Shown here: positions 1 through 32,000 of the stretch, piece after piece
Numbering within the stretch: position 1 is the stretch's first letter
Layout of the letters: every line of letters starts with the position of its first letter
NCBI GenBank assembly: GCA_001761425.1
Contig: CP012986.1
Coordinates: 1,080,001 to 1,112,000 of the forward strand
DNA: 32,000 nucleotides
Source: Candidatus Saccharimonadota bacterium
GTDB lineage: Archaea > Nanohalarchaeota > Nanosalinia > Nanosalinales > Nanosalinaceae
Reading direction: 5' to 3'
The notes under the pieces: generated by a model
Databases searched by the model: none
What the model was told of the DNA's origin: nothing
The model's input: only the letters and a program-made list of their open reading frames with translations
Translations under genes and position numbers: made by a program

Positions 1-1
1 A

Positions 2-280
2 CTTGGACTTACAGGCGGAGGCCTACTGGCACTGTTTTACGGCTTTTTCACGGCCTTCGAATTCAGAAACACGCTTGGGAAAGGTAAACTGGCAGAGGCC
101 TGGGACAAACTGATAGGAATGATCGCCCTTTTCATACTGGGATACATAGCATTCGCCGCACAGATAATAAGCAGCAAGCAGTTCCTCGACCCCAAGCTGA
201 TCAGCGCACTAATATTCTTCGCAGGAGCAATCTTCGTCGCAGCAGTCGCAAAACTGAACTATGACGTATACAAGGTGTAA
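2..280 (+). CDS. 3' end of a membrane protein gene (5' end lies outside the window)
   Basis: Open frame runs from the window edge to TAA at 278-280. Translation LGLTGGGLLALFYGFF...GMIALFILGYIAFAAQ...ALIFFAGAIFVAAVAKLNYDVYKV is mostly hydrophobic helices. Absent from the ORF track because no start lies in the window. Confidence 0.4.
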   Translation, partial: LGLTGGGLLALFYGFFTAFEFRNTLGKGKLAEAWDKLIGMIALFILGYIAFAAQIISSKQFLDPKLISALIFFAGAIFVAAVAKLNYDVYKV

Positions 281-289
281 AGAAAGAAA

Positions 290-757
290 ATGACTTTATC
301 CAAAGGCCTAAGAAAAAGACTTGATACACAGGGATTCCTAGACGTTGAAACCAAAAGTACAGCACGCTGGCTGAAATTCTCCCCACTGATGTGCGCTATA
401 GGTTTTGCACTGGGAACATATCTGCAGAGCCCTGCCCTGCTATTCACAATGGCACTTTTCGCCGTAGCAGGCCTTTCATTCCACCATACTCCTTTTGACT
501 GGCTTTACCTTTACGCCGTAAAGCCTGTGATCAATGGACCAGAACTTCCCAAGAGGCCTGCACCCGCGAGATTCGCCTGCTTCGTAGCTGTTGTCTGGGG
601 TTCAGTCACTGCTTCAGCCTTCCTCATCGAATACAACACGATAGCCACGGTACTCGGTATCGCTTTGACCGGCGCGGCGACCTTGATGGGCACAGTTAAC
701 TACTGCATAGCCTCCAGGTTCTGGAGAATAATTTACGGATGGCCCGACCAAGAATGA
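290..757 (+). CDS. Small multi-pass membrane protein, DUF4395-like
   Basis: 155 aa ORF with 3-4 hydrophobic segments. The PAPARFACFVAVVWG and NYCIASRFW segments resemble the RFA...G / C-x-x-C-tail pattern I recall for DUF4395. Family assignment is from memory only. Confidence 0.5.
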   Translation: MTLSKGLRKRLDTQGFLDVETKSTARWLKFSPLMCAIGFALGTYLQSPALLFTMALFAVAGLSFHHTPFDWLYLYAVKPVINGPELPKRPAPARFACFVAVVWGSVTASAFLIEYNTIATVLGIALTGAATLMGTVNYCIASRFWRIIYGWPDQE

Positions 758-776
758 TGGACAAAGAATCAAGGAG

Positions 777-784
777 TTTAAAAA
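777..784 (+). promoter_or_regulatory. TATA-like box (TTTAAAAA) about 27 nt upstream of the aIF1A ATG; implies a leaderless or near-leaderless mRNA
   Basis: TTTAAAAA at 777-784 and ATG at 808. The spacing matches the archaeal TATA-to-TSS distance. Confidence 0.4.
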
Positions 785-807
785 CTTCATCCGTCTAAAC
801 CTTTCCT

Positions 808-1122
808 ATGAGCGAAGATAATGAAGAACAGGAAGTAGGAAGGGTAAGGAAGCCGAACAACGATGAAGTACTGGGCGTAGTCCTCAGAAAGGAAGGAGGC
901 GGAAAATACCGTATCTACTGTACAGACGGCGAAGAAAGAATCTGCCGCATCCCAGGATCAAAGAAAAGAGGCCTATGGGTCAAAAGAGACAACGTAGTAC
1001 TCGTAGAACCATGGGACATCCAGGGCGACGAAAAAGGAGACATCGTCGAAAGCTACAGCAACGCAGAGACCCGCTGGCTTGAAGACCACGACTTCCTGGA
1101 CGAAATCAAGGAATTCCTGTAA
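808..1122 (+). CDS. eif1a: Translation initiation factor aIF-1A (S1-like OB fold)
   Basis: 104 aa. VLGVVLRKEGGGKYRIYCTDGEERICRIPGSKKRGLWVKRDNVVLVEPWD is the typical aIF1A/eIF1A core. It sits in the conserved archaeal aIF1A-Rio1-KH neighbourhood. Confidence 0.92.
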   Translation: MSEDNEEQEVGRVRKPNNDEVLGVVLRKEGGGKYRIYCTDGEERICRIPGSKKRGLWVKRDNVVLVEPWDIQGDEKGDIVESYSNAETRWLEDHDFLDEIKEFL

Positions 1123-1173
1123 AAATTCTAAAGGCCTTCAAGTCCTCAAATCCACCATATTCTGCTCAAACGT

Positions 1174-2124
1174 TTACACAAAGTCGGGGACAGCTGAGGA
1201 ATCAGAACCGTTTTCAAACACTTCTAAATACACTTCAGGACCTGAAACCTTTTCCCCGGCCATAAGAGAAGCAGCAACTAGATCATAACCTCTGCTCTCG
1301 TCTGAATCTACGTTCTCTACAGCTTCAGAGGCCTTCTGATCGGAAAGACCTATCTCACGCATATCCTGCTCTGAAACGCCCGAAGTCTCTGAAAGAGCCT
1401 GCGCATAACCGTTTACAACGGTACTCGCCGCCCTCATATCATGAAGCTCTTCCCAGTCAAGGCCTCTGAAATCCTGTTCGGCGAAATTCTCCAGAGCACT
1501 GATCTTCGAAGCCCTTTCAAGGCCTTCTGTCATCGGAGGGACATTCTTTACTCTCTGGTTCGTCCAGGTCGGAGATTCAGACTCATGCTGGTACCTGTGG
1601 AATAGCTCAGACGCAAGAGTATCATAGGCCTGTCTCTCGGGAAGTCTATCCTTGCTGACACCTATCTTTCTAGAATAAGGATTGTAACCGGCTTCTGCGT
1701 TCGAGGCCGTCGCCTTCGAGTTAAAATATTCACAGGCCAGGGCGCTGGCAGCGAGAGCTTCACCAGCAACCGAAGGTTCGAAAGCAGCGACGACCGAAGG
1801 AGCTATCAGGCCTGAACCAAAAATCTTTACAGCCTGTCTATCAGCTCTGGGAGTAAGGACTTCACGTATCGACATATCGTAGAGAATGTCATCCTTAAAC
1901 TCCTCACGTACGTCTCCAGTATCCTGATCCAGGAGATCATCGTAAAAATCCATTAAGAAATCAGCTGCCTCATAGATATCATCTTTCGAAGCCTCAACCC
2001 CATCAAGATAACCATTGACCTCTCTCTGAGACAGCAAAGGCTTTCCGTCAAACTCAGTTGCGTATTCCTGCGCCTGAGACCTCATAGCATCAAGAACCAT
2101 CGCAATCTCACTATTCAATAACAA
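1174..2124 (-). CDS. Hypothetical acidic protein
   Basis: 316 aa ORF with the same D/E-rich composition as the confident genes. It fills the gap between flanking genes. No motif recognised. The start could instead be the internal MVLDAM. Confidence 0.6.
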   Translation of the reverse strand: MLLNSEIAMVLDAMRSQAQEYATEFDGKPLLSQREVNGYLDGVEASKDDIYEAADFLMDFYDDLLDQDTGDVREEFKDDILYDMSIREVLTPRADRQAVKIFGSGLIAPSVVAAFEPSVAGEALAASALACEYFNSKATASNAEAGYNPYSRKIGVSKDRLPERQAYDTLASELFHRYQHESESPTWTNQRVKNVPPMTEGLERASKISALENFAEQDFRGLDWEELHDMRAASTVVNGYAQALSETSGVSEQDMREIGLSDQKASEAVENVDSDESRGYDLVAASLMAGEKVSGPEVYLEVFENGSDSSAVPDFV

Positions 2125-2180
2125 CAGTTAAAAAAAGCCTGTCGCTCGCCTTTTTGAAATTCAAGGCCTCAACCGGAAAC

Positions 2181-2990
2181 ATGAGAGAAGAAAAAAACAG
2201 GAAAAATAGTAACCCTGAAAGAAACAAGAACATCGATTACAGGGAGAGATGGAAGGAAGAATCGCGCAAGATGTTTGACTCCTCCGAGGCAAGAAAAGCA
2301 GTTGACAACGTTTTCGAACATGAGACTAAAAAGGCCTTGCTGAAGCTTGGAGACAGAAAAGTTCTCGACAGGCTGTATGGAACCATCGAGTCTGGGAAAG
2401 AGTCTCTTGTCTTTCTAGCAGATACTCCAGAAGGCGAACGGGTGCTTGTGAAAATTTATATGACTCAAGCCGGTAGTTTCCGAGATATGATGCAGTACCT
2501 GCGGGGAGATAAGCGTTTTAGAAACGTTAAGAAGGACAGGAGAAGCGTGATCAACGAATGGTGTAAAAAAGAGTACAAGAACCTGGATAAGTCATCGAAC
2601 GTTGTTAACTGCCCGGAGCCTATCGCATACGAGAAAAATATCCTGGTCATGGAGTTTATAGGCGAGGACTTCTCACCTTACCCTAAACTGAAGGATGTGG
2701 AGATCGAGAACCCTGAGGAGGCCTTTGAAATGGTTATGAACGGTATCGAAAAGCTCTGGAGCAGTGAAGAGATTGTTCACGGCGATCTGTCCGAGTATAA
2801 TATTCTTGTGGCTGAAGATGAGCTTGTATGGATCGATTTCAGTCAGGGTGTACATGTTTCGCATCCTGAGGCCCGTGAACTCGGAAAACGAGATATCCGT
2901 AATGTAACGAATTTTTTCCAGAAACAGGGTGCAGATATCGATACTGATAAGGCCTTAGATCGGGTTTTTCCGGATGTAGAAGGCCTGTAG
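2181..2990 (+). CDS. rio1: RIO-type serine/threonine protein kinase (Rio1-like)
   Basis: VLVKIY (ATP-binding Lys), catalytic loop VHGDLSEYNILV and metal-binding IDFSQGV. The ORF track starts at TTG 2154; I prefer ATG 2181, downstream of the TTAAAAAAA box at 2129-2137. Confidence 0.9.
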   Translation: MREEKNRKNSNPERNKNIDYRERWKEESRKMFDSSEARKAVDNVFEHETKKALLKLGDRKVLDRLYGTIESGKESLVFLADTPEGERVLVKIYMTQAGSFRDMMQYLRGDKRFRNVKKDRRSVINEWCKKEYKNLDKSSNVVNCPEPIAYEKNILVMEFIGEDFSPYPKLKDVEIENPEEAFEMVMNGIEKLWSSEEIVHGDLSEYNILVAEDELVWIDFSQGVHVSHPEARELGKRDIRNVTNFFQKQGADIDTDKALDRVFPDVEGL

Positions 2991-3042
2991 CTGTTATACA
3001 AGGTATAAAAAGGTTGGCAGTTGTTTCTTTGTTAGAGGCCTT

Positions 3043-3546
3043 ATGAAAGAAGTTAAGATACCGGAGGAGCGTGTCGGCGTCTTGATCGGAGAGGGCGGTG
3101 AGACCAAGGAGAAGTTCGAGGACCTGACAGACTGTTCTCTGGTGGTCGAGGATAACGTTGCCCGTATTGAGGGAGATGCTCTTGCGGAGATGAATGCTCA
3201 GAAGGTTGTGAAGGCTATCGGAAGAGGTTTCAGTCCTGATAAGGCCTTCAGGTTGGTGGAGAGGGATGTTGCTCTGTATATTGTTGATATCAGTGAGTTT
3301 GCGTCTACCTCGAACTCTCGTGACCGTTTGAAAGGTCGTGTTATCGGCCGTGACGGCGAGGCAAGGCGGCATATCGAGAAGATGTGTGAGATTGATATTG
3401 CGGTTTACGGTAAGACGATCGGGATGGTCGGTAAAGCTGAAAATATTGAGGTCGCTCAGGAGGCGGTTACGATGTTGTTGAACGGGAGTTCGCATTCGAC
3501 GGCGTATAATTACCTTGAGAAGAATCAGGGCAAGATCGTTAAGTAG
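3043..3546 (+). CDS. KH-domain RNA-binding protein (archaeal Dim2/Pno1-like)
   Basis: Two KH GxxG loops (VGVLIGEGGETK and RVIGRDGEARRHIE). It has the conserved position downstream of the Rio kinase. Confidence 0.85.
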   Translation: MKEVKIPEERVGVLIGEGGETKEKFEDLTDCSLVVEDNVARIEGDALAEMNAQKVVKAIGRGFSPDKAFRLVERDVALYIVDISEFASTSNSRDRLKGRVIGRDGEARRHIEKMCEIDIAVYGKTIGMVGKAENIEVAQEAVTMLLNGSSHSTAYNYLEKNQGKIVK

Positions 3547-3594
3547 AGTTAAAAATAGTTGAGTATTTGATACTATCAGAGGTTTAATCATACT

Positions 3595-5190
3595 ATGGCA
3601 GAAGGTATTGAAGGACAGGCAGTAGAGGCTGAAGGAGGAGATCACCGTGAGATTTCTGTAGCGGAGTTCTTCGAGAAGAACAAGCACCTGCTGGGATTTG
3701 AGAACGCTCAAAAATCTATAATTACAGTTGTGAAGGAAGCTGTTGATAACTCGCTTGACGCATGTGAAGAAGAAGAGATTTTACCGGAGATCCAGGTTTT
3801 GATCGACGATATCGGCGACGAAAAGTGCCGTGTGGAGATCAGAGACAACGCCATGGGTCTTGACCGCGAAACAATCCCCAAGGTTTTCGGCAAGCTTCTG
3901 TACGGTTCAAAGTTCCACAAGCTACAGCAGAGCCGTGGACAGCAGGGAATCGGAATCTCAGCTTCTGCGATGTATGCACAGTTGACCACGGGAGAGCCTG
4001 TGACCGTCTGGTCCAAGCAGAAAGGCGAGCCATGCCACAAGTTCATTGTAAGAATTGATACGGAGAACAACGAACCTGAGATCCTCGAAGATGAAGTTGT
4101 AGATCCTGAGGGAGACGAGTTCCCTGCGAAGAAAGATTACTACTTCGATCACGGAACCACAATCGAGATGGATATTGAGGCCAAATACACGAAAGGCCAC
4201 CACTCCGTACGCAACTATTTGAAACACACAGCGATCATGAACCCATACGCAAGAATTGTACTGAGAGAACCAAGCGGAAACAAGATCGAGTACCCAAGAG
4301 TCTCAAAGGAGCTTCCAAAAAAACCGAAAGAGATCAAACCACACCCACACGGAGTGGAACTGGGAGTCCTAATGAGAATGATAGAAAACACAGACTCCCG
4401 CACAGTAAGCAGCTTTCTCCAGAACGAATTCACACGTGTAGGAAAAACCTCGGCAGAAAACATATGCGAGGAAGCAGACATAGATACAGGAAGAAGGCCT
4501 AACACCATGAGCAAGGATGAAATAGAAACCCTGCTCAACGCAGCACAGGAAGTAGACCTTCAAAGCCCTCCAACAGACTGTCTATCCCCTATAGGAGAGG
4601 ATCTTGTCGAGAAAGGCCTTCAGAAAGAACTCAACCCCGATCATATCTTCTCAGTGACACGTAAGCCCACAGTCTACAAAGGAAATCCCTTCCAGGTAGA
4701 AGTAGGCCTTGCATACGGAGGAGATATCCAAGAAGAAGGCTCTTTCGACGAACTCAGATATGCCAACAAGGTCCCACTGCTTTACAAGAAATCAGCGTGT
4801 GTAACGACTAAGGCTATCGAAAACGTTTCTTGGAACCGCTATAACATTTCTCAGACCGGGAACAGGCCTCAGGGACCGCTTTATGTCCTGGTTCATATCG
4901 CGTCTGTCTGGGTTCCTTTCACATCTGAGGGTAAGGAAGCTATCGCGAACTATGACCCTATCAGGAAGGAGATGAAGCTTGCTCTCCAGGAAGTCGGCAG
5001 GAAGCTCGGTAAGGAATTGAAGCGTGAGGAGCGGCGCAGAGTTCAGGAGAAAAAGAAGCGCAAGCTTACTTCTTATGCCAAGGAGATGGCTCCTGCGATC
5101 GCATCCCTTGCTGAAGGAGGAAGTGAGGAAGATATGGAGGATAAAATCCAGCAACTTGTTGAAGCGGATTACAACCCGGAACAGCTTTAG
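3595..5190 (+). CDS. top6B: DNA topoisomerase VI subunit B
   Basis: Bergerat-fold motifs EAVDNSLDA (N box) and SRGQQGIGIS (G box). 531 aa, immediately upstream of top6A. Confidence 0.95.
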   Translation: MAEGIEGQAVEAEGGDHREISVAEFFEKNKHLLGFENAQKSIITVVKEAVDNSLDACEEEEILPEIQVLIDDIGDEKCRVEIRDNAMGLDRETIPKVFGKLLYGSKFHKLQQSRGQQGIGISASAMYAQLTTGEPVTVWSKQKGEPCHKFIVRIDTENNEPEILEDEVVDPEGDEFPAKKDYYFDHGTTIEMDIEAKYTKGHHSVRNYLKHTAIMNPYARIVLREPSGNKIEYPRVSKELPKKPKEIKPHPHGVELGVLMRMIENTDSRTVSSFLQNEFTRVGKTSAENICEEADIDTGRRPNTMSKDEIETLLNAAQEVDLQSPPTDCLSPIGEDLVEKGLQKELNPDHIFSVTRKPTVYKGNPFQVEVGLAYGGDIQEEGSFDELRYANKVPLLYKKSACVTTKAIENVSWNRYNISQTGNRPQGPLYVLVHIASVWVPFTSEGKEAIANYDPIRKEMKLALQEVGRKLGKELKREERRRVQEKKKRKLTSYAKEMAPAIASLAEGGSEEDMEDKIQQLVEADYNPEQL

Positions 5191-5205
5191 AGGTGATTTG
5201 ATAAT

Positions 5206-6336
5206 ATGCCAAAGAAAGAATTCGAGAACGATGAGAGAACAGTAGAAAGACTGAAACATCTAGGACAGAAGATCAAGAAACAGCTTGAGGATCCTGAGGA
5301 AGGCGACCTTACTATAGAGACCAAGGTACGTTCCAAATCCAATGTCGAGTACGACAGGGAGAAGGGACGGCTTTCTCTTGGAGATTCCTACTCCACACGG
5401 AAATTCCTCAACATTTCACACGCAAGAAAATTTATGCAGACCTTGATGGTTGCATCAAAGACCAAAGAACTCGTAGAGCGCGGTAGAACAGCTTCGATCA
5501 GAGAAATCTACTACCAGCTGAAACACAGCGTTCCAGGCCTTGACGAAAACACTTTCGATGATCAGGATGAATCCAACAACGTAGTTGTCGACATCGAGAC
5601 AGCGACAGGAGCAATCAGAGAGGATCTACATCTCTTCGCAGAACCGAAAGGAAGGCTTTTCGGCCCGATCAAGATCAACGACTCTGGCGACATCATCGAC
5701 GGAATGAACATGGGAACATCCGGTATGGCGATCAACTCGATCGTAGATCACTTCGAATTCGTTGAATGCAACGCAGACAAGATTCTCGTGGTCGAGACAT
5801 CTGCTATGGTTAACAGACTGGTGGAAGAAGATTTCCACAAGGAACAGGATGCAGTCATCATCGGAACAGGAGGACAGCCGGCCAGAGGAGCAAGAAGACT
5901 CATCAACATGATGCACAACGAACTCGATCTTCCAGTCTACGTCTTCACCGACGGCGACCCATGGGGATACTACATCTACTCCGTGCTTAAATCCGGCTCC
6001 ATGAGCCTGGCATTCCAGTCAGACAGACTCTCCATCCCAGAAGCAAAGCTTATCGGGATGACAATGGAAGACATAGAAGAATACGGCCTCGAACACGTAA
6101 CAGAAGACCTCAAAGGAAAAAGCGATGACAACGGAGGCCCTACAAAGGACTACAAACGTATCCACGACGTCAAAGACTACGAATGGATGCAGACAGACGA
6201 ATGGCAGAAACAATTCCAGAAAATGCTGGACAAAGGAGTCAGAGTCGAACAACAGGCCCTAGCAAGCCAGAGCCTTGAGTTCGTCGCCAACACCTACCTC
6301 CCAGAAAAGATCGGGAACGACGAATACCTCGACTAG
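5206..6336 (+). CDS. top6A: DNA topoisomerase VI subunit A (Spo11 family)
   Basis: Catalytic-Tyr region REIYYQLKH; Toprim elements VVETSAMVNRL and FTDGDPWGYYIYSV. 376 aa. Confidence 0.95.
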   Translation: MPKKEFENDERTVERLKHLGQKIKKQLEDPEEGDLTIETKVRSKSNVEYDREKGRLSLGDSYSTRKFLNISHARKFMQTLMVASKTKELVERGRTASIREIYYQLKHSVPGLDENTFDDQDESNNVVVDIETATGAIREDLHLFAEPKGRLFGPIKINDSGDIIDGMNMGTSGMAINSIVDHFEFVECNADKILVVETSAMVNRLVEEDFHKEQDAVIIGTGGQPARGARRLINMMHNELDLPVYVFTDGDPWGYYIYSVLKSGSMSLAFQSDRLSIPEAKLIGMTMEDIEEYGLEHVTEDLKGKSDDNGGPTKDYKRIHDVKDYEWMQTDEWQKQFQKMLDKGVRVEQQALASQSLEFVANTYLPEKIGNDEYLD

Positions 6337-6364
6337 GCGTGTTAGGCTACACCAGCGCAATATG

Positions 6365-6382
6365 GCATGCCAGACGGCATGC
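6365..6382 (+). terminator. Perfect 7-bp hairpin (GCATGCC-AGAC-GGCATGC) downstream of top6A
   Basis: The inverted repeat begins 29 nt after the top6A TAG. There is no long T-run, so a terminator function is only suggested. Confidence 0.3.
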
Positions 6383-6409
6383 ACCTCCCTCCCACATATC
6401 TACTATATG

Positions 6410-6418
6410 TTTAAAAAA
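6410..6418 (+). promoter_or_regulatory. TATA-like box (TTTAAAAAA) upstream of tRNA-Asn
   Basis: Centre of the box lies about 31 nt upstream of tRNA position 1 (6445). Confidence 0.45.
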
Positions 6419-6444
6419 TTCATAGTCTCGTTCAACATACACAA

Positions 6445-6583
6445 GCCCAACTAGCTCAGTAGGTAGAGCGCCACGCTGTTAAACTCGTCCTTTCTCAAGA
6501 CGAGAAAGGGCGTACAGAAGGCCTTTCAAAGGCCTTCATATACAGTTACGTGGTGGTCCCAGGTTCGAATCCTGGGTTGGGCG
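6445..6583 (+). tRNA. tRNA-Asn (anticodon GTT at 6478-6480) interrupted by a 66-nt intron (6482-6547) at the canonical 37/38 position
   Basis: Hand-folded. Acceptor GCCCAAC/GTTGGGC is perfect; D arm GCTC-AGTAGGTA-GAGC; anticodon stem CCACG/CGTGG; T arm CCAGG-TTCGAAT-CCTGG; discriminator G. The two exons give 73 nt. No CCA is encoded. Confidence 0.85.
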
Positions 6584-6644
6584 CTGAAGGTTTCTTTCTG
6601 TTTAGAGGTAATCTATAAGTCCCAGAATCAGTTAACTGGTAGGT

Positions 6645-7987
6645 ATGGAAGAAGTTGTTATTGTTGGTGGAGGTCTAGCAGGTTTGAGCGCTGCTGTTGA
6701 CCTTGTTGAGGATGAGGATACAAATGTTACTGTACTTGAGAAAAACGGTCATCTGGGCGGTAGAGCAGGGAATAAGATTGATCCTGTGGAGGAGGATCCT
6801 GTACCGATCGCTCCGCATATCTATGTAAGTTTCTACGATGAATTGAAGAGTTTCTTCAGTAAGATTGGTTCGGAGGACGCAATATACTGGGAGGATGGCC
6901 AGATATGCGATGTCTACTATGAAGGCGAGTTTTCAACGGTAAAAACAGGTCACCTAAAGCCTCCCTGGTATCTGGCATCTCTTTTCGCCAACTATCCGCT
7001 TTTCAGTACTCGTGAGATGTTAAACAATTTCAAGGTAGGGTCAAAGCTATACCTTCTAGATGAAGATGATATTGAAGACCTGGATGATACCACTGTTGAA
7101 GAATTTTTAAACGATCTCGGTGCGAGCAAAGGAGTGATAGATAAATTCTACAGGTTGATCTGCCTGGCACTTCTTAACGCACCTGTAGAGAAATGTTCCG
7201 CGGCAGAGTTCTGCAGGTTGATGAAGAATTTCATGAAGACAGACGGAAGAGACTGGGGGTACGCAAAGGGCGGACTCGGAGATGTCTATACAGAGAACGC
7301 TAGAGAGTTTATCGAGGAACATGGCGGCGAAGTAAGGATGAAAACCGCAGTTGAAGAGATAAAGTTTGAAAGCGAAGAGGTTACCGGTCTAGAACTTGAA
7401 ACCGGGGAGTATGTAGAACCAGATCAGATTATCTCTACTGTTCCGCCTACAGTGCTTAGAGACATTCTTCCGGAGGAGCAGATGGAGACAGAGTTCTTCT
7501 CCCATCTAGAGAACTTCCACGGTGTACCTTACTACTCTGCCTTCGCATGTTTGATGGTAAGGTAACCGATAAACGCTTCTGGGCCTTGATCGATGCTGAC
7601 AGAGACAAGTACTGGAATACTGACTTCTATGATAAAAGCAATATTCCGGGAGTAGACGAGGAAAACTCCTACATCACATCCAACATCATTAATACAAACG
7701 AGATGGAGGAAAAATCAGAAGACGAGATAATGGAAAAGACCAAGGAAGAAATCCAAGAGGCCTTCCCGGAAAACGAAGCGGAAGTCCAGCACTTTAGCGT
7801 TCACAGAATCGACTACGCACTGTACGAACCGGTAACAGGTATGAGAGAACACAAGTTACCGCATGAGACACCTGTAAGAAACTTTTATTTGGCAGGAGAC
7901 TGGACAATCAAGGAAATACCACAGTGCATGGAAGCAGCAGTCAGAAGCGGAAGACGTACAGCGGAGAAAGTCTCCGAAAAGACCTGA
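6645..7987 (+). pseudogene. FAD-dependent oxidoreductase (amine oxidase / phytoene desaturase / HpnE-like superfamily) split by a frameshift near 7540-7550
   Basis: ORF 6645-7565 carries the N-terminal dinucleotide fold VVIVGGGLAGLSAAVDL...LEKNGHLGGRA. ORF 7547-7987 carries the C-terminal FAD-closing motif FYLAGDWT...PQCMEAAVRSGRRTA. The two overlap by 19 nt in different frames and together give about 450 aa, the normal size of one such enzyme. Confidence 0.7.
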
Positions 7988-8151
7988 CTAACAAGGCCAG
8001 ACACCCAAACTCTCCAAATTAAAGGATTCAAAGCCTGATACAATCCAGAACAGGCCTTTACCATGAAACAGGAACTGATCGAGAAGTCCAGAGATTACTT
8101 CGGTGAGAGAAGAGTTAGACGAGTCTTTGTGAAGTATCTGGATTAGATATT

Positions 8152-8442
8152 TTATTGTGTCAGGTCGAGGCCTTGTCCCTTTTTGGTCATTGATTTGATC
8201 TGTGAGCGGGGTATCAGCCATGTTGTTGTTTTGCCCTGTCTTTCTTCCTCGAAAACTTCCATTATGGCTTTGAGCATCTCTCTTTCTTTGATATAGGAAA
8301 GTTTAATGACCGTGAAGGTTTCTCTTAGGCCTTTGGTTCTTCCGTCGCTTCTGAGGATGATGGTTTCCCTATCTAGGTTGTGGTCGAACCATGGTATGGC
8401 ATGTTTGTCGATAACTGCTTTATCAAGTTCTATGCTGGCCAT
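8152..8442 (-). CDS. Hypothetical small protein (boundaries uncertain)
   Basis: 96 aa ORF. The first ~65 aa (MASIELDKAVIDKHAIPWFDHNLDRETIILRSDG...IMEVFEEE) look protein-like, but the tail is compositionally odd and overlaps a second ORF (7988-8221) in another frame. Confidence 0.35.
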   Translation of the reverse strand: MASIELDKAVIDKHAIPWFDHNLDRETIILRSDGRTKGLRETFTVIKLSYIKEREMLKAIMEVFEEERQGKTTTWLIPRSQIKSMTKKGQGLDLTQ

Positions 8443-8484
8443 GTTTCTCTATTGTTCATCGAGTTTATTGAATAGTACGGGAAA

Positions 8485-9003
8485 CTATCTTTTCCTGACG
8501 TACCAGTCTGCCAGAATCGGAAGGCCTTGAATCACCGCTGCGGTCTGGAAGGCATAAAGCTGGAAGACAGGTTTCAGCACCAGTAAAGGAACCGCAAGCA
8601 GGTTCAGAACTGCTGCAGCACCGTATATTTTCTTAGAAAGATCTGACATATTATATGCTGTGTAGATGAACAGCACACCAGGCAGAAGGAACCATTTATG
8701 GTAGTAACCAAACGTTAAGGCCTCTCCAGAGAGAAACATCTGGCCGAAAAAGTTTCCTACAAGGCCCATAACCATGAACACAGACCAGATCGGGTTCAGC
8801 GTCCTCCAGCCGAGAGGGCCTTTACCTTCCTGATAGCTCATGTAAACTGGCGGTATGATGAACAGAGTCCATAGAAGAAGTATCTGGTACTCTACCGCTA
8901 CTGCTGTTATCCCCAAGACCTTGATATACGGTGTCAGAAGATAGGCAAGTGTTACTGTGAGACCCCACGTGGCCGCCCCATCGAAGTCTCTCTTCAGGTT
9001 CAC
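8485..9003 (-). CDS. Multi-pass membrane protein, hypothetical
   Basis: 172 aa with about 5 hydrophobic helices. Its start overlaps the stop of the upstream lipoprotein gene by 4 nt, consistent with an operon. Confidence 0.65.
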   Translation of the reverse strand: MNLKRDFDGAATWGLTVTLAYLLTPYIKVLGITAVAVEYQILLLWTLFIIPPVYMSYQEGKGPLGWRTLNPIWSVFMVMGLVGNFFGQMFLSGEALTFGYYHKWFLLPGVLFIYTAYNMSDLSKKIYGAAAVLNLLAVPLLVLKPVFQLYAFQTAAVIQGLPILADWYVRKR

Positions 9004-9443
9004 TCAACTATCACTGTTCCAGTATGAGATGAGTAATCATGGTTATGGTATCTCCATTCTCCTTCTTTCTCAAATGTGAAACTGAACCTGTCTCCTGAGG
9101 AACACTGGTCGAAGGCTGAGGAGGCCTGATCCCCGTTACTGCAGTGTTCGTTCAGGGATGTCCCTGCATACTCTGAATGTACCGGATGCTGGTCGGAGCC
9201 AACCCACATGGACCTTGAGGCCTCTGATTCCCAGACAACTGTATCTCCCTGCTTTACTGTAACCGTCTCCGGCTGGAAACCGGAACCAGTGTAAGTAATT
9301 ACTGTAGCATTCTCCGAGGTATTAGAGGGCAAAGTTTCAGGCCCTGGTTCAGAAGGAGCAGGATCTGAAGGCGACGAAGGGTTTGAAGCACATCCGGAAG
9401 CAACTAGAACTAATGCGAAAAGAACAGCAGTTCCCAGTTTCAT
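9000..9443 (-). CDS. Secreted lipoprotein with a cupredoxin-like domain
   Basis: Signal peptide plus lipobox (LVLVASGC). FQPETVTVKQGDTVVWESE...HPVHSEY...FSFTFEKEGEWRYHNHDYSSHTGTVIV resembles single-domain cupredoxin/plastocyanin-like folds with His ligands. Confidence 0.65.
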   Translation of the reverse strand: MKLGTAVLFALVLVASGCASNPSSPSDPAPSEPGPETLPSNTSENATVITYTGSGFQPETVTVKQGDTVVWESEASRSMWVGSDQHPVHSEYAGTSLNEHCSNGDQASSAFDQCSSGDRFSFTFEKEGEWRYHNHDYSSHTGTVIVE

Positions 9444-9539
9444 AACTTGACTTTGTTAATAAAATTAAATTAAGGTTTCGTGAAACATTATTCGAACACT
9501 GAAATGTAGCGGAAGTAGCGGAAAGGCCCCTTGAAACGG

Positions 9540-9546
9540 TTAAAAG
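9540..9546 (+). promoter_or_regulatory. TATA-like element (TTAAAAG) about 28 nt upstream of the small zinc-ribbon ORF
   Basis: The spacing to ATG 9571 matches that of the other apparently leaderless genes in the window. Confidence 0.35.
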
Positions 9547-9570
9547 GAGGCCTCGAAATTAGTCCTTGCT

Positions 9571-9675
9571 ATGAAACGTGAGGGGGAGAGGGTTGATTTC
9601 TGTCAGACATGCGGTTTCAAAATCGCGTCCAGGGCCTCGGTCTGTGTAAGATGCGGTTCCGAGGTGAAAAACTGA
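9571..9675 (+). CDS. 34-aa zinc-ribbon mini-protein (below the ORF-track size cutoff)
   Basis: ATG 9571 to TGA 9673-9675. Translation is MKREGERVDFCQTCGFKIASRASVCVRCGSEVKN, with CxxC-x12-CxxC. It lies in an otherwise unassigned 370-nt gap behind a TATA-like box at the right distance. Confidence 0.5.
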   Translation: MKREGERVDFCQTCGFKIASRASVCVRCGSEVKN

Positions 9676-9817
9676 ATTTCATATAGAAAAAGCTCTGTAA
9701 GGCCTTCCAACAGATTTCCCGCACTTTACTGAGTGGGAATAGATGTGTAGAGATTTCTTGAGTCAGGTCTCCCAGGATCTCTCTTTCTTTTTAAACGAGC
9801 GGAGATAATTATGTTGT

Positions 9818-10174
9818 ATGAGTGTTTCAAGTATTTCTGCAGGACTTATTGTTCGCAACAAGAAAATTCTGATGTTCAGAAACAAGGAAGAGGAGGCCTG
9901 GGATGTTCCCAGTGTAAGGCCTGAAGAGGGAGAGATCTCTGCTGAAGCTGCTTTACGTGCTTCTGAAAAGTTCTCCCAGTGTGATTGTGAGGTTACTCGT
10001 TACAAGAAAAAGCTTCAGTTGACTCTTGGATCAGGTAACAACTGGAATCCTTATCTTGTAGAGCTGGACGGCAGCCCTCAGAGAGGAGAATGGGTCTCCA
10101 AAGACGAGATAAAGGAAAAACAGCTTGTACCTCACCTTGAGGAGAACAAGGAAAAGTTCATGAGCAAAATCTAG
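9818..10174 (+). CDS. Nudix-fold protein with a degenerate Nudix box
   Basis: AGLIVRNKKILMFRNK...WDVPSVRPEEGEISAEAALRASEKF follows Nudix topology, but the REUXEE catalytic glutamates are replaced (RASEKF). A TTTTTAAA box at 9788-9795 lies about 27 nt upstream of the ATG. Confidence 0.5.
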   Translation: MSVSSISAGLIVRNKKILMFRNKEEEAWDVPSVRPEEGEISAEAALRASEKFSQCDCEVTRYKKKLQLTLGSGNNWNPYLVELDGSPQRGEWVSKDEIKEKQLVPHLEENKEKFMSKI

Positions 10175-10184
10175 GGTGATTTAT

Positions 10185-10538
10185 ATGAGCCATCTCTCTT
10201 CCAAGGTCTGTACAGCATGCAGTGGCGACGCTGATACTTTGAAGGCAACTGAGATCCACGAACATATGAAGGACCTGGATGAGGCCTGGGAGGAAAAAGA
10301 CAATCATCATATTGTCCGGGAGTTCGATTTCCCTGATTTCAAGTCTACTCTGGAATTTGTAAACGATGTAGGAGAAATTGCGGAGGAACAGGGCCATCAC
10401 CCTGTCTTCAACGATTTTACCTGGGGTAAGGTCACTGTCAAGCTTTACACCCACAAGATCGACGGGCTTCACGAAAACGATTTCATCATGGCAGCGAAGA
10501 TCGACGGACTGATCGAAGAAAACAGTTACGGAGAATAA
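10185..10538 (+). CDS. Pterin-4-alpha-carbinolamine dehydratase (PCD/DCoH family)
   Basis: FKSTLEFVNDVGEIAEEQGHHPVFNDFTWGKVTVKLYTHKIDGLHENDFIMAAKID is the PCD signature. I prefer ATG 10185, preceded by GGGTGA, over the track's GTG at 10176. Confidence 0.9.
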   Translation: MSHLSSKVCTACSGDADTLKATEIHEHMKDLDEAWEEKDNHHIVREFDFPDFKSTLEFVNDVGEIAEEQGHHPVFNDFTWGKVTVKLYTHKIDGLHENDFIMAAKIDGLIEENSYGE

Positions 10539-10541
10539 AAA

Positions 10542-10772
10542 GTGTTTAAGGAAAATATCAGCGACAGAGAGAGCAAAATAAGGGTAGGCCTCGGAGCTTT
10601 CCTGGTACTCCTAGGCGCGCTCGGTCATTCAGGAACTCTGCCTCTCGCAAATATTTTACCTCCGGCTTTGACCTCAGTAACTCTAACAGTTATAGGCCTT
10701 GTACTTGTAATTGAGGGCTATTACAGCAGGTGTCTTCTGTACCGTGTTCTGGGTATCAACAGGAAGGACTGA
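10542..10772 (+). CDS. DUF2892 (YgaP C-terminal-like) small membrane protein
   Basis: 76 aa with two TM helices and the C-terminal CLLYRVLGIN motif typical of DUF2892. GTG start lies 3 nt after the PCD stop. Confidence 0.65.
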   Translation: MFKENISDRESKIRVGLGAFLVLLGALGHSGTLPLANILPPALTSVTLTVIGLVLVIEGYYSRCLLYRVLGINRKD

Positions 10773-10856
10773 CCTATTCTCCTGATTTAAAAAGTTTTCT
10801 TTCTCTCATGTAGTTACAGCCTATAAGTGGCCCGCAGGCACTCGCCTGCTTGAAGA

Positions 10857-10875
10857 CGAAGACCCTTGGTTTTCG
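10857..10875 (+). promoter_or_regulatory. Leader hairpin CGAAGACC-CTT-GGTTTTCG upstream of rpl18e (first of three related hairpins)
   Basis: 8-bp stem with one G-U pair and a 3-nt NTT loop, followed by GAGGTG (10883-10888) and ATG 10899. Confidence 0.4.
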
Positions 10876-10898
10876 ATGCCGCGAGGTGTATTTTAACT

Positions 10899-11249
10899 AT
10901 GGACGCTAAAGCAGACCCAACCAACCCTGTACTCAGGGAGACGATCGAATTCCTCAAGGAGCAAGATGCTCCTATCTGGAATGAAGTAGCTGAAAATCTA
11001 GGTAAAGTTAATAGACAGAGGCCTGAAGTAAACCTCTCCGATCTGGAGAGAGTTGCGGAGGACGGCGAGACAGTCATTATCCCGGGCAAAGTCCTTGGTT
11101 CCGGACGTTTGACGAAGGAACTGGACGTTGCAGCTTTCAAGGCCTCCACAGGAGCCCGTGAACAGATCGAGGAAGACGGAGAGTTCATGTTTATCCGTGA
11201 TCTAGTCGAGGAGAATCCTGAAGGTTCTAAGGTGAGAATTGTAAAATGA
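10899..11249 (+). CDS. rpl18e: 50S ribosomal protein L18e (eL18)
   Basis: DPTNPVLRETIEFLK...IWNEVAENL...RPEVNLSDLERV...ETVIIPGKVLGSGRL...VAAFKASTGAREQIEE. Start chosen at the ATG that follows the SD-like GAGGTG; the track's TTG at 10866 lies inside the leader hairpin. Confidence 0.9.
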   Translation: MDAKADPTNPVLRETIEFLKEQDAPIWNEVAENLGKVNRQRPEVNLSDLERVAEDGETVIIPGKVLGSGRLTKELDVAAFKASTGAREQIEEDGEFMFIRDLVEENPEGSKVRIVK

Positions 11250-11250
11250 T

Positions 11251-11267
11251 GAAAATCGTTGATTTTC
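11251..11267 (+). promoter_or_regulatory. Intercistronic hairpin GAAAATC-GTT-GATTTTC (rpl18e-rpl13 spacer)
   Basis: Perfect 7-bp stem with a 3-nt loop, followed by AGGTGA (11283-11288) and ATG 11296. Confidence 0.4.
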
Positions 11268-11295
11268 GTGATACAGAAATTCAGGTGAATTTCGA

Positions 11296-11724
11296 ATGAA
11301 AACAGTAAATGCAGAAGATAAAGTTCTCGGACGTCTGGCTTCCAGTATCGCCCGCAGTGTTAAGGATGGTGAGGAGGTAAGAGTTGTTAATTCGGAGAAA
11401 GCTGTTGTCTCCGGTGACGAGGCCGAAGTCAAGGACGAATACAAGACAAGATTTGATAGAGGTAGAAGAGATACTGGGCCTTACTATCCGAAGAGGCCTG
11501 ATAAGATCTTGAAGCGTACTGTGCGTGGTATGCTTCCTGATCATGAGAAGCGTGGCCGTGAGATGCATTCACGTGTCAAGACCTACCTCGGTGTTCCAAG
11601 CGAGTTTGACGAAGTTGAGGAAGTTGATGTCAAGGAAGGCGACGAACTTCAGAACAGGAATTATGTAAAACTTGGCGAAGTATCCAGACATATCGGCTGG
11701 ACTCCAAGAGGTGATGGAAACTGA
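11296..11724 (+). CDS. rpl13: 50S ribosomal protein L13 (uL13)
   Basis: VLGRLASSIARSVKDGEEVRVVNSEKAVVSG...YYPKRPDKILKRTVRGMLP...VKTYLGVP. Confidence 0.93.
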   Translation: MKTVNAEDKVLGRLASSIARSVKDGEEVRVVNSEKAVVSGDEAEVKDEYKTRFDRGRRDTGPYYPKRPDKILKRTVRGMLPDHEKRGREMHSRVKTYLGVPSEFDEVEEVDVKEGDELQNRNYVKLGEVSRHIGWTPRGDGN

Positions 11725-11745
11725 TGAAATCAGTTCGATCTCGCA

Positions 11746-11762
11746 GAAAATCTTTGATTTTC
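11746..11762 (+). promoter_or_regulatory. Intercistronic hairpin GAAAATC-TTT-GATTTTC (rpl13-rps9 spacer)
   Basis: Same stem as 11251-11267 with one loop difference, followed by GAGGTGA (11785-11791) and ATG 11801. Confidence 0.4.
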
Positions 11763-11800
11763 GAGTCAGGCAATTCAACATTGCGAGGTGAAGAATAATA

Positions 11801-12208
11801 ATGGCAGACGCAACACACGCTAACGGAAAGAGAAAGACGGCGAAGGCCCGAGTCACAGTTAAGGAAGGTGACGGCACGCTGAGAGTTAACTCCAGGCCCC
11901 TCCACGTTCAGAGAGAGATGGTGGAGGAGAGAGTTAAAGAGCCTCTTGTCATCGCCGGCGAAGAGGTCTACGAAGACTTGACTATCGAAGTCGAATCCCA
12001 TGGAGGAGGAATCCAAGGACAGGCAGAAGCGATGCGTATGGCAATCGCCAGGGCGCTCGTAAAACACACAGGCGATGACGATCTAGAACGGGAGTTCAGA
12101 GATTACGACAGGAATATGATGGTCGAGGATCCAAGAAGGACAGAGACCAGAAAACCAAGCCAGTCTTCGAAAGGAGCAAGGCACAAACAGCAGAAATCCT
12201 ACAGGTAA
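11801..12208 (+). CDS. rps9: 30S ribosomal protein S9 (uS9)
   Basis: GKRKTAKARVTVKEGDGTLRVNSRPL...GGGIQGQAEAMRMAIARALV...DPRRTETRKPSQSSKGARHKQQKSYR. Confidence 0.93.
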   Translation: MADATHANGKRKTAKARVTVKEGDGTLRVNSRPLHVQREMVEERVKEPLVIAGEEVYEDLTIEVESHGGGIQGQAEAMRMAIARALVKHTGDDDLEREFRDYDRNMMVEDPRRTETRKPSQSSKGARHKQQKSYR

Positions 12209-12255
12209 ACCCTGTAGCTTTATTTTCTGCAATCTTCAAGAGGTAACAAGATACA

Positions 12256-12453
12256 ATGCAATTTCCGGTCAGATGCTTGACCTGCGGCAAGGTAATCGGC
12301 GACAAATGGGAAGAATACGAACAGAGAGTTGAGGACGGAGAAGACAAAGGAGAAATCCTCGACGATCTCAACGTTGAGAAGTACTGCTGTAGAACAGTCT
12401 TCCTCACACACGTCGACGCAATCGACGAAATCGCGGAACACAAACTTACCTAG
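12256..12453 (+). CDS. rpoN: DNA-directed RNA polymerase subunit N (Rpb10 homologue)
   Basis: MQFPVRCLTCGKVIG...YCCRTVFLTHVD zinc-bundle signature. Conserved position after rps9. Confidence 0.93.
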   Translation: MQFPVRCLTCGKVIGDKWEEYEQRVEDGEDKGEILDDLNVEKYCCRTVFLTHVDAIDEIAEHKLT

Positions 12454-12485
12454 AGGCCTTCACTTTTTCGCCTCCAATTTTTTCC

Positions 12486-12968
12486 CTATATCTTTCTCAA
12501 CGCAGGAAGAATCATCTCAATGCTCGGAGCTAACTCGATATCATCCAGCTCCGAGGCCTTAAACCACTCAAGTCTTTCAAACTTTTCTTCCTTTATCTCT
12601 GGCTCTCCCTCTATCGAGGCCTTATAACAGTGCCAAAGGAAGATCCTGTCATCTTTCTGGAACTCTCCGCTGTAGAAAGGTTTCTCAAGTGAGGCCTTGA
12701 CTCCTATATCTTCTTTAACTTTTCTCACTGCGGCTTCTGTAGGGCTTTCGTTTTTTCCTACTTTTCCGCCAGGCATCTCCCACAAACCTTCAGGGTTGTT
12801 GGTAGAACAGCTTTCTTCTTGAGAAAGCTGTGACTCCTCCTGTTCTTTGTCTTCAGCGAAACTCTCCTGAGTTTCTGTAGACCCAGAAACCTCTGGTTTC
12901 GAGTCTCTGTACAGTAGAAGAACTTTGCCATCCTGTATTATCAGGTTTCCGGCGAGTTCCTGTGTCAT
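12486..12968 (-). CDS. Nudix hydrolase with a ~35-aa acidic low-complexity insertion
   Basis: Nudix box GGKVGKNESPTEAAVRKVKEDIGV. The insertion SKPEVSGSTETQESFAEDKEQEESQLSQEESCSTNNPE lies between the first strand and the box. Confidence 0.8.
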   Translation of the reverse strand: MTQELAGNLIIQDGKVLLLYRDSKPEVSGSTETQESFAEDKEQEESQLSQEESCSTNNPEGLWEMPGGKVGKNESPTEAAVRKVKEDIGVKASLEKPFYSGEFQKDDRIFLWHCYKASIEGEPEIKEEKFERLEWFKASELDDIELAPSIEMILPALRKI

Positions 12969-13789
12969 ACAAACGTGAATAACAGGATCATCATTATTAA
13001 TCCTGTAATATTACCTGTGATGAACTCTTTCCAGCCCGATCCATCTAGGTCTTCGGCCTCCTCAAAGGCCTCCTCCACAAACTCTGTCAACACTAGATAG
13101 ATCATCGCACCTGCTGCAAAACCATAACCTGCTGGAAGAAACATCCTGGCCTCACGCACAAAAATGAACGCAATGACCGCTCCTATAGGCTGGGGTACGC
13201 TGGAAAATATCGCTGCACCCATGGTCTTCCAGTTGCTTACACCTGAGGCCTTGAACGGTATAGAGATCGCGATGCCTTCAGGTATGTTGTGGATAGAGAT
13301 TGCGATCGTCATAGTGATGGCGATAGCAGGGACTGCAAAGCCGAGGATCGGGATACCTGACCCGAGGCCCATCTCCGCAAATGATACTCCGATAGCGACT
13401 CCTTCAGGAAAACTGTGAACCGTTAAAACACCGAGGATGAGTACCATCTTCTTGAAATCCCTCTCCTCGAAAGTGCCGGGATCAAGCTCCACTTCATCGA
13501 CAATCCTCTGTGCCACAACAACTAGAGCAACGCCAAAGGCAAGGCCTATACCGACAGCGAGGTAAGGCGAGTTAAACAGTGGATACTCCTGTGCTGCAGC
13601 AAGGCCTTCAGGTAAAAGCCCTAGAAAAGAGGCTGCCAGCATTATTCCGGAGGCGAGACCCCACATACCTACGAGAAGCCTCTTACTGAACTCCTTGACA
13701 AAGAAAAACGGTACTGCACCCAGTCCTGTCGCCAGGTCTGTTATGAGGCCTGCGATAAAGACTATGAAAAGTGCTTCAAGAGTCGCCAT
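12965..13789 (-). CDS. ZIP-family divalent metal transporter (ZupT-like)
   Basis: HSFPEGVAIGVSF and HNIPEGIAISIPF metal-binding helices; about 8 TM segments. Its stop overlaps the Nudix gene start by 4 nt. Confidence 0.9.
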   Translation of the reverse strand: MATLEALFIVFIAGLITDLATGLGAVPFFFVKEFSKRLLVGMWGLASGIMLAASFLGLLPEGLAAAQEYPLFNSPYLAVGIGLAFGVALVVVAQRIVDEVELDPGTFEERDFKKMVLILGVLTVHSFPEGVAIGVSFAEMGLGSGIPILGFAVPAIAITMTIAISIHNIPEGIAISIPFKASGVSNWKTMGAAIFSSVPQPIGAVIAFIFVREARMFLPAGYGFAAGAMIYLVLTEFVEEAFEEAEDLDGSGWKEFITGNITGLIMMILLFTFV

Positions 13790-13838
13790 GCCTAGTTTTT
13801 AGCGGGTACAGACTTATGTGTGTTACGCAGAGAAAAAG

Positions 13839-13856
13839 GTTTAGGCAGGCCTAAAC
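13839..13856. terminator. Palindromic hairpin GTTTAGGC-AG-GCCTAAAC flanked by A-run/T-run, downstream of the HIT gene on the minus strand
   Basis: On the minus strand the stem is followed by CTTTTTCTC. It sits between the HIT stop (13921) and the ZIP start (13789). Confidence 0.35.
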
Positions 13857-13920
13857 TTTTGTTGAAGATCGTAGAGGAAAGAAAATAGGGAAGAAATTAG
13901 CCTGAGAGGTTTTTCAGGCC

Positions 13921-14322
13921 TCAAAGTTTCTGTTTTATCTCTTCTACGGTTTTTTCAGCTTCTTCGAGGTCGCCTCTGTTATAGGTTACATCCAGTTCGT
14001 TTCCCTCGTAGATCGGTGTGACATGGAAGTGTAGATGGAATACTTCCTGCCCTGCCTTTTCACCGTTGTTCTGTGCGATGTTGATTCCATCTGGGTTGAA
14101 CGCTTTTTCCAGAGCGTTTGAGACGTTGACAAGGCCTTCGTGGAGGAAGTTCATTCCTCCGGCTTCATGGATTGTTTCGACGTGTTTCTTCGGTATTACC
14201 AGTGTGTGGCCTTTTGAGACCGGGTTTGCGTCGAGGATTGCGATTATGTTTTCGTCTTCATAGATCTTGTGGGATGGTATTTCGCCGTCGATTATCTTGC
14301 AGAATATGCAGTCGTCTGTCAT
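13921..14322 (-). CDS. HIT-family (histidine triad) nucleotide hydrolase/transferase
   Basis: CIFCKIIDGEIPS...ILDANPVSKGHTLVIPKKH...QEVFHLHFHVTP (HxHxHxx motif). Confidence 0.9.
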   Translation of the reverse strand: MTDDCIFCKIIDGEIPSHKIYEDENIIAILDANPVSKGHTLVIPKKHVETIHEAGGMNFLHEGLVNVSNALEKAFNPDGINIAQNNGEKAGQEVFHLHFHVTPIYEGNELDVTYNRGDLEEAEKTVEEIKQKL

Positions 14323-14436
14323 AGATTGTTTTTGTGGTTGAGGCCTTTTTTCTGTTTCTGTGGAGTTTAGTGAAGTTTTGTGTTAGACTTTGGTATTAAT
14401 TGAGTTATTTAAACCAGGGATAGCATTTTTCTGTGT

Positions 14437-15438
14437 ATGGAAAGGACCGATATTGCTTTAGGTCTGGGTGCTTTAGCCCTGGTTATTTCTGTCGGCGTTG
14501 CTGTCCAAGTTACGACTCAAAACAACGGATCTGTTGATTCATTGAACGAGTCTGAGGTCACTGATATTGCCGAAGGTTTGGATAGCGAGCAGTCGAGCAG
14601 GTATGGGGAGCCGCTTTACGCTGGCTCTTCTATGGGCTATGTGATTGATTTCCCTAACGGAGAGAGCTTTTACGTTTCAGGAGATACTGGTCCTATGTGG
14701 ACCCTTGAGAATTATGTGAAGGATTCTCTTGATCCTTCTGTATCGTTCTTCTCCACAGGGAATGTCTACACTGCAGATATGGAGACAGGAGCCGAGATGG
14801 CTTCCCAGGTTGATTCCGAAGTCTCCATTCCTATCCACTATGGAACTTTCCCATTCCTTGATCAGGATACTGATGAGTTCGAGAACAGACTCTCTGAGCT
14901 TAGAAGTCAGGGAGAGACCAGTTCTGAATCAAGGACCCTTGAGACAGGAGAATGGGAAACCATCAGAGGCGTAGAGACCATGTGGGTAGGCCACGGAACT
15001 ATGTTCTTTAAAGGCCCTGAGGGGACGGATATCATGGTTGATCCTTGGATCAAGACCAATCCGAAAGCTCCTGAGTCATGGAAGAACGATAGTTCCAACA
15101 TCCCTGAGACAGATATGATCTTGATTACCCACGGACATCTCGATCACTTCACACCATCTATGATCGAGACACTTCAGGAACAGCACAACTCGACAGTTGT
15201 AGCTGAGTGGGAACTGGCTGGACATATGGCGAATCAGGGATTCTCCAACACCGTCGCCGTCAACAAAGGAGCTGACCTAGACAAGTCAACTCTGAAAGGC
15301 GCAGGTGCTACTGGAGCAATCGAAAGAGTCTCAGACGACATCAATCTGCATACAGTCTGGGCAAAGCACTCTTCATCACCCGCAACATCACTTGGAGACG
15401 CATTCGGAATAGCAGTTGAAGGAGAAATCACAGAGTAA
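14437..15438 (+). CDS. Membrane-anchored or secreted metallo-beta-lactamase-fold hydrolase (UPF0173-like) with permuted motif order
   Basis: N-terminal hydrophobic anchor (aa 5-25). SFYVSGDTG (aa 78-85) and IPIHYGTFPF (aa 131-140) normally lie at the C-terminal end of UPF0173 proteins. They are followed here by MWVGHGTMFF...VDPW...NPKAP, ILITHGHLDH (aa 229-237) and WAKHSSS (aa 308-314), which normally lie at the N-terminal end. A TTATTTAAA box at 14405-14413 lies about 28 nt upstream of the ATG. Confidence 0.8.
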   Translation: MERTDIALGLGALALVISVGVAVQVTTQNNGSVDSLNESEVTDIAEGLDSEQSSRYGEPLYAGSSMGYVIDFPNGESFYVSGDTGPMWTLENYVKDSLDPSVSFFSTGNVYTADMETGAEMASQVDSEVSIPIHYGTFPFLDQDTDEFENRLSELRSQGETSSESRTLETGEWETIRGVETMWVGHGTMFFKGPEGTDIMVDPWIKTNPKAPESWKNDSSNIPETDMILITHGHLDHFTPSMIETLQEQHNSTVVAEWELAGHMANQGFSNTVAVNKGADLDKSTLKGAGATGAIERVSDDINLHTVWAKHSSSPATSLGDAFGIAVEGEITE

Positions 15439-15485
15439 AAATCTCCTTCAACTCCCTTCCATTTATTTTAAACAAGACAAAGAAC

Positions 15486-16538
15486 GTGAAACAATACATG
15501 AAGATCAGAACGATAATGATAGCAAGCTTCCTGTTCATCGCAGGGTTCACACCAGCACTGACATTTGCAACACAACAGGCAGTAGCAGACACAAACCAGG
15601 AAGCAAAAGACAGGATAGACAGCTCACTAAAAGTGATAGAGAACAGCAAAACAACATTTGACTCATCAGAAAAAATGCTAGAACAACTAAAGACAGTACA
15701 GAGGCAACTGGATAACGGAGAGATCTCAAAAGCAATAGATACTGCAGAAAAACTTTCAGAAAATTACAAAGACTTCCTTGAAGCCAGTAAAGCCCTTGAA
15801 GAACATGTAAATAACTCTGATACTGGGTCAGGCCTCCAGGCAGAACTCGAGACTATAAGAAATGCCAAGGAAGGTATGAGCGAACAGATAAGGTACGTCA
15901 CAAGTGGAGTAAGAACAGGGTCTACACTCTCAACTACTGCAATAAATAACTTTCAGTCAGACTTCCAGAAAGTAGCATCTGCCTCTGCCACAATAAACGC
16001 CGAGATAGTCGAGAGCCAGAGCCAGGAACTTGTAGGCCTGCACGAAAGCCTGGGAGATCTAAGCAATCAGATCGTTGCAATGGGAGGCCTTGTAGTGTTC
16101 ATATCTGTTATCATCGCTCTCGGCGCATCAATCAGGCTCTCAAGGCCTATCAAACAGCTTTCCGAAGAAGCTGAAAAGATCAAACACGAGAACCTCGACG
16201 AGGTAAACCTTTCTAGGATCAATACCAGAGCTGACGAACTAACCGAGTTCAAGGAAGTGCTGAGCGATATGGTACTGGCTCTGAAGGCAGAGTTCAACAG
16301 AGACAGAACGCAGATGAACGACTTGACTCTTGACGTGGTAAGTGAACTTGAGAACGAAGTTCCAAGAGGTACAGCAGAGTCCAGCGTGACTTCCGCATGC
16401 AACAGCATGGAAATCGATCCTATGGAGCTTTCAGAGGATGACATCCCCGAATTAGCGGATAAACTGGAGATATCGATGAGAGGCCTTCAGACTAACGAGG
16501 AAATCTTCGAGAACATACGGAACCTGAACTCCGAGTAA
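15486..16538 (+). CDS. Membrane protein: signal/TM, helical extracytoplasmic domain, TM, HAMP-like linker and a short acidic tail with no recognisable output domain
   Basis: N-terminal IMIASFLFIAGFTPALTFA. Second TM GGLVVFISVIIALGASI is followed directly by RLSRPIKQLSEEAEKIKHENLD...DELTEFKEVLSDMVLAL, a HAMP-like amphipathic pair. Confidence 0.6.
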   Translation: MKQYMKIRTIMIASFLFIAGFTPALTFATQQAVADTNQEAKDRIDSSLKVIENSKTTFDSSEKMLEQLKTVQRQLDNGEISKAIDTAEKLSENYKDFLEASKALEEHVNNSDTGSGLQAELETIRNAKEGMSEQIRYVTSGVRTGSTLSTTAINNFQSDFQKVASASATINAEIVESQSQELVGLHESLGDLSNQIVAMGGLVVFISVIIALGASIRLSRPIKQLSEEAEKIKHENLDEVNLSRINTRADELTEFKEVLSDMVLALKAEFNRDRTQMNDLTLDVVSELENEVPRGTAESSVTSACNSMEIDPMELSEDDIPELADKLEISMRGLQTNEEIFENIRNLNSE

Positions 16539-16545
16539 GACCATG

Positions 16546-16553
16546 TTTAAAAG
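16546..16553 (+). promoter_or_regulatory. TATA-like box (TTTAAAAG) upstream of tRNA-Glu
   Basis: Lies about 31-38 nt upstream of tRNA position 1. This is slightly further than ideal, so a short 5' leader is implied. Confidence 0.35.
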
Positions 16554-16583
16554 TATTAACGCCACCACTCATATCACGGAGTT

Positions 16584-16658
16584 GCGGCAGTAGTGTAGTC
16601 TGGCCAATCATCTCGGCCTTTCGAGCCGAAGACCCGGGTTCAAATCCCGGCCGCCGCA
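16584..16658 (+). tRNA. tRNA-Glu (anticodon TTC at 16620-16622)
   Basis: Hand-folded. GCGGCAG-TA-GTGTAGTCTGGCCAATCAT matches the archaeal tRNA-Glu D region. Anticodon arm TCGGC-CTTTCGA-GCCGA; T arm CCGGG-TTCAAAT-CCCGG; acceptor 3' strand CCGCCGC plus discriminator A. There is one A6-C67 mismatch and no encoded CCA. Confidence 0.88.
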
Positions 16659-16722
16659 TGTTTAGTAAATTTTTCCTGAGTTTTTTATCTTGAGAAAGAT
16701 ACTGCGGAATTAACTGAGGCTT

Positions 16723-17259
16723 TTATTCGGATACGTTTTCTTTTTTCTGGAAGACGCATTTTTCGTCTCCTGCGGCTTTACACTTTGTCTCTGTGAACTG
16801 TCTGTCGCTGGAGTATACTCTCTGGTAGGCTCCTGTAAGCATCCCTGTGAGGAAGTAACAGACTTTTTTCTCTTCGTAGTCTGCTTTCAGGTGTTCTTCG
16901 GCTGTAGGAGAGGATTTGACTGCGATCTGTTCTTCCTCGACGGTCATCTTTGAATAGCCCATGAACTGTAGAAGTGCTAGGAAGTTTGCGAACATATCGT
17001 CCTCTTCTTTTTCATCTATTACCTCGAGAAGTTCTTTGCCGTACTCCTGGCCTGTCTCACGTATTATGCCTCCGGCTGCTCCGGAGTAGAGTTCTGAGAG
17101 AGATTCCATGATGTCGGACATGAAATAATCAGCTCCCATTATGTTGAATCTCTTGCCTTCATAGTTTATTTTCCCGTTTTCATCTCCCTCGAATTTTTCG
17201 GAGACCCTTATCTCCCAGAAATAGTTTTCTTTCAGGTCATTCACTTTTTCAGGATTCAT
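16723..17259 (-). CDS. V4R-domain protein (small-molecule-binding regulatory domain)
   Basis: C-terminal V4R cysteine pattern CYFLTGMLTGAY...FTETKCKAAGDEKCVFQ. I prefer ATG 17259, which is preceded by GAGGTGG on the minus strand, over the track's GTG at 17280. It overlaps the upstream gene by 11 nt. Confidence 0.7.
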   Translation of the reverse strand: MNPEKVNDLKENYFWEIRVSEKFEGDENGKINYEGKRFNIMGADYFMSDIMESLSELYSGAAGGIIRETGQEYGKELLEVIDEKEEDDMFANFLALLQFMGYSKMTVEEEQIAVKSSPTAEEHLKADYEEKKVCYFLTGMLTGAYQRVYSSDRQFTETKCKAAGDEKCVFQKKENVSE

Positions 17260-17869
17260 CGGAAACCACCTCGAAAACACAGTACTCTTTTTCTATAGAT
17301 TCACATCTACATTCCACTTCTTCTCCTTCAACCTCTTTCTCCCAGAAGTAGGATGAAAGGCCTATAAGCACTCCAAGAAGGAATTTACATTCTTTTCTAC
17401 CAGTTGTACCGTAACTGTATGATTCAAACGTGTTGTAGGCCTTTATCCTGATTTTTTCTCCGTCTTCGTATTCTTCTATCTCTGTTCGGCCAAGCCAGCC
17501 GACGAAGGTTCCGTAACCTAGTATCTTCTTTAACTGTGATTCATTGTCTGTTGGCTTGAGAGCTTTTACCCCTCCTACATCGAATCCTGACTTCCAGAGA
17601 AGGCTCAGTATCTCTTTATTGGATGTCTCATTGAACTGGGCATCCATCTTTCCGCCTATATTTTTTCCTGCTCTTTCACCAAACTCCTGTATCCTGCTCT
17701 GGATCACAGGGCCTGCGACGTCTTCCATGTTATGAAAGATTTTGGCAAAGACGTTTGTATCCATGAAGACGAATCTGCGGTTAGCATAACTTCTGACGGC
17801 TTCCTCATCTACATCTAGGTCTATCAAATGAGGTGCCAACCTGTAGAATGCGTTGTACGAATCTCCCAC
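17249..17869 (-). CDS. V4R-domain protein (paralogue of the downstream gene)
   Basis: RRFVFMDTNVFAKIF...EFGERAGKNIG...CKFLLGVLIGLSSYF...VECRCESIEKEYCVFEV follows the V4R layout. Confidence 0.72.
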   Translation of the reverse strand: MGDSYNAFYRLAPHLIDLDVDEEAVRSYANRRFVFMDTNVFAKIFHNMEDVAGPVIQSRIQEFGERAGKNIGGKMDAQFNETSNKEILSLLWKSGFDVGGVKALKPTDNESQLKKILGYGTFVGWLGRTEIEEYEDGEKIRIKAYNTFESYSYGTTGRKECKFLLGVLIGLSSYFWEKEVEGEEVECRCESIEKEYCVFEVVSDES

Positions 17870-17986
17870 ACTTAGTTATTAAGATGCTCTGGCTTATAAA
17901 TTAGTGAGAAATTCAGGCCTCGAAAAAGGCCTTCCATCAGATGATTTTATATGTCGGGAAAACAGAATTGGATTATAGTGTATAAT

Positions 17987-19588
17987 ATGGATATATCTAA
18001 GGCCTTGATGATTTCGACTTTCCTGATCGTTTTCACCGCTGGTGCTTCAGCTATCGGACCGGCGGAGTACGACGGTGATCTACAGGTAAACCTTGAGAGT
18101 GATTCTTTCGCACCGGGAGATGAGGTGAATGGAGATATCTCCGTTGCCAACTCCGATGAAAGGCCTGTAGTGGATGGCTACGTTGTCGTAAACGTTGTGA
18201 GAGGTGAATCACCTTACTATCCATCTCAGAAGTCTGACAGGGACAATGTTTTCCACCAGGAGAAGATTGAAGATATAAATCTGAAGGCTGGCAACAGCAG
18301 AGATCTCGAGTTCAGCTACAGTCTTCCGGAGGATTTGAGGCCTGGAGATTACAGGGTTGAGGCCTATTTCAAGAATGATAGAACCCCTGTAGACGGTCTT
18401 CCTTCGATTTATTCGACACCAAGACATGACTCCTTTACTGTTTCCGGTTCATCTGGAGATTATCCAGGCCTTGATATTTCGAGGACCGAGACATACTTCA
18501 CCGGTGTGGATGAAGCAGTCGGTGACTGGGATCCGGAATCACTTAACTTCAATGATACTAACTGGCCTTCGCTTACAGGCCCTGTAGGTGTTTTAACAAC
18601 AAATTCCATGGATACTGTAGAGGGCGAGGTCGTTATCGACAATCCTTCAGATTCAGGTAAATCCGCGAATCTTGAGGTAGTTGTATGTGAGTGGGACGAT
18701 ACAGCCTGTTCGAACAAGATCGATTCTGTGAGCAAATCTGTACAGGTTCCGGCCTCAGGTACTTCAGTTCCTGTAGAGGTTGAAAATCCTTCGGAACCAG
18801 GTGCTTACGCTGTGAAGATGAACGTCAGTGTTGACGACATGACTCACTCTATTTACAGGAACAGGATTATCAGAGAAGGTAATACTTCCAGGATCAGAAA
18901 ACTTAGCGTCAACAGGCCTTACATAGGGTCAGGAGACCAGCTTTCCGTAGGCCTTGTTGCCGGTGCTTCGCCTGATCATTACAATGATCCTTCAGCGGAA
19001 GGAGTTGATGCACAGGTTACAGTTGAAGCGGACGGTGAGGAGGTCTTCAGCAAGACTAAGGAGATCAATAGATTATCGAATACGAATACTTTCGAACAGC
19101 TTTACTTTAACTCGACAGTAGACGATACTCTCACAACTTATACTGTTTCAGCCGAATTAAGTGCAAACGGAAAGAGTTACGATAGTTATTCATACGAAGT
19201 TGATTACAGCGACTTCAGAAACGAGGTTGAGAACGTAAGCCTGAGAAGCTATGAGTTTACAAATAGTTCTCTTGACGCAGAGATTTGCGGTGAGACGGAT
19301 TCAGGTGCGCCGGCTGCAGGAGAGGTTCAGGCCTTAGTGATGGAGAATGCGACGCTGATGGCTCAGGAAAATAATCTTATTGAGGGCTGTTCGAGTTTCA
19401 AGTTTGAAGATGTAGATTCAGGTAACTACGAGCTTGTAGCGAATCATGGGAGTCAGACAAGATTCAATATCACGCCCGGAGGCCTTGAAGCGGACGAGGA
19501 AGAAGGAGGAGTTCCTTATGTTCCTTTGGTGATGGTAATGGTTTTGCTGGTTATCGCAGCAGTCTTTTACAGAGGTGTTAAAGAATGA
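17987..19588 (+). CDS. Large acidic surface protein: signal peptide, CARDB/Ig-like beta-rich repeats, C-terminal TM anchor
   Basis: Start taken at MDISKALMISTFLIVFTAGASA. The C-terminus is VPYVPLVMVMVLLVIAAVFYRGVKE. Segments such as GDISVANSDERPVVDGYVVVNVV and GEVVIDNPSDSGKSANLEVVV resemble CARDB-type strands. There are many N-x-S/T sequons. Confidence 0.75.
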   Translation: MDISKALMISTFLIVFTAGASAIGPAEYDGDLQVNLESDSFAPGDEVNGDISVANSDERPVVDGYVVVNVVRGESPYYPSQKSDRDNVFHQEKIEDINLKAGNSRDLEFSYSLPEDLRPGDYRVEAYFKNDRTPVDGLPSIYSTPRHDSFTVSGSSGDYPGLDISRTETYFTGVDEAVGDWDPESLNFNDTNWPSLTGPVGVLTTNSMDTVEGEVVIDNPSDSGKSANLEVVVCEWDDTACSNKIDSVSKSVQVPASGTSVPVEVENPSEPGAYAVKMNVSVDDMTHSIYRNRIIREGNTSRIRKLSVNRPYIGSGDQLSVGLVAGASPDHYNDPSAEGVDAQVTVEADGEEVFSKTKEINRLSNTNTFEQLYFNSTVDDTLTTYTVSAELSANGKSYDSYSYEVDYSDFRNEVENVSLRSYEFTNSSLDAEICGETDSGAPAAGEVQALVMENATLMAQENNLIEGCSSFKFEDVDSGNYELVANHGSQTRFNITPGGLEADEEEGGVPYVPLVMVMVLLVIAAVFYRGVKE

Positions 19589-21570
19589 GAAAGAATCTAA
19601 CATTGGTTTTGATAGGTTTAGGTTTAATTGCATCGGTTTCAGGTGCCGAGCCTGTACTGAACAATGAAAGCCCGGAAAATAATTCTGTTATTGACAGGAC
19701 TTACTCGGAACTGCAAAATCAGGATATAACTCTAGGTATAAACGCGACGAACCCTGATGGAGATGTCAATGTTTCTTTCTTCAACGCGACCAGTGACGCT
19801 TTGATCGGTGAAAATACATCTGGAGGCCCTGTGTTCACCCAGTCATGGGATGTAAACGAGTTCAGGGAACATGAGTGGTATGTCAAGGCCTCGGGAGAAA
19901 CAGGAAATAACACTAATACAACCAGTTCAGGGACTTTCAGTTTCGAGGTGAACAACCCTGACTCTACAGGTCCTACGATAACATTTGATTCAACCCCGGA
20001 CGATCCTACCCTGAACAGAGATGTCACCATCGAGGGAAGCCTTGATGAGGATGCTAGAGTAGAATACCGTGTGGACGGAGGTAACTACAACAGTATCGCT
20101 GGAGGCTGGATGCAGAACTTTGACTTCGATGTTGAAGGCCTGAGTAATGGAGAGCATACTGTCACTGTTAGAGCCGAGGACAGATCAGGGAACACAAATA
20201 CTAATTCTATTACCATCAGTGTAGCGGACGGTTCCGAGGTAACGTTTGATGTGAACGTAGATCAGTCTTATCCTCGTTCCGGGATCCCTATCGATCCTGA
20301 CAGTGATCTTTATGAGAGAGAGACTAGTGTAGACTTTGATTTCAGCCTGGAAAGTGGAAGCCAAGACTATGATATCTCTAACAGGTATGAAGACGGTATC
20401 TGTGACTTCAGAGGAGATGATGGCTGGCATCTCGGAAACGATTACTTCTGCGGTTCGGAAGTCCCTGCTAATATTGATATAGGTTCTGGTAGCAAGGATT
20501 ACGAGCTGGTAGCTGAATGGAATTTAAGAGGAGAAAATCACAGGAGAGTTCTGGACTCAAGTTTCTCAATAAGCGATACAGCAACTTGGTATTCCTCAAG
20601 CATGAGTCACGGTGGTAGAGTCGAAGGAGAGGTAAACCTGAATACCGAGTTTGATCGTGACTATGTATCGTACAATGGTCAGAAAGTAACTTGTACCGGT
20701 AGCACCTACGAGGTAAACAACATCCAGGAGGTTACCGCTAGATGCAGCAACGGAGCGACTTCGACCAGTACGCCGCCAGTAGTTGCTTTCGTGAACAGAA
20801 ACGGTGAGAAAGTTACCACGAACAACAACAATATGTTCGGGGACAATGACTGTAAGATTGGTGACGGAGTCACCAGACAGCAGCTTTTCGGAGTCGCAGG
20901 CCTTGATACTGACAACCAAGGTTACAATCCTCAGAACTGTAATATAGGATGGACTCTAGGAGGAGACTCAAGCTTTGAAGCACATACATTCTCCCAGCCG
21001 GGAGTATATAATGTATTTGTCGATTATCCAAATGCAATCTCAAACTCCCCAGACTATATCTGTCCGGCAAGAACAGACAACAATAATCTCTGTGACTCAG
21101 GCTCAATCTCGGGAGATGAATCTGGATGGGACAATGTCGAACATGAATCGGTGAAAGTTGTAAGCACCGATGCTGAAATCACCGAATCCAGCTTCCCCGG
21201 GTCAGTGACTACCGATGTGAACGGAGATACATACATCAGGAGAAGTGATTACAGTGGAGACATTCAGGGAACGATAGAATTTGAGAACACAGGAACAGGT
21301 ATTGTAGAAGTGTCGAACATGAACTTTGACTGTCCTCAAGGAGTTGAATGTGAAGCCGTATCCGATCTATCAAACAATCTTGAAGTAGAGGGAGGAGAAA
21401 CTGTAGAAATTGTCTGGACCGCATCACCTGACGGAAGAACTACAGGAGAGATAAACGTGGAAATACAGTACGATGACATATACGGTCTAAGCTGTGCCAC
21501 GACAGAGCCATACTCTGAAACCTATTATCTAGATGAAGCTGATCCGGAGACTCAGGAGGGGGCGAATTAA
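19585..21570 (+). CDS. Large secreted protein with Ig-like domains and no membrane anchor
   Basis: Signal peptide MRKNLTLVLIGLGLIASVSGA. Ig-like module GPTITFDS...VTIEGSLDEDARVEYRVDGGNYNSI...GEHTVTVRAEDRSGNTN. Dense sequons at the N-terminus. Its start overlaps the upstream stop (ATGA). Confidence 0.8.
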   Translation: MRKNLTLVLIGLGLIASVSGAEPVLNNESPENNSVIDRTYSELQNQDITLGINATNPDGDVNVSFFNATSDALIGENTSGGPVFTQSWDVNEFREHEWYVKASGETGNNTNTTSSGTFSFEVNNPDSTGPTITFDSTPDDPTLNRDVTIEGSLDEDARVEYRVDGGNYNSIAGGWMQNFDFDVEGLSNGEHTVTVRAEDRSGNTNTNSITISVADGSEVTFDVNVDQSYPRSGIPIDPDSDLYERETSVDFDFSLESGSQDYDISNRYEDGICDFRGDDGWHLGNDYFCGSEVPANIDIGSGSKDYELVAEWNLRGENHRRVLDSSFSISDTATWYSSSMSHGGRVEGEVNLNTEFDRDYVSYNGQKVTCTGSTYEVNNIQEVTARCSNGATSTSTPPVVAFVNRNGEKVTTNNNNMFGDNDCKIGDGVTRQQLFGVAGLDTDNQGYNPQNCNIGWTLGGDSSFEAHTFSQPGVYNVFVDYPNAISNSPDYICPARTDNNNLCDSGSISGDESGWDNVEHESVKVVSTDAEITESSFPGSVTTDVNGDTYIRRSDYSGDIQGTIEFENTGTGIVEVSNMNFDCPQGVECEAVSDLSNNLEVEGGETVEIVWTASPDGRTTGEINVEIQYDDIYGLSCATTEPYSETYYLDEADPETQEGAN

Positions 21571-21571
21571 G

Positions 21572-22840
21572 ATGAAGAAGATAGCCATAGCAGTTCTGAC
21601 AGCGGTCCTCCTCATCTCCACAGCATCAGCACAGACTTGGCACAACACAGAACAGCAAACTAATCTTGACGCGGAAGACGATGAATCAGGAGTTGAGGAT
21701 ACATACTACTGCATCGACCAGAGCGATGAATGCGGCCCAAAGGAAGACGGAGAAGAATACAATGAAGGAGAAACAATAGATATCACAGATGAAGGTATAA
21801 ACTACCTCAGATACTTCTCCGAGGACAAGGTAGGGAATGAGGAAGAAACACAGTCAAGAATTTTCAGACTTGACTTCACCAATCCGATCAGTGAAAGCAA
21901 CTACAGCGGCGGATGGTATAACGAACCTGTCACAGTCGAGATCTCATGCAACGATCCAGAGGACCCCGAGCCCTCAGGTTGTGACACAAAGCAGATCTGT
22001 AAGGGGAGCTCATGCACACCGAGAGAAGGAGACACAGCCACATACAACTCGGAGGGCAGACACACCGCCAGATACAACTCCATCGACGTAGCAGGCAATA
22101 ATGAACCGGTAAACGAACAGGAAGTACTACTGGATTTCACATCTCCACAGGTAGCGGTACAGAAGGAGTCAGTGAGTTCTGAGACAATGAACGCTACAGT
22201 GGCATGTACAGATGAGATGTCAGGATGTGACGGATCAAGCCAGAGACTTTACACCTCCGATGAACCAGCTCTGAACTGTCCGACGGACGAAAGCAGATAC
22301 AACGAAGGATCCACCTATCAGGTAAACCAGCATCTCTGGGTATGTGCAGCAGCGAAGGATGAGGCAGGAAACTGGGCCTTCAGCAATCAGCCTGTAGAGT
22401 TCAGCGTAGGAACCCTGACAACAAACCTTGATTACCCTGGAAAACCAGGATCGGTAGTCACAAACATCGACTCCGCGATCCCGATAACACTGGAGATCGG
22501 AAACGAAGAAGAGGATAAGGATAGAACGATAAACATCTCGCTGGAAGGCCCTACACAGTTCGCTGATCAGTCAACCTGGAAAGAGATAGAACTTAACGGA
22601 GTAGAGAACCGGGAGTTCAACTTCATTGCGAGGCCTGAACAGGTCGGAAACACATCAGTCACTGTCAACATGAGGGAGAAGACAGAAGGGTTCACGATAA
22701 CGAAAGAGGTCAAAATGGAAGTGAGAGAAAGCGGTTCAAGAACAAGCAGTGCAGGAAGGGAAACACCTGGTATAGGCCTTTTACAGATAGCAGTACTGAC
22801 AGGTATAGCAGCAACGTACCTGGCCTTCAGAAACTGGTGA
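21572..22840 (+). CDS. Secreted surface protein with three Cys-containing Ig-like repeats and a PGF-CTERM-like tail
   Basis: Start at MKKIAIAVLTAVLLISTASAQ, 1 nt after the upstream TAA stop (21568-21570). The repeats end in FSEDKVGNEE, NSIDVAGNNE and AAKDEAGNWA. The C-terminus is SSAGRETPGIGLLQIAVLTGIAATYLAFRNW. Confidence 0.8.
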   Translation: MKKIAIAVLTAVLLISTASAQTWHNTEQQTNLDAEDDESGVEDTYYCIDQSDECGPKEDGEEYNEGETIDITDEGINYLRYFSEDKVGNEEETQSRIFRLDFTNPISESNYSGGWYNEPVTVEISCNDPEDPEPSGCDTKQICKGSSCTPREGDTATYNSEGRHTARYNSIDVAGNNEPVNEQEVLLDFTSPQVAVQKESVSSETMNATVACTDEMSGCDGSSQRLYTSDEPALNCPTDESRYNEGSTYQVNQHLWVCAAAKDEAGNWAFSNQPVEFSVGTLTTNLDYPGKPGSVVTNIDSAIPITLEIGNEEEDKDRTINISLEGPTQFADQSTWKEIELNGVENREFNFIARPEQVGNTSVTVNMREKTEGFTITKEVKMEVRESGSRTSSAGRETPGIGLLQIAVLTGIAATYLAFRNW

Positions 22841-22860
22841 AAAAAGGGGAAACGGTTGAG

Positions 22861-22886
22861 AGGCCTTTTTCTGTATTTTTCTATTT
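22861..22886 (+). terminator. T-rich tract (AGGCCTTTTTCTGTATTTTTCTATTT) between convergent genes
   Basis: Archaeal terminators are oligo-T tracts. This one starts 21 nt after the 22840 stop. Confidence 0.35.
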
Positions 22887-23480
22887 CAGCGACTCTCTTT
22901 CTCTGTCTCTCTTGTCCAGTGCTACTTCTACGGGTTCGTCTTCGTGTTCCTCGGCTTTCTGTATGATTTCCTGGACTTTCTTGTTTCCTGAGTGTCTTGG
23001 CTGTAGTTCGCCTCTGAATACGTCTTCAAGGTCTTTCCAGTCTTCTCTCTGGATCATTTGCTGGACTTCCTGCTGTTTCAGTGTGTCTACGAGCTGTTCC
23101 TGGTCCATGTCCTGGATTTCTTGCACGAGGCCTTGATCTTCCATCAGTTTTTGCTTTCTCTTCATTGCGATGAGGCCGTCTATGACTCTGAGTGCGTCCA
23201 TTATCTGTGCGTGTTCGTTGTGGTAGATGCTCATCTCGTCTTCTACTGATGCGATCTCTTCTGCCAGTTCTTCTTTGAGCATGTCGTCGTCTGTTTCTTT
23301 GAGGTGCTTGAATTTGGTTCTTCTTCTCTCTGCGAGGCCTTCGTGTTTCTGTCTTTTCAGGTCCAGTTCTGCCTTTAGTTCGGTTCTCTCCTCTTCAAGT
23401 TCATCTTGGTCCATGTCTTCAAGTTTGATCTGGTCGTCAGAAGTGAATTTCGACATTATGTTGCTGAGTACGCTTACCAT
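22881..23480 (-). CDS. Acidic coiled-coil protein; weak resemblance to the ESCRT-III/Snf7-PspA helical superfamily
   Basis: 199 aa predicted almost entirely helical with heptad-like charge patterning. Features: a short hydrophobic N-terminus (MVSVLSNIMSKF), a basic patch (LKRQKHEGLAERRRTKFKHLK) and an acidic C-terminus. The family call is a low-confidence impression. Confidence 0.6.
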   Translation of the reverse strand: MVSVLSNIMSKFTSDDQIKLEDMDQDELEEERTELKAELDLKRQKHEGLAERRRTKFKHLKETDDDMLKEELAEEIASVEDEMSIYHNEHAQIMDALRVIDGLIAMKRKQKLMEDQGLVQEIQDMDQEQLVDTLKQQEVQQMIQREDWKDLEDVFRGELQPRHSGNKKVQEIIQKAEEHEDEPVEVALDKRDRERESLK

Positions 23481-23519
23481 AAAGTTACAGTTGTCAGAGG
23501 CCTTAATTAAAACTCAGGT

Positions 23520-23828
23520 TCAGTGTGTCTGGCTGTAGACTTTCAGCCTGTACTGTAGTTCTTCATGGCATTTTTCGACAGGATCTCCGATATGGAAAAA
23601 CATCCTCATCCAGTTGCCTCCAACCTTGAACTCTATATTCGGAAAGACAGAACCATGGATTATTTTTGTGTCCTCTATCTCTGAGAAATGTACTTTGTCT
23701 ACAAGTTTTTGGTCTGGAAAGTTTTCTTGGATTCGCTTCCAGTCATCTGAATTATTTCTCTTCCTCTCGATATGGGATTCGGTGACCGCTACTTCACCTA
23801 GGTCGGATTCAAAACGTTCGACATCCAT
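23520..23828 (-). CDS. Hypothetical small protein, possibly a PH/GRAM-like beta-sandwich
   Basis: Start taken at MDVERFESDLGEV. It has alternating beta-like segments and a terminal helix (VHFSEIEDTKIIHGSVFPNIEFKVGGNWMRMFFHIGDPVEKCHEELQYRLKVY). Lies 39 nt upstream of the coiled-coil gene on the same strand. Confidence 0.45.
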   Translation of the reverse strand: MDVERFESDLGEVAVTESHIERKRNNSDDWKRIQENFPDQKLVDKVHFSEIEDTKIIHGSVFPNIEFKVGGNWMRMFFHIGDPVEKCHEELQYRLKVYSQTH

Positions 23829-23881
23829 ACAGAACAGTTCAACAGACAGGGATTTAACTCTTCTCAAAGAACGAGGTCTTT

Positions 23882-24400
23882 ATGACAGCTGATCTTGACT
23901 GGATCAATCTTGATGCGGACGAAGAAGTTCTCTGGGATGGAGAACCACGTATGAAAAGCATAATACCGGCACTCGCAATAGGTATTCCATTCTCCATATT
24001 CGGGATAGGCCTACTGATAATCGCGGGAGCATACCTCCAGATAAAAAACACCAGTTTCGTGGTAACCGATCAAGGCCTGTACAAGAAACAGGGGATACTG
24101 TCGCGTAGCGTCCAGAAAATAGGATTTGACAAAGTTCAAAACATCAGCTTCAGTCAGGGAATCTTCGGAACACAGTTCAACTACGGAAACATCGAGATCA
24201 GCACCGCAGGAGGATCAGGAGTGGAGATGCGGTTCAACAGCATTGACAACCCACGCGAAGTAGAACAGATAATCAACAAGCACCTGAAAAAAGAGAAAGA
24301 AAGCAAGGGGACAAAAGAAAGAAGAAGCGGAGACAAGGAACTGGTAGAGGAACTAAGAGAGATCAAAAGTCTGTTGAAGGAAATAAACGGGAAACTGTAA
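23882..24400 (+). CDS. Membrane-flanked bacterial PH domain protein (bPH_2 / DUF304, YdbS/YdbT-like)
   Basis: EEVLWDGEPRMKS, then two TM helices, then NTSFVVTDQGLYKKQGILSRSVQKIGFDKVQNISFSQGIFGTQFNYGNIEISTAGG...FNSIDNPREV. This is the typical bPH_2 layout. Confidence 0.72.
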   Translation: MTADLDWINLDADEEVLWDGEPRMKSIIPALAIGIPFSIFGIGLLIIAGAYLQIKNTSFVVTDQGLYKKQGILSRSVQKIGFDKVQNISFSQGIFGTQFNYGNIEISTAGGSGVEMRFNSIDNPREVEQIINKHLKKEKESKGTKERRSGDKELVEELREIKSLLKEINGKL

Positions 24401-24419
24401 CGAAAGGCCTTCCAATCTC

Positions 24420-25124
24420 CTATTCTTCTCCTATGTATTCTCCTTCCTCTCTTCTAAAATCATCTTCGTCCATTTCCTCTCTGACATGTGCTACGAGGCC
24501 TGGTGTCCGTGCGATTATGAAAAGGCCTTTACCGAGTCTGTAGTCCCAGTCGAGATCGCTCATGACTGCTGAGATCGCTCCGTCTACATTGATGACAAGA
24601 GGGATTTTCTTTTCGGCGAATACGTTTTTTATCTCTTTCATTTTTTCTGCGTATTCTCCTTTGAGGCCGAGATTTTCTGCTTTCTGGAAGATCTTTTCTG
24701 CTCTAGGATCTCTGTCATCGTATACTTTGTGGCCCAGGCCTGGTATCTTTTCTCCTCTCTCCAGATGTTCCTCTACTATTTCTTCTGGTGTTTTCTGTGA
24801 CTGTAGGGTTTTCATTCCTTCTTCGATTGCTCCCCCGTGTTTGTCTCCCAGTGCGAGGACTCCTGCTGCGACACCTGTGTTCATGTCGTTGCCTCCGCTC
24901 TGGACAGTCCTGGCCGAGACAGTGGATGGGTTTCCGACTCCATGATCGATACTGGAGGACAGTACTGTGTTAAATAGCTGTGATTCCTCCGCTCCGGGTT
25001 CTTCGCCTTTCAAGAGGAGCCAGATGGCGTCGGCGAATTCCATCCCCATGACTTTTTCCATATCCTGTCCACGTATTTTCCCGTCTTCGCCTGAAGACGC
25101 TATCTCGGTTCTCCACTCTGTCAT
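24420..25124 (-). CDS. Citryl-CoA lyase-like protein (short citrate synthase / ATP-citrate lyase C-terminal domain family)
   Basis: VLSSSIDHGVGNPSTVSARTV...GVLALGDKHGGAIEEG...IPGLGHKVYDDRDPRAEKIF...VNVDGAISAV...LFIIARTPGLVAHVREE are citrate-synthase-family catalytic His/Asp regions. At 234 aa it is much shorter than a full citrate synthase. Confidence 0.82.
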   Translation of the reverse strand: MTEWRTEIASSGEDGKIRGQDMEKVMGMEFADAIWLLLKGEEPGAEESQLFNTVLSSSIDHGVGNPSTVSARTVQSGGNDMNTGVAAGVLALGDKHGGAIEEGMKTLQSQKTPEEIVEEHLERGEKIPGLGHKVYDDRDPRAEKIFQKAENLGLKGEYAEKMKEIKNVFAEKKIPLVINVDGAISAVMSDLDWDYRLGKGLFIIARTPGLVAHVREEMDEDDFRREEGEYIGEE

Positions 25125-25215
25125 AAAGGTTTTTGAAACCTGAACGGATTTAACCTTTCTGAAACCGGCGAAAGATGAAAGACCTTATTTAATGCTTTCT
25201 ACCATTAACATGTAT

Positions 25216-25731
25216 ATGGAAGGCCATAAATTCGCTCTAGGCCTCTTTCTGGTTTTAATTGCCTCAGGATGTGCAGAAATAACCGGAGAGGTCTCAGAGA
25301 GCCCGAGCTTTGAGACCCTGGCTCTGGACGTAGAGACTGTTGAGGGTGTTACAGGTGCAGATTACAGGCCTTCAGACGGGAATCTCTCAGGTTCTTTTCT
25401 GAATATGAGTTCTATGGTAAAGAGGGTCGAGTCCTTCTTTGTCCAGGACGGCAATCTCTCCGAGGCCCCTGATTCAGTTCAGTCCATGGTCGTGGCTCTG
25501 AACAGCAGTTCAAACGATACTGTTACAGACATCAGTTTCGACAGGACTGTGGACATAGATGGTTATGAGGCCCGCAAGTTGAACTCGACAAATCAGACCT
25601 TGCTTTACAGCGAAAGAGATAATCTTTCGTTCGCCGTCAGAACTGAAGGCGACGGATTTTACAGCTCCGCCAGAAAACTTTACAGTGAGATAGCTGAAGA
25701 CATAGAATCCTTCGAAAATAGTTCTAACTAA
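25216..25731 (+). CDS. Secreted lipoprotein, hypothetical
   Basis: MEGHKFALGLFLVLIASGC lipobox. Start chosen at 25216 because a TTATTTAA box at 25185-25192 overlaps the track's ATG at 25192. Several N-x-S/T sequons. Confidence 0.6.
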   Translation: MEGHKFALGLFLVLIASGCAEITGEVSESPSFETLALDVETVEGVTGADYRPSDGNLSGSFLNMSSMVKRVESFFVQDGNLSEAPDSVQSMVVALNSSSNDTVTDISFDRTVDIDGYEARKLNSTNQTLLYSERDNLSFAVRTEGDGFYSSARKLYSEIAEDIESFENSSN

Positions 25732-26485
25732 ATCCCGTATCGACATAATCAATCCATCTTCTCTGCACAGACTCGTCCGGGCCGTACTCCTCCACAGCTT
25801 CTTCAACCGCTGTCTCCAGGAACTTCCTCTGGTAGAGATCGTTTCTTGACCTTAACTTCGGATCATCCATCTCATCTCCAGAAGGCATCCTGCCCTCAAG
25901 ATCAGACCTGTCCATATCAGCTCTTTGAAAAGGCCAAAGCTCGAACTCCGAAGCATAGCTGAGGCCTATATCATTCGGAGGCCCGTTCCTGTAATCATCG
26001 TGGAAACGGGAAAGCTCATCGCTCTCAGTGAAATCAAGATCTCTACGAAATAGTTCCATCTCAGAGAGAGCCTGTCCCTCAGCTTTCTCCGGTAAAACAC
26101 TGTGAACATAGTTCGTCGCTGCTCTGTAGGCCTTCTGTTCTCTTCTGATAATTTCTCCCAACCACTGATCGACCGAGGCCCTCATATAGGCCTCTAGATT
26201 GTCTATATCTTCGTCGAAGTCTATCTGAAGGGATGTTCTTCCACCTGGAAAGTTTTCGACGTAGATATGCATGTTTCCGTTCTGTATCTCAAGATCCTTC
26301 GAGTTTCCGTTCGGGTGAGGTGTCACATTGTATCCTTTGCGGTTGGCGTGTTCCCAGAGGGTGTCGAAATCAAGGAGGTTTCTGGAGCCTCCTGCCTCTG
26401 TTCCAAGAAATTCTCTGTCGTATGTATTTTCCTCACGGTCGAATTCTCCCGGACCGAAGATCTCCTCAAAGCCTAGGACAGTCAT
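25724..26485 (-). CDS. Hypothetical acidic protein
   Basis: 253 aa with composition like the rest of the proteome. Lies 48 nt downstream of the SCS-alpha-like gene on the same strand. No motif recognised. Confidence 0.6.
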   Translation of the reverse strand: MTVLGFEEIFGPGEFDREENTYDREFLGTEAGGSRNLLDFDTLWEHANRKGYNVTPHPNGNSKDLEIQNGNMHIYVENFPGGRTSLQIDFDEDIDNLEAYMRASVDQWLGEIIRREQKAYRAATNYVHSVLPEKAEGQALSEMELFRRDLDFTESDELSRFHDDYRNGPPNDIGLSYASEFELWPFQRADMDRSDLEGRMPSGDEMDDPKLRSRNDLYQRKFLETAVEEAVEEYGPDESVQRRWIDYVDTGFS

Positions 26486-26533
26486 ACATCATAACTGTGC
26501 GGGAAGTTTTTACCAAGTTATGGAGGAACATAT

Positions 26534-27427
26534 CTAATCCAGTACATTATCCAGCATATCACCGATCTCATGGTGAACATCTGCGACGTGAGCACCGGCC
26601 TGTTTCAAGGCCTTTTCTTTGTGGCTAGGCTTCCCACGATCTCCTCTTATGATCGCTCCTGCGTGGCCGTACTTTTTCTCCGGCATATCCTCCGTGAACT
26701 TTCCGGTTATATACACTACCAGGGGCTTCGTGAACTCTCCTTTTTCCACGAATTCAGCGGCTTTCTCCTCGTAAGTTCCTCCTAGCTCTCCAAACAAGAC
26801 GACAGCCTCAGTCTGGTCATCCTCCTCGAACTTTTCCAGTGCGTCTTCAAACGCAGTTCCTGCAATAACATCTCCGCCAAGGCCTGCGGCGGTAGAAACT
26901 CCATATCCTGCCTGTCGGACAACCCATGAAGTTTCCGTTGTCATTCCACCGCTCTTGGAGATTACCCCTACCTTCCCTTCTCTGTAGACTCTCTCAGGTT
27001 TGTTTCCTCCGATAGGCCCGAGCTTTGCTTTTCCAGGAGAGATGATACCTACGCTTGTAGGACCTACCATCGTCGCATCGTATTCCTGAACTTTCTCGTA
27101 TATCTCCCAGGCATCCCTCGTCGGAATCCTTTCAGTAATAACGTTCAATGTCTCTACACCGTTTTCCAAGGCCTCGAATACAGCGTCTCTAGCGGCGAAA
27201 GGCGGGACATAGATCAGTGAAGTATTTATGCCTGGATGCTTCTGTAAGGCCTCCCGGACGGTGTCATAGACCGGTACGCCTTCAACTTTCTGCCCTCCCT
27301 TGCCGGGAGTTACGCCCGCAACGACGTCGGTACCGTACTCGATCATCTCCGGGACCTTTTCACTTGCCTCCCTGCCCGTGATCCCTTGAACCAGAACCTT
27401 GGTATCTTCATCTATGAGTATACTCAT
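26534..27427 (-). CDS. Succinyl-CoA synthetase alpha-type subunit (CoA-binding plus phosphohistidine domain); candidate citryl-CoA synthetase / ACL small subunit
   Basis: LVQGITGREAS...YGTDVVAGVTPGKGGQKVEGVPVYDTV and the phosphohistidine loop KKYGHAGAIIRGDRGKP. Confidence 0.9.
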   Translation of the reverse strand: MSILIDEDTKVLVQGITGREASEKVPEMIEYGTDVVAGVTPGKGGQKVEGVPVYDTVREALQKHPGINTSLIYVPPFAARDAVFEALENGVETLNVITERIPTRDAWEIYEKVQEYDATMVGPTSVGIISPGKAKLGPIGGNKPERVYREGKVGVISKSGGMTTETSWVVRQAGYGVSTAAGLGGDVIAGTAFEDALEKFEEDDQTEAVVLFGELGGTYEEKAAEFVEKGEFTKPLVVYITGKFTEDMPEKKYGHAGAIIRGDRGKPSHKEKALKQAGAHVADVHHEIGDMLDNVLD

Positions 27428-28062
27428 TTCGAGTCAACCTCCTTCAAGGCCTCTCTCACGTTCTCACAGGTAAGTTTATGGATGGTAGGTCCTTTAAAGC
27501 CCGAGTTGAACACATGGTAGTTATCGTTCCATACGAAATGCATACCCTCCTTCTCAGCGGCCTTATCTCTGTCCACGTAGTTCCCGAAGTAGACGAATCT
27601 ACCCGCGTCTTCATCCCTCTGCTCGATGAAAGCCTGGAAAATCCTTCTATCCGGCTTTTCAACGCCAACTTCCTCGGAAACAACGAAGCCCTGATAAGAA
27701 AGGCCTTCCTGGTTGAACAGCTCTTCGTAAAAGTTTTTCGCAGCGATGGAGTTGTCGCTGATGAACCCTATAGGTCCGAAATCTTCGTTAATCCTTTTCA
27801 GCTCTTCTATCACGTTTTCTCTGAGGAAGTCGCGCTCCCAGTCAAGGTAAGTCTTCTTCAGCTTCTCCGCGTCCGCCTCTATACTGTGTTTTTCCAGCCA
27901 GGCCTCGACCTCGGATGGCTTGTAGATGTTGTACTCGTTTATCGGGAGTTCAGGAGCATCTTTTACTCCTTCACGTCTCAGTTCTTCGTGGACTTTCTCG
28001 TTTATCTTCTCGTGGGATGGTAGCAGGGTGTCGCCGATATCGAATACAGGTATTTTATTCAA
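27424..28062 (-). CDS. HAD-superfamily protein with atypical motif I (FDIGDTL), paralogue 2
   Basis: IPVFDIGDTLLPS (motif I variant), GFISDNS (motif II), VGVEKP (motif III Lys) and FVYFGNYVDRD (motif IV variant). Shares 4-nt and 8-nt overlaps with its neighbours. Confidence 0.78.
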   Translation of the reverse strand: MNKIPVFDIGDTLLPSHEKINEKVHEELRREGVKDAPELPINEYNIYKPSEVEAWLEKHSIEADAEKLKKTYLDWERDFLRENVIEELKRINEDFGPIGFISDNSIAAKNFYEELFNQEGLSYQGFVVSEEVGVEKPDRRIFQAFIEQRDEDAGRFVYFGNYVDRDKAAEKEGMHFVWNDNYHVFNSGFKGPTIHKLTCENVREALKEVDSK

Positions 28063-28705
28063 GGTTACTGATCACCTCTCTTAGCTTCTCAAATTCAAGT
28101 TCGTCTATCTCAGGGCCTTCAAAGCTGGAGTTGACTGTATCAAACTGCGTGACCCAGATGTACTTCATACCTGCGTCCAGTGCTCCTGAATCTACCTCTG
28201 CATCATTTCCTATGTAGACAAATTCCCCGGGAGGCCTCTCTCTTTTCTCTGTAAAGGCCTTGAAGATCTCAGGGCTTGGTTTCTCCACACCTACCTCCTC
28301 GGAGACTACTATCGTATCATAGTCGACCTCATGTTCGTCAAGCAGCTTCTTCATAAGGTTTTTGGCCTCTACAGAGTTGTCGCTGATGATTCCTACAGTT
28401 CCGAACTCTCTGTTGCATTTTGCGAAGAGATCAAATACACCATTTTCCATCATAAGATCCTCGAAGGCCTCCAGATACCTTTTCCTGCAGCCATGAGCCA
28501 GTTCCCTGGGATCGCCGTCTATATCATATTTTTCAAGATACTGTTCAATCTGGCTCGGATCATACATCATGAACTTGTCAGGATCGAAATCGTGGACAAC
28601 TTTATGATTCCTCTGACGCAGTTCATCCTCGATGACGTGTGAGGCAAATTTTCTTGAAGGAACCAGGGTATCTCCTATGTCAAAGACAGGTACAAATCCG
28701 CTCAT
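28055..28705 (-). CDS. HAD-superfamily protein with atypical motif I (FDIGDTL), paralogue 1
   Basis: VPVFDIGDTLVPS, GIISDNS, VGVEKP and FVYIGNDAEVD. Clearly a paralogue of 27424-28062, sharing for example the 16-nt string GAGTTGTCGCTGATGA. Confidence 0.78.
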   Translation of the reverse strand: MSGFVPVFDIGDTLVPSRKFASHVIEDELRQRNHKVVHDFDPDKFMMYDPSQIEQYLEKYDIDGDPRELAHGCRKRYLEAFEDLMMENGVFDLFAKCNREFGTVGIISDNSVEAKNLMKKLLDEHEVDYDTIVVSEEVGVEKPSPEIFKAFTEKRERPPGEFVYIGNDAEVDSGALDAGMKYIWVTQFDTVNSSFEGPEIDELEFEKLREVISNLE

Positions 28706-29847
28706 TCAACACCACCCTTGTACTCTTTAACCATCTCCATTAAATCTTCTGCGGACTGTGTCATAGGCTTGTCATTCCTGAAAAGTTTCATGTTTAGACC
28801 TAGCTCCTCTTTCTTCTCTCTAAGCAGTTCGAAGGCCTTGTCCGCATGAGGCCCATCTCTACGCACGACGATCGGATAATCAGGTTTTTCCTCCTCCAGG
28901 GCCTGGATAAAGCCTTTCATAGTCCTGAGAATGTCTGTATTGTTTGCTGTTCCTCCGACATGCCATAGACCGTTCAGATCTTTCGACATGATAACCTTTG
29001 CGAGCTTGTAAACTTTTTCTGTCGGCGGATTACCTCCGTACTCCGTGTAGTTTGCTGGTTCTCCGCCGTATTCGATCAATGCATCTGTGTTGGTTAAGCT
29101 TGCGCCTCCGCCAGCCAGCATCATTCCGATATCGCCTTCAAGTTCAGTATATTTTCCTGCAACCCCTCTATGGTCCTGTTCATCGATTTTTTCCGCACGC
29201 AACTCTCTAGAAGTTTTTTCACGGCCAAGATCCGACCTTTCCGGCAGCTCCCGGTCATGCCTGTAACTTGCGTCATTGTCCAGATCCATCATCGCATCCA
29301 GGATAATGTAACCGTCCTCCGTCTTCGCCAGTGGATTTACCTCCAGCAAGCGTGCATCTTCCTCCAGAAAGGCCTTGAACATCTTCTGAAGCACTTTTCC
29401 AAGGCTGACGATTTCCTTTCCTTCAAAGCCATTTTCTTTCAGGAACTGTCTGAAACGGAACTGAGAACTGTCTTCCAGCGGAAGTTTTGAGGCCTCTCTG
29501 TCCTCTATCCCTGAGCCTCCCTGTTCCGAGAATATCATAGCCGGTTTTCGCGTGTCTGTATCGTAGATGAATGATACGTAGTATTCTTCTTCAAAATCTA
29601 TCTGTTCCTCGACTAGAACTTTCTGTACTTCTTCGCCGTCGATCCTTCCACCGGTCATTTCGCTTTCAACTACCTGTACTTCCTTCCTGTTCTCCGCGAA
29701 CCTGATTCCACCCTTCTCCTTCCTCTTGTTGGCCAGTACCTGGGCCTTAACAACGTATTCTCTATCGTCATGTTGAAGGCCTTTCTCTGGCGTTTTGAGG
29801 CCGTTTCTTTCCAGTATTTCTTTGGCCTCTTGTTCGTGGAGTTTCAC
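28702..29847 (-). CDS. ATP-grasp beta-type subunit of the succinyl-CoA synthetase / ATP-citrate lyase family (ACL-like features)
   Basis: MKLHEQEAKEILERNGL ATP-grasp N-terminus. MLAGGGASLTNTDALIEYGGEPANYTEYGGNPP and VGGTANNTDI...IVVRRDGPHADKAF resemble the ACLY blocks AGGGASVVY...ANYGEYSGAP and GGSIANFT...VRRGGPNYQEG more than the SCS-beta block NGAGLAM...PANFLDVGGGA. This comparison is from memory. Confidence 0.88.
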   Translation of the reverse strand: MKLHEQEAKEILERNGLKTPEKGLQHDDREYVVKAQVLANKRKEKGGIRFAENRKEVQVVESEMTGGRIDGEEVQKVLVEEQIDFEEEYYVSFIYDTDTRKPAMIFSEQGGSGIEDREASKLPLEDSSQFRFRQFLKENGFEGKEIVSLGKVLQKMFKAFLEEDARLLEVNPLAKTEDGYIILDAMMDLDNDASYRHDRELPERSDLGREKTSRELRAEKIDEQDHRGVAGKYTELEGDIGMMLAGGGASLTNTDALIEYGGEPANYTEYGGNPPTEKVYKLAKVIMSKDLNGLWHVGGTANNTDILRTMKGFIQALEEEKPDYPIVVRRDGPHADKAFELLREKKEELGLNMKLFRNDKPMTQSAEDLMEMVKEYKGGVE

Positions 29848-29915
29848 ATCTGGGAATTTTTTCTGAATGTTTAAATTTCGAAAGGCTGAAAACCATGGAG
29901 CTACAGTTTTTATTC

Positions 29916-30434
29916 ATGGTTTATACTGGACGTGGAGACAGAGGAAGAACCGATCTCTCCTCGGGGGAGAGAGTTTCCAAAAGTTCTGAAAGGATCGAGG
30001 CCTACGGCACGGTTGATGAATTAAACTCTCTTCTCGGAGTCTGCAGAAGCTTTACGGAAGACAAAGATAAAGAGATTGAAGAGATACAGAACGAGTTGCA
30101 TATACTTCAGGCAGAGCTTGCGAACCGTGAACCGGAGACAAAAGTCACTGAGGAAAACACTGAAAGACTCGAAGGCCTCTGCGATAAGTACCAGGAAGAA
30201 TGTCCTCCGCTGACCAGCTTCATCCTTGCAGGAGGTACAGAAAGTGCGGCACAGTTACATAATGCTCGTTCAGTTGCCAGGAGAGCAGAGAGAAGAATTG
30301 TCAGGCTGGACCAAGACGAAGAACTCCGTGAAGAAGTCCTGGCCTATATCAACAGGCTGAGCGATCTTTTCTTCCTCATGGCAAGACATGAAAACTATCT
30401 AAACGATGTAGAGGAGAAAAATCCCAGGTACTAG
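29916..30434 (+). CDS. ATP:cob(I)alamin adenosyltransferase, PduO type
   Basis: MVYTGRGDRGRTDLSSGERVSKSSERIEAYGTVDELNSLLG...FILAGGTESAAQLHNARSVARRAERRIV...INRLSDLFF. Start at 29916 gives the canonical N-terminus. Confidence 0.9.
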   Translation: MVYTGRGDRGRTDLSSGERVSKSSERIEAYGTVDELNSLLGVCRSFTEDKDKEIEEIQNELHILQAELANREPETKVTEENTERLEGLCDKYQEECPPLTSFILAGGTESAAQLHNARSVARRAERRIVRLDQDEELREEVLAYINRLSDLFFLMARHENYLNDVEEKNPRY

Positions 30435-31189
30435 AGTTTTCTGTTCCACTCTGGAGAACAGAATTTTTCCTCCACCAGTTTTTCAGCTTCTTCAAGTTCC
30501 TCCTCAGTAAGGCCTTCTTCCACCGTTTTCCTGTCCTCTACAAATTTCTGTATCAAGGCCTGTATTACCTGTTTCCGTGAGGCCTCTGTATGGTCTTTAA
30601 TTTTTGATACTCTTTTCTCAGCTGATTTCACTGCTTTATCGGAGACCTTTTCTTTTCCGATCCTCAGGACTTTCAGCATTTCCTCTGTGTCAAGATCGTA
30701 GCTCATCGTTGTGTGGTGTAAAACTGCTTTCTGTTTCCTGAGCTGGGCAGCACCTCCAAGCTTTCCATCAGTGTGCTCGATATCGTTCAGAGGTTCGTAG
30801 CTCGCTTCAACGCCAAGATCGTTCAGGGCCTTGACCGCAAATTCATCCAGCTTCCTGTAGCTTTCCTCTACATCTTCCGGAACTTCGTCTTTCGGGATAT
30901 AGATAGAGTATGTTATCACGTTACCTGGCTCGCAGAACATTGCTCCTCCTCCAGTTATCCTTCTTACAACCTCTACGCCTTTTTCCTCAGCGTATTCATG
31001 CTCAACTTCATCCTGGTAGGCCTGAAACCTTCCGAACGGAACACTGGGTCCTTTTCTGTACCAGAACCTGAGTGTAGGCCTCATATCCACGTTATTCATT
31101 TTTTCTGTCAGCACTTCATCGATCGCATGATGCATCGCCTCAGAATACTCTCCCTCATTGATTACGCGCCACTTACTCATCTCTTTCAC
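30431..31189 (-). CDS. lplA: Lipoate-protein ligase A, catalytic (N-terminal) domain protein
   Basis: TLRFWYRKGPSVPFGRFQ...GVEVVRRITGGGAMFCEPGNVITYSI...KLGGAAQLRKQKAVLHHTTM matches the BPL/LPL catalytic domain, with the RRxxGGGAV-like motif and the lipoyl-AMP Lys region. Confidence 0.88.
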   Translation of the reverse strand: MKEMSKWRVINEGEYSEAMHHAIDEVLTEKMNNVDMRPTLRFWYRKGPSVPFGRFQAYQDEVEHEYAEEKGVEVVRRITGGGAMFCEPGNVITYSIYIPKDEVPEDVEESYRKLDEFAVKALNDLGVEASYEPLNDIEHTDGKLGGAAQLRKQKAVLHHTTMSYDLDTEEMLKVLRIGKEKVSDKAVKSAEKRVSKIKDHTEASRKQVIQALIQKFVEDRKTVEEGLTEEELEEAEKLVEEKFCSPEWNRKL

Positions 31190-31460
31190 CCTCTACAGCT
31201 TCCCTGAAGGCCTCAAAAACGTCTTCAGCGGAGAATCCTATCATATCGACATCTACCTCTTCCAGTTTCTCTACTACCTCTTCCTTCTCTGCCTCTGTTT
31301 CGAGGCCTTCCAGCTTTCTTTCAAGCTCCTCCAGTTTTTCCGGCGGTTCAAGGAAGAAGTCGCCTCTGATTTCTGCGTTCTCTATCTTTTTGTTTTCCTT
31401 CTCCAGTTCCAGCTTTATCATTTTTCCATCCGGGACTTTCCTTGAAGCTTTCAGAGTCAT
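31173..31460 (-). CDS. lplB: Lipoate-protein ligase accessory subunit (LplA C-terminal domain as a separate protein, LplB-like)
   Basis: GKMIKLELEKENKKIENAEIRGDFFLEPPEKLEELERKLEGL...MIGFSAEDVFEAFREAV resembles the LplA C-terminal domain. It overlaps lplA by 17 nt. Start taken at ATG 31460. Confidence 0.72.
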   Translation of the reverse strand: MTLKASRKVPDGKMIKLELEKENKKIENAEIRGDFFLEPPEKLEELERKLEGLETEAEKEEVVEKLEEVDVDMIGFSAEDVFEAFREAVEGERDE

Positions 31461-31612
31461 GTTTCTACACTTGGAGAGGCCTGAATAAAAACAGGATGGA
31501 AGCCTTGGGAGAATGGCATTCTTTTTCAACCAGCAGATTCTTTTTTCAGGTAGAGATAAACTGGCACAGCAGCAGATTTTTCCCTGCCTACAGCAATCTC
31601 GAGGTTTAACCA

Positions 31613-32000
31613 GTGAAAAAATGGAGATACATCCCGTTCAGGTACTACGACCCGTACTTCAAGACAGGCCTTAACAAGGCCTTGATGGAGTCAGCAAGGG
31701 AAACAGGCGAGAAAATTATCTTCCTTTCCGGATGGGAGAACGACTGCGTCAACATCGGCTACAGCCAGAGAATCGAAGAAGAAATAGACATCGGGGAGGC
31801 GGAGCACAGAGGCCTTGACATCGTCAGAAGGCAGGGCGGTGGAGGAACCACTTACCTGACAAGAGACGGAGAGATAACCTGGGGAATAGTCGCACCCGGA
31901 AAAGAGTTCCCGGACGATGTGAACAGTACCTACAGAAAAATCTGTAGCGAGATCGCTGAAGGCCTTTCAAAGATCGGAATAGAGGCAAGACACGAACCCA
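31613..32000 (+). CDS. Second lipoate/octanoate-protein ligase paralogue (5' part; continues beyond the window)
   Basis: A GTG start is forced by the in-frame TAA at 31607-31609. Translation is VKKWRYIPFRYYDPYFKTGLNKALMESARETGEKIIFLSGWENDCVNIGYSQ...GLDIVRRQGGGGTTYLTRDGEITWGIV. The out-of-frame ATG at 31621 terminates after 17 codons. Confidence 0.8.
   Translation, partial: MKKWRYIPFRYYDPYFKTGLNKALMESARETGEKIIFLSGWENDCVNIGYSQRIEEEIDIGEAEHRGLDIVRRQGGGGTTYLTRDGEITWGIVAPGKEFPDDVNSTYRKICSEIAEGLSKIGIEARHEP

Follow-up and report, generated by a model that had tools for sequence, protein, structure and literature searches.

The window analysed here, a stretch of 32,000 nucleotides, comes from a nanohaloarchaeon (DPANN) that has Ca. 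Nanosalina among its relatives. Its features include aIF1A, KH, rpoN, HIT and lipoate-ligase-like genes as well as a tRNA-Asn(GUU) gene on the plus strand (6445..6583; Rfam tRNA match with 57 bits, intron of ~66 nt), which folds with -66 kcal/mol (z = -7). The 3' end of the tRNA gene adjoins a strain-specific segment (6596..8133, defined by BLAST breakpoints), which is missing from strains that are 98.5% identical elsewhere and which contains an amine-oxidase gene (6645-7565). Throughout the window the palindrome AGGCCT is repeated. The exact count is 123 copies (3.84 per kb), which makes it the top-ranked hexamer and accounts for 61% of all GGCC tetramers, and the extended palindrome AAGGCCTT occurs 25 times. 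The original prediction had estimated about 120 and about 25 copies, respectively, and each of its coordinates that was checked was right (304, 96, 554, 1132, 3036, 12454, 13916). Only the one-mismatch relatives, which it had put at 25-30, are somewhat more frequent (AGGCCC 19, GGGCCT 10, AGGCCG 5, CGGCCT 7).

Distribution of AGGCCT in the window

The sites start at positions 19, 96, 304, 469, 554, 969, 1132, 1329, 1460, 1520, 1626, 1808, 2164, 2332, 2719, 2950, 2981, 3036, 3242, 4495, 4614, 4704, 4864, 5535, 6519, 6530, 7758, 8052, 8168, 8327, 8522, 8718, 9122, 9218, 9548, 9700, 9894, 9917, 10282, 10586, 10694, 11019, 11140, 11494, 12454, 12554, 12617, 12692, 13066, 13246, 13542, 13602, 13746, 13847, 13916, 14132, 14341, 15830, 16034, 16085, 16143, 16481, 17358, 17437, 17915, 17927, 18000, 18161, 18338, 18360, 18466, 18914, 18949, 19329, 19480, 19886, 20136, 20898, 22631, 22774, 22861, 23128, 23335, 23498, 24007, 24073, 24405, 24496, 24523, 24736, 25239, 25366, 25962, 26128, 26188, 26608, 26880, 27169, 27247, 27447, 27701, 27900, 28232, 28255, 28465, 28833, 29370, 29490, 29777, 29998, 30173, 30510, 30556, 30580, 31018, 31076, 31208, 31303, 31477, 31666, 31677, 31810 and 31960. 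Their spacing is near-exponential (mean 262, CV 1.09), and 104 of them (85%) lie in coding sequences, two in the tRNA intron and 17 in intergenic DNA or at gene boundaries. The flanks are nearly uninformative, with A or G at -1 in 74% and T at +1 in 50% of the cases; beyond ±1 nt no conservation was found among the 123 sites, nor did the window show any longer repeat or repeat family around them.

With the refined annotation of the window, the 17 intergenic sites fall in 2,218 nt, corresponding to 7.7 per kb. Those that are fully intergenic start at 1132, 3036, 8052, 9548, 9700, 12454, 13847, 14341, 17915, 17927, 22861, 23498, 24405, 31477, 31666 and 31677. For example, the copy at 1132 begins 10 nt past the aIF1A stop, the copy at 3036 lies 1 nt ahead of the KH ATG, the copy at 12454..12459 follows immediately 3' of the rpoN stop codon, and another one straddles the HIT stop codon (13916). 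Only three close pairs exist among the 123 sites. The tRNA-Asn intron copies at 6519 and 6530 form a 9-bp hairpin, GAAGGCCTT-TCA-AAGGCCTTC, at 6517-6537, as originally predicted; an AGGCCT-N6-AGGCCT pair between divergent genes (17915..17932) could form a hairpin as well, and an AGGCCT-N5-AGGCCT pair (31666..31682) ends 3 nt before the start of the lipoate-ligase-like gene. Hence, inverted pairs that recur behind genes as terminators were not found in the window. The termination-associated role considered in the original prediction is unsupported, because the intergenic fold-excess resembles that in coding DNA, intergenic sites adjoin gene starts as frequently as gene ends, and a single palindromic hexamer is unable to fold into a hairpin. 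The excess at gene boundaries needs no terminator role.

Null models, codon context and variant words

Base composition predicts 6.7 copies of AGGCCT in the window, and dinucleotide shuffles gave 7.5 ± 2.9 (maximum 16; 123 was reached in 0 of 100), which corresponds to a 16-18-fold excess. When synonymous codons were shuffled within genes (n = 300), a procedure that preserves both proteins and codon usage, 17.1 ± 3.8 copies (maximum 28) were obtained compared to 104 observed in the coding sequences. The AGGCCT enrichment claimed in the original prediction is therefore confirmed by exact count as well as by dinucleotide and codon shuffles. The higher-order Markov score it had proposed as a check was also calculated and predicts 58 (order 3) or 113 (order 4) copies. 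These expectations are circular, because AGGCC (154) and GGCCT (148) are mostly AGGCCT itself, and the corresponding refutation test is therefore uninformative.

Within genes, codon phases 0, 1 and 2 hold 14, 40 and 42 sites, as exemplified on the plus strand by AGG CCT (Arg-Pro, 554..559), xAG GCC Txx (Glu-Ala-Trp, 96..101) and xxA GGC CTx (Lys-Gly-Leu, 304..309). Among the peptide contexts of the window that are able to encode AGGCCT, ~74-76% actually do so (synonymous occupancy), including 13-14 of 15 Arg-Pro dipeptides, 42 of 58 [KEQ]-A-[FLSYCW] contexts and 45-47 of 63 x-G-L contexts, i.e. all three phases are affected (67-93%). The enrichment spans all genes, phases and strands, and the sole outlier at gene level is the strain-specific insert, where the amine-oxidase gene has 0 of 4 permissive positions occupied (P = 0.0035 vs. 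the window average of 76%). Occupancy was 70% at positions with a neighbouring copy no more than 30 nt away and 67-84% in the remaining distance bins; it barely depends on neighbouring copies and is thus site-autonomous. Furthermore, AGGCCT-compatible peptides are 1.65-1.85 times commoner in enriched genomes than in unenriched relatives (p = 3e-6, 2e-7).

An explanation of the enrichment by codon usage, by codon-pair bias or by a preference for certain di- and tripeptides deserves practically no credence. The codons GGC, GCC, AGG and CCT are in moderate use and the order-4 Markov model "predicts" 113 copies, but this figure is circular, the effect extends over all three phases, and the reading is refuted by the synonymous-codon shuffle (17 ± 4 vs. 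104), by the intergenic sites, to which the two copies in the tRNA intron can be added, and by orthologues in sister genomes, which take other synonymous codons at matching positions. The original prediction had already called it unlikely, in view of the three phases and the non-coding copies.

Words that deviate from AGGCCT by one nucleotide have an O/E of 1.5-2.9 when the first or last position differs and of 0.6-1.0 for inner positions; the outer-position variants reach 1.4-4.3 times their value in unenriched relatives. A depletion of C-to-T neighbours was not found, neither for AGGTCT/AGACCT (O/E 0.89 vs. 0.98 in unenriched relatives) nor for AGGCTT/AAGCCT (0.95 vs. 1.17). The window also avoids GDGCHC (11 vs. 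58 expected), and CTAG occurs at 0.4 times its expectation. Hence, ordinary restriction-site avoidance runs alongside the enrichment of AGGCCT.

AGGCCT in related genomes and mobile DNA

Sixteen related genomes were compared, using a tree built from five proteins in which the deeper nodes are weak. Six of them are enriched (2.1-5.1 per kb; pooled occupancy 430/584 = 73.6%), four are weakly enriched (occupancy 15-17%) and six, among them Ca. Nanohalococcus occultus, are at background (14/261 = 5.4%), resulting in an occupancy odds ratio of 49 between enriched and background genomes. Pooled over the enriched genomes, intergenic AGGCCT reaches 26 times the expectation from composition; in five further genomes an O/E of 10-30 was obtained. 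Ca. Nanosalina sp. VS9-1 is an enriched strain. The trait is patchy, and contrasts between sister lineages are well supported: L005 and L092 have 4.4-4.5 per kb vs. 0.5-0.6 per kb in L091 and L093 (clade bootstrap 100%), and the window has 3.8 per kb vs. 0.6 per kb in L094, which retains 4 of 12 deeply shared sites. In five orthologous genes, AGGCCT positions are shared with a Jaccard index of 0.35-0.77 vs. 0.09-0.16 for other hexamers, a small sample of 8-13 sites per genome in which re-creation at the few permissive positions looks the same as retention. The four-fold identity of these genomes is 0.41-0.49, i.e. four-fold sites are near saturation, yet AGGCCT positions are shared. Conversions at orthologous sites include transversions. 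Between strains that are 1.4-2.3% apart we counted 8 AGGCCT differences, whereas ~6 are expected from neutral codon-position rates, and all five changes that could be polarised look like losses. AGGCCT is thus lost at an approximately neutral rate between strains, so a bias that is still operating does not show directly over such short times.

An integrated virus-like element of 9.6 kb contains 20 AGGCCT sites vs. 1.8 expected and is partly enriched according to its occupancy (12/28 in the 7.4 kb of the element analysed). No methyltransferase-family Pfam match was found in the 9.6 kb, and an element that is enriched without such a hit counts as evidence for action in trans.

Comparison with known systems

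The best reading is that AGGCCT represents in Archaea what the highly iterated palindromes (HIPs), i.e. HIP1 and its hexamer alternates, are in cyanobacteria. HIP1 (GCGATCGC), for which a periodicity on the 10-90 kb scale has been described (Xu et al., PMC5861425), is replaced in some strains by GGCGCC (Calothrix PCC 7103), rCCGGy (Oscillatoria PCC 10802) or GCsGC (Cyanothece PCC 7822) (Elhai, 2015, PMC4390886; Xu et al., 2018, PMC5861425), and each of the alternate hexamers is accompanied by a methyltransferase whose specificity matches it (PMC4390886). Like these 15-30-fold over-represented GC-rich short palindromes, AGGCCT is at least ~15-fold over-represented and the top word of its length (123 vs. 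6.7-7.5), is found in every reading frame as well as in non-coding DNA irrespective of codon or peptide usage, and corresponds to a classical Type II restriction-modification site. The original prediction had pointed to HIP1, and the comparison is supported by three common features (PMC4390886, PMC5861425): a conservation of positions between genomes that far exceeds background and control words (8-13 sites per genome; Xu et al., 2018), an excess of single-nucleotide variants in which the first or last position differs, as reported by Elhai for HIP1 (PMC4390886), and a sporadic distribution with close relatives lacking the motif. However, AGGCCT occurs in Archaea, namely a DPANN symbiont, has another sequence and is denser (2.1-5.1 vs. 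~0.5-2.5 per kb). A levelling near 1 site per kb, as expected under the methyl-directed mismatch-repair model of Elhai, is absent (70% occupancy within 30 nt of another copy), and this counts against that model. Moreover, the enrichment is carried by a symbiont with a reduced genome, whereas in cyanobacteria a symbiotic life tends to go along with loss of HIP1, and the cognate methyltransferase is matched to the cyanobacterial alternates but only a candidate for AGGCCT.

Uptake sequences of Pasteurellaceae (USS) and Neisseriaceae (DUS) are non-palindromic words of 9-12 nt that occur about once per kb, the DUS often as inverted pairs forming terminators, and their mechanism requires natural competence and a sequence-specific receptor. 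AGGCCT shares with them the genome-wide excess of one short word wherever coding permits, the measurable effect on protein sequences, the extra density outside genes and the potential to accumulate by molecular drive without benefit for the cell. Unlike them, it is a palindromic hexamer with weak ±1 preferences only, i.e. a non-palindromic 9-12 nt core with extended flank consensus was not found, and competence machinery with a receptor specific for AGGCCT is neither known nor seen. In E. coli, CCWGG is over-represented via Dcm methylation and Vsr very-short-patch repair, another case in which a methyltransferase target is commoner than expected through a site-autonomous local repair bias. But in E. 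coli the excess is slight and specifically the C-to-T deamination products are depleted, whereas the 16-18-fold excess of AGGCCT comes without depletion of the neighbour words expected from T:G mismatches and with conversions that include transversions. Restriction-site avoidance, known for GDGCHC in nanohaloarchaea and CTAG in haloarchaea, likewise concerns palindromic Type II-like sites that differ between close relatives, but the sign is opposite for AGGCCT, in agreement with the original prediction. In the enriched genome M3_22, REBASE lists 0 Vsr and 0 m5C methyltransferase genes (PMC10609329), which together with the undepleted C-to-T words argues against short-patch repair of the classical Vsr type, one form of the repair bias proposed earlier.

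Weighing the explanations

A dispersed repeat family (REP/MITE-like) or an assembly or adaptor artefact has hardly any probability left. A few close pairs can form hairpins, but the unconserved flanks, the majority of sites lying in frame within conserved genes and the absence of a repeat family refute it; the sites also lack a conserved unit of at least 20-40 nt with an imperfect hairpin and a mostly extragenic location (85% lie in coding sequences), and the enrichment recurs in independent NCBI, JGI, ENA and Logan assemblies. It is very improbable, too, that AGGCCU is an RNA signal, i.e. the target of an RNA-binding or RNA-modifying enzyme or of a ribonuclease. Most of the compact genome is transcribed, the word is present in every transcript crossing a site because it is palindromic, and the tRNA intron has it as well. 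However, the intergenic fold-excess is similar and includes sites between divergent gene starts (17915/17927, 14341, 13847), occupancy is uniform even among genes that should differ greatly in expression, and to our knowledge thousands of such RNA sites have no precedent.

A more serious, though still rather doubtful, alternative is that AGGCCT is under selection as a DNA signal, recognised directly by a protein unrelated to methylation or repair, for example an uptake or recombination tag for conspecific DNA as in USS/DUS, a Chi-like "self" mark protecting the DNA from nucleases that symbiont and host exchange, or a site bound by an abundant nucleoid protein, where each copy would add a small benefit. 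The strength fits weak per-site selection (ln 49 ≈ 3.9), the proteome is skewed in the way described for uptake sequences, the virus-like element is enriched as mimicry would give, the conservation of positions exceeds background, a pattern that Xu et al. interpreted as selection in the case of HIP1 (PMC5861425), and the patchiness could track gain and loss of a reader protein. At ~3.8 sites per kb, kilobase fragments of self DNA could also be distinguished from DNA with background frequency. Nevertheless, a hexamer confers little specificity as a tag next to the 9-12 nt of USS/DUS, a palindrome has no orientation, the spacing is irregular with only three inverted pairs, no competence or reader gene was identified, and sites are lost at a nearly neutral rate between strains.

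To the explanation that we prefer we assign about an even chance: AGGCCT would be an archaeal highly iterated palindrome that arises through a fixation bias which acts in trans and site by site and is prone to gain and loss; an orphan m4C methyltransferase may be linked to it. Some nanohaloarchaeal lineages would carry a trans-acting factor recognising AGGCCT, whose presence would give alleles with the exact hexamer a small, site-autonomous fixation edge over near-misses, with a population-scaled strength of ~ln 49 ≈ 3.9 (odds ratio ~49). Over long times, nearly all positions tolerated by the proteins would become AGGCCT, proteins would drift toward compatible tripeptides, unconstrained intergenic DNA would fill to a similar fold-excess, long-resident mobile elements would be partly converted and recently acquired DNA not, and lineages losing the factor would decay to background. 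All these long-term consequences, i.e. saturation, peptide shift, intergenic fill, element conversion and decay, are observed. The pattern, its strength, the site autonomy, the action on a mobile element and the patchy phylogeny are direct observations; the approximately neutral loss between close strains counts against the bias.

Regarding the identity of the factor and the repair-based or selective nature of the bias, we infer that the likeliest agent would be an AGGCCT-specific orphan DNA methyltransferase, which may act via a local repair or gene-conversion bias favouring the methylatable allele or via a small additive benefit per methylated site. The single restriction-modification gene of the enriched M3_22 in REBASE encodes a Type II m4C-class methyltransferase (PMC10609329), which could serve the avoided GDGCHC site instead; the SMRT methylome of the unenriched N. 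occultus shows GDGCHC only (PMC10266531). In the parts of genomes that were examined, we found neither a methyltransferase nor a nuclease or binding protein specific for AGGCCT. The close relatives that lack the enrichment provide a route to finding what writes the motif.

Excess of AGGCCT and null models

An exact count revealed 123 copies of AGGCCT and 25 copies of the extended palindrome AAGGCCTT in the 32,000 nt of the window. No hexamer occurs more often than AGGCCT and the next-ranked words overlap with it, no other palindromic hexamer exceeds 15 copies, and 61% of all GGCC belongs to AGGCCT (CGGCCG occurs 2 times, TGGCCA 4 times and GGGCCC not at all). The over-representation claimed in the original prediction, whose coordinates were all correct where we checked them, is thereby confirmed: base composition predicts only 6.7 copies and dinucleotide-preserving shuffles gave 7.5 ± 2.9 (maximum 16). 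The stricter null model, in which synonymous codons were shuffled within each gene while the proteins and the already inflated codon usage were kept, resulted in 17.1 ± 3.8 copies (maximum 28 in 300 shuffles) compared to 104 observed in coding sequence, and AGGCCT was the top outlier among all hexamers (z ≈ 22). Markov scoring, suggested as a check together with the original prediction, yielded expectations of 58 (order-3) and 113 (order-4). However, these figures cannot count as a refutation, because most copies of AGGCC and GGCCT are part of AGGCCT itself, which makes higher-order Markov models circular as null; the synonymous-codon shuffle and the comparison of orthologous loci were used in their place.

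Placement and occupancy of the sites

According to the refined gene annotation of the window, the 104 coding sites are found in all three phases and on both strands, 17 sites fall between genes or across a stop codon (7.7/kb vs. 3.6/kb in coding DNA), and two belong to the tRNA-Asn(GUU) intron and pair there as a 9-bp hairpin, as had been proposed. This tRNA (6445-6583), with an intron of approximately 66 nt containing two hairpins, matches the Rfam tRNA model and is missed by ARAGORN. Given this placement and the outcome of the codon shuffle, an explanation by codon or peptide usage is rejected, in agreement with the original prediction. The sites are scattered (mean spacing 262 nt, CV 1.09), their flanks are almost information-free (A or G at -1 in 74%, T at +1 in 50%), and no longer repeat was found around them in the window; hence, they do not represent a dispersed repeat. 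An artefact was rejected as well. A termination-associated element, which had been considered in view of copies at gene boundaries, is not supported either: the intergenic excess is about as large as the coding fold-excess, and gene starts are flanked as often as gene ends.

The strength of the effect becomes visible in the occupancy, i.e. the share of peptide contexts able to encode AGGCCT synonymously that actually do so. AGGCCT is used in 13 of 15 R-P contexts, 42 of 58 [KEQ]-A-[FLSYCW] contexts and 45 of 63 x-G-L contexts of the window, which gives a pooled occupancy of 74%, compared to 11.5 sites expected from codon usage. Occupancy is uniform from gene to gene with the sole exception of an amine-oxidase gene (6645-7565), and long AGGCCT-free stretches mostly lack permissive peptides. 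It amounts to 70% when a second copy lies at most 30 nt away and to 67-84% in the remaining distance bins; density-dependent saturation was therefore rejected, since only a slight drop occurs within 60 nt.

Distribution among related genomes

The window is 100% identical to positions 1,086,553-1,118,552 of contig Ga0136257_100001 (1,125,078 bp) from JGI metagenome 3300010222, and the 9.7 kb upstream are equally enriched (4.7/kb, occupancy 77%). Its encoded proteins are strongly acidic. Many nanohaloarchaea, among them Ca. Nanosalina sp. VS9-1 and Ca. Nanohalococcus occultus, have a topoisomerase VI-B with 81-86% identity to the one encoded here. The species is present in many metagenomes, and the sister strain occurs in at least 8 samples. 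We compared 16 related loci, which cover only 8-32 kb per genome and rely in the relatives on simple longest-ORF calls. Six genomes are enriched, with AGGCCT densities per kb of 3.8 (window), 4.5 (VS9-1), 4.4 (L092), 3.35 (L008), 5.1 (L090) and 2.1 (M3_22), and their occupancy ranges from 53 to 81% (pooled 430/584 = 73.6%). Four weak genomes (L094, L091, L093, L002) show 15-17% occupancy and no non-coding excess, and six background genomes (L001, L003, L006, L007, L095 and N. occultus L089) have a pooled occupancy of 14/261 = 5.4%, corresponding to an odds ratio of 49 between enriched and background genomes. The accessions of VS9-1, M3_22 and N. occultus are NZ_CP180230.1, CP046106.1 and CP104395.1, respectively. 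In non-coding DNA of the enriched genomes, AGGCCT reaches 26 times the composition expectation. All of the 72 archaeal loci from more distant lineages lie close to background, with one uncultured-archaeon locus (L019) at an O/E of 3.8. Moreover, tripeptides permitting the motif are more frequent in the enriched genomes (1.85-fold for [KEQ]-A-[FLSYCW], p = 2e-7; 1.65-fold for x-G-L, p = 3e-6), hence the force has reshaped proteins.

In a tree of five proteins with masked motif codons, in which the deep nodes are weak, the enriched L005 and L092 share a clade with the weak L091 and L093 (bootstrap 100%), the enriched L008 and L090 group together (100%), and the window is sister to the weak L094 (77%). 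These solid sister contrasts indicate that the trait was gained or lost several times. A single-origin clade, as suggested by the grouping of four enriched genomes in a first 9-genome tree (80% bootstrap), was dropped because, with denser sampling, some enriched genomes had weak or unenriched genomes as their sisters.

Conservation and turnover of sites

The five shared genes contain 12 alignment columns where two or more enriched lineages have AGGCCT; any one enriched genome holds 7-10 of them. The unenriched genomes carry there assorted synonymous variants (AGGTCT, AGACCT, AGGGCT, AGGACT, AAGCTT and others), so the necessary changes include transversions as well as transitions. In L094, AGGCCT persists in 4 of the 12 columns and four one-off versions occur, a picture resembling partial decay. 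Four-fold degenerate sites are near saturation between the lineages (identity 0.41-0.49 vs. 0.25 by chance); nevertheless, motif positions overlap with a Jaccard index of 0.35-0.47 for deep lineages and 0.62-0.77 for sisters, compared to 0.09-0.16 for other hexamers.

Among strains that are 98.5-99% identical, 71 of 79 AGGCCT sites are common over 20 kb. The eight differing sites result from assorted substitutions, three of them AGGCCT/AGGCCC, and approximately six are predicted from neutral codon-position rates; in a three-lineage comparison, all five polarisable changes look like losses. This fits a weak per-site force, but the numbers are small and we count this observation as unexplained rather than as support. 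In the proposed mechanism, mutational input would consist mostly of losses, roughly 30 to 1, so that young differences would look neutral, and the long-term equilibrium would be near 75% occupancy.

Acquired DNA and viral contigs

A strain-specific segment of 1.5 kb (6596-8133), located directly after tRNA-Asn, is missing from strains 98.5% identical elsewhere and therefore represents recently acquired DNA. Its amine-oxidase gene has an occupancy of 0/4 (P = 0.0035) and is broken up into the overlapping ORFs 6645-7565 and 7547-7987. This split suggests that a frameshift turned the gene into a pseudogene, within a small islet associated with the tRNA. Sister strains carry at tRNA-Arg(GCG) an integrated virus-like element of 9.6 kb (L220:3641-13272, also L097:1-7390), which is missing from the source strain of the window and for which no close relatives were found in IMG/VR. 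Its junction lies inside the last approximately 10 nt of the tRNA, and an intact copy of the tRNA stands beside a tyrosine integrase. Apart from the integrase, the element codes for a terminase/packaging-ATPase-like protein (PHROG, E = 3e-5) and an HNH protein, and it contains about 25 small ORFs. The element contains 20 AGGCCT vs. 1.8 expected, i.e. 2.1/kb compared to 4.5-5.8/kb in the flanking chromosome, with an occupancy of 12/28 in the 7.4 kb analysed. An integrase is present, but the full element gave no methyltransferase-family Pfam match, so the driver of the motif is not encoded on it and acts in trans or is mimicked.

Scanning viral contigs for pairs of AAGGCCTT revealed no recognisable nanohaloarchaeal virus among the matches listed, which were unrelated viruses (polyomavirus, tandem iterons, AT-rich phage). 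Viral contig L102 (IMGVR_UViG_3300029432_000018), which is unrelated, has 36% GC and encodes proteins that are not acidic, carries 13 AGGCCT within 3.6 kb (1-3639), all between the listed ORFs, and in viral contig L121 AAGGCCTT lies inside 19-nt tandem iterons (4273-4580). Hence, local uses of the same palindrome exist elsewhere.

Other features of the window and related loci

CTAG, whose avoidance is known in haloarchaea, reaches about half of the dinucleotide expectation in enriched, weak and unenriched genomes alike (window and 15 related loci), and CTTAAG is avoided in the window (0 vs. 10 expected). GDGCHC, a SduI-type site covering GAGCTC, GTGCAC and GGGCCC, is strongly avoided, with 11 sites vs. 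58 expected in the window (427, 688, 1494, 11152, 21968, 22006, 25299, 26590, 28180, 30773 and 31802) and 1 vs. 37 in N. occultus L089. The SMRT methylome of the unenriched N. occultus comprises GDGCHC only (PMC10266531, PMC11001535); therefore, ordinary restriction avoidance coexists with the AGGCCT excess. In L089 (12933-15330), the genes directly after topoisomerase VI-A encode a PDDEXK_5 protein and a modification-dependent (Type IV) restriction enzyme of the GmrSD type. GGCC is under-represented relative to the dinucleotide expectation in the unenriched L001 (14 vs. 33) and L006 (13 vs. 18), which hints at GGCC-directed restriction pressure in some relatives without AGGCCT excess.

The window also encodes a split ATP-citrate-lyase-like gene set (24420-29847), in which 24420-25124 codes for a citrate-synthase C-terminal domain, 26534-27427 for a CoA-binding/ligase subunit and 28702-29847 for a subunit with ATP-grasp plus citrate-binding parts; two tandem HAD-hydrolase paralogues lie in between. 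Such a metabolic gene set would not be expected in a DPANN symbiont. Three large acidic proteins encoded one after the other (17951-22840; 545, 661 and 435 aa), secreted or membrane-anchored, gave no Pfam matches and may be surface or host-interaction proteins.

Possible origin of the motif excess

Highly iterated palindromes (HIPs) have been known for about 30 years in cyanobacteria, and we know of no agreement on how they arise or whether they are functional. The AGGCCT excess is a HIP phenomenon, the first in Archaea as far as could be found; full-text searches of the literature revealed no earlier description of an AGGCCT excess in nanohaloarchaea. The comparison to HIP1 drawn in the original prediction proved appropriate, since AGGCCT shares with it the first/last-position variants, the positional conservation and the sporadic occurrence. 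However, AGGCCT differs from cyanobacterial HIPs by its higher density (2.1-5.1/kb), by its presence in a reduced symbiont genome, and by the lack of the saturation near 1 per kb predicted by Elhai's mismatch-repair model.

The data support a bias in fixation that is specific to the sequence, autonomous at each site and about 50-fold in odds; it acts on all resident DNA, and its cause is something that lineages gain and lose. Regarding this cause, one-off variants deviating at either end of the hexamer exceed expectation (AGGCCC/GGGCCT O/E 2.9 vs. 0.68 in unenriched relatives), those deviating at inner positions do not (O/E 0.6-1.0), and the same signature was described by Elhai for HIP1 (PMC4390886). 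Biased short-patch repair of the classical Vsr type, one of the drivers originally proposed, is not supported, because no depletion of C-to-T neighbour words was found and a Dcm/Vsr-type mechanism is thus not indicated. Further pointers come from the literature: alternate hexamer HIPs of cyanobacteria are sporadic and each is accompanied by a methyltransferase of matching specificity (PMC4390886), and the REBASE survey entry for the enriched M3_22 lists exactly one restriction-modification gene, a Type II m4C-class methyltransferase, and neither an endonuclease nor Vsr (PMC10609329). Together with the N. occultus methylome, these represent leads to the agent, whose identity we infer from analogy and two literature facts. 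Our preferred explanation is a local bias of repair or conversion linked to a methyltransferase, or else a benefit that adds up over methylated sites. The main rival holds that selection acts directly on AGGCCT as a signal for binding, uptake or self-recognition.

Nanohaloarchaeal ectosymbionts form cytoplasmic bridges. It is conceivable, though rather improbable, that AGGCCT serves as a genome-wide 'self' mark. A site-autonomous conversion system linked to an orphan methyltransferase would write it, and reading it would allow symbiont DNA to be distinguished from that of the host or of viruses. Such a mark could be used, for example, in nuclease protection or in DNA exchange over the bridges, and it would compel viruses and integrated elements to adopt AGGCCT as well. 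The writer could be pinned down by gene presence or absence in sister lineages without the trait, and would then provide the first mechanistic handle on HIP origin in any organism.

A HIP-type phenomenon is now found outside the domain to which cyanobacteria belong and in genomes of very small size (approximately 1 Mb), in an extreme form in which three quarters of the synonymous opportunities are used and protein sequences are visibly bent. The tree interleaves enriched, weak and unenriched genomes, of which two enriched and one unenriched are complete; contrasts of gene content and methylomes in this natural experiment could reveal the agent. Furthermore, AGGCCT distorts codon-usage, k-mer binning and selection analyses of these organisms, and it could act as a host tag that assigns viruses and mobile elements to nanohaloarchaeal lineages.

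Follow-up and report, generated by a model that had tools for sequence, protein, structure and literature searches.

Sequence evidence for a circularly permuted, membrane-anchored UPF0173-like metallo-beta-lactamase-fold protein encoded beside a membrane transducer in Nanohaloarchaea archaeon SG9

The gene under study lies in a window of 32,000 nucleotides, the whole stretch of DNA analysed here, from Nanohaloarchaea archaeon SG9, and all features described below are located on its forward (+) strand. An open reading frame at 14437..15438, starting with ATG and specifying 333 amino acids plus a stop codon, was assigned from the frame itself and from profile and homologue matches as the coding sequence of a circularly permuted, membrane-anchored putative hydrolase of the metallo-beta-lactamase (MBL) fold, related to the UPF0173 family. 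A TATA-like box recognised by eye, ttatttaaa at 14406..14414, precedes the start codon by 23-31 nt; judged by the general archaeal TATA consensus it is a possible promoter for a leaderless mRNA. The protein opens with a predicted signal anchor or transmembrane (TM) helix (aa 5-23, 14449..14505), located by a hydrophobicity scan and modelled by AF2 as a helix over aa 4-17. An acidic, partly helical spacer (aa 24-55, 14506..14601; low pLDDT, helix 38-50) connects this anchor to the catalytic domain and is found in all homologues, but is variable.

The remainder of the chain consists of the two halves of a UPF0173-type domain in swapped order. The half that is C-terminal in canonical proteins is encoded first (aa 56-178, 14602..14970), as delimited by HMM positions ~118-232, PDB chain residues 133-230 and the junction alignment, and contains motif 4 with Asp83 (GDTG), motif 5 with His134 (PIHY), together with the helix and strand that close canonical proteins. 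The canonical N-terminal half is encoded second (aa 179-314, 14971..15378; HMM 3-116, PDB chain residues 1-111, PF13483 and PF12706) and contains strand 1 (VETMWVGHG), motif 1 with Asp202 (VDPW), motif 2 with His232-x-His234-x-Asp236-His237 and motif 3 with His311 (HSS). A clade-specific insertion, DLDKSTLKGAGATGAIERVSDD, at aa about 279-300 (15271..15336), separates the NKG turn from the strand before HSS. The protein ends in an acidic, Nanohaloarchaea-specific tail (aa 315-333, 15379..15435) that is disordered in the AF2 model and without counterpart in distant relatives. The motif positions given in the preliminary description of this DNA were reproduced throughout (MGYVIDFPNGE 66-76, GDTG 82-85, PIHYGTFP 132-139, THGHLDH 231-237, AKHSSS 309-314 and GDAFGIAVEGE 320-330).

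The next gene downstream, at 15498..16538, encodes a membrane protein of 346 aa that is a conserved neighbour, with family matches at the same position in two further loci, L001 (32% identity) and L003 (60%). Its mechanical open reading frame begins at GTG 15486, but the homologues start at MKIRT, corresponding to ATG 15498. A second TATA-like box, tttattttaaa at 15463..15473, was again picked out by eye and would lie 25-35 nt 5' of this ATG. The two genes thus appear to have separate TATA-like boxes, which counts against assuming that they are co-transcribed.

Assignment of the 14437..15438 product to the MBL fold superfamily (Pfam Lactamase_B clan) is supported by matches above the gathering score to PF13483 (45.5 bits, cut-off 24) and PF12706 (45.0 bits, cut-off 27). 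With NF001911, the PRK00685 equivalog model, it reaches 122.5 bits in two stretches against a cut-off of 144, and it should therefore be regarded as a relative and not as an equivalog. Its 333 residues with TM anchor and spacer also depart from the PRK00685 type, a single-domain protein of ~225-245 aa with no export signal. The database label UlaG is unsupported, as NF008688 gave 19 bits where 306 are required, and beta-lactamases proper, RNase Z, glyoxalase II and beta-CASP proteins were rejected at E values of only 0.03-0.15.

As evidenced by phmmer searches against the PDB, every UPF0173 structure is matched in two stretches that occur in swapped order, and 7e3v, 3x2z and 6hrg behave alike in this respect. 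In 7e3v, query residues 54-152 correspond to chain residues 133-230, while query residues 183-279 correspond to chain residues 22-111 (E 6.9e-19); UPF0173 chains in the PDB matched the window protein with E values of 1e-15 to 1e-19. Two matching stretches were likewise obtained with NCBIfam PRK00685 (E 1.8e-35). A canonical HMM built from 84 canonical sequences recognised two domains, in reversed order, in each of the 30 permuted proteins tested, and in the window protein it aligned aa 23-155 with HMM positions 88-218 and aa 180-285 with positions 4-103. Matched separately to the canonical profile, each half gave an E value of 1e-26 to 1e-28 and was present in exactly one copy.

The complementary comparison, BLASTP against tandem-doubled canonical proteins, returned one collinear HSP in which query residues 60-281 align with residues 122-326 of the doubled protein P0020x2 (E 5e-26), and this alignment crosses the C/N junction at 231/232 without a gap. 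The motif order in the window protein is thus 4-5-1-2-3, versus 1-2-3-4-5 in canonical proteins, and the former C-terminus is fused directly to the former N-terminus without a linker (...LETGEWETI-RG-VETMWVGH...). The preliminary description had placed a Ser/Glu-rich linker at aa 155-178; this part of the proposal was not upheld, for the segment aligns with an ordinary canonical C-terminal helix and last strand, with a gap-free junction. The break that gives the new termini falls in the loop immediately after the motif-3 histidine; the counterpart of this loop in Igni18, PVR5, borders the catalytic pocket and makes the trimer interface (PMC7846560).

Taken as sequences, these matches make it almost certain that the ORF 14437-15438 protein is a circularly permuted UPF0173-type MBL hydrolase, and the preliminary description, which had proposed a circularly permuted MBL, is borne out by the swapped profile matches together with the collinear fit to a doubled canonical sequence. 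It had suggested a profile alignment and a survey of homologues as checks; the former yielded two swapped-order matches with PRK00685, with UPF0173 chains in the PDB and with the 84-sequence HMM, and the latter uncovered a conserved permuted clade beside canonical relatives. The observations that it had named as contrary did not appear: a lone collinear match to an undoubled canonical profile was not found, and the N-terminal 150 residues are not an unrelated domain, as aa 64-309 form one domain in the AF2 model and its halves superpose on UPF0173.

The opposing explanation would deny a true permutation. On this view the gene might stem from faulty assembly or gene calling, be a tandem duplicate in decay, or combine half an MBL protein with an N-terminal domain of unrelated origin. 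We consider this extremely improbable. Duplications do occur in the superfamily, as illustrated by the tandem double MBL protein P0126 (453 aa, four matched stretches), but here each half is present only once at the E values given above, and AF2 shows a single compact domain. Moreover, the same architecture of 310-345 aa recurs in over 30 independent clusters, which stem from many assemblies, a degree of conservation that argues against an artefact. An unrelated N-terminal domain is excluded by the swapped matches to PDB UPF0173 chains and to the canonical HMM. Taken together, the collinear match, the HMM result and the conservation of the family have effectively refuted this explanation already.

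Permuted homologues were found in Nanohaloarchaea, Aenigmarchaeota and Patescibacteria, as judged from their names and, for loci L085-L087, from bacterial gene content. They comprise 16 close clusters at 50-100% identity and about 15 representative distant clusters at 25-36%, and they have in common the motif order, the break point and the N-terminal membrane anchor. A profile search based on their alignment gained only three further permuted proteins. The insertion before the HSS strand is seen in all 20 permuted sequences of the alignment and amounts to roughly 15 residues, for which AF2 predicts two short helices, 283-288 and 293-297. Measured as the span between HMM positions 94 and 116, it leads to 34-39 residues in 18/22 permuted proteins and to 23-25 in the other four, the canonical median being 23.

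In crude NJ trees computed on numpy distances with 100 bootstraps, the permuted set was strictly monophyletic in only 3-7 of 100 replicates, because the canonical-order proteins P0018 and P0075 fall within it. Exported relatives of canonical order group with the permuted set in 74/100 bootstraps and are also nearest by distance; the permuted form nests in a subfamily of such proteins. A search of the accessible literature turned up no account of a naturally occurring circular permutant of the MBL fold.

With respect to the origin of the permutation, the preliminary description had taken the C-terminal GDAFGIAVEGE for a second copy of MGYVIDFPNGE, the strand with which the domain now begins, as would be expected after trimming of a tandem duplication at both ends. 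The position is indeed the expected one (HMM 126-135) and the register is correct, but the alignment gains only 1.7 bits and is not significant: 122/500 shuffled sequences match equally well, and hhalign gives P = 0.34. The segment is disordered in the AF2 model, and all distant permuted relatives are tail-free, stopping 2-15 residues past HSS. Judged from the sequence, the tail at aa 315-333 may be a relic of the opening strand, but this is unproven. The existence of tandem-fused MBL proteins such as P0126 speaks for duplication and trimming, yet no partly trimmed intermediate was present among the best 150 relatives. This origin is conceivable, at somewhat less than even odds, besides fission followed by re-fusion or some other route.

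All putative metal ligands were said to be retained, and this was confirmed for Asp202, His232, His234, Asp236, His237, His311, Asp83 and His134. Asp83, Asp202, His232, His234 and Asp236 are invariant across the family; for His237, His134 and His311 the conservation is 90% or more. Exceptions are His311, replaced by Gln in 3/16 close homologues (P0003, P0006 and P0009), and other ligand changes in a few distant members, such as P0027 with HGHFDQ. Five invariant residues and three conserved to at least 90% among sequences that are otherwise only 25-36% identical are the signature of a maintained metal site.

The AF2 core, aa 64-309, is one confident domain (mostly pLDDT >80, pTM 0.73). Note that the input alignment was shallow, with 16 sequences, and that confidence is low at aa 85-97 and from aa 310, the motif-3 region, onwards. 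Foldseek assigned the model a probability of 1.0 against many MBL structures, among them 4ojv (yeast PDE1). The superpositions on 3x2z and 7e3v cover 96-112 columns at 2.3 A, equivalent to one half only, as is expected from a sequential aligner.

From its residues the protein is likely to be a catalytically active hydrolase. A conceivable but improbable alternative is an inert pseudo-enzyme that serves solely as ligand-binding co-receptor or scaffold for the transducer. The Gln in place of the motif-3 histidine in the three close homologues fits such a role, the cut in the PVR5 loop near the pocket could impair catalysis, and the UPF0173 entry 7e3w, deposited with bound cAMP, illustrates that a protein of this family can hold this nucleotide as a ligand; the conservation of the eight ligand and structural residues at such low overall identity argues against it. 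With regard to substrates, the literature searched yielded nothing usable for 7E3V/7E3W or TM1162, and UPF0173 appears there only in proteomics lists. Igni18 is promiscuous, with phosphodiesterase, phospholipase C, lactonase and lipase activity (PMC7846560).

An N-terminal membrane anchor had been postulated from the first residues, and this held: the best 19-residue hydrophobic window is aa 5-23, with a mean Kyte-Doolittle value of 2.25, and a hydrophobicity scan located an N-terminal TM segment in 32/32 permuted homologues examined. In many of them the flank is basic on the N-terminal and acidic on the C-terminal side (P0024, P0031 and P0016). The accompanying remark that such an anchor is unusual for the family does not apply to the closest canonical-order relatives, where export is common: P0017, P0033 and P0034 carry Tat-type signals, P0018 a TM anchor and P0019 a signal peptide, and P0177 and P0178 are further exported examples with Tat-type or signal peptides. 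The anchor probably predates the permutation. The distribution of hydrophobic and charged residues makes an extracytoplasmic location of the catalytic domain probable.

We further analysed the genes adjacent to the hydrolase. In 11/11 informative loci, both of permuted proteins and of their nearest canonical relatives, the next gene downstream encodes a two-TM membrane transducer. A HAMP domain is clear in six of these, undetected or unclear in two, and sub-threshold in the three nanohaloarchaeal ones. A control set of 80 loci, collected in a genome-contig scan with a generic HxHxDH pattern and consisting entirely of canonical UPF0173 proteins, about 17 of them exported-like, had no such transducer directly downstream (0/80). 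The adjacency across permuted and nearest canonical loci is a new finding.

The outputs of the transducers differ. In L085-L087 the HAMP protein is followed by a histidine kinase (HK) and two RRs, and other permuted genes neighbour an HK (L088) or a HAMP-HK (L089). Beside the canonical exported relatives we found a hybrid HK (L090), a HAMP-cyclase (L091) and a HAMP-PAS-HK (L093). Among the partners, the N-terminal TM-ectodomain-TM-HAMP modules are homologous to one another (E values as low as 8e-29).

The nanohaloarchaeal partner at 15498-16538 has TM1 at aa 3-21 and TM2 at aa 192-210, with an all-helical ectodomain of ~170 aa between them; behind TM2 come a HAMP-like segment and, at the C-terminus, a small helical domain. 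Its family is restricted to nanohaloarchaea. Pfam HAMP scored 14.6 bits, below the cut-off of 25, over aa 217-252 counted from GTG (aa 213-248 from ATG 15498), and was sub-threshold in 7/20 family members (best E 6.7e-4); hhalign of this partner against bona fide HAMP partners gave E values of 4.6e-5 (for the CPR partners) and 3.6e-4. The AF2 model consists of the helices 3-72, 76-106, 108-140 and 146-229, with a helix-loop-helix after TM2. Its top Foldseek matches, NarQ sensor-TM-HAMP fragments and 4HB chemoreceptor domains, are not significant, and the QseG-QseE complex 9m08 was also among the matches. The ectodomain could not be aligned with the family to which the ectodomains of the other partners belong, and the protein has no recognisable output domain.

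We propose that this is a permuted, exported hydrolase of the UPF0173 type that works with the neighbouring membrane transducer, and give this overall reading a probability of roughly 65%. The hydrophobic segment would insert N-in/C-out and hold the catalytic domain outside the cell on a short stalk, where the permuted domain would fold as a normal alpha-beta/beta-alpha sandwich. Both halves together could build a binuclear metal site, and this site might hydrolyse an ester or phosphodiester linkage in an extracellular substrate, be it a small molecule or the head group of a lipid. With the termini shifted into the pocket-side loop, the membrane stalk would come to lie beside the active site. 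The enzyme could then process a ligand for the transducer, or serve as a co-sensor, with the transducer ectodomain responding to its state or its product. A role as extracytoplasmic hydrolase alongside the downstream sensor is likely, although for the functional coupling itself we see the chances as even.

CPR and DPANN organisms are host-dependent. The protein might accordingly be a stand-alone, secreted or anchored scavenging hydrolase, be it a nuclease, phosphodiesterase or lipase, that obtains nutrients from the host for a metabolically reduced symbiont, with the transducer only regulating its expression or being unrelated. This would be in line with the separate TATA-like boxes of the two window genes, with a nanohaloarchaeal partner that has neither a kinase nor another known output, and with characterised relatives that are promiscuous esterases and phosphodiesterases (PMC7846560). 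Nevertheless, the adjacency is kept across bacteria and archaea while the outputs vary from HAMP only to HK, PAS-HK, hybrid HK and cyclase, and it is missing from the 80 control loci, the exported-like ones included. A constant, homologous ectodomain module combined with a changing output speaks for coupling at the input and against a hydrolase gene that is simply under the control of the transducer, and we regard scavenging as unlikely. Returning to the hydrolase working with its transducer, we tentatively suggest, as a minority view among our expectations, that exported UPF0173-like MBL proteins, permuted as well as canonical, are a hitherto unrecognised class of extracytoplasmic co-sensors or ligand-processing enzymes. 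They would serve one particular family of two-TM HAMP transducers, in which the output can be a histidine kinase, a cyclase or HAMP alone. The permuted form, with its pocket-loop termini beside the stalk, might have been adopted and exchanged by episymbiotic CPR bacteria and DPANN archaea, possibly for sensing or processing a molecule from the host.

The MBL fold is a much-studied enzyme scaffold with roles in antibiotic resistance, RNA processing and quorum quenching. In the present case it would tolerate two simultaneous changes, the joining of the ancestral termini and the opening of the chain in a loop directly beside the metal site, and such tolerance is of use to protein engineering and to models for the evolution of this two-fold pseudo-symmetric sandwich. 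The permuted order also explains why these proteins are automatically mislabelled as 'hypothetical', 'UlaG' or generic 'MBL fold metallo-hydrolase'. An exported MBL protein with a cognate transducer, distributed from ordinary bacteria to CPR and DPANN organisms, provides a functional lead for a family without known physiological role, and may represent a module by which ultra-small symbionts, which are poor in signalling systems, sense their environment or host.

The closest systems for comparison are the solved members of UPF0173 (PRK00685; Pfam Lactamase_B_3), namely TM1162 (3X2Z), Igni18 (6HRG) and the 7E3V/7E3W protein. They share with the window protein the sequence family, seven metal ligands, the motif-1 Asp and the superposition of each half at about 2.3 A, and probably also the chemistry, in which a metal-activated water attacks an ester or phosphodiester (PMC7846560). 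The window protein differs in its swapped halves, in having its termini in the PVR5 loop, in the N-terminal anchor and spacer, in the ~15-residue insertion before the HSS strand, in its length of 333 aa versus about 228, and in a conserved sensor neighbour that is missing at ordinary UPF0173 loci. Note that Igni18 and TM1162 are homotrimers with the PVR5 loop in the interface (PMC7846560). The exported canonical-order relatives are alike in being exported and in their downstream TM-ectodomain-TM-HAMP transducer of the same type, but they retain the normal N-to-C order, do not have the insertion and, for the most part, belong to ordinary (non-CPR) bacteria.

Among better-known signalling systems, WalJ/YycJ (VicX) is an MBL-fold protein whose gene is conserved in the WalRK operon of Firmicutes, a two-component system whose kinase is modulated by two extracytoplasmic accessory proteins with N-terminal anchors, YycH and YycI. 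WalJ, however, is cytoplasmic, of canonical order and from another MBL subfamily, so that the likeness to the hydrolase-transducer pair is an analogy of genomic logic alone, with homology limited to the fold. LuxP-LuxQ, TorT-TorS and QseG-QseE likewise combine an extracytoplasmic protein with a membrane sensor encoded beside it and act on the input side, as we propose here, but their partners are binding proteins or lipoproteins and not metallo-hydrolases. AiiA-type AHL lactonases and class II cNMP phosphodiesterases such as yeast PDE1, finally, resemble the window protein in the MBL fold, the binuclear site and the small signalling molecules on which they act, yet they belong to other subfamilies, have canonical order and are soluble.

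Judged from its sequence, the 333-residue product of the ORF at 14437..15438 (+), which was 100% identical to 'hypothetical protein AQV86_05980' of Nanohaloarchaea archaeon SG9 in a database search, is a circularly permuted UPF0173-like metallo-beta-lactamase (MBL), and four independent tests concur. In a phmmer comparison with PDB sequences, query residues 54-152 matched residues 133-230 of the 7e3v chain and residues 183-279 matched 22-111, and the same two swapped stretches were obtained for TM1162 (3x2z) and Igni18 (6hrg). The preliminary description had proposed that a profile alignment would yield two matches in swapped order, and this was found with the NCBIfam model PRK00685 (two stretches, E 1.8e-35, with a score under the equivalog cut-off) as well as with an HMM built from 84 canonical-order relatives; Pfam Lactamase_B_3 and Lactamase_B_2 both scored above gathering. 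The 84-sequence HMM gave two domains in swapped order in 30/30 permuted proteins tested, HMM positions 118-218(232) falling on residues of about 55-155 and positions 3-103 on residues of about 180-285. Finally, in a BLASTP search against tandem-doubled canonical proteins, one collinear HSP (query 60-281 to 122-326 of the doubled P0020, E 5e-26) runs across the artificial C/N junction, and the alignment there is free of gaps, with RTLETGEWETIRGVETMWVGHG opposite KALKPGESLQLA followed across the junction by MLDIRFHGH. Residues 155-178, initially read as a Ser/Glu-rich linker, are therefore no new linker: they correspond to the helix and strand that normally close the domain, with the old termini fused directly to one another. 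The core reading of a circularly permuted MBL hydrolase with an N-terminal anchor is thereby supported, with three of its details corrected.

All motif residues were found in the protein at the positions first assigned to them. In an alignment with distant permuted relatives, Asp83, Asp202, His232, His234 and Asp236 are invariant and His237, His134 and His311 are conserved at at least 90%, which bears out the earlier claim that the metal ligands are retained. Three close nanohaloarchaeal homologues, P0003, P0006 and P0009, have His311 replaced by Gln (MKQSSS versus AKHSSS), with all remaining metal ligands intact.

An AlphaFold2 model calculated from a 16-sequence family alignment reached a pTM of 0.73 with a confident core at aa 64-309; confidence is low in three regions, namely aa 1-63 with the anchor and spacer, a loop at aa 85-97, and aa 310-333, the tail. 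A Foldseek search against the PDB matched many MBL structures at a probability of 1.0. Note that the true family members 3x2z and 7e3v superpose over just 96-112 columns at 2.3 A, corresponding to one half of the domain, because a sequential aligner must yield exactly this for a permutant; other MBLs with full-length alignments to the model show an rmsd of 7-18 A. The new C-terminus lies after the motif-3 histidine (HSS) and the new N-terminus before the strand 'YAGxxxGY'. In Igni18 this break-point region corresponds to the PVR5 loop, residues 117-126, which lines the edge of the catalytic pocket and makes up the trimer interface (PMC7846560), so that the membrane stalk would join the domain next to the active site.

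A C-terminal duplicate of the first strand of the permuted part had been taken as the trace of a trimmed tandem duplication. The nanohaloarchaeal tail LGDAFGIAVE does fall opposite canonical AGEAAGFVIE where it should (HMM 126-135), but the gain is just 1.7 bits, which was equalled or bettered in 122 of 500 shuffles of the tail. By hhalign, P was 0.34 versus the canonical profile and 0.049 versus the N-terminal strand of the family itself. In the model this tail is disordered, and the distant permuted relatives all lack it, ending 2-15 residues past HSS. Its identity as a relic strand is thus unproven. An origin by duplication and deletion is plausible. A tandem double MBL does exist: P0126, a 453-residue protein in which a signal peptide precedes two full MBL units (four matched stretches), is the kind of intermediate that this route requires, although its subfamily is a more distant one.

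A word-indexed search returned 16 clusters at 50-100% identity, each of 333-337 aa, and an exhaustive search of 1.84 billion representatives returned 1,449 relatives. Of the 150 best, 15 representatives (P0013, P0023-P0032, P0035, P0037, P0042 and P0062) align collinearly with the window protein over both halves and the others have canonical order, so that, as regards the survey of homologues suggested earlier, permuted forms are kept in many clusters with canonical relatives alongside. Identity over the matched stretches is 29-37%, and 50% for P0013, which represents the window protein's own close family; pairwise values to the window protein for the 12 of 15 placed in the alignment of permuted members are 25-32%. 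Complete permuted representatives comprise 310-345 aa, and the hydrophobic N-terminus first noted in the window protein is common to all permuted proteins examined, as are a spacer and an insertion of ~15 residues ahead of the HSS strand. By source name P0026 is Candidatus Aenigmarchaeota and P0029 and the P0035 cluster are Patescibacteria group, and the genes at three loci with permuted MBLs (L085-L087) are bacterial in content, among them those for NusA, RNase Y, Mur ligases, a PBP and Pol III delta. In NJ trees built on sequences re-permuted in silico the permuted proteins group together, and their sister group is formed by exported canonical-order proteins (joint clade in 74/100 bootstraps); among these nearest canonical relatives membrane or export placement is not unusual, which corrects the initial view. 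Strict monophyly was not recovered (3-7/100 bootstraps), as canonical P0018, which is TM-anchored, and P0075 are placed within the permuted set. That the permuted proteins have break point, insertion and anchor in common favours a single origin; in that case, the occurrence of the permuted form among CPR bacteria as well as DPANN archaea would imply inter-domain transfer.

The chief result beyond the preliminary description is the genomic context. At 15498-16538 (+), 60 nt downstream of the MBL gene, a membrane protein of 346 aa is encoded, with homologues in the same position at two further loci, L001 (32% identity) and L003 (60%); several others are on contigs equal in length to those that bear MBL genes. 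This nanohaloarchaeal partner consists of TM1, a helical ectodomain of ~170 aa, TM2 and a HAMP-like segment, matched by Pfam HAMP below threshold in 7/20 members, and it matches bona fide HAMP partners at E 4.6e-5 (hhalign). Its AF2 model shows a four-helix ectodomain, a TM helix and a helix-loop-helix, and the top Foldseek matches, none of them significant, are NarQ sensor-TM-HAMP fragments and 4HB chemoreceptor domains. Immediately downstream of other permuted genes we found a HAMP protein followed by a PAS-HisKA-HATPase kinase and two receivers (L085-L087, CPR), a histidine kinase (L088, Aenigmarchaeota) and a HAMP-HisKA-HATPase protein (L089); exported canonical genes are followed by a hybrid histidine kinase (L090), a HAMP-adenylate/guanylate cyclase (L091) and a HAMP-PAS-kinase (L093), the regions concerned being L090:5001-8291, L091:690-2967 and L093:1986-4695. 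Across these CPR, archaeal and ordinary bacterial loci the first 260 residues of the partners (TM1, ectodomain, TM2, HAMP) are mutually homologous (L089 versus L087, E 8e-29 over aa 19-245; L089 versus L093, E 3e-21), and the nanohaloarchaeal partner matches the others in the TM2-HAMP region alone. In 80 ordinary UPF0173 control loci (81 MBL ORFs, about 17 exported-like) neither swapped order nor such a transducer directly downstream occurred (0/80 each), and any match within 4 kb was found in only two. As the output domain differs between loci while the input module stays conserved, the arrangement points to a coupling of MBL and transducer at the sensing side. The CPR block (L085:7076-13203, L086:6986-14163, L087:6887-12928) is conserved in the order 5'-3' exonuclease, permuted MBL, HAMP protein, (FIST), PAS-HisKA-HATPase kinase, two single-domain receivers and Fpg glycosylase. 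In its HAMP protein a kinase is absent and the C-terminus is a coiled coil bearing a conserved 'VGRELKM' motif; sensor and kinase thus appear split.

Directly downstream of the partner gene in the window is a tRNA-Glu (anticodon UUC, 16583-16659, +), and just beyond it, convergent to the partner gene, are two adjoining V4R-domain (small-molecule-binding) proteins at 16723-17869 (-), a pair absent from the corresponding position in L001 and L003. Three consecutive large ORFs of 545, 661 and 435 aa with overlapping ends, operon-like in appearance, follow at 17951-22840 (+), with no match in Pfam at E <= 1e-5. Divergent from the MBL gene, 12486-14322 (-) encodes a NUDIX protein, a ZIP metal transporter and a HIT hydrolase; the block is absent in L001 and retained in order upstream of the MBL gene in L003, with two additional unannotated ORFs between HIT and MBL. 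The proximity of a zinc-family transporter to a metallo-hydrolase could be either meaningful or fortuitous. The window further contains topoisomerase VI subunits B and A at 3595-6336 (+) and, at 26534-29847 (-), ATP-grasp/citrate-binding and CoA-ligase genes (ATP-citrate-lyase or succinyl-CoA-ligase-like) that are also close to the MBL gene in L003.

From the observed permutation, conservation, anchor segment and adjacency we propose that the protein would be type-II-anchored and face outward, its swapped halves forming a normal MBL sandwich with a putative binuclear metallo-hydrolase site. It may hydrolyse an ester or phosphodiester bond of an extracellular molecule, a substrate class suggested by the characterised relatives Igni18, a promiscuous phosphodiesterase, phospholipase C, lactonase and lipase (PMC7846560), and 7e3w, a cAMP-bound PDB deposition. 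With the adjoining HAMP-type transducer it could then act as a ligand-processing enzyme or co-sensor.

With respect to UPF0173/PRK00685 the window protein is a divergent relative under the cut-off, and hence not an equivalog. Identity with UlaG was rejected (19 bits versus a cut-off of 306), and on the same values the JGI name 'L-ascorbate metabolism protein UlaG' for the permuted proteins P0007, P0023, P0025, P0175 and P0176 is unsupported, as is 'nitrogen fixation/metabolism regulation signal transduction histidine kinase' for the nanohaloarchaeal partner, which has no kinase domain. Full-text literature searches yielded no account of a naturally circularly permuted MBL fold, nor any paper that connects MBL-fold proteins with HAMP transducers, and neither topic comes up in a survey of CPR MBL-like genes. 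Analogous logic is found in WalJ/YycJ with YycH/YycI in WalRK operons and in LuxP-LuxQ-type partner proteins. The window protein thus belongs to an MBL subfamily that is circularly permuted, membrane-anchored and conserved, and for which an unexpected, testable connection with membrane signalling has emerged in CPR and DPANN organisms.

Follow-up and report, generated by a model that had tools for sequence, protein, structure and literature searches.

What do two HAD genes do between the genes for the large and small subunits of a citrate-activating CoA ligase? The locus that raises this question lies in the window, the whole 32,000-nucleotide stretch of DNA that was analyzed, and its features are listed in Table 1. 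The preliminary description had placed six minus-strand reading frames and a plus-strand lipoprotein gene here; all were confirmed at their coordinates, with domains assigned by Pfam and NCBIfam. Its guess of a reduced, host-dependent genome was also right, and the organism, a tiny halophilic symbiont among the archaea, belongs to Nanohaloarchaeota SG9. On balance, we favor a citrate cleavage of the Hydrogenobacter type, in which the HADs would be dispensable accessories of citryl-CoA synthetase (CCS).

Table 1 Features of the locus and its flanks, in order of position in the window.
Feature	Position	Strand	Length (aa)	Remarks
Putative citryl-CoA lyase (CCL)	24420..25124	-	234	citrate-synthase C-terminal-type domain only
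Lipobox protein	25192..25731	+	179	LIASGC; breaks the alpha-CCL interval
Acidic protein, no family assigned	25724..26485	-	253	between alpha and CCL
Putative CCS small subunit (alpha, CcsB/SucD-like)	26534..27427	-	297	CoA-binding domain and phosphohistidine loop
HAD2	27424..28062	-	212	TTG start; HAD1 paralogue
HAD1	28055..28705	-	216	HAD-IA fold, C1 cap; Pfam HAD_2 and Hydrolase
Putative CCS large subunit (beta, CcsA-like)	28702..29847	-	381	GTG start; ATP-grasp and ACL-type citrate-binding domain
PduO-type ATP:cob(I)alamin adenosyltransferase-family gene	29895..30434	+		Pfam Cob_adeno_trans, 194 bits; divergent from the CCS operon

The ORF coordinates give overlaps of 4 nt (beta/HAD1), 8 nt (HAD1/HAD2), and 4 nt (HAD2/alpha), as described before; the two HADs, placed between the genes of the synthetase, are translationally coupled. 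CCL is encoded separately from alpha, at a distance of 1.4 kb. The acidic protein in this interval had no Pfam or NCBIfam match and was found at the same place only in L006, L037, L042, L102, and L170 (weak matches in L007, L025, and L031); it is a clade-specific insertion and probably not part of the core module. The lipobox protein, with homologues only in L006, L102, and L170, is likewise a clade-specific insertion. The PduO-type gene is a conserved syntenic neighbor that adjoins beta in most nanohaloarchaeal loci.

Judged from sequence, beta and alpha very probably form a Hydrogenobacter-type CCS and the 234-aa protein is its CCL, because the top PDB matches of beta and the 234-aa protein are Hydrogenobacter proteins, the CCL model passed its cut-off, the SucC and SucD models failed theirs, and the citrate loop and the catalytic triad are in place. 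The route proposed in the preliminary description thus stands. Beta (Pfam ATP-grasp_2 and Citrate_bind) matched the CCS large subunit 6hxq_B best in the PDB (198 bits), followed by ACL-B (142 bits) and SCS-beta (136 bits), and scored 194 and 190 bits with the SucC NCBIfam models, whose cut-offs are 370 and 376. In a rough neighbor-joining (NJ) tree it fell into one clade with CcsA, with AclB and SCS-type sequences outside. Beta and alpha are not an ordinary SucCD pair. The citrate loop of beta is G298-GTANNT-304, together with R329/R330. Alpha (Pfam CoA_binding and Ligase_CoA) stayed under the SucD cut-offs of 353 and 336 with 316 and 312 bits, and the GHAGA phosphohistidine loop already recognized in it spans residues 254–258 (G254-H255-AGA) and is kept in all 81 alpha orthologues (81/81). 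The 234-aa protein reached 240.7 bits with the citryl-CoA lyase model NF004869 (cut-off 212), its top PDB match was Hydrogenobacter CCL (6hxp_A, 197.5 bits) with a citrate synthase as runner-up (85 bits), and its triad was intact in the alignment (His96, His132, and Asp181). The GGTANNT loop (ACL/CCS type), the RR motif, GHAGA, and the His/His/Asp triad are each conserved. In most of 85 loci CCL, beta, and alpha form a cluster, with CCL immediately after alpha in many genomes, and this cluster is kept across phyla.

One result speaks against this identity: among PDB proteins, alpha scores better with archaeal SucD (Aeropyrum SCS-alpha, 297 bits) than with CcsB, the Hydrogenobacter CCS small subunit (254 bits). 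In its favor, tricarboxylate transporters have been predicted in cultivated nanohaloarchaea. The citrate module that the preliminary description had singled out is indeed present, but it is not new by itself: CCS and CCL of Nanohaloarchaea are already in print (PMC4766312; bioRxiv 10.1101/2022.10.25.513756), and a published phylogeny and earlier annotation agree with the assignment made here. The atypical HAD genes between, or fused to, the CCS subunit genes are the part that has apparently gone unreported.

HAD1 and HAD2 share 40% identity, in line with their earlier description as paralogues, and HAD1 is 100% identical to one Nanohaloarchaea SG9 protein. Motif I of HAD1 is F8-D9-I-G11-D12-T13, followed by S108-D-N110, K142, and G166-N167...D172, and HAD2 has the same non-canonical motifs (FDIGDT and GN). 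Asp9, Thr13, Ser108, and Lys142, which serve phosphate binding and nucleophilic attack, are thus retained, while the general acid/base Asp+2 is replaced by Gly11 and the first Asp of motif IV by Asn167 (GN instead of canonical GD). All 30 sequences of the main HAD family, reaching down to ~32% identity, have Asp9, Thr13, and Pro143, and conservation is 90% or higher for Lys142, Asn167, and Asp172. Purifying selection acts on both SG9 copies, with dN/dS of 0.22 (HAD1) and 0.16 (HAD2), similar to the 0.23–0.30 of beta, alpha, and CCL. The AF2 model of HAD1 (pLDDT 91.6) retrieved a generic HAD-IA fold at identities of at most 21% in Foldseek, and the NCBIfam similarities were weak (23–27 bits for YihX-type; also CTE7 and YjjG types). 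Such an active site is a poor match for ordinary phosphomonoesters but would allow an attack on phosphoryl groups of high energy that have good leaving groups.

The HAD insertion proved to be real and old, and it recurs. Of 42 nanohaloarchaeal loci, 34 have a HAD precisely at the junction of beta and alpha, in most cases with stop and start codons that overlap, and the arrangement is not due to chance because it recurs in dozens of related genomes. The slot lacks a HAD in the other eight and in 36 of 39 other CCS loci. The double insertion in SG9 is correct as described, but a single slot HAD is the norm, and two old paralogues are limited to the SG9 lineage and one or a few other genomes; in the HAD tree, also a rough NJ tree, the HAD2 lineage corresponds to the single-copy HAD of several sampled genera. 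Metagenomic members of the FDIGDT family adjoin CCS genes in 19 of 21 cases. Two orphan members (L087 and L089, the latter beside a PduO-type gene) do not adjoin CCS genes, and soil contigs carry FDIGDT HADs without CCS. Unrelated HAD lineages fill the same slot in Woesearchaeota (L061 and L080) and in one CPR bacterium (L072). Two natural CCS-beta::HAD fusion proteins, which share 72% identity, occur in DPANN-type archaea, where alpha comes next and then CCL if the contig is long enough (L166); an AF2 model of a fusion (pTM 0.52) has a disordered linker and no confident inter-domain packing. The canonical pair of nucleophile and Asp+2 is absent from each HAD lineage in the slot, whereas all eight HADs that lie near CCS loci but outside the slot are canonical (8/8, D-x-[D/E]). 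The nucleophile itself is replaced by Asn in the slot HADs of L002 and L028 (FNLDLT), and P0163-P0165 no longer have the motif-III Lys. In L146 a D-x-G-x-T HAD comes after an SCS-type operon, and in L110 the HAD after the alpha gene of such an operon has Ser at the nucleophile position.

Since eight of the 42 nanohaloarchaeal loci and most CCS loci elsewhere have no HAD, CCS appears to work without it. This fits an accessory or regulatory role better than an indispensable additional step or another substrate, at which the preliminary description had hinted. The HAD is probably coupled functionally to CCS. Gene identities, catalytic residues, conservation, recurrence, fusions, and purifying selection are shown by the sequences, whereas a physical association with CCS and the HAD substrate are inferred. 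By analogy with SCS and ACL, alpha would be phosphorylated by ATP on His255, citrate would receive the phosphate and become enzyme-bound citryl-phosphate, and CoA would then displace the phosphate to yield citryl-CoA, which CCL would cleave with His96, His132, and Asp181 into acetyl-CoA and oxaloacetate. The two enzymes could also run backwards, as a citrate synthase that yields ATP. In the mechanism that we prefer, put forward tentatively and as a doubtful point in itself, the HAD would take over or hydrolyse the phosphate of the alpha phosphohistidine or of the acyl-phosphate, citryl-phosphate, at the active site formed by the beta C-terminal part and alpha, and would so reset or tune the synthetase. 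A histidine phosphatase is known to act on the phosphohistidine of ACLY (PMC11277029). As separate observations, dephosphorylating CCS intermediates would waste ATP, which speaks against a phosphatase role, and the substitutions in L002, L028, L110, and P0163-P0165 speak against HAD catalysis being universally required.

The HADs might instead be hitch-hikers of the operon, i.e. ordinary small-molecule phosphatases (YihX-like glycosyl-1-phosphate, nucleotide, or phosphoglycolate phosphatases) co-transcribed with CCS and mechanistically unrelated to it. HADs are abundant and mobile, and this one is dispensable, has orphan copies and soil relatives apart from CCS, weakly resembles CTE7, YjjG, and YihX-type phosphatases, and shows no docking in the predicted fusion model. 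Such a reading is unlikely, since separate lineages occupy the same junction in Nanohaloarchaeota, Woesearchaeota, and CPR, two fusions with beta exist, start and stop codons overlap at both ends, and the catalytic dyad is lost in all in-slot HADs and canonical in their out-of-slot neighbors. That loss would suit a non-catalytic subunit, a pseudo-enzyme or scaffold whose task would be to bind phosphate or citrate, to stabilize or bridge a minimal DPANN-type CCS, or perhaps to link CCS to CCL and channel labile citryl-CoA. The Asn, Ser, and Lys-loss variants described above, the stoichiometric, translationally coupled expression implied by the gene overlaps, the fusions to beta, and the shortness of the nanohaloarchaeal subunits (beta/alpha 381/297 aa versus 429/353 aa in Hydrogenobacter) would agree with it. 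We nevertheless regard a non-catalytic HAD as improbable: the residue conservation in the main family (n=30) is of the kind usual for a functional active site, and the fusion model predicts no fixed packing.

An ordinary succinyl-CoA synthetase with a truncated citrate synthase and HADs inserted recently by chance is contradicted by the sequence evidence and is very improbable indeed. Alpha is closest to archaeal SucD, and several database records label these proteins succinyl-CoA synthetase; however, beta is far below the SucC cut-offs and bears the ACL citrate-binding domain and loop, the CCL model and triad hold, the beta/alpha/CCL cluster persists across phyla, and the HAD is kept under purifying selection across the nanohaloarchaeal radiation. 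A further alternative would be a different direction or substrate. Nanohaloarchaea live by fermentation, obtain acetyl-CoA through PDH, and have no TCA cycle, the CCS and CCL reactions are reversible in principle, and ACL runs in reverse in Desulfobacter. That the module converts acetyl-CoA and oxaloacetate to citrate and ATP by substrate-level phosphorylation, or uses a citrate analogue, and that the HAD adapts it to this role, is nonetheless quite unlikely; the sequence gives no sign of direction, and the citrate-contacting loop is conserved with characterized CCS and ACL.

The favored reading, citrate cleavage with accessory HADs, can be set beside known systems. SucCD shares the fold, the phosphohistidine mechanism, and, as a rule, the order of neighboring beta and alpha genes, with a very similar alpha, but SG9 beta fails SucC (194 versus 370 bits) and has a citrate-type, not succinate-type, substrate loop. 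Chlorobium AclAB (PDB 6hxj) is homologous (beta 142, alpha module 177, and CCL module 67 bits) and shares the overall chemistry, but ACL carries the alpha and CCL modules in one polypeptide and does not release citryl-CoA. Among HADs, YihX is an active alpha-glucose-1-phosphatase of the HAD-IA C1-cap type with Gly at Asp+2 (FDLGNV), as in SG9; its similarity is very low, however, and it retains the DD motif IV and has no genomic tie to CoA ligases. LHPP belongs to another HAD subfamily (C2 cap) with Ser, not Gly, at +2, and its likeness to the SG9 HADs is an analogy only, with homology shown at the superfamily level alone. It is a phospholysine/phosphohistidine/pyrophosphate phosphatase that has the nucleophile Asp and no Asp at +2 and targets high-energy P–N and P–O–P bonds; ACLY and SCS are classic phosphohistidine enzymes (PMC11277029). 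The closest counterpart is Hydrogenobacter thermophilus CcsAB (PDB 6hxq) with Ccl (6hxp), which has the same three proteins and domains, gives the top PDB matches for beta and CCL, and shares an identical GGTANNT loop, GHAGA, and the His/His/Asp triad. Unlike that system, with its longer subunits, the SG9 module belongs to an archaeon that depends on a host and lacks a reductive TCA cycle, and it has non-canonical HAD genes, one or two, embedded between its subunit genes.

The beta-like, HAD1, HAD2 and alpha-like genes on the minus strand overlap successively by 4, 8 and 4 nt, and the citrate-synthase-family gene lies downstream of them. The overlaps were recovered from the open reading frame coordinates, and the listing between 22000 and 32000 reproduced every gene position of the preliminary description. 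The supposition made there that the genome is reduced and host-dependent was correct, because a protein of Nanohaloarchaea archaeon SG9 matches HAD1 with 100% identity.

Coordinates, strands, lengths and domain matches of the features in the window
Feature	Coordinates	Strand	Length	Domain match or extent
Flavin amine oxidase, both ORFs	6645-7987	+		PF01593
Flavin amine oxidase, upstream ORF	6645-7565	+		PF01593, profile 1-288
Flavin amine oxidase, downstream ORF	7547-7987	+		PF01593, profile 311-442
Citrate-synthase-family protein	24420-25124	-	234 aa	Citrate-synthase C-terminal-type domain
Lipobox protein	25192-25731	+	179 aa	None in Pfam or NCBIfam
Unknown acidic protein	25724-26485	-	253 aa	None in Pfam or NCBIfam
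Alpha-like	26534-27427	-	297 aa	CoA_binding and Ligase_CoA (Pfam/NCBIfam)
HAD2	27424-28062	-	212 aa	HAD_2 and Hydrolase (Pfam/NCBIfam)
HAD1	28055-28705	-	216 aa	HAD_2 and Hydrolase (Pfam/NCBIfam)
Beta-like	28702-29847	-	381 aa	ATP-grasp_2 and ACL 'Citrate_bind' (Pfam/NCBIfam)
Cob_adeno_trans-family gene	29895-30434	+		PduO type

The beta-like protein consists of an ATP-grasp domain (PF08442, 103 bits) and a citrate-binding domain of the ATP-citrate lyase (ACL) type (PF16114, 89 bits). It did not reach the SucC level of succinyl-CoA synthetase (SCS), since the two NCBIfam SucC models require 370 and 376 bits and gave 194 and 190. Its top solved relative in the PDB search was the large subunit of the Hydrogenobacter thermophilus citryl-CoA synthetase (CCS; 6hxq_B, 198 bits), with 142 bits for Chlorobium ACL-beta and 136 bits for Thermus SCS-beta. 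The substrate loop is of the ACL/CCS type (G298-GTANNT), and the RR-x-GP motif reads V-R329-R330-DGP; the G-x-A-N-x-T loop and the RR-x-GP motif are kept in all 44 nanohaloarchaeal beta orthologues. In a rough neighbor-joining tree of 121 diverse representatives together with CcsA and AclB fragments taken from the PDB-search alignments, the window protein and CcsA share a six-taxon clade that contains neither AclB nor any sequence with an SCS loop. The alpha-like protein has a CoA-binding domain (PF02629) and a ligase domain (PF00549) with the phosphohistidine loop GHAGA (His255), which is present in 81 of 81 orthologues. Its NCBIfam scores of 312 and 316 bits are slightly below the SucD cut-offs of 336 and 353. 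The alpha subunit alone is not diagnostic, since archaeal SucD (297 bits) outscored CcsB (254 bits) in the PDB search.

The 234-aa protein matches PF00285 over profile positions 146-351 only, and its size is inside the range of citryl-CoA lyase (CCL; approximately 230-270 aa). It exceeds the cut-off of the NCBIfam CCL model NF004869 (240.7 vs 212 bits), and its PDB-search score was 197.5 bits for Hydrogenobacter CCL (6hxp_A) vs 85 bits for the top citrate synthase. Alignment to citrate synthase located the catalytic triad at His96 (KHGGA), His132 (GLGHKVY) and Asp181 (NVD), the residues that the preliminary description had singled out for inspection. Beta, alpha and CCL nearly always occur as a cluster in the 85 related loci, which gives independent support for a CCS and CCL module. 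The earlier reading of the three genes as CCS plus CCL is thus upheld by the nearest Hydrogenobacter structures of beta and CCL, the NF004869 score, the missed SucC and SucD cut-offs and the substrate loop. All family features that can be tested in a sequence were found, and the three proteins are very probably CCS and CCL.

The module itself is not new. CCS and CCL in Nanohaloarchaea were treated previously (Vavourakis et al., 2016; PMC4766312), and the phylogeny in a 2022 preprint grouped the nanohaloarchaeal sequences with CCS and CCL and described the two as the sole rTCA enzymes in these organisms (10.1101/2022.10.25.513756). Tricarboxylate transporters, PDH, malic enzyme and AcdA were predicted in cultivated strains (Reva et al., 2023; PMC10266531), and these predictions are compatible with citrate scavenging.

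Several neighboring genes were also inspected. The 253-aa acidic protein and the lipobox protein separate alpha from CCL as a paired insertion in just a few related genomes (L006, L102 and L170), and in many other genomes CCL directly follows or overlaps alpha. The pair was considered as a part of the module and, given this narrow distribution, is regarded as a clade-specific insertion instead. The Cob_adeno_trans-family gene adjoins CCS beta in most of the nanohaloarchaeal loci (L001-L042), mostly in the opposite orientation and in many cases accompanied by LplA; no such neighbor was seen in the non-nanohaloarchaeal CCS loci. Elsewhere in the window, the flavin amine oxidase is split across two overlapping reading frames, which may reflect a frameshift, a pseudogene or a sequencing error.

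Scanning of the GTDB species genomes with an alignment of the CCS large subunit yielded 80 loci, which were annotated by script. The 42 nanohaloarchaeal loci with both subunits were used to tally the content of the beta/alpha junction, hereafter the slot. It holds one HAD of the FDIGDT family in 30 loci, two HADs in 2 (the window and L013), and a divergent HAD (Pfam HAD_2) in 2 (L002 and L028); in the remaining 8 it is empty and beta and alpha overlap by 4 nt. The beta-HAD-alpha order was also found in all five genomes of other nanohaloarchaeal lineages (Nanohalobium, Nanohalovita, Nanohalococcus, Nanosalina and H01). Conservation of the insertion in relatives, on which the preliminary description had left its interpretation to depend, therefore extends across the nanohaloarchaeal radiation (34/42 loci). 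In the beta tree, the HAD-less loci are scattered among HAD-bearing branches, deep ones included, and this distribution fits a HAD that was ancestral in Nanohaloarchaeota and was lost repeatedly. A metagenome scan seeded with the HAD found 21 true family members, not all of them independent as several contigs duplicate GTDB contigs; 19 adjoin CCS genes and 2 are orphans (L087 and L089). The L089 orphan also adjoins a Cob_adeno_trans-family gene.

HAD1 and HAD2 share 40% identity and belong to two old paralogous lineages in the HAD tree, which rules out a recent tandem duplication as their origin. The sister genome L170 (approximately 95% identity) has an identical two-HAD layout. Relative to L170, the dN/dS values are 0.22 for HAD1 and 0.16 for HAD2, compared with 0.30, 0.25 and 0.23 for beta, alpha and CCL, and both HADs are under purifying selection. 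This selection, together with the presence of the HAD across the radiation with scattered losses, rules out a recent chance insertion. Another tandem pair of FDIGDT HADs, independent of the first, separates beta from alpha on a soda-lake metagenome contig (L095, 2854-4139), and its members belong to sub-lineages other than those of the SG9 pair. The L013 contig (JBLGBK010000016.1), from a MAG labeled 'Colwellia polaris', contains a beta-HAD1-HAD2-alpha-CCL locus of the typical nanohaloarchaeal kind, with 74% identity in beta, and is probably mis-binned.

The active site of the HADs departs from the canonical pattern. Motif I of HAD1 is D9-I-G11-D12-T13 and does not conform to D-x-D-x-T/V. The stretch V7-L14 (V-F-D-I-G-D-T-L) is invariant in 30 nanohaloarchaeal family sequences down to approximately 32% identity, so that all 30 have Gly two residues after the nucleophile (+2), where the Asp general acid/base is expected. 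The motif-I Thr is invariant, the motif-II Ser (S108) occurs in the two copies of the window as well as in most aligned members, and the motif-III Lys (K142) is at least 90% conserved. In motif IV (G166-N167-x4-D172), the first Asp of the canonical acidic pair for Mg2+, (G/S)-D-x3-4-D, is replaced by a near-invariant Asn and the later Asp is kept. An intact pair of nucleophile and Asp at +2 is absent from every in-slot lineage (DIGDT, DFRDT, DFG[YH]T and NLDLT). HADs located outside the slot in the flanks of CPR-type CCS loci served as an internal control, and 8 of 8 have the canonical D-x-[D/E], mostly as FDMDGVLIDSE. These were rejected as distant CCS partners, being of the canonical housekeeping type and occurring at about the frequency expected by chance. 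The AF2 model of HAD1 was confident (pLDDT 91.6) and has a Rossmannoid HAD fold with a cap. A Foldseek search against the PDB matched it to NANP, beta-PGM, YfnB and CbbY (probability 1.0, TM 0.6-0.75). Because all of its structural neighbors are generic C1-capped HAD-IA enzymes with at most 21% identity, the search gives no functional lead. The PDB sequence search with HAD1 gave no match above 32 bits (PH1655 at the top). We do not file these proteins as canonical phosphatases because the HAD fold is present but the defining D-x-D motif is missing.

Beyond Nanohaloarchaeota, 39 other CCS loci could be evaluated: beta and alpha are directly adjacent in 26 and separated by more than 150 nt in 13. 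HADs of other lineages occupy 3 of the 13 gaps, namely a 251-aa protein with FDFRDT in two Woesearchaeota and a capless 147-aa protein with FDFGYT in one Woykebacteria. Other gaps contain a 23S-rRNA-IVP-family protein (L052, 7272-7676, a Blastocatellia MAG) or homologous small membrane proteins (L049, 7154-7408, and L055, 2956-3535, MAGs labeled Gammaproteobacteria). P0175 (561 aa), one of the diverse beta representatives, is a fusion in which CCS-beta carries a capless HAD (FDFGHT) at its C-terminal end, and P0316 is a second such fusion with 72% identity to it. Behind the P0175 gene, contig L166 of a DPANN-type archaeon encodes alpha, CutA1 and CCL in that order; the contig with P0316 (L169) stops inside the gene next after the fusion. 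The nearest unfused relative of P0175 (73% identity) lacks a HAD. In these DPANN-type archaeal loci, the gene immediately after CCL is of the inositol-monophosphatase family, whether or not beta is fused to a HAD (L166, 8688-9473; L168, 7931-8737). Four further CCS/ACL-beta-like proteins of 520-540 aa have C-terminal extensions, which is a 4Fe-4S dicluster domain in P0304 and has no Pfam match in P0242, P0253 and P0292. In freshwater sediment metagenomes (L110, L111 and L146), an SCS-type beta (NIFGG[MI]TKCD loop) and alpha are followed at once by a HAD. The HAD behind the distant SCS-type operon of L146 reads FDAGNT, with Gly at +2, and that of L110 has Ser at the nucleophile position. The HAD association may reach past CCS to further members of the ligase family.

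Conservation, repeated recruitment and occasional fusion of a HAD with a crippled phosphatase dyad suggest an accessory function in these minimal synthetases, such as phospho-enzyme control, proofreading or assembly. We consider a functional coupling to CCS likely, and the HAD is clearly dispensable and non-essential to the synthetase. The alpha-glucose-1-phosphatase YihX of E. coli reads FDLGNV (PDB entries 8pno and 2b0c), and LHPP, a HAD-family phosphohistidine/P-N phosphatase, is noted for Ser at +2 (PMC11277029); HADs without Asp at +2 can be active. Our literature search found nothing that links YihX to acetyl-phosphate. Substrates with a good leaving group (acyl-phosphates, phosphoramidates and glycosyl-1-phosphates) would need no general acid. 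Phospho-His255 and citryl-phosphate are the two species of this kind that CCS would make, and by analogy with SCS both would arise at the site between the beta C-terminal domain and alpha. A histidine phosphatase is known to act on the catalytic phospho-His of ACLY (PMC11277029). As the HAD of P0175 and P0316 is fused at the beta C-terminus, where these species would be made, we tentatively favor a role in which it accepts or hydrolyses the phosphoryl group of CCS and so resets or tunes the synthetase. The HAD would then be a third component of DPANN/CPR-type CCS, tethered at the beta-C-terminal/alpha site as a His-to-Asp phosphoryl acceptor or a phosphohistidine/acyl-phosphate phosphatase that resets or regulates the phospho-enzyme, a proposal that we put forward tentatively and regard as unlikely.

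The specific phosphoryl chemistry is likewise doubtful. It is opposed by the dispensability of the HAD, by the ATP that would be wasted on hydrolysed CCS intermediates, and, less firmly, by the structure that AF2 predicts for the natural beta::HAD fusion, which has a pTM of 0.52 from an alignment with only two fused sequences and shows a disordered linker without fixed docking. Residue losses also count against it: the nucleophile or the motif-III Lys is missing from the slot HADs of L002, L028 and P0163-P0165, and the post-alpha HAD of L110 belongs with them. These losses favor a structural rather than catalytic role of the HAD, at least in those lineages.

A literature search of incomplete coverage retrieved no account of a HAD linked to CCS, ACL or SCS, which is absence of evidence only. 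If the HAD is indeed a third component, it would represent a principle of control or proofreading not recognised before in the SCS/ACL superfamily and independently recruited several times, and a subfamily now annotated just as 'HAD family hydrolase' would gain a function. The slot HAD is of relevance to specialists in ACL/SCS enzymology and in DPANN metabolism. As the only TCA-related module in nanohaloarchaea, CCS/CCL probably sets how these symbionts turn citrate of the haloarchaeal host into acetyl-CoA and oxaloacetate.

CCS/CCL is viewed as the ancestral form of ACL. The module differs from SucCD in that both beta and alpha score below the SucC and SucD equivalog cut-offs, and for this reason it is not SucCD. 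An ordinary SucCD accompanied by a truncated citrate synthase is ruled out by the model cut-offs, the substrate-loop motifs, the PDB ranking and the genomic context. Fusion of alpha and CCL is the hallmark of ACL (AclAB/ACLY), whereas in the window the two are separate proteins encoded 1.4 kb apart. They are unfused in all of the loci compared, and the module is therefore not ACL.
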